A DNA stretch of 64,000 bases from Vitrella brassicaformis CCMP3155. Its lineage: Eukaryota > Protista > Chromerida. Below, piece after piece: positions 1 through 64,000 of the stretch. How positions within the stretch are numbered: position 1 is the first letter of the stretch; each line of letters starts with the position of its first letter. The translations under genes were made by a program, and so were the position numbers. The DNA is taken from NCBI GenBank assembly GCA_001179505.1, contig CDMY01000303.1, forward strand, positions 62,001 to 126,000, in the 5' to 3' direction. The notes under the pieces are model-generated. The model had not been told where the DNA came from. It worked only from the letters and a program-made list of their open reading frames with translations, and did not search any database.

Positions 1-712
1 CCCCTGTTGGGGTGGGTTGAGGGGCAGGGACGACATGCCGCCATACGACGCAGCGCCCCCATACACGTCTGACAGACAGACACGAAAACGGGCGGAGGGC
101 AAGGTGAGGTGCGGTCAGGGGAGGGACATACTCAGTGAGTGCTTCCTCCACGTGTGTGTGTGTGTGAGTGTCTGTGCGTCAATCGTGTGGTGTCATGTCG
201 CTCACTGGTTTGGTTGCCGTATCGGGGGTTGTTCATGCCGCTCATGTCGTTGGCCTTGCCCTGCATCAGGAATTGCATCGCACACCGACAAAACAAACGA
301 AGGAACAGCATGTGGGTGGCGTGGCACAGATCAGAGCGTCTGGTCGCTTCAGTGAGTGAGCTGAGCTGAGATAGATGTATGTGGTCACTCACTCTCCCTC
401 CCTCCCTCCCGCCGGGCCCACCTGGTTGTATGCGTTGGGTGCCACGGGTGCGTATGGCGCGTATCCGCCCTCGCTGCCCATGCCCTCCACTGAACCTCCA
501 GTAGTGGCAACTCGGGGATCACTCGCCCCAGGCTACAACAGACAGACAAGACAGACCGACAGAGGGAAGCAGTCGTCAGCGGTTAACCGTGGCTTCTTGT
601 GCTGGCTGTTCCTCCGTCCGTCCTGCCAGCTTACAGGGAAGAATTCCGGTGCCGTGGCACTGAGCGTTTTGCCTGAGCTCTTGCCTCCAAAACTGTCGCC
701 TGAGCCACTCAT
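1..712 (-). CDS. PAM2-motif (PABP-interacting) low-complexity protein, 5' part; runs off the left edge
   Basis: Manual splicing (not in the ORF track). Exon 712-635 gives MSGSGDSFGGKSSGKTLSATAPEFFP|gtaagc. Next exons give PGASDPRVATTGGSVEGMGSEGGYAPYAPVAPNAYNQ|gtggg, GKANDMSGMNNPRYGNQT|gtgag and VYGGAASYGGMSSLPLNPPQQG. GT-AG phases are consistent. LSATAPEFFP fits the PAM2 consensus L(N/S)xxAxEFxP. Confidence 0.75.
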
Positions 713-1013
713 ATGACTTCACTGACTTCACTGCTGACTCCTGACGCACACACACACCACGCAGAAGCGCGTGAGCCGCCTCCCGCGGTCAGGAGGACCC
801 CCCTGGCCCCCCTCTGGCCGTCATGCACCTCCCTGCCGACACTACTCTTCTGTGCCTGCCTTGACACCTTCCTGGTGGAAGCCTACCTGACAGAATGGAA
901 CTCCTTTAAAGGCATCGCCATGGCGACGCCGTGCTGTCGGCTTTGCTTTTGCTTCTCTCGTCAGTTGCTTCACGCCAAGCTCGCAGATGAGCTTGCAAGG
1001 GAGGGCTGGCGGC

Positions 1014-1217
1014 ATGAGCGGTGGCCCTAGATATCGCATTTCAGGCGCTGGGCGAGGCGGCGGGTTCAGAGGAGCGCTGCCGCCATCGAAAGCCATCCCG
1101 AGAGAGACTCTGAGAGGACGAAGCCCAAAAGGTGACTAAGGCGGCCACGTGGAGTGGACACACGCACAACGCAGACAGCTGACTGCGGGACGGATCCATC
1201 CATCTGCTGCGTGTGTT

Positions 1218-1249
<32 letters not shown>

Positions 1250-4200
1250 ATCCCAAAATGAATGCATTGCATGCCATTCATTGTGTTGATGGCGCCATCC
1301 ATGATCATGCAGGCGATGGGTCTGGGAGTGCTGGCGATGAGGATTCGTCTTACGTGTGCAAGCTGGAGCAGCAGCTGTACTTCATGGGCCTGGAGAACGA
1401 CTACCTCAAGGAGCGGGCCAGCGCGCCGCTCGTCAAGCATGACGTCAAGCAGCACCTAATGGAGAAGTCCCTCACCGCGGCCGAGGCACAGATCGAGCTC
1501 CTCTCAAAGGAGCTCCAGAACACGCGAAGCGAACTCAACGGCTCAGTGGTGAGAAGCCAGCCATCATGGTACCAAAATGCCGGGCAGGCTGGACATAGAG
1601 AGGTCTTTTCCTTTGTGGTGTGCCTATCTCGCGCAGGCGTCGCTCCAGGAGCAGCTACAGGTCGGCAACAGCACAAGGCGCCGCTTATCTGTTTGTCGGT
1701 CTATCGTGGATGGATGTATCGGCCGGCCCGGCCTCTGCGAATGTACGTTACGTGTGTCTGCGTGTGTCAGGGATCTGTCCACGATGTGACGGTGCTGAGG
1801 GAGGAGAAGGCCAGGCTGGAGCAGGCCATCATCACGCAGAAGGGACAGCTAGAGGTAGATAGACAGACAGACAGACAGGCACACACACACACAGGGGGCT
1901 GAAGGCAGGCAGAAAGCCCTCCCTGTCCCATCTTCCGCTCTTCTCGGTCAGGCCGCCGAGCGCGTTGTCCACAAGCTGAAGGAGGACGACACAGCCCGCC
2001 AGCTGAGATTCGACGATAACTCACAACGTAGACAGGCAGGCAGGCAGGCAGGCACGTGACACAATGAATGCCCGCGGCCACACAAACCCACGCCACGTGT
2101 GTGCGTGTGGTGATGGTGTCATACATGTATGTGAGATCAGGGCGTGTGGCGGTGGAGCGCCGGTTGGCTGAGGCCGAGTGCCGCGTGAAGGCCTGGCAGG
2201 AGGAGTACGAGAAGCTCTCAGAGCAGCTCAGCAGAGACAGGCACGCTCACGAGAGGGAGAAGGTCCGTCGGCCCGTCACACAGTCAGGATGATCATGTCT
2301 GCACCCCTTAATGTCTGTTGTGTGTTGTGTTGTGCTGTGTTGTGCTGTCTTGTGCCAGCTCCGTATGGTCGAGGACGCCTCGGTGTGCACGCAGCAGCTG
2401 GAGCAGCTCAAGGCGCTGATCAAGGACAAGGAGACCAACCTCCAGACACACGAAACACTCTACCAGGTAGGTATCAAACACACAACACAACACACGGCCG
2501 CGGGCTTATACGGATGGGAAACACCTCACTCACCTGCCCACACCTCTCTCTCTCTTATGGTTTGGTTATCTGGATCCCATGCAGGCGGCGATAGTCCGTT
2601 TGCGCGACAACGAGTACGAGCGTCAGTTGCTGGAGCTGCAGAACAAGTACCAAGGCAAGGCTGTCGACCTCCAGCGAGTGAGTAACTCACGGACACACGC
2701 AGGCTGGGAGAGGAAGGGGCACACACACACCCGCAGTCACACGTTCCGCTGCCGTTGGTCGTTCCTCCAGGCTGAGTCGGATCGTGCGGCGTTGGAGGCA
2801 GCGGCCGAGAGGCGAGAGGTGCAGCTGCAGGCTCTCCAGACTGACAACAAGAAGATGCAGGACGAAATCAAGGTACCTAGATTGGGCAGATACAGCAAGG
2901 CCGAGAGGGGGGGGAAAGATACGCAGCGGAGACCGTGTCGGCATGGTTGGGTCGATGTCGTCGTCAGGGTCTGCTTGAGCGGGTCCGGGACACTCAGGAG
3001 CTCAGGCGAGAGCTCGACGGCATACGCAAGGAGAAGACAAACCTAGACAAGAACCGACACACGCTTGCCACACAAAACCAACACGTACGTTAGTGACCCA
3101 ATCTCACCAATTTCATCCATCCATCCATCCATCCATGGGCCAAACCTCACTCTGTCTGTGTGTGTTGTGGTGCGGTGCAGTATGCCGGTGAGGTGGCTCA
3201 GCTGCGGCGTCAGCTGGACGACCTGCAGGCGAAATTCCACGCCGAGCTGATCGCCCAGACCACCCGCGAGGCCCTTCAGCACGTCGGTGGCGACCAGCCT
3301 GGCCGACTCACGACTCGCGCTCACATCGACAAGGACAAACAGCCAGATGACGAGCAGGGCCAGCCTACCGCTGCTGGTGGGGGTGCTGGTGGGGGTGCTG
3401 GTGGGGGTGTAGAGCTTTATGCGAGGCGTCAGGCTTCCGAGGAGGCGGTGACGGCAGATGTCCTGAGAGCTCAGGTGGGCCAGACAAGCAAGGGCGCTAT
3501 CTCCTCTGCTCGTGTGCGTGGAGCGTGTTATTGTCTGTCTGTCTGGCTCGTGCGTTCAGATGTCGGAGGCCCAGATGCAGCTGTACCAGTGCCGAAAAGA
3601 CAAGGCCGACGTCACGGTGGACAGGGACTCGCTGCAACAGGTGGGTATCACTGTGGCACATGTGGCCATCCATGTGCGTCTGTCTGTCTGTCTGGTGTGT
3701 ATCGTATCATCAGGAGGTGGCGCGGCTCACGCGTGAGTGCGGGCGCTATGAGGAGCGGCTGGAGGAGGCACTCAAAGAGCTGGAAAGGCTTAACCAAGAC
3801 CTGCACTCCAGGTAGGTGGCCGACGGGCGATGAATGAAAACCAAAACCCCATCCATCCACGCGATGCGTGTTGTGTGGCATGGCTGTCTGTCTGTCTGTC
3901 TGTTTGTCTGTCAGGGGCAAGGCTGAGGAGGTCATTGCCCAGAATGAGCGCGAGACGCAGCTCCTCAAACAGAGGTACGAGGAGAGGGAGGCGGCGCTGC
4001 ACGAGGAGCTGGTGGCGGTGAAGCGGGAGCTGAGGGACACACAGGAGCAGCTCAAATCCCTCAGGGGCATGCGCACCAGCCTAGAAAAGGTAAACGTACA
4101 CACACACGTCGAATCAGTAGCCCCTCCCTCCCTCCCTCCCTCCCTCCGATGTCTGTGTGTTTGTGTGCAGTGGCAGCACCAGCAGGCCTCTCTGAGCGAC

Positions 4201-4683
4201 GCCATGTCGTCTCTGATCGCCTCCCTGACCAACCAGGTGCAGAGCCCCGAAGACCGGTCCATCGTCCCCAGACTTGACCCGTCCACACAAGACGACCACC
4301 CCAGAGCCCAGCCCCAGCCCCAGCCCCAGCCCCACCCTCACCCTCCCCACCTCCCCCACGCCACAACCTTCGATGTCGTAGCGCAGCGCCTCGCAGCCAT
4401 GTCACCCGCAGGCCCATCGGCAGAACTGGTCGCCGCTGCGATTGATTTCACCGACACGCGTGTCAGAGAGGTGAAGGGGCCAGCAGCAGCGGCCACGCCC
4501 ACGCCGGCCACTTCGACGGCGGCGGCCATGGACGTCCGCACATGGACGTCGAGCAGCGCCACGCCCCCCTGCGGCGATGTGAGGGAGGCCATGCGGCCGT
4601 CGCACGGACAGCAGGCTCAGATTGACGACCCCGAGTCGGCCATTGACCATGGAAGAGATGACGAGCACACCAAGGACGAGTGA
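1014..4683 (+). CDS. Multi-exon long coiled-coil protein of unknown function
   Basis: ATG 1014 (MSGGPRYRISGAG...SPK|gtgac). E/Q/K/L/R-rich heptad exons: YVCKLEQQLYFMGLENDYLKE, VAVERRLAEAECRVKAWQEEYEKLSEQL, EEVIAQNERETQLLKQRYEEREAALHEEL. Ends DDEHTKDE* at 4683. Start is inferred. Confidence 0.8.
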
Positions 4684-5091
4684 GGACTGAGTGGGTGGGT
4701 TGATGGAGGGATGAATGGTGGGGTGGCTGGCTGACCGTATGGTAGATTGAGCCGTTGTTGTACGAGTAGAGGGGGGGTGGGTGTGGGTCAGTTTGTGGGG
4801 GTAGGGACACACTAGGGTGCGTTGTGTGACTGACTGCGGGTGGGGGCGGTGCGTTGACGGCATGTATGTGTGTGTGCGTGTGGCGACGATACAATCAAGC
4901 AACCATTCACTCGTCCGTCAGTCAGTCAGTCAGTCAGTCATGGATCATGACGAGTACGTCCATAGCGTCTGTCGTTGCAATCAATACACCCTGAAACCCA
5001 TAACACACACATCTCCCTCTCTCCACCAGCCATCCATCCATCCATGTCCCACAAGCAAACTCCCCCCCCTTCGCCCCCCAGCCCACCTTGT

Positions 5092-7125
5092 CTAATCTAC
5101 TTCGTCAATTGAGGCCGGTATGCCCCCTCCCTGCTGCATCGCCTCCACAGCCTGCGGGACATCCACCTCAGGAGGTGGCGGGGGCTGCGCCAGCTGGCCC
5201 AGCACGTTGCCGACGTCCCCGAGCGCCTTGCTCATGTCCGCCGGCACGTCCACTTTGCCAGGTGTGGGTGCGGATGGGATGGAGGGCAGCTCCATGCCGG
5301 AGAGGAAGTCCATGACCCCCTTGGACTGCTCCGACGCCACGCCGGGTACTGGGGTCTCTGTGGCGCCCTTGAAGAGCCCCGCGAACACCTTGAGGGCCTC
5401 GAAGACGGAGAGGTCGTTGAAGAGCTTGAAGTGCAGGAACTTGATCACAACATATCCAGTGGTAAGCAGCACCAGATACCGACCCACAAACATGTCGGTC
5501 GACTCAGTCACCTTGCGCACCACCTGCACAAATGACAGACACCACAGACACAAGAATACGCAAACACATCTATCGGCCGGCATCATACAAACCTTGAGGC
5601 TCTCGCCGAACAGTTTGATGACGCCCCCGAAGAGGATGAGTATGAGGTCGATGGGCGTGACGTCGAGGTTCCCCCGCCCCGTGGTGGTCACCACCTGCAC
5701 CCTCTCCTCCCCACCCCTAGCCTGAGGCCGCCGGCTGCCGCCGCTGCTGCTGCTGCTCCTCGACCTCCTGGATGATGCTGGCTGCATCACGCTGGTCTGT
5801 GTCTGCTGCCGGTTGGTGTTGGCGACCTTGCCCTCTAGATAGCGGTCGACCAGGAGGCCGCCCACGAGGCGGCTGGGGAGGCCGAAGAAGAAGTCCGCAT
5901 AGGTGCAGAAGACCGTGATGATCTTGGTCGAACCGATCAGGACGAAATTCGTCGCAACTGGATCAGGCAGGCAGGCAGGCAGGCAGGCGGCCACGGAGGG
6001 AGGGAGGGAGGGAGGGAGGATTGTGTGCGTGTGAATGGGATGGATGATTTATCGTGGATACCTACCGGCGAAGACGGTTCCTGCAATGAAGGTCTCGACG
6101 GTCTCGTGCAGAGGCAGCACCCATGATAGCCCACGCTCCCTGATTGACATACACACATTCACACACAACGCACACGATGTCTTTTGTGTGTTGTCTGTTG
6201 TGTGTTGTGTGTCGGTTTGCGCCAAGGCTGGCTGAGCCGCCTCGCTCTCTCTGTGTCGATCGTATCACTCTGTCTCTCACTACTGACTGACTTGATGAAG
6301 GGCAGGATGCCCTCGTAGTAGAAGCTCTCCACGATGCAAAACTCCAGCCGCACCCGCAACAGCCCTCCCGCTATCAGAGGACCATATCTGCCAGCGGGCG
6401 GAAAAACATCACACACGTCAGTCAGGTCAGATGGCGAACGAACGAGTGCAGGGCCATAGTTGTGTATGTGTGTACGTGCGTGCGTGTGCGTTGGCTCACT
6501 CGTCGTATGCCTCCTTGCCCACGAGCCACATGACAAAGCTCTGCAGCACCCGATACAGCTTGTCGCTCGCCCCACACACGGGGCGGAAATTGTCGGGGTC
6601 AAATATCGCCGCACCACCACCGTCACCAGCGGCCGCCTCGCTCACGTCACCTAGCGCACTCCACAGCACCGGCACCAGCACCGCCAAAAGCCCGACGGCC
6701 GCCATCAGCTGCTGATGGTCGCCCTCGCGCGAAGCAGATCCGTCATGAGTCCACTCGCTGCCCTTGCTGTCTTCAGAGCGAACGACGAAGCCGCTGCGGG
6801 GGAAGTCGAAGGTCTGTTTTCGTTGTGACTGTGGCTGTGTCTGTGTTGCTGCATCTGAACCATCGCCAGCAGCAGCAGCAGCAGCAGTGGAAGCCGACGT
6901 CTTAAGAAGAGAAGAAGCAAAACGAGATGATGAAAGTGGTCGTCGCTGTGGTAGTAGCGAGGATGGCGGGTTGGTGGATGGTCTGCGTGACGACAGGCGC
7001 ACGGCTGGCGTGACGAATGCAGGATAAACTTCAAGGTGGGATGCATGAGTGATCACCAGCAGCAGGGAGGAAGAACAGAAACCCAAAACGGTCGCCGTGT
7101 TGAAGATCTTCAGTCGGAGCCGCAT
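5092..7125 (-). CDS. Putative plastid-targeted multipass membrane protein of unknown function
   Basis: Hydrophobic N-terminus, then YPAFVTPAVR and an S/R-rich transit-like stretch. Exons: IFDPDNFRPVCGASDKLYRVLQ, YGPLIAGGLLRVRLEFCIVESFYYEGILPFIK, VATNFVLIGSTKIITVFCTYADFFFGLPSRLVGG, VDLILILFGGVIKLFGESLK, FVGRYLVLLTTGYVVIKFLHFKLF. Stop after DEVD. Confidence 0.8.
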
Positions 7126-7491
7126 CCTGACCGAGGGCCTTTCCGGCCTTTGGTTGGTTGGTTATTGTGTTTAACGAGACTCGTGTCTGTAACCCCGGAG
7201 GGATCCTGTCATGTCACGCACTAGACTAGCAGCATGTACATGCATAAGAGCATGCACACGTCCTATCTACCCAGCCCACTCCCAGCCCCACCCACCCGAC
7301 ATGCTTGTATGAGGCGAGCTACGTTTCGGGAGTTTGGACTAGAGCACGTTCCATTCCATGAAACCGCTGTCTCCCCCATGTCCTCCAAATGCTCTAATGT
7401 CCTCAATCCAAATGCATGTGCATCGGATCGCGGATCGCTTTCTGCGTCTATACCCCGAGAAAGAGCGTTTTCGATTTGGTTGCTGGAAACG

Positions 7492-8357
7492 ATGAAGGGA
7501 GTGATGGCCATGCGTGCGCTCCTCATCGCCTTGGCGGCCGTATGTTCCGTAGCTGTGGCCTCGGCCACGTACAGCGACTACTGCGAGGGCGAGGACTGCC
7601 ATACTGGTGGGTGCATCTGACCAGATCTATGGCGTATACATCACTCCTGAGCCACATGTGGCTGTCCTTCCTGTCGCTGTGTGCAGATGCGTCGTTTGTG
7701 GACCGCACTGACGAGATTTCCCGCCTGCAGATCGCCGGCACCCACAGCAACAAAGGTGTGCGCGGCAGCCATGGACGACACACACAGCTGATGCGAGATG
7801 AATGCACTGCGCACGTGGCGGCATGGATGGATGGATGGATCTGTGTTGCCGCATGGTGTGTGCAATGTGTGTGTGCAGGTGTCTCTGGCCATCAGTTCTA
7901 GCTGTCGGTCGTGAAGCAGCAGGTGGCTCACGCCAAGAACACGATGGCTGCGGCGCTTACGATGACACAGACGGCTCAGACGATGGCACACACGGCACTC
8001 AAGACCATCAACAACGCCCAACAACAGCTCCACAGCATCACAGGTACACTACAGACAGATGTGTGTCCGTATGCAATGCATACATACATCTAAGCTTCGG
8101 TTGTATTCCCTCCCTCACTCTCTGTCTGTGCTGTCTGTCTATGTGGGTGAACGGTTCACCTGTCTGTAGGCATGAAGTTCGACTGCTCGTCGCTCAAGAC
8201 TAAGGAGGAGTGCATGCGGGACAAACATGAAAACCCCTGCACCGGTGGTCCCGGGTCTCAGGCTCCCTCAAACTGCGCGTGGGGCCATTACAAGCCCGGT
8301 AGGCGAGGATATTCACGACCAACGTGGAAGGACGAGTGTTACTGCGAGCGCGACTAA
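7492..8357 (+). CDS. Secreted prepro-peptide with Cys-rich C-terminal module, copy 1 (in-frame TAG at 7899-7901)
   Basis: Four exons, all introns phase 1: MKGVMAMRALLIALAAVCSVAVASATYSDYCEGEDCHT / DASFVDRTDEISRLQIAGTHSNK / GVSGHQF*LSVVKQQVAHAKNTMAAALTMTQTAQTMAHTALKTINNAQQQLHSIT / GMKFDCSSLKTKEECMRDKHENPCTGG...CAWG...ECYCERD*. Confidence 0.8.
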
Positions 8358-9023
8358 CACACTTGCTAATCGGCCGCTCTTAGCTCTAGCCGTAGAAGAA
8401 TCAATCAACCCAGGGAGAGAGGGGGGTTACTACAGCTGTCTGTATCCATCTCTCTCTCTGTGCACATAACATACCTACACACCTGCCTGCTGCCTAGACG
8501 GACTGACTGCCTCTGCGTGCGAAGAGGGATAGATGGACGGACTGATGCGTGTGTGGGTGGCGGTGCGAATGATGACTGGCTTCACGGCTGGCTTGATGGC
8601 CTGTCTGTCTGTGTGTCGTGCCTGCCTGCCTGCCTGCCTGTGTGTGGGTCGCTCTTCTCGAACGTACGTACCAATCGAGGGCTCTGCTCAAGGGAGGGAG
8701 GGATGAACTGATGCGTGCGCATGTGTTTGTCGTGCCGGCATGACTGTCTGTCTGGCTGTCTGTCTGTCTGTCTGTCTGTAGATACAGATTTCTCAAATGT
8801 CTATATATCGGCCGACCGGTCTTGTGGACGATGGCCAACTGAATGAACGAAACACACACACATGTACGTCAGTGTGTAGTCACCACAGGGTGAGTGAAGA
8901 TCTCTTCACATTCTCGCCAGTCACTTGCTATAATCCTCAGACTACACGTGTGCAGGAGTGGGTGGCGCACACGCCGACACACGAAGGCGCCTCCAGCCAT
9001 CCATCCATCCAGCCAGCGAGGCA
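7634..9023 (+). repeat. ~1.4 kb inverted segmental duplication, arm A (partner 42219-43595)
   Basis: Direct comparison shows intron 1 tail, exons 2-4 and ~650 bp of 3' flank (e.g. agagaggggggttactacagctgt, gtgtagtcaccacagggtgagtgaagatctcttcacattctcg) matching the reverse complement of 42219-43595, with scattered substitutions and indels. Confidence 0.9.
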
Positions 9024-9434
9024 ACGACTGATTGAGCCAGACAAAACACAACAGCCAGCCGTCGTCTGGCCAGTCGCTCGCTCGCTCGCCACACAAGGAT
9101 ATATACCGGCCAGTACCCTCCCTGTTGGAGTCAGTCAGTCAGTATGGCATCCCCCCGCCCCTCACCTCGACTGACTCACCGACCATACATCGAATTGCAC
9201 TGCACGAGACAGACACATCCAACTACACCAACTGGTTCAGCCGGAGAGAGAGACGTGACCTGCCAATCCCGTCACGTTACCTCGCCTCACATCGCCTCAC
9301 ACAACGTCATGACGTGACATCAGGCCTTGTTTGTTCCTCCGCTTCCGTGGCGTGGCTGATGTTCTGGTTGTTGTCTGGTCTGGTCTGGTCTGGCTGATAC
9401 CCTCCGGCAGCCCACCGATGATGAATGAATGACA

Positions 9435-11391
9435 TCACAGGCCGTCGTCCATCCTGCCGCCCACATCGCCCGGCAGGCCGTTCATCATGACCACCCCGCC
9501 GCCTTTCTTGCCGTACACCGAGGGAGGCGGCATGACCGACAGACGGACAGCCGGGCCGGGCTCGGTCTTCCGCCGGGTGTGCTTGTAGTCGTGGAAGCGC
9601 ACCACGCTGTATGTCAGCAGCAGCACTATCGACAACCCTATAAACACATACAACCACACATACAATACAGAAGCAGCAATGTGACGGCGACCTTACCGAT
9701 GCCCGCGAAGGCGCGCACAGTTATGCGCTCACCCAGAAACACCTGACCACACCACAGACGAATGAGAGGAATGGAATGGACCCACACACAGGCAATAAAT
9801 ATCGGAGTGCATCAGCACATCAAGGTGTCGTGTCTGTGAGACAAGACATACCTACCACTGATATCAGGATGGTTGCCATCTCCTTGCCCACACCAGCCAC
9901 CGTCATCGACAGGGAGCTCGTCAGACCTGCATAGACAGACAGACAGACAGACACATTCACAGACCCATCAGTGCATTCAATGGACGGATGGATGGATGGA
10001 TAAATGGGTCTCGGCTTGGCTGCCTACCTACGAGTCTGAATTCGGAGAGATGGACGGCGAAGGCCACCAACACAGAGAGGGCCACCAAGAAGAGGGCGGA
10101 CATCAGCTTTGGCACATCAGGCAGCGCCAAGTCAGCCTCTGCACACCAGACAGGACAGGCACGCAGGCCCGCATCCATCACCACAACCGCTCTGTGCTCT
10201 GTGTCTGTGTGTCCCTCCCTCCCTCCCTCTGTTTGTGTGTCTGTGTCTGTGTGTGCTTACGAACCAACAAGTCGTTGTACGTCGATGGCTACGGCTGCCG
10301 GTGCGAGGCAGAAGGTGGCTGCCGGTTGTGTGAGGATGAGGAGCTGCAGGGGCTGCAGGTGGCGCGTCTGCAGCATGTGGTGGATGATGACCCACCGGAT
10401 GGCCGACGCCACCACCGCCCCCAGCAGAAACACGACTCCCAGACTGTTGTGCACCTCCATGTCACGCACTGTCAGCGATATCGCCCCCATTATCAGACCA
10501 ACCAACAACAATGTCAGGCAACGGAACACCTCCAAACCTGCATGCAGCCACACACACACACACACACAAACGTATGCGCGCCGCATCAGTCATCCATGTG
10601 TATTTTTTTGTGCGTGTGGTTTGCCGACCGAATGCAAGGCCTAGGAGGTACGTCACAACCACAATGCTGCTCTTAATGACCTGCAAACACACACACACAC
10701 ACACACACACAGCAACACCTGCGGTCTGCCCATTTGCTTGCCTGGCCGCCTCACCGTCATGACGGACACCGAGACCATGCTGTACGACTCATTGCTCAGC
10801 GATATGTCGGCCGCAGTGCACAGAGCAACTGCAAGCGACACACACGGGCAGACAGGCACACAGGCACACACAGACAGACAGCAGATGAGTGTGAGTGAAC
10901 GATGTGCAGCTTCAATCCAGCCGCAGGCCGCCCGCCAGCGGTGCTCACTCACTTGGCACAATGAATCTGAGGTACATCGTGCCAGAGATGGCGGGAAAGT
11001 CCGGGAACCAGGAAAGGAAGGCAAAACTCTGCCAAGACAGACGCCACCAGTGAGTGACATTGCATTGCATTGCATTGCAGGCCCCTCCCTCATCCATCGG
11101 TTGACAACGCGCTGTGTTCATCACGTTAGTTACCGATCTGAGGAGCAGGCTCATGAAGCCAAAGTGGATGAACGTCACCAGAATGGGATACTGGAAGCCA
11201 AGAGTGTCCTGTGCGTTGGACCACACACAACACACATCTGCTGACTCAGGTAGATGCCTTCTGACAAGTGAGTGGAGTGTGTGCCGTACCAAAATGTACT
11301 TCATCAGAAAGGTGAGCGACAGCGAGGCGGCGTACCACGAAAGCACCGCACATGCCACTGCACAGATCTGCCCGGCCACCGACTCACCCAT
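9435..11391 (-). CDS. Nucleotide-sugar / triose-phosphate transporter family protein (SLC35C2-like)
   Basis: Exons: MGESVAGQICAVACAVLSWYAASLSLTFLMKYIL, GFQYPILVTFIHFGFMSLLLR, ADISLSNESYSMVSVSVMT, VIKSSIVVVTYLLGLAFG, GVVFLLGAVVASAIRWVIIHHMLQ, VALSVLVAFAVHLSEFRLV. The W..S.SLT..K, F.YP...T..HF, DI.LSN.S and SEF.LV motifs are typical of the TPT/SLC35C family. Confidence 0.85.
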
Positions 11392-11607
11392 CAGGACACC
11401 CGCCGCTGCCACATATCGATCTCAGCGCAGAAGGCAGCAAGATCTGCCAGGGGCTCACAGACAGCACAACGTCCGGTCCTTTTCCTCTTCCTCGCCCTTG
11501 CGAGGCGAGCTCGTAACTCAGAAGAGAGAAAAAGGGCAGCAGAGTTCCGTTTAGGCAGCTCCCAGCCACCCGCTCAAGTCGTTTCCTTGGCTTGAAGTCC
11601 CGAAACG

Positions 11608-13970
11608 ATGTCTGGGTCTTCAGCCCACCCCGAGTCGTCTGATGTGCCCTCTACTCAGAGGTCTGCCATCCTGGATCTGCCGGTGGATGAGAAGGGCTTT
11701 GTGTCCGAGGCCGACCGCGACGCGCAGTTCCGGCGGCTGCGGATGAAGCTGGAGAACCGGGGCTGCTTTGACTGCAACGCCCGCAACCCCACCTGGATGA
11801 GCCTCACCTATGGCGTCTACCTGTGCCTCACCTGCAGCGGAAACCACAGGAGAATGGGCGTGCACGTGTCATTCGTCAGGTACTGTACAAGGACACACAG
11901 ACAGACAGACGGGGCAGACAGACAGACCTGAGAGAGAGAGAGAGAGAGAGAGGCGAGACGGCGGGGGGTATGTGGCTGCAGGTCTTGTGAGCTGGACAAA
12001 TTCACGAGGGAGCAGCTGACCCGGATGGAGCTCGGTGAGCGCACCCACACAAGCAACACACAAGCCGAGAGGCCCGACACACTGTCATGTGTTTGTTTGT
12101 CAAGGCGGCAACGGCAAGGCCCGAAGCTACTTCAAACAGCACGGGTGAGCAGACAGCGACGGACGGGACGAGAAAAGCCGTCCTCTCTCCTCTCGCTTCC
12201 ATCTCTCTCTCATCCATCTCTGCCTGCCGCTGGAGAGAGATGCTCAGGTTGTTGGACGGGAAGCATGTCGACTACCACAGCAAAATGGCCCACAAGTACA
12301 AGCACCACCTCGACGTACGTACAATGGAAACAAACACGCCAGCCAGCCAGCCAGAGAAGAGAGAGAGAGATGATGAGATGGTGTGCATCGCATCGTTTGC
12401 TGCGATGCTGTGCCTGGCTGTCTTGCCTTTTCAGAAATTGGTAGCCGGTGCGTTGGGTCGCGACTTCAAGAGAGGCGACACGGGACTTAGTGAAGGTAGG
12501 TCCACATAACGAATCGATGGATGGATGGATGGATGCGTGTATTGGTTGATCCCCCAGAGAGTCCCATTGCGTCAGCGGGCAGCCCCGGTGGCCCGTCAGC
12601 CGCCGGTGGCGCCAAGCCGTCCCTCCCCCCGCCAGTCTCCCCTTTCGGCTCCACCACCACACCAGCCCCATCCCTCGCACCCGCACCAGCATCACCACAG
12701 CAGCAGCAGCAGCAGCCGAAGGAGCCACACCACCCCCCCATCCACCGGCCGGCCCAGCCGATCGCCATCAAGCCCGCGAGCGCCCCGTCGGGTCGCGGCC
12801 CTGTGCATGTCCACGGGCAGCACCATGGAGTGCACGTCGGGGGTCAGCTCAAGGCCCAGCGGCTGGATGTGGGCTTTGATTTCGACTCGCTGGAGAAGGA
12901 GCTGCAGCAAAACGAGGCGCAGGCCACCAAGGCCGGCGACAAGGCCGGCGGGCAGTCGCTCTCCGCTGCTGTCGGTGAGTGAGTTAGGGGGAGGGGGCAG
13001 TGATTCAGGAGGCTCTTCGTCTTGTGGGGTGACCTGCGGTGGTCCGTATGTGTCTGTGTGAATGTCAGCTGAGGCGTTAAAGGCCGACGGGACGTCCCCT
13101 GTATCCATCAAAGGCGCAGAGTCGCCCGCCAAACCTGACGCCACCAAGGCCTCAATCAGCAGCACGTACGGACGTCACCCAGACAGACGGACAAAGGCAA
13201 AGGCAAAGGCATACCCGTGTCGTCGTGTGTCATGAATGTCCCCCGTGCTGCAGGAATCGCCTGTCAGCGGCGACGTCCGCGGGCGGCAATGCGGGTGGTG
13301 GGCGGTGGGAGAAGGCCAAGTCCATTTCTTCGGCGGACTTCTTCGCAGACCCGTAAGTGCACAATACCTACAGCTGTCTCTCTCTCGGCTGAATCAATCT
13401 GACAGCTGGGTGTTGTTGCTGCTGCGGGTCCCCTTCAGATCTCGCCAGAGCGCCGCTGAGCGGATGGACATTCAGAACAGGATAAGTGCAATGTCGTCGC
13501 ATCAGGCCATCTCGTCAAATGCCTTCTTTGGAAATCCCTCAGCTGACCCCTCGGTGCGCCCGACCACACGTGCACATATTCCAGACAATGGATTGCGGAT
13601 GGACGTTCTGTGTGTCTGTATATATCTCTGTCTGTCTCTGTCTGTGCTGCAGGGCGTTGCCGGCGACGGACGGGCATCGTGTAAATGCACATGGCCCTTG
13701 TGGCAATGAATGGGTGCAGTACGGCGTTTCCTGATTGATGTGTGTGCGCTTCAGTTGACGACCTGACGGAGCAGGCGCGTCAGGGTATCTCCAATATGGC
13801 AACCAACGCCAAACAGGTGCGTCTGTGCGTTTGTGTGGGTGGGGTGATCCAGGCCCTGGACGAACCCGTCGAGTGAGTCGATGGCTGGTGTCCCTGTGTG
13901 TGGTGTGGTGTGGTGTGTGCAGGGTGTGAGGGCAGCCAAGGACTGGCTGCAGCTGCAACTCAACCGCTGA
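11608..13970 (+). CDS. ARFGAP2: ADP-ribosylation factor GTPase-activating protein, ArfGAP2/3 (Glo3) type
   Basis: Zinc finger [43 protein letters not shown], then [30 protein letters not shown]-terminal Glo3-like motif AISSNAFFG. Stop after DWLQLQLNR. Confidence 0.93.
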
Positions 13971-14577
13971 TCTGATCTGACCTGATCTGGGATGTAGGGA
14001 TGGATGGATGGATAATTGAGGGGATAATTGAAGGGATAATTGCGTGGTCGTGTGCCGCTTAATGACATGGGACTCATTATCTGTCAATGAGAGACAGGAG
14101 AGGGAAAGACAAATGAATAAATAAAGGGCCGAGGCATTGCAATGCATTCCATGGCATGTGTGTGTGCGGCGTACTGTAGACACACGTGTGTGATGCATGT
14201 TGTGTTGTGTGTGGGTCTGGTCTTCTTCATCGTTTTCAATCATCAATCAATGCGTGTGTCGTGTGTGTGTCCGTGCCGTGCCATTCGTGTGATGGGACGA
14301 CTGATCGACTGATACACATACATTACATGCACAGCGGCTAAGAGAGGTGCATCGCTGTCTGCGTGCTGGACAGAAAAGACAAAACACTGGCCGTGACGAC
14401 GGCTACGTGTGGAAAAACCTGTCTATCAGTCAGTGAACGGACGCGTACCCCCACACCCAATCGCATGCCTTGACCGCTCTCACGAAAATCCCCCTCGCGC
14501 CTGCGCGTACTGAACGGCGCACCACTAACGCATCCACGCTTCCATCTAAGCATCTCTGTGTCTGTCCGATCAGTCAA

Positions 14578-17311
14578 TCAGTAGATATACTGCGGCACAT
14601 TGAAGTGGACCAGCCCCAGGGCGACCGTGACCCGCTCTCCGGCACTCTCCTCATTGTTCTCATCCTGGTCGTCGTCATCGGTCATCTGGGGCTCCATCTC
14701 GTGGTCACTCAACCGCCGCTTGACGAACAGCAGATCGCCAGTGAAGGTGCCGTGACCCCCGGCCATGAACCCGGAACAACTCTGAGCAGCAACAGCAGAG
14801 GGAGAGGGCAAGGGTGTGGTGCAGGTTGAATGAACCACTGGGATGGGTGGGTGGCGTGTGTACTTTTTTACCTGGTAGACGAAGTACCCCGACTGGAGCG
14901 GGGGGTCGCCGCCCTCGACGGAGAGGGGCAGGTCGATGAAGCCCTCGTCACACAACACCTGCAGGCACATACCCATCCATCCATCCATCCATGGGTCTTT
15001 GCATCCCTCCCGCTGGCCCTGGCAGCTCACTCACTCACTCACTGACCGGGTGCTTGCCGATGACGCCCCTTCCCCTGCACACATTCGTCCACGCATCGCA
15101 TTGCGTGGTGGACGAGACGACCCCAGTCAGTCAGGCGTGCGTAAGTGCGTCAGAGTGTGGGTGTAGCGGCGTGCGTACCTGACTTCTCGGACCTGCCCGT
15201 TGCCGTCGGTGAGCACCCAGTGGCGACTGAGTGACAGACCACCGACAGCCCAGCCCCTCATGCATGACTTCATTCATCCACAGATTGATTGCGACATGCC
15301 ATGCCACCATCCATACCTCTGGAGCTGCACCTCCGTGAAGCCTCTCTGCTGTGCAGGGACGTGCTGTGGGTGTCCGGGAGGCAGCACCCGCAGCCGGATG
15401 GAGTACGCCCAGTACTGCACGTGCTCGGCCATGTACACCGCACTCGCCAACGCCTCTATGCCGCTGCAGCCATCGATAGATCCATTGCAGTCAGCGCACA
15501 CATCCCATCCACACGTCCAGCCATCCCATCCTGCCATCTCTCTTACTTGGTGACGGCCACGGCGAGGTCTGGCCCCTGTTGTGGGAAGATGTTGATCCCG
15601 CGGGAAGTCTCCTCGCCCGGCACTAACTGGCCGGCACTGGTTGACAGATTCAAACACACACAACAACACACAAAACACACCACACCACAACACCGTTGCA
15701 GCGACAGAGAGTACAACCTATCCATTGATGTATCGCTGAGGCCTCCGTACACGTATGTGCCGTCCCGCAGGCGGTTGACGAACTCCTCCAGCCTGTTCGA
15801 CCCACGAGACGAGACATACATAGTGTCATGCATGAGGCGTGTGTGGTCGACACGTGTGTGTGTGGATACATACCATCTGATGAACCCATGGGGTCCTGGC
15901 GGCACTGCGGGGGTCAGCCGGGTCGCCATGCCGGGCTTCCGATCCATCACGTACACCTGGACACGAACGGGATCCATGTGCTCGTGTGTGCAGGGGGCGT
16001 CGTGTAATATAAGTGTGCACCAGTCCGTTGACGGTGTTGAGCACGAACGCCTTGGGAAAGTGACCAAAGGGACACTGGGCAATAAACAAACTCTGCCAGC
16101 ACCACACACACACAGAGAGAGAGAGACGGGATGCTTGACGGGAGAGTCTTGCCCTCTGTGTGTTGTGTACATTTGCGAATATGGTTTGGTGCCTCTCCCG
16201 GAGGCCGGCCGTGAGGGTGAGGGCATCGTCCAGCGACATCAGCTTGACGCACGCCAGGTGGTTGTACGCCGAGTAGCCGCCAAACAGACCCACGAAGGGC
16301 CACGCCGACTGAGCAATCTCCTCCGGCTTCGTGCGGGGCTGGCCATCGTGAAATGACAACGCCTGACGCCACACCACACCCATGGACAAACAGGCGCACA
16401 GGCAGACATAGAAACATACAGCGGTTGGCCACACTCCCCTCCCTCCTGAGTGAGTGGCCCACCATCTTGTAGTCGGTTGGCAGGTCACCGTTGGCCGCCG
16501 GCGCCTGTCCGGGAGCCACGGGCATCCCACGATAGCGATCAACTCCTGCACTCATATCCACCTTCACACCATACATCGCATACCATAGCATAAAACGCGG
16601 ACACGATAGATATCGAAATGGGCCTGTTGTGTGTACTGTACTCGTGCGGTGCGCCTGTCCTTACCGAGCTGATGGGTCCGTTGAGTGAGTTGCGGATGTG
16701 GTGCAGCTCGTGTTGCTGTAGCCATGCCTTGAGTGACCGCCATGCGCGGCTCACTCTGTTGTAGAGGGCGGCATCCACCGCATAGCCCAGCCGCGACGCC
16801 ACCAGCTGCCACAGGACGAAGGCGATCAGCCAGGAACGGCACGCACCGTTGTTGGAACCAGGGGCCTGCCGTGCAGGTGCAGAAAGAATAACCAACCACC
16901 ATGCAGGGAGAGGGAGAGAGGGAGGCGTGTGAGTGGGAGTGGGAGTGTGTGCGTGTGCGTGGTGCGTACCTGTTGACCGTCTTGTCTGCATGGCGGTGTG
17001 CACTGCTGCAGTCCGAACAGCTGGCCGCACTGCAGCCTGAAGAAACCCTCACCGTGCCTGAACGACGAGAGAGGTGAGAGACGAACACATAAGGCGTTCT
17101 TGGCGCCCCGTTCTCCTCTCTGTCCGTTTGTTTTACATGAGAGTGCTCCATTCCTTTGCGGCTGCCGAGAAGGCCAATAGATCTGCCGGTGCGAGCAGCC
17201 TGCAGACACACAGCCAAGTGGATGACATTGACTTCAGCATCCACTCACTCACCGCAGCAGATGTGTCCAGGCAGGGCCACACGCAGGCAGATCTGACAAA
17301 CGACGAGGCAT
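14578..17311 (-). CDS. F-box protein with an uncharacterised C-terminal region (multi-exon)
   Basis: Manual splicing of the first exons gives MPRRLSDLPACGPAWTHLLR|LLAPADLLAFSAAAKEWSTLM|HGEGFFRLQ..., which matches the F-box pattern LsdLP....IL..L.p.DLl..s...K.W..l. Later in-phase exons include LNGPISS|VDMSAGVDRYRG, EALASAVYMAEHVQYWAYSIRLR and VLCDEGFIDLPLSVEGG. Ends HFNVPQYIY*. Confidence 0.7.
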
Positions 17312-17746
17312 GCCGCTCACCCCGCTTCCCTCTCGCTTTGGAAGCTCGCGCGATCGCCGCTTTTCCGCTTTGCAGTGCAAGAGCAGGATAGCCCCTGGAG
17401 CCGTCGCATCCAAGCAGAGTGTGGTTGTCGAGATCACCAGTCGCTTTGGCAGATCATTCACGAGCCGCAAGACACTAGAGGTGAGCATCGCTGGAATGTG
17501 AGGATCCGATGCGATGCGTGCCACTGTGGATGTGCTGTGTGCAGGAGAGTCATAAGTGACCTGGCCATCGACGCGTCATTTCATTAATTCGCAAAAAGAG
17601 TGAGTGAGTGAGTGAGTGAGCGCAAACATCCGTGTTGCATCCGGACTTGGTGCCCTGCTGTGCCAGAGCATCTGTGGGTGCCAAGCGCCGCCGAGTACAC
17701 AAGAAGGTGCACAAACATGGCGGGCGTGCTGGCTGTTTGTTGTTGA

Positions 17747-19855
17747 TTGCGCAAGCACGTGGCCATGATCGTCGGCCTTATCCCATCGGCTGTCTTAGTC
17801 GGCCTTTTCTCATCGATTGCACCTTCATCACGCCCTCCGCGTGTCCTGCAGCTCGCCAATGGGACGGATCCATCCGCTCCCAGCTTATCACTGGGAGCGC
17901 CTTTCATCTTTTTTCGGATGCCTTTTATCGGCTGCGTCGCGTCCTGTGTGTTTGGATCCGACAGCCCCTTCGTCGTTTTTTATCTGTGGGGACACTGGGA
18001 CGGTCTACAGGACCACCGCACGCGTACGGCGGGCTATCGCCAGCACTTGTACTACTGGGACGCTGTGCTGGCGATGAGGCGGGTCTTGGTGCTGCCTATC
18101 GCACGGCAAGCGACAGGGCAGCCTGGACAAACTGCAGTTTGCTGTGTGGCCGTTCGACCACGGCCACATGGAGGGCTAGTGGTGTAGCTCATGTCGCTGT
18201 TTGTCATGCACTTTGTGGTCATGTTGCAAGATGGCGGCTCATTCGCCTTGACTATTGGACTTGTTTTGGTGGTGATTGCTGCCAATCTGGCGCACTACAT
18301 CGCATTGGTGACGCGGATATGGCGATTTGGTCTGTTGCAAGTGGCCTATCGATACACGGCCCTCACCGATCGGAAGACGGCCATCGGTGAGCAATAAATG
18401 ACATACACTCTCTCTCCTTTGTGGATCGTATCATCTTTGTGTTATTCTTCAGCTCGTTTGATGTCCGGCTGTCTTGCGGGTCCGCTTGTGTCGTGGCTCA
18501 TCCACACAGAAGAGAACAGAAGGCAACGGTCCCCCAAGGTCTTCTATGACTGGTCCACCGCGGCCCTCTCTGTGGACGGACCCCCTACTGCTGCCTCTGC
18601 TGCATCGGGAAAGTGCGACCCCTCTTTTGGCCGCCCGATGCATCGTGTGGTAGCGGCCATGCAGCTCACGTCAGCCGCCATTCAGGACGCTGTCGAGACC
18701 CTCAAAGTCACACACGTCCCCAGCGACTTGTAAGCTAACGACTCCCTAGTACAGCTCGCCTGTGCGTCTCTTTTGTGTTCCATTGGTCAGCCACGAGTTT
18801 CTATGGAGCCACGCCGGCAGAAGCGAGTGGAGATGGACAGCCGACGACAAGGCCAGGTGGTCGTCCACCTGCCGAAACCCGACGACGGCACAGTCACGGT
18901 AAGGCATTGCTGTGGCGGTTGTGATGGGTAGACACGTACTATGTGTGTGTTGGCAGGGCTTGCGGGACATGCGGACGAGCGACCTCTCCCGCGCATTCGC
19001 AAACCAACGCTCCCTAAGACATGCCGGTCATCTTGCTGCTTGACATTGCTACATACCACAAACATTGATTTGTCGTGTGCTGTCGTGTGATAGTGCTGCC
19101 TGCAGTGTCGAGTCGACTGAAGGACAGCAAGGCGTCCGGCGACGGAAGTGCTGCTGAGTGGGCCTCACAGAGTGATGTACAGCCGACAGACAGGTACATG
19201 GCCATTGTGTGGAGCGGCCAATCTGACCCATCGATGCTCTCTTTCTGTCAGTAGTCAGCATTCTGTGGTGTCGCCGGGCATCACTTTGTACGACCTCCAC
19301 GCCAACCTCGCCTATGTGGTGGACGAGCTCGTCACGAGAGAACAGCTGCGCCAGGCGGCACTGCAAAAGGCTGACGGCAGTGACCTGGAGAGGGGTGACG
19401 GTAAGGAGCCACCTGACGAGCACCATCATGGCAGTGGCGGCTGGCGCGGGCTCTACGAGGCGTTCCGGAAGGCCAAGCAATCACTCATCGACGCCGGCAG
19501 CCAACCGGTCCGAGCATGTGCGTGATCCTTTCCAACTTGCACGTGTGTGAATGTTTGGTGATTGCAGGAGGCCGTCCCGGAGGTTCTCGCGACCCTGGCG
19601 GCAACGGCGGTCGACACACCACATGGCGATGATGCACTGTGGTCACTGTCGCCCGTCAGCTCATCCTCGTCGCGTCCGCAGAGCGACCCCCCCGCTGCTG
19701 TGCGTGCGCCACTCTGCCATCTCACGCGGGTCGATTGGCATCGGCTCACCACTGACATTGACAATACCGTGGCTGCAATGTCTGTGTCCACCGAGGCCCT
19801 TTACGATGCGTGTAGCGCCCTTTCTGCGCGGGATGCGGCCAACACAGACGATTGA
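17747..19855 (+). CDS. Hypothetical multipass membrane protein (GY...YYWDAVLAMRR motif); 5' end uncertain
   Basis: Hydrophobic segments (IVGLIPSAVLVGLFSS, PFIGCVASCVFG, FALTIGLVLVVIAANLAHYIALV) and a Y-x-YYW-x-x-V-x-x-x-RR motif seen in protist TRP-like multipass domains. An in-phase intron ATCG|gtgag...ttcag|CTCGT links the pieces. Ends DAANTDD*. Confidence 0.55.
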
Positions 19856-20836
19856 TGACGGACGTCACGCTTTTTGCGTGCTCTGAGGCCGCTCGTGCTG
19901 TTCACGGCTTTTGTGCATGTTTCTGCATACGTGTCGATGTCGGTAGGTGTCCAATTTTCCGCATTTCCAGCTGGAAGTGTCGTAGTCGGCGTTTTTCTGC
20001 GGAAGCGCTCGATTGACATGACGGATCCGGATCGATCAGTGAAGTGCCGTCCAGCGTTGAGGAAAAAAAAACAAAACAGATAGATATGGACTGGACGAGG
20101 AGAGCAGCTCAGAAGAGAGCCAAACAACGGTTGCAACAGAGGTCCACACACCGCACAACAGACAGCTGGCTGTACGTTACGTATACACACACCGCCGTTG
20201 AGCACCCCACCCCTTGCAATGCACGCACCTCATTCATCCACAGCCACCGATTGATTCGTCCGTCCATTGGTCCATCCATTGGTCCACCCACCCCCCCACG
20301 TGTCCGTCCGCCCGCATCTTCCTCCTTTCACGATGGATATTGACACACACGCACACCCAACCGACCGACCGACATGGCCAGCTTCCCCCATTGTCCCTCC
20401 CTCGCCCGTCAGCATATAGATGCACGAACTCTCATTGACCAAAACCACCCCCCTCACCCACTGACCGGGTACACGTGCAGGCTAGGCTTGTGTGTGTCCA
20501 GCAGGTGCAGTCGCCTGTTGGTTGGCCTGCACATAGTCAGACAGACACATAGACAGACAGACAGACAGACAGGCAGAGAGATGCACGAAGGAAGGGCAAA
20601 ATTCACACACGGCGAGGGAGGGAAGCGATGTTAAAAGCCATACACACAGACAGACAGACGGACAGACAGACAGACAGCTGGACGGACAGACGGGGCCAGA
20701 AGAAAAATGTTGCGGAAACCCTCATTTACTTATTCAGCAAAGCACGCCCCCCCACCGTCCGTCCACGTGTTTCACATCGCTCAAGTGCGCTGCAACACCT
20801 CTCCCCGCCCCGTTGGTGCGTCCAATCCCCCCCCCC

Positions 20837-21136
20837 NNNNNNNNNNNNNNNNNNNNNNNNNNNNNNNNNNNNNNNNNNNNNNNNNNNNNNNNNNNNNNNN
20901 NNNNNNNNNNNNNNNNNNNNNNNNNNNNNNNNNNNNNNNNNNNNNNNNNNNNNNNNNNNNNNNNNNNNNNNNNNNNNNNNNNNNNNNNNNNNNNNNNNNN
21001 NNNNNNNNNNNNNNNNNNNNNNNNNNNNNNNNNNNNNNNNNNNNNNNNNNNNNNNNNNNNNNNNNNNNNNNNNNNNNNNNNNNNNNNNNNNNNNNNNNNN
21101 NNNNNNNNNNNNNNNNNNNNNNNNNNNNNNNNNNNN
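20837..21136. other. Assembly gap (300 N) flanked by poly-C on both sides
   Basis: Run of N; C homopolymers abut both ends. Confidence 0.99.
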
Positions 21137-21262
21137 CCCCCCCCCCCCCCCCCCTCTGCCCCCATCTCTCTTTGCATGTCAGCCGAGCCAATCAGCGATC
21201 GAGCCCAAAAACGGGCCCACCCGCAGACAGACAGACCATCCTCCCCTTCCTTTCTGTTTGCA

Positions 21263-23349
21263 TCAGTCGAGGTCCTCGTTGTCTTTGGACTGCTCCAGGT
21301 GCCCCTTGACGGCCGCGCCCACGTTGACGACGTCGATAAGGAATGTGTCGTGGCCGTAGAGGGCGTCCAGCTCGTAGTAGACGACGTACTGGTTGCCCAC
21401 CTCACGCAAGATGTCGGCGATCTGCTTCTGCTGCCAGCTGGGGAACAGAATGTCCGACTGCACACCCATGATCAATGACGGCATCTGCACCGCACCCGAC
21501 GACCACATACACACAGACAGACAGGTAGAGGGCTGGACAGATGCGTGTGTGGGATGGTTGTGTTGTTGCTCCATGTCATGTGCACCCACCTGTATCGGTG
21601 TCATGCCCTTGGCAAGGTCGGGCTGGCCGTCGACGCCCCTGTCCTCCATTGTGAACAGGTCCATCGCCTGCAGCACCACAGCACAGCCCTCCACTGGTGC
21701 CGTCGGCCAGCTGGACGGAATGGACTGCGTTGTCAATTTCTCTCTCACCTTAGAGATGATGATCATCGAATTGGGGTCGTACTGAAGGCACCATTTCTTT
21801 CCCTAAACACACACGCACACACAGTGAGTTCAGCCATGCTCCCGCCCATCCATCCATCCGTCCGTGCGTGCCTGCGTGGGCCAGGTAGGTAGAAAAGTCA
21901 CCTGGTGCTCGAGGTACGACTCAATGACAAAATCGGCGTTGAGCGAGGGCCTCTGCTCGTTCCTCTCCCTCCCAAACCGCTGCTCCCACTCGGGGCCGCT
22001 CCTGTAGGTGATGGTGCCGATCTCCCTCGCCAGCTTCATGCCCTGCCAGGGAAACTCACCCGAGTAGTAGTCACCCTCACCGAAATTGGGATCCGCCATC
22101 TGCAGGCACGTTGACGCATGACGGACGAATGTGCAGAAAGAGGTGGCAGGGACGATGCTGCGTGCTGGTGTGTTGGTGTTGGTGTTGATGTGGGTGGTTG
22201 TCTGACCAGGACTTGTCGCTGTGCGTATCTGAGTGCGATGCTCATGGGGTGGCTGACGGCGGCCGCGCTGATGGAGACGAGCCGGCCGACCCTTTCCGGG
22301 TACATGGCTGCCGCTGCGATGCTCTGCATCCCACCGAGACTCGATCCTACCACCGCGTGAAGCTTCCCAATGCCCAAATCATCTGTGCAGGCACACACAC
22401 AGAGAGAGAGAGAGAGAGTTGGGTATGGCACCTGTGCGGTTGTCGGCCGTACCGAGGAGATGGAAGATGGCCCGGACCATGTCTTTGACGGATAGGAGGG
22501 GAAATCTGAGTGCGTATCTGATGCCGTTGCGTGGGTCGATGGCAGATGGACCCGTCGACCCATAGCAGCCACCCAGGTTGTTGGTGCACACCACGAAGAA
22601 CCGATCCGTGTCGAGCGCACGACCGGGACCGATGAACTTTTCCCACCAACCTGCACAGACCACACCACACGCACCCACACCCACACAGGAAAGGTGCCCG
22701 ACTGGCAGTACTGTATGGGTGGGTGGGTGTGTCTGTGGTGGTAGTGCTCACCAGGTCGTGTGTTTTTGGGTTGGCTCTTGGCGTGTGACGATGCGCTCAG
22801 GCCGCAGGTGAGGAGGATGACGTTGTCCTTAGCCGCGTTGAGGGTGCCCCAGGTCTCATACGCCAGGTGGAACTCAGGCAGCATCCCGCCGTACTCCAGT
22901 GGAAAGGGGTGTGGGTGGTGGTACAGCTCGTAGCCCGTCACCACCGACGAATAGCTGGGCTCCGGGCCGTCGCTCTTGGCCGCTGACGCAGGCTGCCGCG
23001 ATGGGGAAGCGGACGATGTGGCACTTGAAGGGGCAGAGGATAGCGGGGGAGAGGGAGAGGGAGATGGGGGCTGCTGGGACGCCACTGACGCCGGAACGGT
23101 GCCGTTGATCATGGATATCACGTACTCGGAGTCGACGTGATGGCCATTGGCCGACGAACTATTCTGAATGGCCGCAGCGCTCGCCGCATTGCTAGTGCTG
23201 CTGTACGGCCGTCTTGACGATGATGAACCACTGCGTATCTGCCGGCAGTGCGGAGGAGGGCTGGCAAAGGGCAACGGGCGCGTGGCGGATGGCGTCGACA
23301 CTCCAAGGGCAGGAGCCACGAGCCTCAGTGACGAGGAGATCCGCCGCAT
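21263..23349 (-). CDS. cys2: MetX/Met2-family acyltransferase of the Cys2/CysA serine O-succinyl/acetyl-transferase subtype, with a mitochondrial-like presequence
   Basis: [66 protein letters not shown], nucleophile elbow [53 protein letters not shown]-terminus [10 protein letters not shown]... is R/S-rich. Confidence 0.9.
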
Positions 23350-23655
23350 TGCGTCTCTGCTCACTGTAGCAGCGAGAGGATCCATCATGTACTCGTCCAC
23401 ACCTGCGGGAGGAGCGTCTGGTGCTGCTATTCGTACCGATATGGAGGACTTCCTTCTTGTCAGAAAGGAGCTGCAACCGGGCAGCAGCGGTTTCAGGAAG
23501 CTGCAGCGGTTTCATGGAGCACCCTAGGCGGCACCCCCGGCGTCCTGAGTTTGCCTCTGATTCCCCGCTTGGTTTCTGAGTGGCTGCAGTGCTGATGTGT
23601 AAGATCTATTGAAGAAGAGCAAATATCTGCCTTCTTGTTGGACGAGTTGACCGCG

Positions 23656-25030
23656 ATGGACAACGTCACTGAGGTGAGAAGGGGAGGGGAGAAGCCACGT
23701 ACCGACACGAGCGTACACAGCTGGAACTCCGCTGTCTTTGTGTGTGGTGCAGGCCGCAGACCAATCTGCACACTCAGATGCCTCCAAGACGGCATCTGTC
23801 AGTGCCGCCAGCACCCCGAGCACCGCAACAACCGATCCATCGCCCAGGCGCCTCATTGGCGAGCTGCTGGACATCGGCGACGAGGTGCTCCAGGAGAGGG
23901 GCGAGGCGAACGGGGTGATGGTGCTGGCTGTGGCCTATCCCCTCGTGCTGCATCGGCTGTGGGCCGAGATTGCCAAGACGACGGCACCTGAGGAGCTCAT
24001 CCACGGTAATGGGTACGGCACACAAACATTGATTGCACGTGTAGATGGAATGGTTGAGGATGGCGATGGACATCGATCTCTCCGTCTGCCTGCTTGTCTT
24101 TTCTGTCTGTCTGTGTGTGGGCTGCGGTGCGGCAGCACTGCACAGAAACTTTTTTGGCTTTGTGGTTTGGGAGATGAGCGACGAGGAGCCGTCCAACAGT
24201 CACCGACACTGCCTTTACCTTCATGTTTTCCCTGGTGAATACGTACTGGATGAAGGGATCAAAGTAACAGAGTGTGGGTGGGTGTGGTGTGTATGTCTAT
24301 GTGGTCAGACTGCCCGTCCGGTGGCTCCCTAGAGTTCCCGCACTGCCACAAGAGGAACTGGGTGGGTGGGTGGGCAGGAGAGATCCATGTCATCCCATCT
24401 GACCCATATATCCTGCCTTGCTGGCTGGTGTTTCCATGCAGGCGTCGTTGAACCTTACCGGCACCTACAAGCACATCGTCTACACCCTCAGAGACCCAAT
24501 CACCGGTAGGCTCACACACACACACCCACACACACACACACAGAGCAACAAGGTGGCGTGGCGTGGATCAGTGCATCTATTGAAGCGTGTGTGGCACAGG
24601 AGCCCCCATGACGCCAGACGTGTCCATTGCTCCAGAGTGTCCGACCCAGCACCTGACGCTCTTTGAGCACAAGGTTGAGGGCGGCATCGACAAGAGGGGC
24701 CCCGTGCGTCTGGACGCCGTGCAGGAGTTCATCTACCAGCCGGGCACTCTGCAGTACATCAGGAAGGACGTGCCGCATCGCTTAGACGAATACGGTGGGC
24801 GGGCGGGCGGGTGTGTGTGGAGGTCGGGGGGAGGGGTTCGTGTGGTGTGGTCTGTGGTGTGATGTCGTGGTTGTGGTTTGCAGCGGGCACCCTGAGCCTA
24901 AATGTCCGCGAAAATGGCGGCAACATCATCAACACCCTGTTCACCGTGCTGCACGGCAAACCCATACCCAAGGTCTGTCTGTCTGAGAGCAACCAACTCC
25001 CAACAACTCTGACCACACCTCTCTCTCTCC

Positions 25031-25065
<35 letters not shown>

Positions 25066-25513
25066 TGTGCTTGTCTTGGTCCATGTGGCTGAAGGGTGCC
25101 AAGGCTAATGAGCCCCTTGCTGGCGTCTCGGAGGTGATTGACGTGTTGCGGCGTGTCGAGGAGCAGCTCGCCAGCACTCAGGAGGGCCGCATCAGGGCCT
25201 TCACCGCCATGGGTGGCGACCCGTTGCGAGTGGGTGACACTGTGCCCATACAGGCGGCCTTCCTATACGCCACACACGTCGTCAGCCGCTTCCACGACAG
25301 GTCGGTCAGCAGACCGACCAACACACACACAAGTGCTTCCCATTCCGACGGCCATATGTTTGTCTGTCTGTGTGCAGGTACCCATTGGCTGTGCCGCTGT
25401 GTCCGTCGAGCGATGCGGTGCAGGTGGGTGTGGTGGATGAGGCGGCCCTTAGGATGCTGGTCGACGGCCGACAGCGAGTGGTGCCAGCCGCCAGGGTGCC
25501 ACAGCAGGTCTGA
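23656..25513 (+). CDS. Hypothetical protein (multi-exon)
   Basis: In-phase GT-AG exons: MDNVTE|AADQSAHSDAS...LWAEIAKTTAPEELIH, ASLNLTGTYKHIVYTLRDPIT, HLTLFEHKVEGGIDKRGPVRLDAVQEFIYQPG, GAKANEPLAGVSEVIDVLRR...FHDR|YPLAVPLCP...VPQQV*. No family recognised. Confidence 0.65.
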
Positions 25514-26481
25514 CCTGACGGATATGGGTCCATTTAGATGTGAGCAAAATGCTCACAGGTTGATGTATGTCGAGTTTTGGCGAGTTGTGGAGGTCGGAGG
25601 GGTGGGCCTTGGTGCTGTGTGTGTGGAGCTGTGAGCTGAAGACATTCATTCACTGACTCAGTAATTGTGCGGCTGTCTGTAAGAAAGGAAGTCTGCACAC
25701 ACACCACTGACGCCATGCATCACCTGACCACACGCAGTCGACATGGGCCATGCACAACACAACACCTTGCTAGAAAGAGCGCGGAAAGGCACCCTGCAGT
25801 CAGGCGGACAGAGAGAGAGAGAGGAAAAATCTGCTGCCCTTTCACTCACTCACAACGGACACACAGACAGCATCGCTCGTCAGCTCCACTCACGGGTGCC
25901 CATTTGAAGACCGAACCACTGCAAGGCACACTCAGACATCCCATAAGCCGTCCACAGCATACAGTCGATGTGACACCAGGCAACACAGGACGGCACCTCA
26001 CACACGGAAATCCGCCGCCTGCCTGTCTGTCTATCTGTCTGTCTGTCTGGCAGCTTTTGACGTCACTGCATGGACAGAAAATCAATACGCCGCTCCGCTC
26101 AGATGCCGCCGATCAGCCTTCGGCTCACCTTCGACTGTATTTGGCGATGGGGCGCAGGTATGCATGTGCTCGCTATCCAGCAATGAATGGTTTTGTTGTT
26201 TGTGATGGATGGAGGCCCATCGACGGCTTCAGGCGCCGCCTGGGAGTCGTACACGGATGAGATCAAGGAGGGGGACACGAAGAGGAATCCGATGCGTCTC
26301 CGTCGTGAAACGCACGCAAGACTTGCCCCCACGAGGCCCCCACCTCTCAAAGAGAAACCGAGAGGGGGACTCCCGCATCACCCTACCCACCGGACCCCAT
26401 TCCCGCTCATCCACCTTTGCTATCGTTTCTCTTTCCGTCGCGTCTGGGCCCTCCATCCATCGCATCACCCCAATCCCGAAA

Positions 26482-29400
26482 ATGAAGCCATCCCCTCTCT
26501 TCCTTGCCGTCTGTTGCCTGGTTGCCGTGCCCGCGCTGGCCCAGCGCGACACGCCTTTGGAAGGCGCCTCGTTCCTCGATGCGGCGGGCCCGGTGGGCGA
26601 TGTGGCCGCCTTCACGAGCAACCTCGTCGCCACGACGACAAGTGCCCTGCCCACCTTCGGGGGGCTCATCACCTACGAACGCGCACGTACCAACGGAAGG
26701 AGACAAGCAGCCGAGCGTGTGACACACACAAGCTCCCCTCTGATTGTTGTGTCTTCGTGTTCATCTTTGGCGCAGAGTCGCTGCTTGATCAGTTCCCTCT
26801 CCGATGGGACTTGGACAGCCTCCTGACCAGTGCGATTGAGGCCGGCATTGACATTCCCAATGCAGGGGCCGAGGGCCTGGAGGACCTGCTGCGCAGGGCC
26901 ACCGTCATGGGCACGCCCTTGAGGCTGGAGATGCTCATGGAGCTACCCGACCTCCAGGGCTACGAGCCATCCGTCTATCCCAAACTTGAGGAGTTCCTGC
27001 AGCTTGGTCGGTGCCCCTGCACTCACTCATGGGACGCACCGTCAGCTCTTGCATGGTGTCTCTGCCTGTGCGATTGTGTGTGTCCATGCAGTGGTGGCCC
27101 ATGCCCGTTCGGCGATCCGCCTTGGTAGCCATCCTGCGGACAAGGTGTGGTCATTCCTCGACTACGTGACGACCCGCGCTGCCGAGCTGGCGCGCCACCT
27201 GCCCCCGTACTTCTTCAAGGGGGGAAACATCGAGGAGCTGCTCAAATTCGACAGTGACACCATCATCAAGGTAAGGTGCATGCCTTCCTCCCTGCGACCC
27301 ACAGCCCAGCCTTTGTGTCTCCTTCTCTGTGTGTGTCCTTCTAGAATGCGCTTGAGATGCTGACTGGGATCCCCACCAGATTCCCGGGCGACATCGTGGA
27401 CCTGTCCAAGCTGATCGAGGTGGACCTGGAGTGGCTGGGCCCCAAGGGCGCGATCCTCTACAACCCCGCGAGCCTCACCAAGCTGCCCTATGGCAGCCTT
27501 GACGAACTCACCAAGCTCATCATGGTGAGTGAGCGTACACACACGCATCCACACGTCCACACGGCTGGGCTGTATTGTGCTCCTTCCTTGGTAGAAAATG
27601 TTTCACACGCTGCGGCCCGTCGGGAAGGACGACCTGCAGAAGACCTTCCCCGCCCTCGGTGTGCACGCCGTCATCGAGGCGATGGAGATGTTCCTCAACG
27701 ATTACATCCTGCCGGCCTACAAGACAGCCATCGGCCCGTGGACCAAGATCGCAGACGGATTCACCGGCTACATCGACGCCTTCACCCACTTCATCGCAAG
27801 CATGACTGCCGAGGGTAGGTACTATCCTCCTTGCAACACTCACATCCATCAACTCAACCTGCACACAGACGGACGTCCCCCATGTCTGTGTCTCTCTGTC
27901 TCTCTGTCTCTGACTCACCCACCCACCCACGTGCAGGTGCCAAGGTGTTCCTGCAGCTGGGCGACGAGCTGCCAGGCAGGAGCGACCTGGTCGCGTACTT
28001 CGAGAAGGTCACCGCCTCCCTCTTCGCCGACGCCTCCAAGCTCATCCCCACCTGCGACCGCTTCCTGCCCAAGTCCTTCGAGTGGTCCCTCTGCGATCTC
28101 TTCTTCAGCCAGACATTCGGCCCCAAGGCCAGACGGCGCCTCATGTACGACCCTAGCAAGCCCCCTAGCAAGACCCGAGCCGGCGAGGTGACCATCATGC
28201 AGACGGGGATCGAGTCCGTCCCCACGCTCATCAGCGCAGCCATCCAGCCGATCTCCATTGGCCACGACCTGCTGAAGCCCCTGGCCGACATCTTCATGGG
28301 CGACAGCCACCACAAGAAGGTCGAGTACACCGACCTGGAGCTCGACACCTTCCTGAAGGAGGTCCTGGCGCCGTTCGTCCACATGATGCAGGAGCTCGCC
28401 GCCACCTTCCACAAGATCCTCGCGGCGGGCGGCTACTCATGCGGGAAGGCCGACTGCGAGACCGAGAAGCACGTCTTTGAGCACCTCATGAGCATCAATG
28501 TGGTTGAGGGGTTCAAGCTGCTCCAGCCAGCCGCCGGATACTCCACGAGTAAGAGAGTGCTGCCACACGAACCGATAGGTACCCATCTTCTCCTGATCCT
28601 TGGGTGCAGAGGTGGCATCCGATTTGTACCACTTCATGACCCGCCTGGCCAAGGAGGTGAGACACACACCATATGTCTTCCCTCTCCCCCAGCTGCCCCG
28701 CTCTCCTTTTCTGCATACTACGAGTGGGTATGTGGTTGTGTTGTGGTGTCTTGTGGTGTGTGTGTTGTGTGTGACTTCAGCTGTTTTACGAGGCCAAGTC
28801 GTACGCTGAGAGCTTCCCCAAGCTGCCAGTCCTGCCTCCCCCGCCCCCCAAGGTGCCCGTCCTGCAGCCGCTCGACGCACTCAAGCACCTCGACGACCTC
28901 GCTGCCCACATTGCGGTGCACACACAACAGGGAGGGAGCAGCCACATCGAGCACTGCCTACATCGGTCCTCTTGTGTATGCACACGTAGGGCGAGCTGAC
29001 GAAGCCGATTGGAGGCGGTGGGACTGTCCTGGCCGGCTTCTTCAAGACCGCCAATGGCAAGACTGTGGAGTATCTTGACATGTTTGTCAAGGAGCTCGTC
29101 AAGGCCTTCCAGCCCGTCAGCAAGCTCTTCAAGGGCGGATTTTACGAGATCGCATCCATCAACTTCATCTCGCATGAGGGCGGCAAGAGTAAGACAGACA
29201 CACAGCACCCCAACACTTCTGTCTGCAGCACGGCACAACCAGCAGCAGCAGAGACATGTATGTATCTGCCGCTGTGTGTGTCTGTCTCATGGCGTTGCGT
29301 ATGCAGTGCTGCGCGACTTCCGCCGGTACTTCGACCTTTCAGGCCCCATCGACGAGAAATCTCGCGCCAGTTACCTGAGAGACGTGGCGGCGGCGATCAT

Positions 29401-32400
29401 CAAGGACGCCCAGCTGCGCATCCCCACCATCGAGCATCTGGTGGACGGCTTCGACAAGGGGCTGTTCAAGCTCTTCCAGGACGCTCTCAAGGGCGGCTAC
29501 GAGATCACTCCCTCTCTCCTCACCGGGCTGCCCAAGCCAGTCATGGACCTCCTGAGCCCTGATGAGTGGGGAAGCTTCCTCCAGCACATCCTGGCCCCCT
29601 TTTTAGAGCTGCTGCGGCTGGGCGGCGACAGGCACCACAAGGAGGCGGGGCCCGACCTCTCCAAGGTCTTCGACGACTACCTGCCCAAACTCGCGGTGAG
29701 TAGTGCGTCAGGTGGGGTGCAAAGGGTCGAGACGGTCGACAATGGTGGCACACCATGGGCCATGGTGTGTATGGGTGTGTCAGGTGGACGGCTACCACGT
29801 GCTGCTGGGCCAGCTGACTAAGACCTTCACCGCCATGCTGCCCGCGGCCATCTCGATGCCCCCGCTGCTCAAGGAGATCCAACAGCTCATCACCAACCTC
29901 GCCAAGGAGTGGCTCGCCATCGCCGAGCACTTCGTCGGGGCCTTCAGCAAGCTGCCCTTCCTCCCCCCGATGCTGCCCCACGTGCCGGACCTCCTCAACG
30001 TGGACGACTACTTCAAGGGCTTCCTTTCGCTCATTCCCCCGCCGCCCCCCGGGTTTCCCAAGGGCCTGCCCATCTACAACCCCTTCGAGGACCTCCTGGT
30101 CGTCCCCAGCAAGATCGCCGGCTGGCTGGTGGGCATCGGGGGCCAGATCCCCCTGCCGACGATCCCCTTCCTGGACGTGCTGACCTATGGCGGGTCGATC
30201 GTGGCCCCCGACATCCCCTTCTTGAAGGAGTTCACCGAGATCCTGAGTGGCTTTGCGCACAACGGTGCCGGGCTGCTGACAGGCAAGTGGCTGGCAGGGT
30301 TCAAGAAGTTCATGGCGGTGCCCGAGAAGATCATCAAATTCGCCATCGACTTCCTTGTCAAGGTCGCACACATGGTACGTCACCTTATGTTGGGAGGGTG
30401 GACGGGGGGATGGGATGGGTGGCCCCCTACCTGCAATCCGGTCTGGTTATTGCCGTTTCTCTCTCTCTCTCTCTCTCTGTTTTCTGCGTGTGATGGCAGG
30501 TGACGAGCCAGATGGCTCTGTTTGACCCACAGCAGTATCGCGGCTACATCGACATGGTCGCCACTTTCGCTTACGGCAATCTCAACAAAGTATGTCGCAC
30601 TCGCTCACTCACTGCAATGCCCGAAAAGTTCCCACACGTCGCAAGGCGAACAGACAGCATGCCTCCGTCATCTGCGTGCGCGTGTGTGTGTATGCAGCTG
30701 ATTACGTATCTGACTGATCTGGGGCTGCCGGGTCTCGACAAGGCCACGGGAGACATCAGGGCCTTCATCGAGAACATCATCACACACACAAGTAGGTGGT
30801 GGGATGGATACCCGCTTTGCCCGCTCACGTGTGAACGCGTGTGTGTTTGTGTGTCTGTGTGTGCAGTTGAGGAGCCCGCCAACTACATCATGTCGATGAC
30901 CAGGGAGCTGCTGGGCGCATTCCTTTACAGATTCGACGAGCTCGTCCACCCAGACTAGTAAGATCCCAATCCCCCACCCCCCCGGCGCACCCGACTCCCA
31001 CAGGGATGTCCTCATGTCTCTCTCTCTCTCTCCGTCTCTCTCCCTGTGTGTGTGCAGCGACGACTTTGAGAAACTGGTGAAGGATACGATTGACAAGACC
31101 ACCGTCAGGGATTCAGACATCGACAAGGTCATCAAGGGCATGCTCGGCACCACCCCCTCTCTGTCACTCGACACCAAGGCCCTCACCGACCTCCGCCAGG
31201 AGGTCACCGCATTCTTCGAGACAATCGTCACACAGCGCGGCAAAATGGGAGCCGCCTTCAACACCAAGCGACAAAGGCGACTGCAGGTGGCCAGGGCAGT
31301 CGCTGTCTCAACCAATGCCCTCAGTGCTCTCAGCGGACTCACGGTAAGGGAGCCAGCCAGGCAGGCAGGCCAGCAGGCCAGCAGGCCAGCAGCCACAATC
31401 TGTGCGTTTGTCCATGTGCGTCTGTGTCAGGACGACTACCTCATTCGCCGCGCGTCAACGGCACTGCAATCCACGATGTTCAGCCTGGCCGAGCCCCTCA
31501 TGTGGGGATTTGACCGAGCCATCGCTCAGACACCACTCGGCGCCCTGGCCAACGTCGCCTTGGCCACACCACTGCCAGGATTGGTCGCCACAGGCCTCAC
31601 ACCCTTCACAGGATTGGGCGCCCCCCTCACGGCGGCACAGAAGGGCGCTGAAGCGGCGCTCCACTTGTTCGGCGAGGCGGCAGCGCTCTTCAGCCCCCTC
31701 CCAAAGGGGTACCCACACCTGCTGTCGGGCATCACGGAAGCGGCCACGTCCATCTTCGATCCCACCTCTCTCCTGCCAATGCTGTCGCAAACCACAATGA
31801 TTGACGAGCTGCTCGGCGGCATGGGCCTGCAAGCCGGCGCGTCCATCCTCAAGTCTCTCACATCGGGCATCCCCACCCTCCCCCTGAGCATCGCCAACAT
31901 CCCTCTGCTCGGGGGTGCGGGCGGCCTGGGCGGCCTGCTGGAGCTGCCGGCGTCCTTCGCCAAGACGGCCACGTCCCTGCTCGACGCCGTGACGCCGGTG
32001 GAGATGGTGGCCCTCGTGCAGATGTTCCTGAAGCCCTCGTCGTTCACGGGGCACGGGCTGGCGCATACGGTTGGCGGGCTGCTGGGTGACCTCCCCAAGA
32101 GGCTGGACGACCTCGGCTGGCAGGGGGACAAGAAGACCCTCGGCGACAGGATCGACAGATTCGTGTCCATCGTTGCCGGGAGGAAGGAGACGGTATTAAT
32201 GATCGATGCACGGGCGGACAGATGTGTGTGTCATGACATGTGTGGCGGGGGAACTGTTTGTTGTGTTGTGTGCAGTACGACAAGGAGCACAAGAATGAGC
32301 CTGCCAAGGTGCACGCCTTCGGCGACTGGATGTTCCTCCGCACGCTGGTCGAAGCCAACCGCATGGCGCTGTACCTCATCGCCAATCCCGATGTCGCCAT

Positions 32401-32696
32401 CAAGACAATCGACGAGTACTTCACACAAACGGTGCGGACCGATGCATATGGGATACAATGGCAGGCAAAATCGGAGACAGACAGACAGACAGATACTTGT
32501 TGCGTACGTGCGTGTGTATGTGCAGGCTGACTCGCTGTTTAAGGAAGGCGTGCACTTCATGGACAGCTGGTCGAGCCCCTTCTTCAGCGGCAACAGGCTC
32601 TTCTACGAGAGCATCGACTGGGGGAAGATAATCTCCCTCCCAGGCGGAATCGAAAACATCGCCGAGGCCGGCGCGCGGCTCGGCCTCTTCAAGTGA
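26482..32696 (+). CDS. Large (~1500 aa estimated) secreted, helical Leu/Gly/Pro-rich protein of unknown function
   Basis: Signal peptide MKPSPLFLAVCCLVAVPALA|QRD. About 18 exons with strongly C/G-ending codons. Long ORF segments in the track (27831-29078, 29703-30503, 31014-32696). Ends AEAGARLGLFK*. Confidence 0.8.
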
Positions 32697-33774
32697 TCCT
32701 CTCCATCCATCCTCCCATCCATCGATTCTCGTCCCTTGTTTGGTCAATCCGTGAGTGAGTGAGTGAATACATGTGTGTGTGCATGTGTGCGTGAGGCACA
32801 TAACAAACACCACACCCTGTAACCATAGGCTCTATCTTTTTGGGCCAGTCACGTCACGTCACTCATCAAATCATGCATGCCCTCTTTTCTTTCAGCCCGC
32901 CCGCCCACCTGCTGGCTGCCCGCCCGAGCCCCCGTCTGGCTGGCTGGCTGGCTGGCTGTCTGTCTGGCTGTCTGGCTGTCTGCCTGTCTGCTAATTCGCC
33001 ATCGATACAGCTAGGCATCTTGTGCGTTCTGTCGGTCGGTATCTATGCAGGTGTGGCTGATGGCTGGACGGATGGATGGATGTACCACCTGTGCGCCTGT
33101 GCCTTCCTGGTGTTCCGTGAGGGTTTTCAAGCGCTGGCTGACTGACTGACTGCCTTGCTGGCTTCATTCGTCTGCAAGTATACATGCGCCAGCCGATATG
33201 TGTGTGACAGTGTGTCTGTCTGTCTGTCTGCATGACGATATATGTCGATGAGTGCATCCGTGGACAAGGTGGGTGGGCGAGAGGGCGTGTGGAGGGGAGG
33301 GGAGAGGAGGGGTGGCTTGAGGCAGTTCACGAGGTGGGTGGATGGGCGGAGTGGGCCGCCTCTCACAAAGATATGTCAGGCACACATGCCGAAAAGGACC
33401 ATGATGGGCCGTCGAATAAGACATTGACCCGTCGCCGAATTGAATCGCAAACACGTTTGACTGAGAGGGGCGGAGAAGCACGTTTCAGATGAGAAAACTG
33501 AGCTCTATGCAGCTCACATCCTTTCACCTGCACTTGGCCAAGATAAGAACGGGAACCCTCTTCTCGGCTCGCATCCGCAAAAGGTGAGCAGAGAAAACGA
33601 AGAGAAGGCCTGCATCCATCCATCCAGCACATCCAGCGCCCATCGCTCTTTCCGTGCTGTCCATCTGTCAGCTAGCTCCCTTGACGACGAGTGAGTGCTC
33701 CCTGTCGTGAAGTGATTTGACGAAAGTACCGTACCTGGTTGAGTTCATCGTTGCCCGCACTATCGTATCGGCTC

Positions 33775-35193
33775 ATGGCGGACGTCGACGCACCCCCGGC
33801 TGGTGAGCGGGCGGCCTCCGGGGCACACACACGACCTTCTCAGGCAGAGAGAGAGGCCGGGGAGGGCGGAGGGTAGTCGAGGAGTCGCAGGAAGGCCGCA
33901 TCAGTGCGTGTGCGTGAGAGACATGGGGTATGGCGACGTACGAAGGTGCTCTCTGCGTGGGTGTGTGCGTTTTCAGATGTTGCTGATGCCGGCGCTGCCC
34001 CGAAGGCGAAAGTACGCAGCACCACAGCACTACACAGCACCCCTCCATGGCCATGCACACCACACCACACACCACCACATAGAGGGAGATCCAGACGACG
34101 ACCGTCCTGTGCTCCACCCTTCCCTTGTGTTGGTCTTGTGACTTGTGTCGTGTGTGGTGCCTTCAGGCCAAGGGGAAGGGCAAGGCCAAGTCCGGTGGTG
34201 GCAAGGCGCGTGCTGCCCCGAAGCACCCTTCGTTTGAGGAGATGATCAAGGAGGCCATCGGCACACTCAAGGACCGGTCAGGCAGCAGCCTGTTCGCCAT
34301 CAAGAAGTTCATCCAGGCCAACTACTCCCTCGACGTCGAGGACGCACGCACCAAGCACCACATCAGCCGCGCACTCAAGAAAATGAGCGAAGCCAAGAAA
34401 CTCATCACGGTAAGAAACTTACACACACATGCACACATGCACACACAGGGGGAGGGCAGGTGATATGGTGTGGTGTGGTGGGATGGTGTTGTGTGGTGGG
34501 TGCATCTCGACTCGACGTGTGGCCTTCGTGTGTTGGTGTGTTGTTTGTGTGCAGATCAAGGCGTCGTACAAGTTGAACATGAACGTGGTTGGCGCTGCCA
34601 AGAAGGCCGCACCCAAGAAACCCAAGGCCGCCGCTGAGGGTACGCACGCACGCCACACAAACCACACACCACAACCCACCACACCACACCACAGACACGG
34701 ACGCCGCCACCTCAATCACCCCACACATCCCTCTCTCTCTCTGCGTGTGTGTGTGTATCAGACACTGGAGTTGAGGCTGCCCCTGCTCCCAAGGCCAAGG
34801 CGAAGGCTGTCAAGAAGACCCGCGCTGCGGCCAAACCCAAGACGGCTGCCGCCAAACCCAAGGCCAAGGCGGTACGGACGCACATGGACACACGCACATC
34901 CTCCACACCATTCCGCAGGCAGGGGCCTGCCTTTAAATGCACATGTTATGTTGTCCTGTTTTGTGTTTTGTGTGATGCGCAGAGCGTTCGCAAGCCCATC
35001 ACCAAGAAGCCCAAGGCGGCGGCCAAGGGCAAGGCCAAAGCCAAGGCCAAAGGTGCGCCCCCACCCAACACACCCCCCGACTTACTCCCTCTCTGTACAC
35101 ACGTGTTTGTGTGGTGTGTTTGTTTATTTCTTTCTTGTGACTGCAGGCAAGGCCAAGGCTAAGGCTAAGGCTAAGGCCAAGGCGGCTGCCTGA
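33775..35193 (+). CDS. H1: Linker histone H1 with a winged-helix globular domain and a K/A/P-rich tail
   Basis: MADVDAPPA..., [35 protein letters not shown]...[17 protein letters not shown]|IKASYKL. The tail has [27 protein letters not shown] and [13 protein letters not shown]. Confidence 0.93.
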
Positions 35194-37282
35194 ACCACCC
35201 CACCACCATACCACCACCATGCCACCATGACACCATGCCCAATACAGAAAGATGCCTGCGTGATGGACTGACTGACTGACACAAGTGATCGAGCCCGCCT
35301 CTTTCTCTCCCTCTTCCCCACCCATGTATCCCATGCCACCTCACCCCATTCGCCCAGCTCAGCCCTGCACGCACGTCCACGTCGCACGACTCAGGCAGCC
35401 CAGGCCCTTGTGTGTGTATGTGTGTGTGGTGTGTGTGTGTGTGTGTATTGTTTATATATACTCACGGGCAATACTGGCTGATAGACTCACTGCGTTGTGT
35501 TGTGTTGTTGGGTTGTGTTGGGGATTGTACATTCTGTTCCCCCCCCCCCAATCTCTGTCTGTATCTCTCTCTCTCTATCTGTCTGTCTGTCTGTCTCTGT
35601 ATGGTCTCGGCCGTGCTGTGTGTGGGGCGTGGCGTGTGTTGTGGCTGGGGGGCGGGGCGGATGGGGTCGGGGCGGAAAGAGAGAGAGAGAGGCAACACCG
35701 AGACAATCACTCACACCACCTCAGCATCCGTAGCCAGATGACGACTCTCTGACTGTGACTCTGACACTGACGTGATTGACCGAAAGACGGGGAGCAGCAA
35801 AGGGAGACAATACACAACACACACACGACACATCGACTGACGGACAGACAATCGGACATCGGCACCCTCTTTTTCGCTAGGTGCAACTGACACGAGTGAG
35901 CAGACTGCATGGCAGCCAGACGGGGAAGGAGGGAGGTGCGAAGGGGGAGGGGCGGGGCGGTGCGGGCTGGGGGGGAATGTGGTGGGGGACACCAAAGAAG
36001 GAAAGAAGGAACCGGCGTGTGCTGTTTTTCTCTCCCTCATCCGCTGGTCGATGCATGCCCCCATGCATCGCTCGGCGGACTCACCGGTCGCCCGACGTGC
36101 GTTATGAGCCCTCTCCCTCCCTCTCTACTCGCCTGTGGCCTTTCTCTCTTTTTCCTTCCCCCTCTCTCTTGGCCTGGCTTGGCTTGAACTGTCTGCGTGT
36201 CGGTTTGCATGGCGCTAGCGATCGACGAACAACCCTCTGGCTTCACTGGAAGCCACCGCGTGACACCTGCCTGCCTGCCTTGGTGCCTTGGTGCGTGGAC
36301 ACGGACAGTGATTGGATGGTTTTGACAGACAGTGCTGATGCGGTGCGGTGCGGTGCGTTTATCCATCCATTTTGATTTCGTTGTTCCTTTATTTCTTTCT
36401 CTGTCTGTCTGTGTGTGTGCATAGGCGTGGGTGTATCTGGTGGATGGACGGATGGATGGATGGATGGTCTTTTTGCCCACACGGCCTGCCTCAAGTCAGG
36501 CGCTCGCTTGTACACTCGTTATGCCATGCGCCATGCTGCTGTGGTGACAAAGTGTGCGGTTGTGTGCATACGTACGTCCGGCGTGCTGACACACCCACAA
36601 ACACAGACAGTACAGTACAGTACAATACAGAACAGTGCCGCACATCACACTGTCCCTTAGAATTGCCTTGCCTGTCTGGCCGCTCGCTCTTCCCCTTGTG
36701 TGCGCTGCGCACGCCTACGCTGTCTTTTTCTCGCGCTCATGGATGGATGTGTTCGCGCTTCCGTCTTTCCCTTTCCCCTGTCTGTCCGTCCGTCCGTCTG
36801 GCTCACTCCCTCACCTTCTGACGCTTTGCCGACTGACTGACTAGCGAGAGGGTGGATGGAAGGGTGACTGACTTGTGCAGTGCAGCAGTAAGTGGGGGCG
36901 GGCGTGTACGCTATGCGTGGGTGTAAGTAAGAGGGAGGGAGGGAACCCTTTGGTTGGATGGATGGATGGACCGTGTGTGCGTTGGAACAACTGACTGGCG
37001 AATTGACGGATTGATTGACGAGTCGAGCAGAAGCAGAGGTTGCTCACGTAAGCACGCGCAAAAATCTGTTTATTCGTCATCTCACACGCACATGATCTCT
37101 CCGTCGCCTCGCGCAGCGGCACCGCACCCACTTCATTTACACACACTGCAGACAAGACACTTCAGGCAGGCCTCTCTCCCCCACCCACCACCCACAGGCA
37201 CGCAGGCAGACTTACAGACAAACCCTCCCTCTTATCTAGCATCAGCAGGCCCGCTCGAGCATCCAGCCCACGGCACCGCACC

Positions 37283-38230
37283 TCAGAACACGCCCTGTGT
37301 GTCATCCATCCCATGCATCCACACACACAACCACACACAGTTCATTCAGCCGTATCGGTGGTCCGAGAGTCAGCATATATATGGCTGTGTGTTGTGTGGG
37401 GCTGGCTCACCTGTCCGTCCCCAAATGGCGAGATGTGGCCAGAGAGGAGCTGCTCGAGGGTGGCCTGGCCTGTCAGGAACTGCTGGATCAACATGCCGGC
37501 CGTCGCAACCATCGCCAGACGACCGTTCTTCAACTCGCGAAGCTGCATCTGATGGATGGACCAAACGACGAAGAACCACCCACCGACACAGACCAGACAG
37601 ACACACAGAGGGGAGAGCGTGTGACGAGAACAGTCCTCTGCCGCCTTGGTGTGGCTGCCAGGTGAGTGAGTAGTGAGTCCCCTGACCTACCTTTTCGAAG
37701 GCCTCCGGGTTGCTGGCCAGTCCCAGCTTCTGCTGCAGGTTCAGCGGGTCAAACCCCAGATCCCCCGGGGCGGCCGAGTCGGCCCTGTTGAGCGCCGCCA
37801 CCTCGATGGCGCCGATCGCCAGAAGCAGCTGAATGATAGCCCCCGGCCGCTCGTTGGCCACCTTGACGAGCGCTGGGATGCCCTTGGTCTCGGAGAAGAC
37901 GCCACTGGGGTCAGGCAGCTGCACCACCTCCTGAGTGGTGAGGCCCAGGGCGGCGAGCATGCAGATGCGGCCGTGCTTGAGCTCCGCAGCACGGTACCAT
38001 GACAGGGTCTCTGGTTCGAGGTCGCCCGCTGCCAGCTTCCAAGGGTCAAAGTTGGGAGCTTCAATGTCGGATCCCACCAAGCCGCCCGGTGGACCCTCGG
38101 CCTGTAGGCGAGAGGGGGACAGGGATTGCCGGAGGGATCCCCTGACGCTGCTGCCGCTGGCTGGTGGGGATGGAACGAAGGCGTGAGCCACGACCGCAAG
38201 AAGAGCCAAGATGACCGCTACTGCCTTCAT
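37283..38230 (-). CDS. LHC: Light-harvesting chlorophyll/carotenoid-binding protein (red-lineage LHC/FCP type) with a bipartite plastid presequence
   Basis: MKAVAVILALLAVVAHAFVP (signal + AF), FDPWKL, WYRAAELKHGRICMLA, PGDLGFDPL, MQLRELKNGRLAMVA. Three exons, ending HISPFGDGQ|GVF*. Confidence 0.95.
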
Positions 38231-38538
38231 CTTCCAGACCGGGGGGCTGGCTATAGATAGGTGCTAGGTGACAAGTGCTTCCCTGCTGCTGCTTCTGTGA
38301 CCTCGCCAACAGATCTGCCACAGTTTTCCGAGGCCGTAAATGGAAGCAAACCCTGCGCCCTAAACCCTGACGACCATTCCTTCTTTAACGCAGCAAGTGC
38401 CGCCTTGCAGCAGACGTCGGATCCGTATGTCGATGCCAAGGGAGGAACGGCGTCTATGCTAGAGAGTGTGCTCGGACGGAGGAGATAGATCGTGTGGCTG
38501 CTGCCACGTGGCGTCAAGTGCGGTCAAGTGGGCGGGTG

Positions 38539-39230
38539 CGGCGCGGCCTCCCAGCAGGTCTACAAGGTCCCCACTCACCAGTGGCGCGCCACACCCTTCT
38601 GGCCCCCAACCGCACTCATCGCCAAGCACGGCCACCCACACCACGGCCAACCGTCGTCCCGCCTCCACTTCAGCTGGAACGGCGCCACCACCGTGAGGTT
38701 CTGGCGCGTCATGGTGGCCAAGAAACGGGCCCAGAGTGCGTGGCGCAAGTTCTGGGAGGGCCCGAAACACCAGTTTGAGCAGTGGGTGGATGTGCCGGAG
38801 ACAAGCGGGGCGTGCGCGTTTTACCGGGTGGAAGCGCTTGACGGCAAGAGGCGGGTGCTGGGGGTGTCGAAGCAAGTGGCCACGGAGGGGTGCCGGAAGT
38901 GAATGGACGGACAACTAACTGTGGGTAGGTGGGTCGGTGGAGTGGGGGTTGGTGTGATGTGAGCGTCGCCACTCAGTCACGAAGTCGGGGTGTCGATAGA
39001 TAGATGTGATGATAGTGGTGCCTGCCTGCCTGCCTGCCTGAATACGTGTGTGTGCGCTGATGCGTGTGGATGGACGGACGGTAGATCAGATAGAGTGGCT
39101 GTTGAACGAACTGTCTTTCTCTTTATGGGTGGATGATGCCTGGGTGGCTGGGCTGCCCAGCCAGCCATTTCGATCCTCATTGGCCTACGGGGCACTCACT
39201 CATACCATTTGTAAGTGTGCATCTGTCTGT
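38539..39230 (+). repeat. 692 bp near-identical direct duplicate of 41227-41918 (last ASST exon plus 3' flank), ending at a gap
   Basis: Offset 2688 bp. One visible mismatch near the start (gtctacaag vs gtgtacaag). Confidence 0.92.
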
Positions 39231-39530
39231 NNNNNNNNNNNNNNNNNNNNNNNNNNNNNNNNNNNNNNNNNNNNNNNNNNNNNNNNNNNNNNNNNNNNNN
39301 NNNNNNNNNNNNNNNNNNNNNNNNNNNNNNNNNNNNNNNNNNNNNNNNNNNNNNNNNNNNNNNNNNNNNNNNNNNNNNNNNNNNNNNNNNNNNNNNNNNN
39401 NNNNNNNNNNNNNNNNNNNNNNNNNNNNNNNNNNNNNNNNNNNNNNNNNNNNNNNNNNNNNNNNNNNNNNNNNNNNNNNNNNNNNNNNNNNNNNNNNNNN
39501 NNNNNNNNNNNNNNNNNNNNNNNNNNNNNN
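39231..39530. other. Assembly gap (300 N)
   Basis: Run of N; it hides the 5' end of the arylsulfotransferase gene. Confidence 0.99.
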
Positions 39531-41590
39531 CCCTACCTCCTGGTCCTGGACAACCGGGGCGACATGGTCTTCCACCTGCGGCTCAAGGACAACATCTCCA
39601 TGGCGGGGCGGGCCAACTTCGACATCAACGCCAATGGCCACATGGTCTTCGGCCTGTCGGAGGTCGACAAGAGCTACAGATTCGTCCGCAAGAACACCGC
39701 ACCGCACGGATACACAGCCGACTGTGAGTGAGGCCACACCCCACCCCACCCCACCCCACCACACAACGATGAGTGGGTGGGTGGGTGGATGGATGGATCG
39801 ATGGGCTGCTCTTCGTTGTTTCTCTCAGCGCATGACTTCAAAAAGCTTGCTTCAGGTGAGGGCGTGGCGGTTGCTGTCGCGTGTGGTGTGGTGTGGTGTG
39901 GGGAGGTGTGCGAGTGCGATGCGCTCTTCCCATGCATACTTAATCAATCTGTGTGTGCGTCAGGCGGGTCTCTCTTTCTGCACAAGCTTCGCGAGATTGT
40001 CTGGCACAAAGGCCACCAAGTGCCGCTGCAGGTAGCAGCCGTCACCGAAACCGATAGGTCCGTCCGTCCGTCCAAACACACTCCCAGCCCGGCCGGCCCC
40101 ATGAGCACAGACCTGCCTGCTTCTGTCTGTCTGTCTGTCTGTCTGTGTGAGTGCTCTCAGGAAGGGCACTGTGATCTTTGAGTGGCGTGCGTGGGACCAC
40201 TACACCATTGATGAGCTCATGCGGTTCTCCATCGTGCTGCAGTCCGCAGGGCCCAGCCAAAGACGCAAGTCCGACAAGATGCACCCCAACTCGGCCTCAT
40301 TGACCCCCGACGGCCACCACTGCTACTCCTTCAGACAAATGGGTGGGTGGGCGCGTGTGTGGTGTGCCTTTCGCGCGCCATCCGGATGGGCCAAAACTGC
40401 CAGCGCATAGAGACCATCCATCCCATATACCTCTTTGTGTGTAGGAGTGGTCAAGGTGAATCGCAACACGGGCGACGTGATATGGCGGTTCGGCGGCAGC
40501 ACGGCCAACAACCAGTTCCGGTTCGTTAACGACCCGCGGGGCTTCGCGCACCAGCACGACGCCAAACTCACCAAACCCAACACAGTCATCATGTTCGACA
40601 ACCGTAAGCAACAGAGAGAGCACACAGGACCTTAAACCCTCCCCTCCTCCCTCCCCTATGTGTGTGGTCAGATCCCTACGCTTATCCCAAGAGGGGTCCG
40701 TCGTATTCCCGCATGGTCGAGTACACTCTCGACCCGGTCAAGATGACGGCCCGCAAGACGTGGGAGTACGACGCCGGCAAGAACATCTTCTCGCTCGGCA
40801 ACGGCGCCGTCAACGCGCTCCCTAACGGCAACAGGGGAATCGGTACGTACGTGGCTATCCATGTGTGTGTGTGTGTGTGTCTGTGCCCATCGATGGCGAT
40901 CGATGTGTGGATCGGATGGGAGGCTGGGCGGCTCTCTCACTTCACTCGTGTGTCTGTGGGGACATGGCATGTGTGTGTCTCAATCAATCAGCGTGGGGCG
41001 GTCTGGGTTTGAGCCCTCCCATAGCGCAGGGCGCCACCACCCGGTGGAGGCCCCTCGCAGACCCACTCTACACCGAAGTCACGCCATCCGGTATGTATAC
41101 ACACATAAAAGACACACAAACACACAGAGACACAACCACACCAACACGCACCGGTCCATGTCTGTCTGTGTCTGTCTGTCTGTCTGTCTGTTCAGGCGAG
41201 AAGGTGTTGGAGATGTATTTCGAGGACGGCGCGGCCTCCCAGCAGGTGTACAAGGTCCCCACTCACCAGTGGCGCGCCACACCCTTCTGGCCCCCAACCG
41301 CACTCATCGCCAAGCACGGCCACCCACACCACGGCCAACCGTCGTCCCGCCTCCACTTCAGCTGGAACGGCGCCACCACCGTGAGGTTCTGGCGCGTCAT
41401 GGTGGCCAAGAAACGGGCCCAGAGTGCGTGGCGCAAGTTCTGGGAGGGCCCGAAACACCAGTTTGAGCAGTGGGTGGATGTGCCGGAGACAAGCGGGGCG
41501 TGCGCGTTTTACCGGGTGGAAGCGCTTGACGGCAAGAGGCGGGTGCTGGGGGTGTCGAAGCAAGTGGCCACGGAGGGGTGCCGGAAGTGA
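39531..41590 (+). CDS. Arylsulfotransferase (ASST, PAPS-independent beta-propeller family)-like protein, 5' end in gap
   Basis: HDFKKL, VIFEWRAWDHY, KMHPNSASLTPDGH, VVKVNRNTGDVIWRFGG, FAHQHDAKL...IMFDN, YSRMVEYTLD, GAVNALPNGN, YKVPTHQWRATPFWPP, LHFSWNGATTVRFWRV, FYRVEALDGKRRVLGVS. These are typical motifs of the Arylsulfotransferase_2-type family. Confidence 0.85.
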
Positions 41591-42218
41591 ATGGACGGAC
41601 AACTAACTGTGGGTAGGTGGGTCGGTGGAGTGGGGGTTGGTGTGATGTGAGCGTCGCCACTCAGTCACGAAGTCGGGGTGTCGATAGATAGATGTGATGA
41701 TAGTGGTGCCTGCCTGCCTGCCTGCCTGAATACGTGTGTGTGCGCTGATGCGTGTGGATGGACGGACGGTAGATCAGATAGAGTGGCTGTTGAACGAACT
41801 GTCTTTCTCTTTATGGGTGGATGATGCCTGGGTGGCTGGGCTGCCCAGCCAGCCATTTCGATCCTCATTGGCCTACGGGGCACTCACTCATACCATTTGT
41901 AAGTGTGCATCTGTCTGTACTGTGGACGGACGTAGCGCCTGCCTTCCTGGGGGTTTGCGTGTATCTGTCTGTCTGGCGTGCGGGATGCATGTGTGTGTGC
42001 GTGTGCAGAATGCGCCTCCACATACACTACACCACACCACAGCACACTTCAGCGAGATTCGCTGCTGTATTTGTCCATCTCTGACATGCATGTGTGTGTG
42101 TGTGTGTCGGTGTTTTTGAGAGCCAAGTGCGGCGGCGGGTACGGTGCATGGGTTCGCGTGATGGACGGAGACAGGGGGACAAATGGGTGGGTGGTGTGGT
42201 TGATAATGGATGGATCGC

Positions 42219-43595
42219 TGCCTCGCTGGATGGATGGATGGCTGGCTGGCTGGAGGTGCCTTCGTGTGTCGGCGTGTGCGCCACCCACTCCTGCACACGT
42301 GTAGTCTGAGGATTATAACAAGTGACTGACGAGAATGTGAAGAGATCTTCACTCACCCTGTGGTGACTACACACTGACGTACATATGTGTGTGTGTTTCA
42401 TTCATTCAGTTGGCCATCGTCCATCAGACCGGTCGGCCGATATATAGACATTTAAGAATTCTATGTATCGACAGACGCACAGATAGACAGACAGACAGAG
42501 ACAGTCATGCCGGCACGACAAACACATGCGCACGCATCAATCCCTCCCTCCCTTAAGCAGAGCCCTCGCTTGGTACGTACGTGCGGGAAGAGCGACCCAC
42601 ACATACATAGGCAGGCAAGCAGGAACGACACACACAGAAAGGCAGGTTTACACGCAGACGACGCAGCGCCACCCACACACGCATCAGTCCGTCTATCTAT
42701 CCCTCTTCGCACGCAGAGGCAGTGTGTCCGTCTAGACAGCAGGCGTGTAGGTATGTTATGTACACACAGAGAGAGAGATGGATACATACAGCTGTAGTAA
42801 CCCCCCTCTCTCCGTCCCCTCGGTTGGTTGATTCTTCTACGGCTAGCTAAGAGCGGCAGATCAGCAAGTGTGTTAGGTGTAGTCGCAGTAACACTCCCCT
42901 TGGCAGATTGAGGACGTGCAAAACTTGCCCCACATGCACCTTGAGGACAATTCGGGGCCGGTGCAGGGGTTTGGATGTCTGTCCCGCATGCACTCCTCCT
43001 TAGTCTTGAGCGACGAGCAGTCGAAGTCGCCCTTCATGCCTACAGACAGGTGAGCCCACCCACATAGACAGACAGCACAGACAGACAGAGAGTGAGGGAG
43101 GGAATGCAACCGAAGCTTAGATGTATTATCTGCATTGCATGCGGACACACATCTGTCTGTAGTGTAACTGTGATGCTGTGGAGCCGTTGTTGGGCGTTGT
43201 TGATGGTCTTGAGTGCCGTGTGTGCCATCGTCTGAGCCGTCTGTGTCATCGTTAGCGCCGCAGCCATCGTGTTCTTGGCGTGAGCCACCTGCTGCTTCAC
43301 GACCGACAGCTGGAACTGATGGCCAGAGACGCCTGCACACAAACACACATTGCACACACCGTACGGCAACACAGATCCATCCATCCATCCATCCATCCAT
43401 CCATCCATGCCGCCACGTGCGCAGTGCATTCACCTCGCACCAGCTGTGTGTGTCGTGCATGGCTGCCGCGCACACCTTTGCTGTGGGTGCGGGCGGTCTG
43501 CAGGCGGGAAATCTCGTCAGTGCGGTCCACAAACGATGCATCTGCACACAGCGGACGGGAAGGTCAGCCACATATGGCTCAGGAGTGATGTATAC
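42219..43595 (-). repeat. Inverted segmental duplication, arm B (partner 7634-9023)
   Basis: Reverse-complement match to arm A. Homology stops abruptly at 43595, inside intron 1 of the peptide gene. Confidence 0.9.
42873..43541 (-). pseudogene. Secreted Cys-rich peptide family copy 2: lacks exon 1 and has a mutated splice donor
   Basis: Exons 2-4 are present (DASFVDRTDEISRLQTARTHSKG / GVSGHQFQLSVVKQQ... / GMKGDFDCSSLKTKEECMRDRHPNPCTGPELSSRCMWGKFCTSSICQGECYCDYT*). The exon-3 donor reads TT at 43167-43166 where copy 1 has GT (8044-8045). The signal-peptide exon is replaced by unrelated sequence beyond 43595. Confidence 0.8.
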
Positions 43596-45108
43596 TGTGA
43601 GGGTCGGATAAATGGGACGCTGCTTATATGGGAAAATCGTTATATGGGAAAATCCCATTTAACCGTTTACTTTGTGGATGTTGCACATTTACAAGCAGGT
43701 GACATTCATTCATTGTGAGCCGTCGCAATGACCTGCATGATGTCCAGCGTGCCTCACTGATCACTGTGAACCAAATTTCACCGTCGAACACCCACAAACA
43801 GCCGAGATCGGGGCCGCCGAATTGGGGCCAGTGAATCACAAGAGAAGCAGCGATGCGAACAAGCAGCGGAGCACCATGAATGGCTCTCCTCTGAGCACAG
43901 CGTAGCATTTGCAGTGAAACAGCGACACAACAACCATTGTCAGACGCGCAGGAGGCCGCCTGCGGCCCTCCTCACCAGCGGAGTGAGGAGTGCTTCTACG
44001 GAGAGCCTCTCCGCCTCTCTCGACAGCCATAGACGTCACTATCGCATCGTCCGTCCCCCCTCTGCTCAGCGATGAGCTTCTTCGACGGCGTGCGGCGCGA
44101 TGTACGTCTCGCGTACGGGCCTGGCAGTGGGCTGGAGAAGGTCTCCCGCGTGCTGCACCTCAGCACTGACCTCTATTGGCCAGGTGAGAGGACGGGCAGG
44201 GCGGAAACGGGATACACTCTTCAACAGGTTGATGTGTGCAGCTCCAGTCATTCAGCGCCTGATCAGCCATGTCGACACGACGTCGGCAAGCTCAATCAGA
44301 CACATGCGGGAGGATAGGTGTATAGGCTGAAATACTGTGTCGCGGCCATCAGCACGGTGAGAGAAGGAGATGGCGGCAATGCGGCCAAACGAAGCATCAA
44401 CACACCTGCCAGACAGACAGACAGACACAGGAGCACTCAGACGAGTACTGTAGAAGGTGTGAACAGGATAAGCAGGGGGGCGTTCATTCAAGATTTGACC
44501 GCTTGTTCGTTCGCATATGCACATAGCTATCAATCAATATACACAAATAGATAGAGAGATATGTATATATGTACACAGCTAGTCAGTCAGTCAACACGCG
44601 CACGCATCAGGCAGACGGCAGGTACGCAAACGACGCACCGCGACACACGCACGCGACACACTCACGCAGACAGCAAATCGTATATAAGCTCCTCTGGCCT
44701 ATGAACGTGGGAGGGGCAGTGATAGGAATGCAGAGAATGAGATAGGCACGACAGACACACAGGCAGGCAGGCAGGCAGGCAGACAACGCAAACGACGCAC
44801 TACCACACCCATCAGACACACGCACGCAGGCCGACACATACAGACAGGCAAGCACGCACACAGTGCATACGCACACGCCGTTAAAGGCCATCCATCCAGT
44901 GAGTGAGTGCTTAAACAATAGCCAGCCGTGGGTCGGTCGGGTCATTGGTTGGTTCGCTCAGCCCTCTTCCTCTCTCCCTCCCTTGTAGCTACCCCCGGAC
45001 GTGCTTTCTCTCAGCCCTTCCCTTTGCTTTACACATCTGCTTTTACATATCTGTTGCTGTGTGCGTCTGTTCTAGAGAGAAGCGGGATGTGTCGGGCTAA
45101 AAATCTTA

Positions 45109-45302
45109 TCACTCCGCCTCATTCAGTCTCTCCATCTCTCTGCTTCCCTCCTCGTCGTAGAGGTTGCAGATGCACCCTTTGTCTTTTGTCCACTTGCAGG
45201 CTGAGTGTCGTTCTTTGTTTTTCGCACACCCCTCCTCCCAGCCCATCCAGTTGTTGGTCAAGCAGCTACCGTGGTCCGTGTTCACACCGCAAGGGTTCTC
45301 CC

Positions 45303-45337
<35 letters not shown>

Positions 45338-45966
45338 AAAGGAGGTGCTCCATATCTCCTTGCAAACACTTGCGTGGGCCAGATCTCACCTTTGAACTCC
45401 TCCCGGTGCGAGGATCCGCCTCATTTGCCCGTGTCGCCCGCCTCCTTGGAGGCCACGTGTTGCTGCAGCTGCTCGATGGAATTGAGTGCGCTCGTTGCTG
45501 TGGTCTTGGAGACGTTCCTCATATTGGTAAGCCCCCGATCCATCATGTTGGTAAGGTTCTTCACTTTGTTGTGGATGAGCGCCAGCTGCTCCTCGACGGA
45601 CGGATCGCCAGCAGAGAACGCGCCACCGGCAGATGCAGCTGCACACACACACGCGCGCGCACAATGCATCCAAGCCGCACACATCCAAAGACACGTGCAC
45701 ACCTTTGTTGCTGTGGGTGCCTGCGGTCTGCAGGCGGAAGATCTCGTCAGTGCGGTCCACAAACGACGCACCTGCACACAGCGGACAGGAAGGTCAGCCA
45801 ATATGGCTCAGGAGTGATGTATACGCCATAGATCTGATCAGATGCACCCACCAGTATGGCAGTCGTTGCCCTCGCAGTAGTCGCTGTACGTGGCCGAGGC
45901 CACAGCTACGGAACATACGGCCGCCAAGGCGATGAGGAACGCACACATGGTCATCACTCCCTTCAT
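45109..45966 (-). CDS. Secreted Cys-rich peptide family copy 3 (in-frame TGA at 45423-45421)
   Basis: MKGVMTMCAFLIALAAVCSVAVASATYSDYCEGNDCHT / DASFVDRTDEIFRLQTAGTHSNK / AASAGGAFSAGDPSVEEQLALIHNKVKNLTNMM...GDTGK*GGSSHREEFK / GENPCGVNTDHGSCLTNNWMGWEEGCAKNKERHSACKWTKDKGCICNLYDEEG...AE*. The 5' flank aagagcgttttcgatttggttgctgg is shared with copy 1. Confidence 0.8.
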
Positions 45967-46843
45967 CCCCGCCAGCAACCAAATCGAAAACGCTCTTTTC
46001 CTGGACGACTGAGTGGGGGATTGGGAGCGGTTCCTATACAGCCGGCCAGATTTCGTGGAACCGAGAGCGGTTTCACGGAACTTTTCACATTCGTCAGCTC
46101 ACTAGTGCCTACCGAGACCTGTCGATCTCTCTTTCTGTAAGCTGCTGCCCTTGCGTCGTTATTCGAATCGTTTCGTCCCCCCACTCATTCAATAACTTCC
46201 TGGCCATTCTCGAGTCAGTCTGTTTCTCGTGAGACCGTGTTCCTGACTGACGTGAAGGCAGGCGTGTGCTGGCTGCAGTCACCGCAGCCCCCTGATTGAT
46301 GGATGTGACCACGTGCACACAAGCCATGCAGCCCTGGCCTGCAAACACATCTCTCACCCCTCCCGCTTGGCTTGCTCCCGCCTCCCCTTCTCTCTCTCAC
46401 ACACATGCGCACACGCGGTGCCCTCTCGTGGATATCCATGCGAGCAACTGTCGGCGTCCCGCATGTGCGCAACACAGAGAAATCACCTTCGATCTGCCTC
46501 AGACAGAAAGGGGGACCTGACCTCTTCTTACGCAGCGCAACAAACAGCGACAAATGCGACCACCGTTCGCTCGTTCGCTCCTCCATTGCTCTGTCTAGAG
46601 AGAGAGCATCACGCACATAATGATACATACATAGATACGTACACACAATACGCACACACACACACGCGCGGCCAGGTTGTCCATCTGGCTGCCCTCCCCT
46701 CCGTGTCTCTCTGCCCGGCTGCCTCCCCCTTCCTCCCTCCCTCCCCGTCCATCCATCCATCCACCATCCATCCATCCATCCATCCACTCTTTCATCCACC
46801 CGGTGCGTCCGTCATGCACGCGGTGGGTCGATCCATCGATCGA

Positions 46844-48564
46844 TCAGTCGCATCCGGCTTCTATCAGCTTCTTGGCGTCGTCTTCCGGCATGTGGGCGTT
46901 GCACATGATGCCTGCAGTGAGTGCCACACACACCAGCCAACCAGCCAACAGAGAGAGCGCGTGATTCGATGGATGGATGGATGGATGGCTTGGTGTGCCG
47001 CATTTACCTGATCCGAACTCGAATCCCGCGACCGGCCAGCTGTCAAGGCGCGGGAAGATCTCCACGTGCCAGTGGTAGTAACAGCTCGGGTTGTACACCT
47101 GAGAGCATGCCATGCCATGCCATGCACCAACAGCACATACATACATCCTTGCAAGAAAGACCCCATTAATTACACCACATGACATGTGACACCAACGTCT
47201 CTGTCTTCACGCACCGACGCACCGACGCACCCACAGCCACCATGTATGTATTGTATGGGATTGATATATTGACTGACCTGGTTCCTGGTTCGGTGCAGGT
47301 GTGCGGTCCTGAGGACCAAGTTGTAGTCGACGTCGCCGAGCGCTCGGTTGATCCGCTGGAAGACCCGGTGCAGAATGCGCCCGAGGGCGCGCAGCGTGTC
47401 GTCGTCGATGGACAGGAACTGGTAGTTGTGGCGCAGAGGCAGCAGCAGAATCTGATACGGGATGTGAGCCGCGAACGGAACTGATTGATGTTCGTGATGA
47501 ATGGAAAAGGCAACAAAACGCCCACAGACACACACACACTCTCAGACATCCAAGTATCCATCGGCCGATCTGTCTGTCTGTCTGTGGTACTGACTGACCA
47601 ACAGCGATGAATTGGCTGTCGAGTTCGACGATGCGCACTTCCTCCTTGAGCTCGAGCTTTATGTAGTCGCAGAAGAGACAGCGCCCGTTGGTCTGGAAGT
47701 ACTCCCTGGCCGTGTCGGTCAGCTTGAGCTGCTGGTTGGGCACTATCGGCAGGCCGATTATCTGCGAGTGGGGGTGCACCATGGAGGCGCCCCCGAACAT
47801 GCCCACGTTCTTGAAGCACAGGAGGCTCTGGATGAGGGGAGAGGTGGTCAGCAGCAGCCCCCTATCGCGGAATGCCTTGAAGAGCATCTCCCAGTAGACG
47901 GGCGTCGTGTGGCCGATGGGCAGGTTGTGGGAGGGGTGGTCCACCACGACCTCGTGGAAGCCTGTCGCCTCCAGCAGCAGCTTACCGCGGGCCCGGGCCG
48001 TGTTGAGGCAGTCGACCAGCTCGTTGCACTCCATGCTCATGATTGACGCCGCAAAGGGGTACTGAAGCGACTCGTCGGCAATACAGTTCGAAGGCGCAAC
48101 CACTGACACACACACACACACACACATCCAGACAGACAGACAGACAGATTGACGGTTGCTGGCTCTGTCTGCGCACCAGGGAATTTGTTGGGCAGCACAT
48201 ACAGCTCGAAGTCGTCCTTTGGGGCACAGGTGGGGTCGTGGTCGCTGGCCCGCAGTGTGAGCAGCTTGGCTGGTAGCTGCCCCTCGTTGCCCTTGCAGAA
48301 GGGGCAGTTGGCACTCCACTGCGGGATCTTGCTCTTGTCCATCCCAACCTCTGGCCGCATCTGTTGCGGCCGCTTCCGGCGCTCCACACCCGGGAAAGCT
48401 ATCCAATCGTTGGTGCAGATGTTGTGGCGGAACGTCGCGAAACACCGAATGCCGGACCGCTGAGTGGGAGGGCTGAGAGGGAGGGAGGGGGGGAGGGAGG
48501 GTGACGGGGGAGCGGCTGCAGCGCGCCGAGATGAGGAGCCGCTGCAGCACCGGCGGAACAACAT
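46844..48564 (-). CDS. galT: Galactose-1-phosphate uridylyltransferase-like HIT-family nucleotidyltransferase (plant ADP-glucose phosphorylase / prokaryotic GalT type)
   Basis: RRKRP, CPFCKGNE, VLPNKFP, GFHEVVVDHPSH, FKNVGMFGGASMVHPHSQI, CLFCDYI, PFAAHIPYQILLLP, YNLVLRT, YHWHVEIFPRL..AGFEFGSG. Start codon uncertain. Confidence 0.9.
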
Positions 48565-48820
48565 CCGTCGCTCCGATGAGGCAGGGACGATGCAGGTCAC
48601 GTGTGAGATGAGTCAGCACTATGGAAATCGCTCATGCTGCTTCATTCTTCGTAATTTCTTCTTCTAGAAGTCGTGAATGGGCAGAAGGCGCTTCCCTTCT
48701 TGCTCTCCGTCTTCGAGAGCGGTTACACGGAACGTCAGGGTCAAACCCTGCTGCGCCTGCTGTAGGGTACAGGTGCGGAAGCGATGACCGCAGTCAGCTA
48801 ACCAGCTCACAGGTCGCGAG

Positions 48821-51800
48821 ATGAAACGCCCGAACCCAGATCCGACGCAAGAAGAAGCCAGGTGAACCCAGACAGCAACACCACAACGACCACACACACT
48901 CACTGATCTCCCTTGGTTGGCGCTGCGTACGTGCTACATGTGCAGCAAAGTCGCCCGATCTGATGGCGACCCGTCTGCAGCCGCGCCACAAGCACCTCAA
49001 GCACCACCACAAGGTCGGTTCGGTTGTGTATCGCTGTCCTCCCACCAATCTGTTTGTCTGTCTGTCTGTCTAATGCATCAGGCGATGTGAGTGCATCAGG
49101 TGAGGCCGCATCCGCTGCTGCTGCTGCTGTTGCTGTGTCGGTGTCGCCCGGGCCGGCTCCCATCTCGCCGGGCACCGCCGCAATCAGCAGCCCAGCGATG
49201 GAGGCCATGGCGAGGGCAGCACTCCTGGTAGCCAACACACATCAACACCATTCATTATATGCATCTGTCTACCTGCTGCTTGTGAAGGCGCAAGCGGGTG
49301 TTCCGAGCACCACTGACAGCAGCACAAAACCTGCAAGGTGCGCATTAGGATCAGGAAACAGAGGCGACCTGCCTGCCTGCCTGTCTGTCTGTCTGTCTGC
49401 CAGCCTGTCTTGCTCGGATGCACTCATTAGAATACCCTCCCTGGTGTCTGTCGTTTGCTGCCTGCCCATGTATGTGTGTGTGTGTGTGTGTCAGGAAGGT
49501 GTATGTGGGGAACGTGCCGATGCTCGTGACGGAGATGCAGATAAAGCAGTTCTTCAACACCATACTCGACTCACTGCTGCCAAACAAACCACCTGGCGAA
49601 GTGGTCAGAAGGAGAAGAAAACAAACGACGGGATGGATGGAGGCAGGCAGGGGCAGACAGACGGCAATGGTTGGTCGATCGGTCGATGGATGGATGGGTG
49701 GATCTGGGGGGCAGGTGACGGAGGTGTACCTGAACGCTGCGAAGCGGTTTGCCTTCATCGAACACCGGTCGGTATGCGTTTTTCTGCATACCCTACTCGG
49801 CGTGGGGGCTGCGGTTCGTTCATGTGTGTGCTCCGCCTGCTGCGTCTGGTCAGTTCCATCGAGGAGGCCAATTTCACCATCTCCCTCGACGGACTCAACA
49901 TGGTCAGACAGACAGACAGGGAGGGAGGGAGGGAGGGCAGGCACACGACCGTCATGGCACACGTGTGTATTGATTGCTCTGTGCAGATGGGGTGTTCGCT
50001 GAAGCTGCGTCGTCCGCAGGACTACAACGCCACCCTCGCGCAGGCCCAGCTGCAACAGGTACGTGTTAGGTTACGTACGTACGTACCAGAGGGAGAGAGA
50101 CTGTGAGTGCATTGCATGCGGACCAAAACGACCACAGTGCACTGCACTGCAAGCCATCGGCGTCGGACTCCTTCATTCACATGTGTATCGTATCGTATCG
50201 GCTCGATGCGCCACAGGAGATTGCTCGGAGGGGCGGCGTCTCTGTGGTTGCTGGGGCCAAGCCGCTCTCGTCTATCGCGGGCAGCCAGGGTAAATTAAAT
50301 GCATATATACACGCGACCGACCGAGCGACATCCATGGCTGTCTGTCTGTCTGTCTGTCTGTGGGTGCGTTGGATTGGATACACTGTGTGTTTGTGTTCAG
50401 AGATAGTGTCCACGTCGGTGGAGGACAGCCCCAACAAGGTCTTCATCGGCGGCCTCCCACACAACCTCTCGGAGCAAAACGTCAAGGTACCTACCCACAC
50501 ACTACAGCGGACAATGCTACATCCAGAGACGTATCCCTCCCCGGTTTGGTCTTGTCCGTCCGTTCGTCTGTCTGTCTGTCTGTGTGTCTTTGTGCAGGAG
50601 ATGCTGCAGAAGTTCGGCCCTCTCAAGGCCTTCCACCTCGTCAAGGTCAACCAACACACAAACGAACGCACTGACTGACTGACCCTCTCCCCCTCTCTCT
50701 CCGTCCCTCTCTCTCTCTCTCTCTCTGTGCGTGTGTGCATTCAGGAGCGTGAGAGGGACACGTCGAAGGGCTTCGCCTTCTGCGAGTGGCGCGACCCCAA
50801 CGTCACCGACGTCGCATGCGCCAACCTCAATGGGACCGTCATCGGTAGGGAGGGAGGGAGGGAGGGAGAGGGGGAGTACAGGTGGCCAGCATGCGCGCGG
50901 CATCTGTCTGTCTATCTGTCTGTCTGTCTGTGTCTGCGTGTCATGTGCTTGCTGTTCAGGCGACCGTACACTCAACGTGCGCCGGGCGCTTCCTCATGGG
51001 GTACGTCAGAGTGGAGTGAGAATATGGCACCAACACATTCATTCAGTACATCCCTGTGTGCCTCATGTGTGCCTCTGTGCGGCTGTAGAGTGCGTCATCG
51101 GTTGCGTCTGTGAGCCCGACCACAGTGGCGATTGTGTCAGGGGTGCCCAAGGCCGGCGGAATTGGGTGAGAGTGCGTGTGTCCAGTCCACAGAGCACGAC
51201 AACACAACACAACGCAGGCCTCGGCCCTCTGTGGATCCATCCATCCATCCACCTATCCGTTGCTGCAGCAAGCCGAGTCGCGTCATGTCGTTCACCAACC
51301 TCCTCACCGTTGCACATCTGGTCGGTACCAACACAAACACACACACGACTGCTAACCACCGACACAGAGCTCACCTGACCGACTGTGTGTGTCTCTGTTG
51401 GTGCGTATTGTGTCTGTGCCATCCATCCATCAGTCTAGCCACGATGAGATTCGACGTCTGATGGAGTTGGCGCGCGACGAGTGCGCCAAGATCGCCGCCG
51501 TGCGTGTGGTCGAGTTCCACAACGGCGCCGTTCTCGTCGAATTCCCTAACGTCAAAGACGCCGCCAGGGCCATCCAGAAATTCCAGAGTCAGAACCAGTG
51601 AAGGCGCCTCGATCCGTAACCCTTCTGTTGTCATCTCTCCCTCTGTCTCTCTCTCTGTGTCTTGGTTTATATGTCAGATGGTGTGTTGGACGGTCGCGTG
51701 ATGCAGGTATCGTTCGCCGAGCTCACCGCAAGCATGCAGCAGGCCGCCATTGCACGTATGCAGCAGGCCGCCGCTGCAGCTTCATCGGCTTCCGCCCCAT

Positions 51801-52045
51801 CGGCCCAACCGGCAGCAGCAGCAGCACCAGCACCAGCACCATCGAGCAGCCCCTCCCCTCCCCCTCCCCCATGCCCATCCAATGGCACCCTGCCAAACGA
51901 CGCAGCAGAAGAAAGAGGTGGCCAGACGGACGCGGCCCCCAGGAGCAATGGGACTGGCGACAGGCCAGATACCGGGCCGAGCCAAGGGGCGGGGGAGGCC
52001 AATGGCGGCGATGGGGCGAACGACAGAGAGGGCGACAAGAGCTGA
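48821..52045 (+). CDS. U2AF2: U2AF large-subunit (U2AF65)-like splicing factor, three RRM/UHM domains
   Basis: RRM1 KVYVGNVP...KRFAFIEHRSIEEA...LDG...LKLRRPQDY. RRM2 [35 protein letters not shown]...SKGFAFCEW...VTDVACANLNG...TLNVRRA. Third domain RDECAKIAAV...VLVEF...A.RA...LDGRVMQVSF. Start MKRPNPDPTQEEAR is inferred. Confidence 0.88.
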
Positions 52046-52050
52046 CAGGG

Positions 52051-52350
52051 NNNNNNNNNNNNNNNNNNNNNNNNNNNNNNNNNNNNNNNNNNNNNNNNNN
52101 NNNNNNNNNNNNNNNNNNNNNNNNNNNNNNNNNNNNNNNNNNNNNNNNNNNNNNNNNNNNNNNNNNNNNNNNNNNNNNNNNNNNNNNNNNNNNNNNNNNN
52201 NNNNNNNNNNNNNNNNNNNNNNNNNNNNNNNNNNNNNNNNNNNNNNNNNNNNNNNNNNNNNNNNNNNNNNNNNNNNNNNNNNNNNNNNNNNNNNNNNNNN
52301 NNNNNNNNNNNNNNNNNNNNNNNNNNNNNNNNNNNNNNNNNNNNNNNNNN
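52051..52350. other. Assembly gap (300 N)
   Basis: Run of N just after the U2AF-like stop codon. Confidence 0.99.
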
Positions 52351-52807
52351 AGTCATTCAGTCACTTTGCGTGCGTCCGTGCTTGCGCGTGTGACTATGTG
52401 TGTGTCAGTCAATGGTTGCTGGACGTTGCAGACAGACCTGTGCAAGTACTTGCACAGAGATGAACGAACAAGACGTCCGTTCCGTTCCGTTGGATGCATG
52501 CTGCTGTATTGGTGCTGATTGAATCCATCGATTCACACACTAGAATCCATCGATCCAAACAGTCCGCACAAAAGAGAAATTCAGTCGTTTCCGTGATATA
52601 GTGTGTCAGCATAGCATCAAGCAAGAACCGACCGAAAAAGGTGGGGGACGAATGAATGCAAACCGACATGCGAAGCGACGTCACCCGTTCGTTGTCTCTT
52701 CGACCCACATGGGAGCCATCAAATGGCCGACTCACACCGACCCCCTCTCTCTCTCTCCCCATGGCCACAGGGAGGGAGGGAAGGAGCGCATCATCCACCA
52801 CTGGTAG

Positions 52808-55451
52808 CTACGGGGCGCCCGCACCGCCAGCAGCAACGGTGTCTGTCGTCTCCTGCGGTGCTGAAGGTGCGTCAGATCGCCGGAGCGCCCGCATGGCTGG
52901 CTCAAGCGCCCTGTTGGTGGCCTCCAGCTGCAGCACCACCCAGGCGTACTCCTGCCGGAAGGAGTCACTCATCTCAGCCCGGGAAGCCGCAGCACCAGCA
53001 GAAGCAGAAGCAGCAGCAGCAGCGGCAGCAGCAGAACCACCGCCCCCGTCCGCTGCTGAGGCGGCATCGTCGGTCGCATTGTTGGCCGCCACCTCTGTGT
53101 TGATCTGCATTGCCCCGTCAGTCACATAGGTAGACAGAATGACAGACGGATAGATAGATAGACAGAGGGAGGGAGGAATGCCATCGGTGGGCTGCCTACC
53201 GTCCTGAGGGTGTGGAGCAGCCTCTCCTTGCGATCGAGGAGCCGAATCATGGCCGCCAGGCACCCCACATCCAGCGCTGCACTCGCACAGACAGACAGAC
53301 AGACGCCCGTAAGAATGGGTGGTTCCTCGGTGCGGGCGCTCTGCAGCTCACCGCTGATGCATGTGTTGACTCGGCCCGAAAACTCTGACAAGAAGCCGAT
53401 GGCCTCATCCTGTGCATCATAGCCCTCTGCACACACAACACATCCATCCATCCATCGATCCATCGATTGACAAGGCCGCCGCCAGGCGACCCCCGTGAGT
53501 GTTATTTACCGAGGAGGTGCGTGTCGGCGACATCGAGCCTCCGGCCGTCGGTCGTGTCTGTGAGGGGAAAGACGTCCGTGTCGACGACAGACGCGATGCC
53601 GCCAGCATCCGGGCGGCTCAAGTGCACGAAGTATCGACACACCGAAGTGGCGCCGTCAGTGTCTGGCGAGGGGAAAGCGGAGGGGCTCGCCAGCCCGTCA
53701 GATCTGATGTGAACCAATCCATTGTCAGACAGGGAGGGAGGGAGGGGGGGCAGAGAGATGGTTGGCTGACCCCGTTGTGGTGAAGTCGGCCGTGCCCATG
53801 ATGGTCCCCTGCTCCAGCTCGCGAGTGTTCGGGTGCACAGCTGCAGCCAGACACCGAACCAGGGAGCGCAGAGCACCGCACCCCACCGCACCACCTATCG
53901 CGTACGCGCCGTTGGGTGTTCGTGCATGCATTAATGTTTACCGAGGACGGAGTCGCCTGACACGAATGGCTGGGGGATCACCTGCACTCACACACGGAAT
54001 CGAATCGCACACATCACATGCGCGCCATGCGTACGCCTCGATATGGTCCCCCACGCCGCCACGCCAGCAACGAATCGAATGGACTGACTGACCTGCAGGT
54101 ACGAGAAGAGGTCTCGGAACTCGTGGGGCACCTGCCGCTTCGCCTGCAGCAGGTGGACCGCATGACGATACCTACAGACAGACACCAGACACCAATGCAA
54201 TACAATGCGATCAATGCTCTCTCTCTCGTGTACATCCGATGGGGGAGTGGAGGGGCCTTGACGCACCTCTGTAGCTTGTGCCTTTCTTGTGCGAGGAATT
54301 TGGCCGACAGCCGCCGCATCCGGCCCATCTCGGCACGCAGACGACTCCACTCACGACGCAGCAAACCGACACGCTGATGACGGATATTTGCAGGCTCGGC
54401 TCGTGTCGACACGTCCTGTAGAGTTAGTTCTTGCCTCTCTAACCTACCCGCTGTCTGTTTTGGTGCAGGATGGGGCACCGCTGGCAGAGTGTGGCCTCAA
54501 ACTCATTGGTGTCGAAGTACAGCCGGTCTATCGGGCTGTAACACCACTCATACCTACACACAACACAACACACCGATAGATAGATGAGATGCATGAACCA
54601 ATCGATGGATGGATGCGAAGAGCCAGCCATACGTATCTGATCTGAATGCCTGCAAACCAGCCCACCATCTCCCCCACACACCGACCTGCAGAATTTGGTG
54701 GCGGCTGAGGACATCAGGCACCGCCTCAGCTCCAGCTCGCGCCTCATCAGGCTATAGCGCACCTTGCTGTCGGTGTCCTCTCCTGCTGCTGCTGCTGCTG
54801 CCGAGGCATCAGTCATCTCGCCGCGAAGGGCCTGCACCAACGAGATGAATGAAGCCCCTGGCTGTGCGTGTGTGTGTTTGTTTGTTTGCGCCCCCTCATA
54901 CCCCCCTACCTGATAGCCATCGTCGACAAGAGGCGCGACGGACCTGAGTGTTCGAACACATACCCGGATGGATGGACAGATGGACACCCTCAAATGCGTC
55001 AGTCAGGCTCGCTCTTGTCTGCGTGTAGCCATCAAGCACTATCCATCCCTCCCTCAATCCATCCATCGATCGTACCATGCCTTGCGCAACGCACGCCGGC
55101 GCTGCACAGGGGCAGCCCCGCTCCCTGCCGAAACGTGCTCCTGGTCCTGCACACAACACATACAAGGGCGGAGCTCGATGAGCACACGACCACGGCGTTC
55201 GTGCATTGAATGACTGACCGTCGTGGGCTGTGCTTCTCCGTCGCCGCCGGCCGTCATGGCCTCGTCCTTCTTGCCTCCCTCCTCGCCAGCCCGCATTCTG
55301 ACCATCGCACACACACACGGAAGGAAAGGACGCCATTGTATGCATACGACAGACACATCCAGTCGATGCGATGTGCGTGTTCTGGTGGATGAATGAGCTG
55401 CAGCCATACAGGGCCTACCTACCTCAGGAGCTGTGCCGCAAGCCTTGCCAT
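52808..55451 (-). CDS. LIN9: LIN9 / ALWAYS EARLY-like protein (DIRP domain, Tudor-like region, C-terminal helices)
   Basis: KFCRYEWCYSPIDRLYFDTNEF and LLRREWSRLRAEMGRMRRLSAKFLAQERHKLQRYRHAV (DIRP: FEWFYS.ID...F...EF; R.EW..IR..lG.PRR.S..FL.EER..L..YR). Also AVHPNTRELEQGTI, LAAMIRLLDRKERLL and FRQEYAWVVLQLEATNRALEPAMRALR. The 5' end is approximate. Confidence 0.82.
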
Positions 55452-55638
55452 CGGGCCGACGGAGAAGTCATGAACCCATCAGCTCATTGGTCGGCCATGA
55501 TATTGGAACACTCAGGGAATCCAAAGTGGCACAAAAACTCATCATGATGTCTCGTAGATCTCACGATAGTACGAGCTTAGTGGAGAAGAAGCGTGGATGG
55601 CATTCTTCCGACCCAGATTTTTCTCTCGGTGACCGAAG

Positions 55639-58032
55639 ATGGAGTGCCCTAACTGGATCTTCGCCCTGGTGCTCGTCTTCTCGCTATGGCGCATCCGCGT
55701 CGACGCCCGCCGCATCTCAGCCCACACTCGAGGGGCGCCTGCAGCCTTCCTGCATCTCATGCCTCAACTGCCAACATTCGGCACAGATCGCCGCACCGGC
55801 AGGCAACGAAGAGGCCATGCAGAAGCAGCAGCAGCAGCTGCCTCATCCCAACCTTCCCCTGTGGATGAGCTCATCGCCGAGCAGCCGTCCCTCTCGCCCA
55901 TCCAGACGGACGCCAATGTGCCCGACGGCCACAGGGGGCTGCACTCGTTCCTCTACGACGACGGCAAGGAGGACGACGCCCATGCGGCCAAGCCAGCCGG
56001 CAGCCGCGGCCGAGTGCGGTTCGACGGCGTCAACATGTATGGTGTGGATCGGTGGCTGGGCATGCACAGGGAGGAGAGGGTGTGCGGGGTGTACAGCGTC
56101 CTCGACGAGGACCGGTCTGTGCAGTATGTGGGGGTCTCCAGGAACGTCGCTGTCGCACTGGAGAGCCACAGGCGGCAGACGCCGCCGGGCACCGTCGCTT
56201 TCGTCCGAATCAAGGTGCGCACTGAGGCAGACAGACAGAAAGGTGTGTGTGCGTGTGTCCAAAATGTGTGTGGCTGCGTGTGATCCATCTCTGTGTGCAG
56301 AGCTGGGACTATCCTCGTCGGGAGGAGATGGATGCGCTGAGGGACGAGTGGATCAGGGAGAGCGGGAGGGTGCCCCCGGGCAATGAGGACGCCTCACTGG
56401 GATTTGCAGAGACCATCAAGGACGTACGTACCTATGCACGCACCCACAATGCACAGACGAGGAGGAGAGGCATCGACGTGTTTGCGTCTGTGGTTGCAGG
56501 CGTCTACTGACGGCATGAAGGATGACGAGAGGCAGCAGTACCACGATAACAAGGTGGGCCAGCGAGTGGGTCAGGGGCGCCACTGACTCACCAGACAGAC
56601 AGGCAGACCAACCCATCCATCCATCAGCCGCTCTCTCTGGCTGCGTGTGTCCATCCCTACTTGTCGCTCAGCTCAAGCTGCGGCGTGCAATGGCCGACAA
56701 CACACTCATCGACGAGACGCCAAACATCATCGAAGAGGAGATCATGAACAGGTCAGAACCAACCCACCCACCCAGAACGCACCGCTTCCACCGTCTATTA
56801 TGAATTGCCGTTGATTGTCACGTCACTTCACTTCACTTCACCTCACCTCAGGGAGGCCTTGCTGCACGCCCTCAAGGACGACGACTGGTCTGCCGTCATC
56901 GACGGGCAGACCAACGCGACCCTGAACCCACAACTCATCAACGCGCAGCTGCAGGAGGCACTCAAGATCGGCCGTGACGACACCTCCACAGACACACAAG
57001 GGGAGGCAAACGTGGTCAGCCCATTCGCCCCCGGCAGGCAGGGCGACGACGCAGTGGCAGCACGGACAGCCGAACCTGCTGAGTGTAGGCCCGCCACGCA
57101 CATAGCAGCCAGCACCCACATCCTTCAGCTTTGATTCGCGGTATGTGTGTGGTGGGTGTGTGTGCGCAGCTCTGCCGCTGACAGTGGACAACGTGGATAG
57201 GGTGCTGGACGATGTGCGGCCGTACCTGCAGGCCGATGGGGGCAATGTCATGGTGGTCGCCGTCGACCCCACACACAAAACGGTCACTGGCAGGCAGCAA
57301 GGCAGATTCTGGCGAGATTAGACATTTATGAGGCATTCATTCATTCAGCCATGGCTGAATCGTCCCTTCTCTTGGTGCGGTGTGTGCAGATCAGCCTGGC
57401 GCTGCAGGGTGCGTGTGGCAACTGCCCGTCGTCCCAGATGACGCTCAAGATGGGCATCGAACGGCTCCTCAAGTACGCACCGCGCCGACCCGACATCAGT
57501 GAATGCCACACTCATCTGCCTGCGTCTCTCTTTCGTGTTTCCGTTCCTTCCCTCCACACGTCACTTGTCGTGTGTGCAGGGAGACGTGGCCCGACTTGAA
57601 TGACGTCGTTCCAGTGTCCGACCCCTCCTCGCCCCATGCGGCCCCCGCCCCCCTGCCCTTCGGCGTGGAGCTCATCGAACGGCACCTCGAGGAAGTGCGG
57701 TGGGGCCTCAACGGCATGGGCGCATCGTGCGATGTCATCGAGGCCAAAGGTGGGTACCACACACAGACAAGACAGACAGACAGACAGACATGGGTGTTCC
57801 ATGTGTCTGGTGTCTGGTTCATGGATCCTTCTGTGTGTGGGTGTGGGTGTGGTTGTGGTTGTGTGCAGATGGTCGTGCGGTGCTGCGGTATGCCGGTCCA
57901 GACCCAGGCCGGATCACGTTCGGGATCGAGCTGATGCTCAAGGACGCCGTGCCCAACAACCAGCTGCAGGTCGTCGAGTTCGTCACTGACGAGCCTCAGA
58001 CGGACGACAGGCAGCAGGCCACAGCGGCATAG
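55639..58032 (+). CDS. NFU: Plastid-targeted NifU-C (NFU) Fe-S carrier fused to an N-terminal GIY-YIG-like domain
   Basis: Signal peptide + AAF transit start. GVYSVLDEDRSVQYVGVSRN...E..EW (GIY-YIG-like). LTVDNVDRVLDDVRPYLQADGGNV...LALQGACGNCPSSQMTLKMGIERLLK (NFU CxxC). A second, Cys-less NFU-like domain ELIERHLEEVRWGLNGMGASCDV...ITFGIELMLKD. Stop at 58032. Confidence 0.9.
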
Positions 58033-58781
58033 ACGGGGGGAGGGGGGAGGGGGCGGCAGGGGGGATTGACGGATGGTGAGGTGGATGGCCATATGTGAAT
58101 GCTCTATTGGGCATGCCTGCCTGCCTGCCTGCTGCCGTTGTGATGGATGCGCTGAGGTGCGATGGGACGGGCACATAGAGATCGAGTGCAAAGGTGACTG
58201 AAGGACACTTTTGTGTGTTGAACTCATTATCCATCGTCTTGTTTATGCATACGTACAATGCGCCGACACGCCCATCTCTCTCTCTCTCCCTCCCTCCCTC
58301 TCTACGTGTCTGTTCATGTGAGTGGTCGGGTCAGCGACCCTTGTGTGACCTCGTCTCGTCAAGGATTTTTCCACACATCCATCGAGTCACGTGTCTCATC
58401 GCATCACCATCGCCTCGAGTGTTCCACACGAACCGCACTTCACCTCACACCCACACTCCGTGACGTGCTCTAGGCATCCCTCCATCCATCCATCCAGTTT
58501 ACGAAAATCGGCACACACCGTGCAAACGTGCAGAGAGGGGGGGGGGGACACATCAATCGCACAGTTAGACTGCCCATGGCTGCGGACAACCCACAGACAC
58601 TCTTAGATACAGAGAGATGTAGAGAGAGACGCGCTGGCCGATTGAGCCACGTGTGCGCGTGGGGGAGTGGGTGCCTGGCGACAGGGTAAGAGAGAGAGAG
58701 CCGGGCATACAAAGGAAAAAGGTAAAGAGAAAGGACTGTGCCCTCGGCACATACACCACACACCGCCAGTCATCACACGCG

Positions 58782-58922
58782 CAACACAGTGGCCCATGTG
58801 GCCATGACGTGATATATATTGAAACGTCATAACCGAATAAAAGGCAGAGGCAACACGACACGCAGAACGTCTGTTGGGTACTGTTGTGTTTGTGCGTCGC
58901 TCGGGAGCGATGCACAGGCAGG
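58782..58922 (+). repeat. ~140 bp dispersed repeat, second copy at 62989-63140
   Basis: Shared caacacagtgg(c/t)ccatgtggccat(g/c)acgtgatatatattgaaacgtcataa(c/g)cgaataaaaggcagaggcaacacgacacg...gggagcgatgcacaggcag. Confidence 0.85.
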
Positions 58923-59074
58923 CAGGCAGGCGGCTACGAAACGAGTGCATATCATCAAGTACCACGATCAGTCAGTCCGCCCCACTCCCACAAGATGATC
59001 GATCGGGATCACTGCCACAGACACAGCCGAAACGCCCACACGACACGACACGACATACGGAAAACTGACTGCTG

Positions 59075-59287
59075 CTACTGCTCCTGGGCGGCGAGTTGCT
59101 GCTTGGCGGCATCCAGCTCTTCTTGCAGCTGCTTGTTCTTGGCCCGCAGCTCATTGTTCTCGGCCCGCAGCTGACGGATACAGTTGATTACGTCTTCCAT
59201 GTCTTGGCTCTCGTTGTTCAGCGCTTGGGTCTTGTTGACCAAGGATTGGAGAGCTTTGTCCTGTTGTGGGTCGCTGCCCTGGTCCAT
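59075..59287 (-). CDS. Small coiled-coil protein (70 aa; may have upstream exons)
   Basis: MDQGSDPQQDKALQSLVNKTQALNNESQDMEDVINCIRQLRAENNELRAKNKQLQEELDAAKQQLAAQEQ* shows coding-like codon bias and heptads. An acceptor (gtgtgtag) lies ~45 nt upstream of the ATG. Confidence 0.6.
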   Translation of the reverse strand: MDQGSDPQQDKALQSLVNKTQALNNESQDMEDVINCIRQLRAENNELRAKNKQLQEELDAAKQQLAAQEQ

Positions 59288-61761
59288 CTTGTGGGAGTCG
59301 GTGTGACCGAGGGGGGGATGGAATCAGCACCTACACACGGTCACCAGAGACACACAGAAAGGTAGTCGGTTTCTGACAAGTGGGTGCGCAGCAGTGGCCG
59401 TGAGGTGCGGAGTGCTGTAGGGGGTGCAGCTGAGCTCACACTGGCTGCCAGTCACTGTCCCTCTCACCTTCTGCTTGGTGGTGCGGGCGGGGGGACCACA
59501 AAGATCAAAGCGGCACGATGACCGACGTGTAACTAAGGGGACAGACCAGTTTCGTTTAAGGTGCACAACACGTCAAGCCTCGCAGATGTGGCTTCCGCAA
59601 AGATCTGGATCTTGTCTCGCGTGTCAATAGCTCGCTGACTGCTCGACGCACCGGAGAAGTGCAGCGCAGCAACAACAGGACGATAAGCATCTGATCAAGG
59701 ACAACCACACCAACCACAGCGACCAACAGAGTCAGCAATGATCTCATCGTCTGTCTGTCTGATCTGGCTGTGAAGGTGTGGAGGGCGAGGCCGTCCGCCG
59801 TGCCGTTCGCTTTTCCTTTTGGCGTGCCGCGTGACACGACTGAGCAGCAGCAGGGCCATGACCAGCAGGCCGACAGCCAAGGCAACCCAAGGCATTGAGA
59901 AGGAGAGACCGGAGACCACCCTGGCTGGCCCTCATGGATGCGATGCGCCTCTGTGGCATCCGGCGGCTGGTGTGCCATGCATTGGATGCCGTCAGCCCCG
60001 ACGCTCAGCTCAGCTCAGCTGCACTGCTGCGGGAACACCTCAGCCACTTGTCTCGCCTCAGCTGGTGGGAACGAGTCGAAGTGCAGTTCAGAGCCACAGA
60101 GGGCAATGAGCCACGTCGGAGAGCCAATGAGATGCTCCAGGGGCCATCAGACAGCAGGGGATGAGCACCAGGTGAGAAGAACACAAGTCAGCACCGACGA
60201 AGAATCTCGTGACTGCTTCGGTTTTGGTTGTGTCTGGCAGGCCCTGGCCTGCTCGAGGGAATGACTGCAGCAGCGAGCGAATGCTTCATTTGCGAATCAC
60301 CGAGCTAAGCTCGCAAAGCGATCGGGGAGGGGAGGAAGGGGCGATGGGGCCAAAGTGCGTTGGATGGGGCCCGGGAGCTCTGAAATTGAAGTAGGGGCCG
60401 ATCTACTGAGGGGAGCGGTGATCTGGCGCTTCAATGCGTTTTGTCGGGGGTCCTAAGGAATCAGAGGCCAACCAGGTGACCGAAGGGGAGAGAGAGCACC
60501 GCAGACAGACTGCCGATGGCCGACGATGAGATCTGGTCGGACTGCAGGTGTCCTTCCCTCTCTGTCTGTTTGTCAGCGGCCAAGGATGACACGAGGGCAT
60601 GGCTGAGTGAATGAGGGGGGTCATCTGGCAGGTCTTATGTGCGGTGAGCCGCGTGGGTGCGGTGCCAGAAGGGACGACACTGCAGATAACTCATTGCCTT
60701 CTCTCCCTTGTGTATGTCACTTATGTGTTCAGCCTTGGTCGTGGACACGTGGCGCAGTCCAGCCGACGTGGGAGTGAGTGCGTCCATGAGGCGGCCGAGC
60801 AGAGCGCTGTGAGCGGCGCAGCGACAGACGTCGACGGACGGCTGTCATTTGCCCGGTGAGAGATCCATCCGAGAGTGACAAAGACCTGCCGGTTTGCAAT
60901 GTTTGTGTATGTTTGTTGCAGGTCTGTCTGTCTGGTGATGTGTCTGCCGACGCCGCTTCACCAGGCGCTCTCGGAGCGTTGTCATCGCCCCCTTGCTGAC
61001 TGGTGGCGGGGCGGCCTCACTGTGTGGCGTCGTTAATGCCTGGAGCTCCGGCAACAGTACGCTCAGAGGCTGAGGATCGAGGATGTCTTTCATCGAGGAG
61101 GTCGAGGTCGCCATACGCGAGAGACGTGTGGTGCCTCCTCCGCGTCGTGACATTGGCGTCAGTGCGTCAGGGCCGTCATGGGTACGGAAGGAAACACATC
61201 ACGTACATTCCTCCAGATCTGACCCATCAGTCGTATTATTGTGTGCGTGCAGACCATGAGCCACACGGTGCACAGCCGAGAGTGTCGGATTCGCTTCACG
61301 CCAGGAAAGGTCTCCTACGACACTGGTAGCATGGAGGCGCTGCGCTGCTCGGTGCTCTCCAGCTCAGACGGCAGCACCTGGTCAATGGCGGGTGCGGCAG
61401 GTGTGTGCCGTCGGCCAGCACGCGTGACAACGAGGAAGCCGGGCCTCAGCTGCATGGACTCGTGCAGGAGACGGTGACGGCCATCGACGCTGCACTCCCG
61501 CTCATCGCCAGGAACGAAATGCCGTCTCTCCAGGGCACCGTCCGGATGAGTCACATGCGCAACAGAAAAAGGTGCCGGCTGAGCTTTGGATGGGGCCCAA
61601 GTCTGGCCGAGACAAGCTGACAGCAGTCAGGCTGGCTCTTGAGGCCAAGTGGGACCATATGTTGGGCGAAGTATTGTCGATGAGTGGGCTATATGTGTAG
61701 TAGGTCTGCGTCACTGATGGATGACCGAGATTGGATGGACGAGTGGGGACGGTGTAGGGCT

Positions 61762-64000
61762 CTATTCTGTGTGGCTTTTCAACTGAAATGTGTAGGAGCC
61801 TGCCCTTAGTGTCTTAGGTCCGTGCATACCCTGCGGCACGTGTGTGCTTCTTGATGTGTTGCCTTATCAGGCATGCGCATTCATACCTGCCCGCTGCATG
61901 TTGGGGTGCGCACAGATTGATGAGGGCTGCCTTGCCCTCTTATCTTTCGCCTCTCTGACTGACTGTGTGTGTCGTCTCATGGCATGTGTGGACGTATGTG
62001 TGCGTACCGCAGTGATGACGTCCATCCATCCATCCATCCATCCACACCTACACACAGACACAGGCAGGGACAGGTGGGAGCGAGGGAGGGAGGGAGGGAC
62101 TGTTTGATTGAGCGACTGAGTGGCTATGGGCTGTGAGGCTGGCGATGTGTACATGTGGGGGGCAAGCTGCTTTTTGTGCCGGCCAGCGGATTGGAATTTT
62201 GTGTGTGCCATGCTGACTGGCTGACTGTCTGACTGTCTGAGTGTCTGTGTGTGTACGTGCGTACCGCAGTGCTGGCGGGTACACATCCACACATCCACAC
62301 ATGAGGGACGGGTGAAGGTGACCACACATGCGGTGTGTCCATCTCTTGTTGTATGTTTATCTGTGTGTGTAGTAATCGTACGCCTACGTCTGTCTACTCG
62401 TCCCCCTCTCTCTCTCGCAAATGATGGCCTTCTCGGCAAATGATGGGACACATTTCTGTGGGCAGAGAGTCCGGCCGATCAAATCCCATTGCAAACTGAC
62501 TATCGTGACACTCATGTGAGAACACAAAACAGCAGCAGAGTGACCATACGAGCGCACGCGAAATTGTGGAACACATTTATATGGGCAGAGATGAGACAAG
62601 GATGGCGGGCAGAGAGGGGCGCCATTGTGTGCTCCTCGTCCTCCTTTGCCTCTCCTCGATTACTTAGCGCCAAAGTTCGGGAGGGCAACGTGCTGGCCAG
62701 AGCATATCATCAGCTAGCCGACGCCTCACTGTGGGCTGCGCGTATGGTGGGGTGCTGGTTGCTTGACGCTGTATGTGTGTCTTGTCCCGTGGTTTGTGGT
62801 TGAGAGAGCGCCTGTGTGGTCGGTCAGTGTCATGTGTGTCTTTTGTCCGCACCGATGGATGCACTGAGTGGATGCCCGCACTCCAGCTATTTCGCACGAG
62901 ACACGATCAAGACGGACAATACTCCCGTCGTCCCTTGCGTATGTGCACCCGGTTTCTTCAAGCTTTTGATCGAAGCCACTCTAGACGACAACACAGTGGT
63001 CCATGTGGCCATCACGTGATATATATTGAAACGTCATAAGCGAATAAAAGGCAGAGGCAACACGACACGTCGACACGCAGAGCGTCTGTTGGGTAGGTAC
63101 TGTTTTGTTTGTGCGTCGCTGGGGAGCGATGCACAGGCAGGGAGGCAGCCACACAGCACAACAGAGATGTCAGCATCACATCAATCACATCACACCGGCA
63201 GCTATTCTGTGTGGCTTTTCAACTGAAATGTNNNNNNNNNNNNNNNNNNNNNNNNNNNNNNNNNNNNNNNNNNNNNNNNNNNNNNNNNNNNNNNNNNNNN
63301 NNNNNNNNNNNNNNNNNNNNNNNNNNNNNNNNNNNNNNNNNNNNNNNNNNNNNNNNNNNNNNNNNNNNNNNNNNNNNNNNNNNNNNNNNNNNNNNNNNNN
63401 NNNNNNNNNNNNNNNNNNNNNNNNNNNNNNNNNNNNNNNNNNNNNNNNNNNNNNNNNNNNNNNNNNNNNNNNNNNNNNNNNNNNNNNNNNNNNNNNNNNN
63501 NNNNNNNNNNNNNNNNNNNNNNNNNNNNNNNAAACAGCAGCAGAGTGACCATACGAGCGCACGCGAAATTGTGGAACACATTTATATGGGCAGAGATGAG
63601 ACAAGGATGGCGGGCAGAGAGGGGCGCCATTGTGTGCTCCTCGTCCTCCTTTGCCTCTCCTCGATTACTTAGCGCCAAAGTTCGGGAGGGCAACGTGCTG
63701 GCCAGAGCATATCATCAGCTAGCCGACGCCTCACTGTGGGCTGCGCGTATGGTGGGGTGCTGGTTGCTTGACGCTGTATGTGTGTCTTGTCCCGTGGTTT
63801 GTGGTTGAGAGAGCGCCTGTGTGGTCGGTCAGTGTCATGTGTGTCTTTTGTCCGCACCGATGGATGCACTGAGTGGATGCCCGCACTCCAGCTATTTCGC
63901 ACGAGACACGATCAAGACGGACAATACTCCCGTCGTCCCTTGCGTATGTGCACCCGGTTTCTTCAAGCTTTTGATCGAAGCCACTCTAGACGACAACACA
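61762..64000 (+). repeat. Tandem duplication with a ~1440 bp unit, interrupted by a gap
   Basis: 61762-61791 recurs at 63202-63231 (offset 1440). Sequence from 62527 onward recurs essentially identically from 63532 to the window end. Confidence 0.88.
63232..63531. other. Assembly gap (300 N) inside the tandem duplication
   Basis: Run of N. Confidence 0.99.

What the first reader, a model, noticed from the sequence alone, without database searches (positions are those of the whole stretch)
7492..45966. Three-member family of secreted prepro-peptides: conserved signal/pro exons, hypervariable Cys-rich C-terminal module
Seen: copies at 7492-8357 (+), 42873-43541 (-) and 45109-45966 (-) share a near-identical signal peptide (copies 1 and 3), an acidic YSDYCEG.DCHT segment and exon 2. 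A helical spacer follows, then a terminal module in which the NPC...C.W...C.C frame is kept but the loops differ completely: NPCTGGPGSQAPSNCAWGHYKPGRRGYSRPTWKDECYC vs NPCTGPELSSRCMWGKFCTSSICQGECYC vs NPCGVNTDHGSCLTNNWMGWEEGCAKNKERHSACKWTKDKGCIC. Between copies 1 and 2 the introns and 650 bp of 3' flank are more alike than the Cys loops. Known: conserved signal/pro plus hypervariable disulfide-rich mature region is the layout of conotoxin and defensin precursors. Inference: an undescribed, rapidly diversifying toxin, antimicrobial or recognition peptide family in a chromerid-like alga.
Basis: partly seen in the sequence, partly recalled or inferred. Interest (0 to 1): 0.82.

Follow-up and report, generated by a model that had tools for sequence, protein, structure and literature searches.

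The report
Broken copies of secreted cysteine-knob family
The three genes belong to a family of about 30 loci, found only in the alga Vitrella, that encodes small secreted proteins whose cysteine-rich tips differ far more than the non-coding DNA around them; all three copies here are transcribed, but a stop codon or frameshift separates the secretion signal from the tip.

Summary
The sequence features are real. Three paralogs sit at the stated places in Vitrella brassicaformis CCMP3155, and no assembly gap touches any of them.

Between copies 1 and 2, introns, exons 2-3 and about 640 bp of 3' flank are 91-98% identical. A 90-nt block coding the cysteine loops is only 45% identical (Fisher p = 9e-23).

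- No copy keeps one reading frame from signal peptide to cysteine module. Copy 1 mRNA carries an in-frame TAG. Copy 3 mRNA carries an in-frame TGA. Copy 2 has lost exon 1 to a dispersed repeat, and a donor shifted by 1 nt puts a stop at the start of exon 4.
- The family is not three genes. About 30 loci match, all named database hits are uncharacterised Vitrella proteins, and some paralogs are intact and expressed.
- In the cysteine exon, synonymous and non-synonymous divergence are both near saturation (dN/dS 0.8-1.4), and the modules give conflicting trees. That points to a recombination or gene-conversion mosaic, or to local hypermutation. It is not clean positive selection.

No known domain matches. 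A toxin or antimicrobial role is untested. An overlapping window of this scan flagged copy 1 before (s1-221745).

The parts
7383..7606 (+). Copy 1, 5'UTR plus exon 1. The ATG is at 7492. It encodes the signal peptide and the acidic Y-S-D-Y-C-E-G-E-D-C motif.
   Evidence: Transcript contig L043 matches 7383-7606 exactly and joins it to exon 2.
7687..7755 (+). Copy 1, exon 2 (69 nt, phase 1-1).
   Evidence: Exact match in L043 at the predicted GT-AG borders.
7879..8043 (+). Copy 1, exon 3 (helical Q/A/M-rich segment).
   Evidence: Exact match in L043. AlphaFold2 predicts one long helix.
7899..7901 (+). In-frame TAG in copy 1, where copy 2 and paralog C307 have CAG. It ends the signal-peptide ORF after 68 codons.
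   Evidence: Searches show it in the genome. L043 keeps it, as do the RNA contigs X2 and X8. The deposited model CEM00968.1 starts at an internal Met after it.
8170..8357 (+). Copy 1, exon 4 coding part: six-Cys module, TAA at 8355-8357.
8246..8335 (+). Hypervariable block: the loops between the third Cys and the terminal C-x-C.
   Evidence: 45% identity to copy 2 against 91-98% on both sides. p = 8.6e-23. No second copy of either version exists in the genome.
8358..8997 (+). Conserved 3' flank or 3'UTR shared with copy 2. Parts of it are also found behind other paralogs.
   Evidence: for identity to copy 2. One search finds matches at C307, C276, C866, C416 and C356. L043 shows it is transcribed.
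42873..43039 (-). Copy 2, exon 4: eight-Cys module in its own frame. It is out of frame in the mRNA, whose frame stops at TGA 43036-43034.
   Evidence: The deposited model CEM00980.1 ends ...H-S-I-T-A.
43169..43332 (-). Copy 2, exon 3. The original donor is mutated to TT, and a GT one base upstream (43168-43167) is used instead, giving a -1 nt exon.
   Evidence: One search shows the genomic sequence. The transcript junction ...ATCACA|GCATGAAGG is in L044. Read laying pieces agree.
43476..43541 (-). Copy 2, exon 2 (66 nt, with a 3-nt deletion relative to copy 1).
43596..43731 (-). Dispersed repeat that replaces exon 1 of copy 2 and acts as its first transcribed exon (donor at 43595-43594).
   Evidence: L044:1611-1742 matches more than 20 places in the genome and this spot at 73%. 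The junction is in L044.
45852..46056 (-). Copy 3, 5'UTR plus exon 1 (ATG at 45966).
   Evidence: RNA contig X1 record 4, 1069 nt. Sequence.
45703..45771 (-). Copy 3, exon 2.
   Evidence: The 66+3 unlisted letters of X1 record 4 between exon 1 and exon 3 fit this exon.
45390..45638 (-). Copy 3, exon 3: a divergent helical segment.
   Evidence: Contiguous in RNA contigs of X1, X2 and X8. The single mismatch is explained by the splice junction.
45421..45423 (-). In-frame TGA in copy 3, 11 codons before the end of exon 3. The ORF from the signal peptide ends here, after about 134 codons.
   Evidence: It is retained in the spliced RNA contigs.
45109..45302 (-). Copy 3, exon 4 coding-like part: six-Cys module plus an acidic tail. 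The 3'UTR runs to at least 44792.

Best explanation
The window holds three members of a lineage-specific multigene family of Vitrella brassicaformis.

Architecture of intact members (shown): a cleavable signal peptide with a short acidic di-Cys motif, a small exon 2, one long amphipathic helix of about 45-60 residues with a 3-4 hydrophobic repeat, and a C-terminal module of about 40-60 residues with six Cys (C...C...C...C-x-C...). The loop before the C-x-C varies in length and sequence.

Function (inferred): intact members enter the secretory pathway and display a disulfide-locked variable tip on a helical stalk, as a binding or recognition surface.

Evolution (shown): the family evolves by birth and death plus recombination. 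The leader (5'UTR, exon 1, intron 1, exon 2) and the 3' flank are nearly identical between paralogs. The cores, above all the Cys loops, are old or fast-diverging cassettes.

State of the three window copies (shown): all are transcribed and correctly spliced, yet each has lost the reading frame between signal peptide and Cys module.
- Copy 1 has a TAG early in exon 3.
- Copy 2 has exon 1 replaced by a repeat and a 1-nt donor shift.
- Copy 3 has a TGA late in exon 3.

They are therefore most likely expressed, recently decayed copies, or makers of truncated products, and not working prepro-peptide genes.
For: Organism and family:
- All named hits of a helix-exon profile against 1.84 billion proteins are Vitrella 'uncharacterized' proteins.
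- The genome has 32 matching loci.
- An ENA metagenome contig (L078) has the same exon layout but is only 79-81% identical to any locus in this genome.

Intact, expressed members:
- CEL95555.1 (P0005, and its transcript-derived cluster-mate P0023), CEM02232.1 and CEM23773.1 carry signal, helix and six Cys in one ORF.

Splicing and stops in the window copies:
- L043 equals the copy 1 exons exactly, with the TAG.
- X1 record 4 runs through the copy 3 TGA.
- L044 and CEM00980.1 show the shifted donor of copy 2.

Relaxed constraint:
- Copy 1/2 exons (95.5-97.6% identical) are no better conserved than their introns (94-97%).

Divergence island:
- It recurs in other pairs. For example C284/C688 run at 85-100% over most of exon 1 to exon 3 (dipping to 73% in intron 2), fall to 56-61% in the Cys exon, then return to mostly 80-100%.

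Mosaic history:
- Copies 1 and 3 are 88-100% identical only over about 300 bp of leader and about 50% beyond it.
- In the leader tree copies 1 and 3 have branches of 0.014-0.016. In the exon-3 tree copy 3 has a branch of 0.65-0.75.
- Exon 4 has dS 0.55-0.88 and dN 0.62-0.87. Exon 1 has dS 0.04-0.29 and dN 0.014-0.04.
Against: - All six members of the closest subfamily (copies 1-3, C276a, C276b, C307) look disrupted, yet they keep open Cys-module frames and intact Cys codons. Several breaks fall exactly in the helix-to-Cys linker (copy 2, copy 3, C688, C276b, C307). This is more orderly than random decay and could hide recoding or selection for truncated products.
- Transcripts with premature stops remain readily assembled. 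Depths cannot be compared.
- Secretion, disulfide bonding, oligomerisation and binding are all inferred. The self-association job gave no verdict.
- The structure models are of modest confidence (pLDDT 60-70).
- Alignment of the Cys loops is close to arbitrary, so the dS and dN values there are rough.
Confidence: 0.6

Rival explanations
1. One reading: all three are working prepro-peptide genes. Signal peptide and pro-region are cleaved to release a hypervariable disulfide-rich toxin, antimicrobial or recognition peptide. The stops are bypassed by readthrough or frameshifting, or are errors.
For: - The layout of conserved leader plus hypervariable Cys loops is real.
- The genes are transcribed.
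- The Cys-module frames stay open with Cys codons kept.
- Several family breaks cluster in the linker.
Against: - The stops appear in the genome and in independent RNA assemblies.
- Three different lesions (TAG, TGA, -1 nt splice shift) would need three different bypass mechanisms.
- Copy 2 has no signal peptide at all.
- The copy 1 TAG lies before the helix and not in the linker.
- No conserved dibasic site sits before the Cys domain.
- No known readthrough context is visible by inspection.
Confidence: 0.07
2. The truncated products are the functional ones: a 68-codon ORF from copy 1, and a helix-only secreted protein of about 134 residues from copy 3. Loss of the Cys tip would then be selected, not decay.
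For: - Both mRNAs keep an intact signal peptide and leader.
- The leader is kept about 95% identical between copies 1 and 3 although the rest has diverged.
- Breaks recur at the helix/Cys junction in several paralogs.
Against: - Intron 1 is conserved as strongly as the leader exons. This is what gene conversion gives, and not what selection on the peptide gives.
- Copy 1/2 exons show no excess conservation over introns.
- Copy 2 has neither leader nor tip in frame.
Confidence: 0.1
3. The divergence island arises in place, from diversifying selection and/or a locally raised mutation and indel rate aimed at the Cys loops, as proposed for conopeptides. It is not an old cassette sitting inside flanks homogenised by gene conversion.
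For: - Neither loop version of copies 1 and 2 has a donor elsewhere in the assembly.
- In the copy 1/2 pair the island lies strictly inside the coding sequence, keeps the frame through several indels, and keeps a central S-x-C-x-W-G stretch.
- dN/dS reaches 1.3-1.4 in some pairs.
Against: - dS is raised about ten-fold together with dN.
- In the C284/C688 pair the island spreads into intron 3 and the first part of the 3'UTR.
- Island borders differ between pairs: exon 2/intron 2 for copies 1 and 3, and inside exon 4 for copies 1 and 2. This is what variable conversion tracts give.
- Module trees conflict.
Confidence: 0.23

Closest known systems
Conotoxin (conopeptide) precursor gene superfamilies
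   Same: A conserved signal/leader is joined to a Cys framework whose inter-cysteine loops are hypervariable while the cysteines are kept. PMC3823881 describes this for conotoxins. Both are multigene families with rapid turnover. That synonymous change is also raised in the mature region is my recollection of the conopeptide literature and was not checked here.
   Different: - No sequence similarity; Pfam finds nothing.
- The 'pro' part here is a long amphipathic helix with no conserved dibasic cleavage site.
- The border of the variable block lies inside the last exon.
- The host is a free-living, coral-associated alga without a venom apparatus.
- The three window copies are not intact.
EGF-like domain (six Cys, C-x-C, then G-x-C)
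   Same: Wider family members have C-x(6-8)-C-x(8-14)-C-x(n)-C-x-C-x(3-5)-G-x-C. UniProt labels one member, A0A0G4EV64, 'EGF-like domain-containing protein'.
   Different: - No Pfam EGF model hits any member, even at E<=10.
- A profile of the Cys domain finds no EGF chain in the PDB.
- The window copies end right after the C-x-C and lack the sixth Cys of that pattern; they carry an extra Cys inside the loop.
- The fold could not be tested.
Small secreted cysteine-rich protein families of plants and microbial eukaryotes (defensin-like/NCR peptides, oomycete and fungal SSCPs)
   Same: Lineage-restricted, clustered and dispersed paralogs with a signal peptide, a small disulfide-rich domain and many pseudogenised copies. 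The general properties of these families are from my own knowledge.
   Different: No homology was detected. The long helical segment between signal and Cys domain, and the near-identity of introns and flanks around a divergent core, are not standard features of those families.
Snake-venom PLA2 / three-finger toxin genes (introns more conserved than the exons coding the mature protein)
   Same: Non-coding parts are more alike than the coding core between paralogs.
   Different: In those genes dN exceeds dS. Here both are saturated (dN/dS about 1) and module trees conflict, which points to a recombination mosaic.

Membership tests
Conotoxin-style prepro-peptide precursor | N-terminal cleavable signal peptide | tested here: met
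   Copies 1 and 3 have a K/R n-region, a hydrophobic core (Kyte-Doolittle up to 2.85) and ASA before the predicted cleavage site. Copy 2 lacks it. No SignalP tool was available.
Conotoxin-style prepro-peptide precursor | One open reading frame from signal peptide through pro-region to the Cys-rich mature peptide | tested here: not met
   The mRNAs carry TAG 7899-7901 (copy 1), TGA 45423-45421 (copy 3), and a -1 nt splice shift plus missing exon 1 (copy 2). Paralogs such as CEL95555.1 do meet this feature.
Conotoxin-style prepro-peptide precursor | Conserved proteolytic (dibasic) site in front of the mature peptide | tested here: not met
   Family alignments show a conserved I-T-K-G linker but no conserved dibasic site. 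Only one paralog has K-K-Q-R.
Conotoxin-style prepro-peptide precursor | Conserved leader with hypervariable inter-Cys loops on a kept Cys frame | tested here: met
Conotoxin-style prepro-peptide precursor | Sequence homology to a conotoxin superfamily | tested here: not met
   No Pfam family at E<=10 for the Cys modules.
EGF-like domain | Match to EGF profile models | tested here: not met
   Pfam scans of three window modules and ten family proteins find no EGF model. A PDB profile search finds none.
EGF-like domain | Six Cys with C4-x-C5 followed by G-x-C6 | tested here: inconclusive
   Present in distant paralogs (P0015, P0016, P0006, P0010). Absent in copies 1-3 and C276b, which stop or lose the Cys after the C-x-C.
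EGF-like domain | EGF fold: two small beta-hairpins with 1-3, 2-4 and 5-6 disulfides | not testable with these tools
Fold searches were filled by the helix.
Transcribed pseudogene of a multigene family | Premature stop or frameshift relative to intact paralogs | tested here: met
.
Transcribed pseudogene of a multigene family | Loss of purifying selection (exons no better conserved than introns) | tested here: met
   Copy 1 against copy 2: exons 95.5-97.6%, introns 94-97%. There are few substitutions, so power is low.
Transcribed pseudogene of a multigene family | No protein product containing the downstream module | not testable with these tools
   This needs proteomics or ribosome profiling.

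The most novel reading that the evidence does not exclude
Vitrella runs a conotoxin-like diversity system. A shared leader/helix 'vehicle' is kept uniform by gene conversion, while Cys-loop cassettes are actively diversified by targeted hypermutation or cassette exchange. The recurrent stops and frameshifts at the helix/Cys junction (copy 2, copy 3, C688, C276b, C307) would be a regulated switch, by readthrough or frameshifting, between helix-only and tip-bearing secreted proteins used in interactions within the coral holobiont.
Probability: 0.08. Interest if true: 0.85.

Novelty: new variant of a known kind. Interest (0 to 1): 0.45.

Why it matters
Chromerids are the closest free-living photosynthetic relatives of apicomplexan parasites. 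How secreted and surface protein repertoires diversified in that lineage is an open theme, and PMC4501334 discusses chromerid-specific extracellular proteins.

This is a Vitrella-only family of about 30 loci with a uniform leader and strongly divergent disulfide-locked tips. It gives a concrete, testable example of fast-turnover extracellular proteins in a non-parasitic relative. It is also a clean natural case for studying how gene conversion and divergence islands coexist within 1.4-kb gene units.

For annotation, several deposited Vitrella models of this family are truncated, fused or in the wrong frame. The three window genes should be flagged as disrupted.

Tried and rejected
- Pfam scans of the three Cys modules, the helix, the leader and ten family proteins gave nothing above noise.
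- A profile of the Cys domain against PDB sequences gave one chance hit at E = 1.2.
- ESM Atlas search by features gave no usable hit. By structure it gave only low-TM, unrelated rows built on a poor model.
- AlphaFold2 models had pLDDT 59.5 and 69.9.
- Foldseek against the PDB gave no match. VIA-align wide on both models returned only generic coiled coils aligned to the helix, Z about 6. The fold of the Cys module remains untested.
- The self-association job on the helix of P0023 (two copies) gave no verdict, score 0.06. It is not evidence either way.
- I looked for a gene-conversion donor for the loop blocks of copies 1 and 2. Neither has a second copy in the assembly.
- P0019, which seemed to join the start of copy 2's exon 4 to copy 1's loops, is a chimeric transcript assembly. 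L044 strings together a C848 gene, a dispersed repeat, copy 2 exons 2-3 and copy 1 exon 4. P0006 and P0011 also look chimeric.
- An alternative donor (CAC|GTGGCC) that would skip the copy 3 TGA is rejected. RNA contigs run straight through the TGA to the GTGAGA donor.
- An alternative acceptor created by the copy 1 TAG is rejected. L043 uses the normal acceptor.
- Plastid targeting by a bipartite leader is rejected. The region after the cleavage site is strongly acidic. The expectation that transit peptides are not acidic is from my own knowledge.
Deposited and transcript-derived proteins returned by the tools were used instead.

Full report
**Source and gaps.** The window is G000:C303:62001-126000 of a 72.7-Mb, 1064-scaffold genome. 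Database names identify it as Vitrella brassicaformis CCMP3155. The size and scaffold number match the genome paper (PMC4501334). The window has four N-gaps. The two flagged ones (20837-21136, 39231-39530) lie between copy 1 and copies 2/3, and no copy or homologous flank touches a gap. Each copy is also covered by gap-free transcript contigs. The gaps therefore affect only the claim that the copies are about 34 kb apart on one scaffold.

**Anatomy of copy 1.** It has four exons: 7492-7606 (5'UTR from at least 7383), 7687-7755, 7879-8043 and 8170-8357. The transcript contig L043 (JGI 3300017148) matches these four pieces exactly and in that order.

**Anatomy of copy 3.** Its exons are 45966-45852, 45771-45703, 45638-45390 and 45302-45109, with a 3'UTR running to at least 44792. 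X1 record 4 (1069 nt), together with X2 and X8 contigs, supports this. The single mismatch in the exon-3 piece is the aligner running six bases into the intron, because the start of exon 4 resembles the start of the intron.

**Anatomy of copy 2.** It starts its homology inside intron 1. Transcripts begin in a dispersed repeat (43596-43731) and splice from 43596 to exon 2 at 43541.

**Protein features.** The leader looks like a standard signal peptide with an A-S-A cleavage motif. Exon 3 is predicted as one long helix. Exon 4 holds six Cys in copies 1 and 3 and eight in copy 2.

In the frame fixed by the signal peptide and by conservation across paralogs:
- Copy 1 has TAG at 7899-7901, where copy 2 and C307 have CAG. 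The TAG is in the mRNA. The deposited model CEM00968.1 (95 aa) therefore starts at an internal Met and has no signal peptide.
- Copy 3 has TGA at 45423-45421, inside the contiguous exon-3 RNA piece.
- Copy 2 has lost its GT donor (now TT) and uses a GT one base upstream. The mRNA reads ...ACA|GCA TGA, and the deposited model CEM00980.1 ends ...H-S-I-T-A.

In none of the three mRNAs is the Cys module in frame with a signal peptide.

**Family size and range.**
- DNA and exon-1 searches found paralogs on C276 (two), C307, C284, C688, C535 (two), C147, C231, C356, C677 and C391.
- A profile of 13 helix exons finds 32 matches in the genome at E<=0.01.
- The same profile finds 18 proteins among 1.84 billion representatives. 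Every hit that carries an organism name is a Vitrella 'unnamed/uncharacterized' protein; the rest are unnamed transcript or metagenome entries.
- One ENA metagenome contig (L078) has the same exon 2, helix and Cys-exon layout but is only 79-81% identical to any locus here. A related genome therefore carries the family too.
- Intact one-ORF members exist: CEL95555.1 with its transcript-derived cluster-mate P0023, CEM02232.1, CEM23773.1, and C535a by exon inspection.
- The closest subfamily looks uniformly damaged. C276a and C276b have a TAG in exon 1. C276b and C307 have exon 3 and the Cys frame out of register. Further out, C688 has a TAG in the linker and C284 has no ATG.

**Divergence pattern between copies 1 and 2.** Identity is 94-98% in introns and exons and 91-95% in 640 bp of 3' flank. 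It is 45% (80% ignoring gaps) in 8246-8335 and 77% in the last 22 coding bases. The contrast gives p = 8.6e-23 counting gaps and 1e-4 for substitutions alone. Exons are not better conserved than introns.

**The island recurs, with different borders.**
- C284/C688 and C284/C535a drop from mostly 85-100% (lows of 73% in introns) to 51-61% across the Cys exon, then recover in the 3' flank. For C284/C688 the dip already starts in the linker and intron 3.
- Copies 1 and 3 are 88-100% identical over only the first ~300 bp (5'UTR, exon 1, intron 1, exon 2), and about 50% from intron 2 onward.

**Substitution rates and trees.**
- Nei-Gojobori estimates among four paralogs give the following. Exon 1: dS 0.04-0.29, dN 0.014-0.04. 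Exon 3: dS 0-0.16, dN 0.06-0.16. Cys exon: dS 0.55-0.88, dN 0.62-0.87, dN/dS 0.8-1.4.
- In a leader tree, copies 1 and 3 sit on branches of 0.014-0.016. In the exon-3 tree copy 3 has a branch of 0.65-0.75 and copies 1/2 share a stem of 0.37.
- Neither loop version of copies 1 and 2 occurs elsewhere in the assembly.

**Reading of the pattern.**
- Saturated synonymous change, islands that can include an intron, variable borders and conflicting module trees fit best with gene conversion or recombination. That process would keep leader and flanks uniform around old, divergent cores.
- A local mutational mechanism is not excluded. In the copy 1/2 pair the island is strictly coding, keeps the frame through several indels and keeps the Cys positions. 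This means the loops diverged while the genes were still under selection for an intact module.
- The disrupting mutations are then recent.

**Domain identity.**
- Alignment of the window modules with intact paralogs places five Cys columns as invariant or nearly so: C1, C2, C3 and the C-x-C.
- The variable region is the loop between C3 and the C-x-C.
- Distant members continue with G-x-C, an EGF-like spacing, and UniProt names one of them EGF-like.
- No Pfam EGF model and no PDB sequence matches.
- Structure models were of modest confidence, and fold searches reported only the helix. The fold of the tip is open.

**Function.** Nothing here tests activity. I commit to the following, which is inferred. 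Intact members are secretory-pathway proteins that present a disulfide-locked variable tip on a helical stalk and act by binding something outside the cell. The family turns over quickly. The three window copies are expressed relics or truncated variants. The self-association job gave no verdict.

**Comparison and novelty.** The layout works like conotoxin precursors: conserved leader, conserved Cys, hypervariable loops (PMC3823881). It also resembles small secreted Cys-rich families in general. It is not a member of any known family by sequence. It lacks a conserved processing site, has a long helix in place of a short pro-region, and shows dN/dS near 1 with raised dS. I rate it a new variant of a known kind. 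It has moderate interest for protist genome biology, lowered by the broken state of the copies in this window and the lack of any functional evidence.

**Earlier notes of this scan.** One note flagged the same place (s1-221745). Others flagged further 'prepro-peptide' families in this genome (for example s1-239419). I did not test whether those are the same family.

Exon-wise references and database proteins were used.

Noticed in passing
window 43596-43731 (-); L044:1611-1742: A dispersed repeat of about 130 bp with more than 20 copies across the genome, up to 99% identical (C923, C484, C753, C164, C307 and others). It replaces exon 1 of copy 2 and supplies its first transcribed exon. The element type was not determined.
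   Followed up: partly
window 43965-44180 and 44239-44544 (+): A spliced RNA contig (X1 record 3; GT-AG intron 44181-44238 on the + strand) lies between copies 2 and 3. No long open frame was seen in any frame. It may be a non-coding or UTR transcript.
   Followed up: partly
G000:C688 (L036), G000:C276 (L033, L034), G000:C307 (L035), G000:C284 (L040): Other paralogs carry lesions too. C688 has a TAG at a CAG position in the helix-to-Cys linker. Both C276 copies have a TAG at a GAG position in exon 1. C276b and C307 (at a run of eight C) have the Cys frame out of register with exon 3. C284 has no ATG. Several breaks cluster at the helix/Cys junction.
   Followed up: partly
P0002 (CEL99620.1), P0003 (CEM21116.1), P0001 (CEM01642.1), P0008 (CEL99233.1): Deposited Vitrella gene models of this family are flawed. 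In two, exon 2 is read in the wrong frame ('GRWVVCGPH...' instead of 'GSFVDRTGEIS...'). One is fused to an upstream gene. Two have tails read in a non-Cys frame.
   Followed up: partly
L044 (JGI 3300017297), P0019, P0006, P0011: Public transcriptome assemblies contain chimeras that join different paralogs, or unrelated genes, through shared repeats or identical exon stretches. Proteins called on them (for example P0019) are artefacts.
   Followed up: yes
L078 (ENA ERZ893784, k147_1008993): A metagenome contig carries a family member with the same exon layout and a new six-Cys tip, only 79-81% identical to any locus of this genome. It is presumably from a related Vitrella-like organism.
   Followed up: partly
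window 7820-7840, 43380-43420 (intron 2); 8600-8640, 8745-8790, 42480-42510 (3' flank): (GGAT)n and (CTGT)n/(CCTG)n microsatellites inside the conserved intron and flank account for most length differences between copies 1 and 2. They also break the RNA/DNA contigs and produced the many spurious 'joints' in the read-laying output.
   Followed up: no
window ~8690-8920; G000:C307:24156-24318, C276:9743-9865, C866, C416, C356:213088-213299, C275: A conserved stretch about 350-550 bp downstream of the stop codon of copies 1 and 2 recurs behind other paralogs and at further loci (72-79% identity). It may be a family-linked 3'UTR or regulatory element, or part of the duplication unit.
   Followed up: no
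L043:1724-2806 (-), i.e. downstream of copy 1 in the window: A triose-phosphate-transporter-family (TPT/EamA) gene converges on copy 1. Its transcript overlaps or abuts the copy 1 3'UTR in the assembled contig.
   Followed up: no

What the first reader, a model, noticed from the sequence alone, without database searches (positions are those of the whole stretch)
55639..58032. GIY-YIG-like domain fused to a plastid NFU Fe-S carrier
Seen: one spliced frame joins a bipartite presequence, GVYSVLDEDRSVQYVGVSRN (GIY-x9-11-YIG pattern), a helical linker, and NFU with CGNC plus a degenerate second NFU repeat. Known: Arabidopsis plastid GRXS16 has the same type of GIY-YIG-like domain fused to a different Fe-S carrier (CGFS glutaredoxin), while plant plastid NFU1-3 lack it. 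Inference: this domain has been joined independently to two different Fe-S transfer modules, so it may act in plastid Fe-S trafficking, redox sensing or nucleoid coupling and not only as a nuclease.
Basis: partly seen in the sequence, partly recalled or inferred. Interest (0 to 1): 0.75.

Follow-up and report, generated by a model that had tools for sequence, protein, structure and literature searches.

The report
Vitrella NFU1: GIY-YIG-like domain plus NFU
This is a real, expressed nine-exon gene of the alga Vitrella brassicaformis for a plastid-type iron-sulfur carrier (NFU) with a GRXS16-like GIY-YIG domain at its front, but this architecture, and this very protein, were already described in a 2021 survey of algal Fe-S machinery.

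Summary
The stretch 55639-58032 (+) is a nine-exon gene with eight GT..AG introns. Assembled contigs from four public runs carry it as one spliced molecule. It equals the public 531-aa protein CEM00986.1 / A0A0G4ERY6 of Vitrella brassicaformis CCMP3155.

Its parts, in order:
- a hydrophobic N-terminus followed by an unconserved extension;
- a GIY-YIG-fold domain homologous to the N-terminal domain of Arabidopsis GRXS16 (profile against PDB 2LWF, E 1.3e-18);
- a linker with conserved short motifs;
- an NFU domain with CGNC;
- a second NFU domain without cysteines.

Przybyla-Toscano et al. 2021 (PMC8003979) already describe the "NFU1" type, a GIY-YIG domain fused to NFU. They report it in Chlamydomonas, many microalgae and all land plants except dicots, and they note the same domain in GRX6/GRXS16. 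Their supplement lists this protein (Vbra_20791.t1).

Contrary to that paper's text, the family keeps the degenerate second NFU domain. The canonical GIY-YIG arginine position is not conserved, so nuclease activity remains open. "Independent" joining was not resolved.

The scan's only other note on this (s1-221930) is the same stretch read in an overlapping window.

Verdict: already known, low interest.

The parts
55569..55638 (+). 5' untranslated part of the transcript. This is the lowest position reached by a spliced contig, not a mapped start.
   Evidence: table 8: X6 record 7 starts at 55569, X1 record 1 at 55582, X2 record 3 at 55592.
55639..55893 (+). Presequence, residues 1-85: a hydrophobic signal-peptide-like stretch (residues 6-17), then an unconserved region rich in S/T/A/R. 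Inferred to be a bipartite plastid-targeting leader.
   Evidence: Kyte-Doolittle mean up to 2.7 near the N-terminus; composition of residues 24-95. Alignment with homologues only begins near residue 86.
55918..55956 (+). Conserved short motif VPDGHRGLHSFLY (residues 94-106), family consensus VPEGHxGLHxFLY. It was modelled with low confidence, so it is probably a flexible binding motif.
   Evidence: P95 24/29, H98 20/29, L101 23/29, H102 26/29, Y106 20/29; pLDDT 53-66 there.
56020..56214 (+). GRXS16-like GIY-YIG-fold domain, first part (residues 128-192, end of exon 1). It holds GVY (Y152), YVG (Y163, G165), R168 and H177.
   Evidence: 2LWF at E 9.4e-4, 5.9e-21 and 1.3e-18; pLDDT 95+; 2LWF, UvrC, Eco29kI, I-TevI.
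56301..56423 (+). GIY-YIG-fold domain, second part (exon 2, residues 193-233): a helix with E200/E201/E208 and W209, then PPGN (N220).
   Evidence: the alignment to 2LWF runs through PPGN.
56500..57084 (+). Linker (exons 3-5, residues 234-356) with conserved family motifs: KLKLRRAMADNTLIDE, DDDWSAVIDGQTN and VVSPF.
   Evidence: alignment of the linker in 12 full-length relatives; the same motifs in the published NFU1 set.
57193..57607 (+). NFU (NifU C-terminal type) domain, residues 364-430, spread over exons 6, 7 and 8 (the range includes two introns). The cluster-binding C402-G-N-C405 lies at 57414-57425.
   Evidence: exon 6 at 8e-7, exon 7 at 2.9e-10; P0001 NifU 2.9e-26, residues 290-356 of P0001.
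57656..57996 (+). Second, degenerate NFU domain without CxxC (residues 447-520, exons 8-9; the range includes one intron).
   Evidence: hhalign 98.7%, E 3.4e-16 against the family's own NFU domain; the profile hits both domains of AtNFU2, 2Z51; same helix-strand-strand-helix-strand order twice; 2Z51 at 1.3e-13 over 163 columns.
58030..58265 (+). Stop codon TAG (58030-58032) and at least 233 bases of 3' untranslated transcript.
   Evidence: table 8 (X6 record 7 runs on to 58265).

Best explanation
The gene is Vbra_20791, the Vitrella brassicaformis member of the published 'NFU1-type' plastid NFU proteins. It is a nuclear, nine-exon gene transcribed as one mRNA.

The protein starts with a leader that most likely takes it through the ER into the secondary plastid (inferred).

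The working part is a plastid-type NFU module. It has one NFU domain whose CGNC pair would hold a [4Fe-4S] or [2Fe-2S] cluster between two subunits and pass it from the SUF scaffold to client proteins. It also has a second, cysteine-less NFU domain that serves as a structural partner, as in Arabidopsis NFU2/CnfU. This mechanism is inferred from homology to characterised NFUs.

In front of it sits a GIY-YIG-fold domain homologous to the N-terminal domain of GRXS16 (shown). What that domain does is not known. My lean is that it is an accessory module for docking, nucleic-acid binding or regulation, and not a dedicated nuclease. The reason is that the canonical GIY-YIG arginine position is never basic in the family and the canonical glutamate position is poorly conserved. 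However, the Tyr, Tyr/Phe, Arg(+5), His and Asn positions are conserved, so catalysis cannot be excluded.

The gene probably came with the red-algal plastid ancestor (inferred). Red algae and stramenopiles have it, and Vitrella plus Chromera fall outside the green clade.
For: - Gene model and single mRNA.
- Identity with the public protein CEM00986.1 / A0A0G4ERY6 ('GIY-YIG domain-containing protein', Vitrella brassicaformis CCMP3155).
- Listed as an NFU1 orthologue (jgi|Vitbras1|7107|Vbra_20791.t1), with the architecture described in the text: PMC8003979.
- NFU domain: Pfam 2.9e-26.
- Degenerate NFU domain.
- GRXS16-like domain: exon 1 alone against 2LWF at 9.4e-4. An NFU1-only profile against 2LWF gives 1.3e-18. 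The fold search gives 2LWF at 1.7e-6, then UvrC, R.Eco29kI and I-TevI.
- Residue conservation.
- Relatives with the same build in Chromera, Galdieria, Gracilaria, Tribonema, Phaeothamnion and Tetradesmus.
- Tree: Vitrella+Chromera at 91/89, with the green clade separate at 98/99.
Against: - Plastid targeting was not tested with a predictor or by experiment.
- No biochemical data exist for any NFU1-type protein in what I could read.
- Pfam GIY-YIG never reaches its gathering score (14-17 bits against 22.6).
- My mapping of catalytic positions rests on linear spacing relative to UvrC and I-TevI, recalled from knowledge. It does not rest on a residue-level superposition.
- Liu et al. 2013 reported nuclease activity for the GRXS16 domain in vitro (cited; the paper itself was not held), which speaks against a purely non-catalytic role.
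- The tree has few named taxa and is rooted only at midpoint.
Confidence: 0.88

Rival explanations
1. The fusion is an annotation or assembly artefact: two neighbouring genes (a GIY-YIG gene and an NFU gene) wrongly joined.
For: Contigs cannot by themselves prove a single transcript (caveat printed). The Pfam domains lie about 1 kb apart on the DNA.
Against: Single spliced contigs from 4 runs in 3 studies cover exon 1 to exon 9 with all introns removed and one open frame. The linker exons carry motifs conserved in every relative, and the same fused build occurs in red, green, stramenopile and chromerid proteins.
Confidence: 0.02
2. The N-domain is an active GIY-YIG endonuclease that couples plastid DNA cleavage or repair to Fe-S or redox status.
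For: GIY-YIG fold. Near-invariant Y152, Y/F163, R168, H177 and N220. In-vitro nuclease activity has been reported for the GRXS16 domain (Liu et al. 2013, as cited).
Against: The position 10 residues after the YIG tyrosine, where UvrC and I-TevI carry the essential Arg (from knowledge), is S/A/T in 29 of 29 sequences. The Glu expected 12 residues before the Asn is acidic in only 9 of 29. The Chromera orthologue has lost both G165 and R168. The proposed GRXS16 interdomain disulfide could not be confirmed, and the domain's physiological role is called unclear in 2026.
Confidence: 0.25
3. The two fusions (to NFU and to the CGFS glutaredoxin) are not independent acquisitions of a free-standing domain. 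On this reading, the GRXS16 N-domain was copied from an older NFU1-type gene within the green lineage.
For: The NFU1 type is found in red algae, green algae, streptophytes, stramenopiles and chromerids. GRX6/GRXS16 is 'almost never present outside the green lineage' (PMC8003979). A search of 1.84 billion representatives with the Vitrella domain gave 38 hits. Those I inspected by motif, Pfam or source name were eukaryotic NFU1-type proteins or fragments of them, plus one GRXS16 type (P0032), one low-complexity hit (P0002) and one doubtful hit (P0035). I saw no evident free-standing bacterial form.
Against: The paper's table also marks GRX6 in Bigelowiella, Symbiodinium and some red algae. My tree holds only one GRXS16-type row, on a 3.07-long branch with unsure placement. 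A single-sequence search is weak evidence for the absence of prokaryotic relatives.
Confidence: 0.4

Closest known systems
Algal and plant 'NFU1-type' proteins (Chlamydomonas Cre17.g710800 and orthologues; Przybyla-Toscano et al. 2021, PMC8003979)
   Same: Same order of parts: VPEGH motif, GRXS16-like GIY-YIG domain, KLKLRKAM / DDWS-VID-QT / VSPF linker motifs, NFU with CxxC, and a C-terminal cysteine-less NFU-like domain. The Vitrella protein is listed in that family's published sequence set.
   Different: It has a chromerid-style leader with a hydrophobic start. It lacks the cysteine that many green members carry at the position of GRXS16 Cys123 (GTVAFVR here against ERCAFVR and similar). 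The paper's text says the type lacks the degenerate NFU domain, which my profile and fold comparisons contradict.
Arabidopsis GRXS16 N-terminal domain (PDB 2LWF)
   Same: A homologous domain across its full length, from GVYAV to PPGN (E 1.3e-18; Foldseek 1.7e-6, TM 0.63 by target).
   Different: It is fused to a CGFS glutaredoxin and not to NFU. GRXS16 has a 4-residue insertion before PPGN. The GRXS16-type sequence seen here (Netrium, P0032) lacks the upstream VPEGHxGLHxFLY motif.
Arabidopsis NFU2 / CnfU (PDB 2Z51), the plastid NFU + degenerate NFU pair
   Same: Two tandem NFU folds. The first has CxxC and the second does not. The hit is 39% identical over 163 aligned columns, and the profile of the second domain hits both 2Z51 domains.
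   Different: NFU2 has no GIY-YIG-like domain and no long linker. The inter-domain orientation in my model is uncertain (pTM 0.48, rmsd 10.8).
Canonical GIY-YIG nucleases (UvrC N-domain 1YD6/1YCZ, I-TevI 1LN0, R.Eco29kI 3MX1)
   Same: Same fold. The GIY Tyr, YIG Tyr/Phe, a His 14 residues after it, and the C-terminal Asn are kept.
   Different: Sequence similarity is below Pfam's threshold. By linear spacing the essential Arg position is S/A/T and the Glu position is variable. An extra N-terminal strand and helix are present.

Membership tests
NFU1-type (GIY-YIG + NFU) plastid Fe-S carrier, as defined in PMC8003979 | N-terminal GIY-YIG-like domain of the GRX6/GRXS16 kind | tested here: met
NFU1-type (GIY-YIG + NFU) plastid Fe-S carrier, as defined in PMC8003979 | NFU domain with the two cluster-binding cysteines (CxxC) | tested here: met
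   CGNC at residues 402-405; Pfam NifU 2.9e-26
NFU1-type (GIY-YIG + NFU) plastid Fe-S carrier, as defined in PMC8003979 | Placed in the family by its authors, with full-length similarity to the other members including the linker motifs | tested here: met
   Supplement entry Vbra_20791.t1 under 'NFU1 orthologs'; alignments
NFU1-type (GIY-YIG + NFU) plastid Fe-S carrier, as defined in PMC8003979 | Absence of the second degenerate NFU domain (as stated in the paper's text) | tested here: not met
   A cysteine-less NFU domain is present here and in 11 relatives. I read this as an imprecision in the paper's description, not as grounds for exclusion, because the paper's own listed sequences carry the same C-terminal region.
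NFU1-type (GIY-YIG + NFU) plastid Fe-S carrier, as defined in PMC8003979 | Plastid location and Fe-S cluster binding and transfer | not testable with these tools
   Only an N-terminal hydrophobic stretch plus an unconserved extension was seen
Plastid-type NFU (NFU + degenerate NFU; AtNFU1-3 / CnfU) | Tandem NFU domains, the first with CxxC and the second without | tested here: met
GIY-YIG nuclease superfamily (Pfam PF01541) | Profile match at Pfam's gathering score | tested here: not met
   14-17.1 bits against a cut-off of 22.6; 12 of 22 relatives match at E up to 1, best 1e-4
GIY-YIG nuclease superfamily (Pfam PF01541) | GIY-YIG fold (three-stranded sheet with flanking helices) | tested here: met
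   Foldseek: UvrC 1YD6 at prob 1.00 and TM 0.65 by target; also R.Eco29kI and I-TevI
GIY-YIG nuclease superfamily (Pfam PF01541) | Catalytic set: Tyr (GIY), Tyr (YIG), Arg on helix 1, Glu (metal), Asn | tested here: inconclusive
   Both Tyr positions and the Asn are conserved. The Arg expected at Tyr+10 is S/A/T in 29/29, with an Arg at +5 instead. The Glu at Asn-12 is acidic in 9/29, while E201 is E/D in 21/29. The mapping is by spacing only.
GIY-YIG nuclease superfamily (Pfam PF01541) | Metal-dependent nuclease activity | not testable with these tools
   -
GRXS16 / GRX6 (class II CGFS glutaredoxin with N-terminal GIY-YIG domain) | CGFS glutaredoxin domain | tested here: not met
   No CGFS motif and no glutaredoxin Pfam hit in P0001

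The most novel reading that the evidence does not exclude
The GRXS16-like GIY-YIG-fold domain may not be a nuclease. It could instead be an old, plastid-specific accessory module of Fe-S trafficking, serving partner docking, nucleic-acid tethering or regulation. On this reading it first arose on an NFU + degenerate-NFU carrier before red and green algae split, and was later copied onto a CGFS glutaredoxin. The conserved histidine-bearing VPEGHxGLHxFLY motif in front of it would then be a so far unnoticed binding element.
Probability: 0.3. Interest if true: 0.45.

Novelty: already known. Interest (0 to 1): 0.15.

Why it matters
The biological question is open and reasonable: why do two different plastid Fe-S carriers carry the same GIY-YIG-fold domain? 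But the field has already posed it, including for this protein, so the finding adds no new kind of system.

- direct transcript support for the Vitrella gene model;
- evidence that the NFU1 type keeps the degenerate second NFU domain, so it is a full plastid-type NFU with an N-terminal addition, which corrects a sentence in the literature;
- a residue table suggesting the domain departs from the canonical nuclease active site;
- a conserved upstream motif that could guide mutagenesis.

Tried and rejected
- Exons were searched one by one by reference. The full-length work used public proteins returned by the tools (P0001, P0039).
- Exon 2 alone against PDB gave only chance hits because it is too short.
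- Exons 8 and 9 alone gave no Pfam hit, because the degenerate NFU domain is split by an intron. This was resolved with the profiles A3/A4 and a model.
- The original GRXS16 structure paper (PMC3677505) is not held, so its residue-level claims could not be read.
Prokaryotic free-standing relatives were therefore not searched by profile.
- The domain tree did not place the single GRXS16-type sequence because its branch is long.
- P0002 (3151 aa, E 7.9e-30) is a low-complexity artefact with nonsensical Pfam hits and was ignored.
- P0035 looked spurious and was left out of the alignments.
- Rows left out of the tree as fragments or for junk ends: P0003, P0011, P0016, P0017, P0019, P0024, P0030, P0033, P0035, P0038.
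Full report
**Observation**

The stretch 55639-58032 on the + strand reads as a nine-exon gene: 55639-56214, 56301-56423, 56500-56553, 56672-56751, 56852-57084, 57170-57282, 57390-57472, 57580-57749 and 57869-58032. Every intron begins with GT and ends with AG, and the frame closes at 531 codons plus TAG. My first guess for the end of exon 7 was two bases too long; I corrected it by reading the sequence.

CGNC is residues 402-405.

**One mRNA**

One index search found eight public runs holding the stretch. Several held about 0.55 of its sampled words, which equals the exonic share.

I laid contigs of four of these runs, from three studies. Each run has a contig that runs from 55569-55592 through all exons to 58029 or 58265, with the introns skipped at exactly the predicted GT..AG borders and no other differences (tables 5 and 8). 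The 57747/57867 joint is visible in table 8.

Contigs cannot show transcript ends or strand.

**Identity**

A search of 1.84 billion representative proteins with residues 108-192 of exon 1 returned a 100% match, P0001. Its cluster holds the 531-aa protein P0039, which is CEM00986.1 / UniProt A0A0G4ERY6, named 'GIY-YIG domain-containing protein', from Vitrella brassicaformis CCMP3155.

Each exon's own in-frame translation lies in P0039 in order. Exactly one residue is missing at each of the four split codons. From this point on, the public proteins served as references.

**Domains**

Exon by exon, Pfam gives a sub-threshold GIY-YIG match in exon 1 (E 0.026) and NifU matches in exon 6 (8e-7) and exon 7 (2.9e-10). 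On P0001 the NifU match is 2.9e-26.

*N-domain*
- Exon 1 alone hits one solved structure, 2LWF, the N-terminal domain of Arabidopsis GRXS16 (E 9.4e-4).
- A profile of 22 NFU1-type domains, with no GRXS16-type row in it, hits 2LWF at 1.3e-18 over the whole domain from GVYAV to PPGN. I-TevI comes next at a non-significant 0.32.
- An AlphaFold2 model of residues 86-234 has pLDDT of 95 or more over the core.
- That model finds 2LWF first (1.7e-6), then the GIY-YIG domains of UvrC, R.Eco29kI and I-TevI.

*C-terminal region*
- The C-terminal 178 residues fold as two copies of helix-strand-strand-helix-strand.
- The model matches Arabidopsis CnfU/NFU2 (2Z51) over 163 columns at 1.3e-13.
- A profile of the second copy matches the family's own NFU domain at 98.7% probability, E 3.4e-16.
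- The same profile hits both domains of 2Z51.
- The second copy has an eight-residue deletion where the CxxC would be.

**What is already known**

Przybyla-Toscano et al. 2021 (Int J Mol Sci 22:3175, PMC8003979) state the following:
- Similar proteins occur in many microalgae and in all land plants except dicots.

Their Table 2 marks NFU1 as present in Vitrella brassicaformis CCMP3155. Their supplement prints jgi|Vitbras1|7107|Vbra_20791.t1 under 'NFU1 orthologs'. Apart from what look like machine-reading errors in the stored text, that entry is this protein.

The premise that plant plastid NFUs lack the domain holds only for dicots such as Arabidopsis.

A 2026 review still calls the physiological function of the GRXS16 endonuclease domain unclear. 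It also notes that the proposed interdomain disulfide could not be confirmed.

1. [quoted passage not shown] The comparisons above show the domain is present in Vitrella and in 11 relatives. The sequences in the paper's own supplement carry the same C-terminal region. The NFU1 type is therefore a complete plastid-type NFU with an N-terminal addition.

2. Conservation over 29 domains:

| Position | Conservation |
|---|---|
| Y152 | 28/29 |
| Y163 | Y or F in 29/29 |
| G165 | 27/29 |
| R168 | 28/29 |
| H177 | 26/29 |
| W209 | 26/29 |
| N220 | 26/29 |
| Ten residues after the YIG tyrosine | S/A/T in 29/29 |
| Twelve residues before the Asn | acidic in 9/29 |
| E201 | E/D in 21/29 |

The position ten residues after the YIG tyrosine is where UvrC and I-TevI carry their essential arginine. 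That statement comes from my knowledge of those enzymes, and the mapping here is by spacing only. The Chromera orthologue Cvel_13098 has lost both G165 and R168. These points make a classical nuclease mechanism doubtful but do not exclude it.

3. Upstream of the domain lies a conserved motif, VPEGHxGLHxFLY (VPDGHRGLHSFLY in Vitrella). It is modelled with low confidence and is absent from the GRXS16-type sequence I saw. The linker carries further conserved motifs: KLKLRKAM, DDWS-VID-QT and VSPF.

**Relatives and origin**

The 38 hits are mostly NFU1-type proteins or fragments of them. Named members include:
- Chromera velia
- Galdieria phlegrea
- Gracilaria domingensis (source name 'GIY-YIG endonuclease')
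- Tribonema
- Phaeothamnion
- Tetradesmus

One hit, from Netrium, is GRXS16-type, with a CGFS motif.

In a maximum-likelihood tree of the domain, Vitrella and Chromera pair at 91/89 support. They lie outside a well-supported green clade (98/99). The GRXS16-type row sits on a very long branch and cannot be placed.

This is compatible with inheritance through the red-algal plastid ancestor. It leaves open whether the two fusions were independent.

**Mechanism, as far as it can be stated**

*Shown*
- One mRNA.
- The domain order.
- Homology of each domain.

*Inferred from the characterised NFU family*
- The CGNC pair of two subunits holds an Fe-S cluster received from the SUF scaffold and hands it to client proteins.
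- The cysteine-less NFU domain is a structural partner.

*Inferred from the N-terminus*
- Import into the complex plastid, based on the hydrophobic start and an unconserved extension of about 70 residues.

*Open*
- The role of the GIY-YIG-fold domain. I lean towards a docking, tethering or regulatory role over a dedicated nuclease, at roughly 50:25. The rest is unknown.

**Verdict**

Novelty class: already known. Interest is low.

The scan's only other note on this (s1-221930) is the same stretch read in an overlapping window.

Noticed in passing
window 52808-53260 and 54014-54475, - strand: ORF pieces upstream match DIRP (6.7e-9) and, weakly, LIN9_C (0.007). This is probably a LIN9-like (DREAM/MuvB complex) gene on the opposite strand, head to head with the NFU1-type gene. 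A separate contig ends at 55564, while the NFU1-type contig of the same run starts at 55569. The two transcripts may therefore abut within a few bases.
   Followed up: partly
window 55918-55956 (residues 94-106): The motif VPDGHRGLHSFLY (family consensus VPEGHxGLHxFLY) is conserved from red algae to streptophytes in NFU1-type proteins and is absent from the one GRXS16-type sequence seen. Its function is unknown and its model confidence is low.
   Followed up: partly
P0007 (Chromera velia Cvel_13098), residues about 97-130: The Chromera orthologue reads YVSWSSD where the family has YVGxSRN, so it has lost the near-invariant Gly and Arg. It also sits on a long branch (2.44) in the tree. This suggests relaxed constraint on the N-domain in Chromera.
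   Followed up: no
window 57757-57798 and 58266-58300: Simple repeats (cagacagaca... in intron 8, and a ct-rich run downstream) were skipped by the reads tool. Several short chimeric-looking joints and loose ends cluster at 57832-57857 and 58110-58134, where gtgt-rich and gcctgcc repeats lie. I read these as repeat artefacts.
   Followed up: no
P0015, P0020, P0025, P0027, P0029, P0031 (relatives of 300-434 aa): A shorter subtype of the family lacks the middle linker (no KLKLRKAM or DDWS motifs) but keeps VSPF, NFU and the degenerate NFU. It includes Gracilaria and forms a supported clade with unnamed environmental sequences.
   Followed up: no
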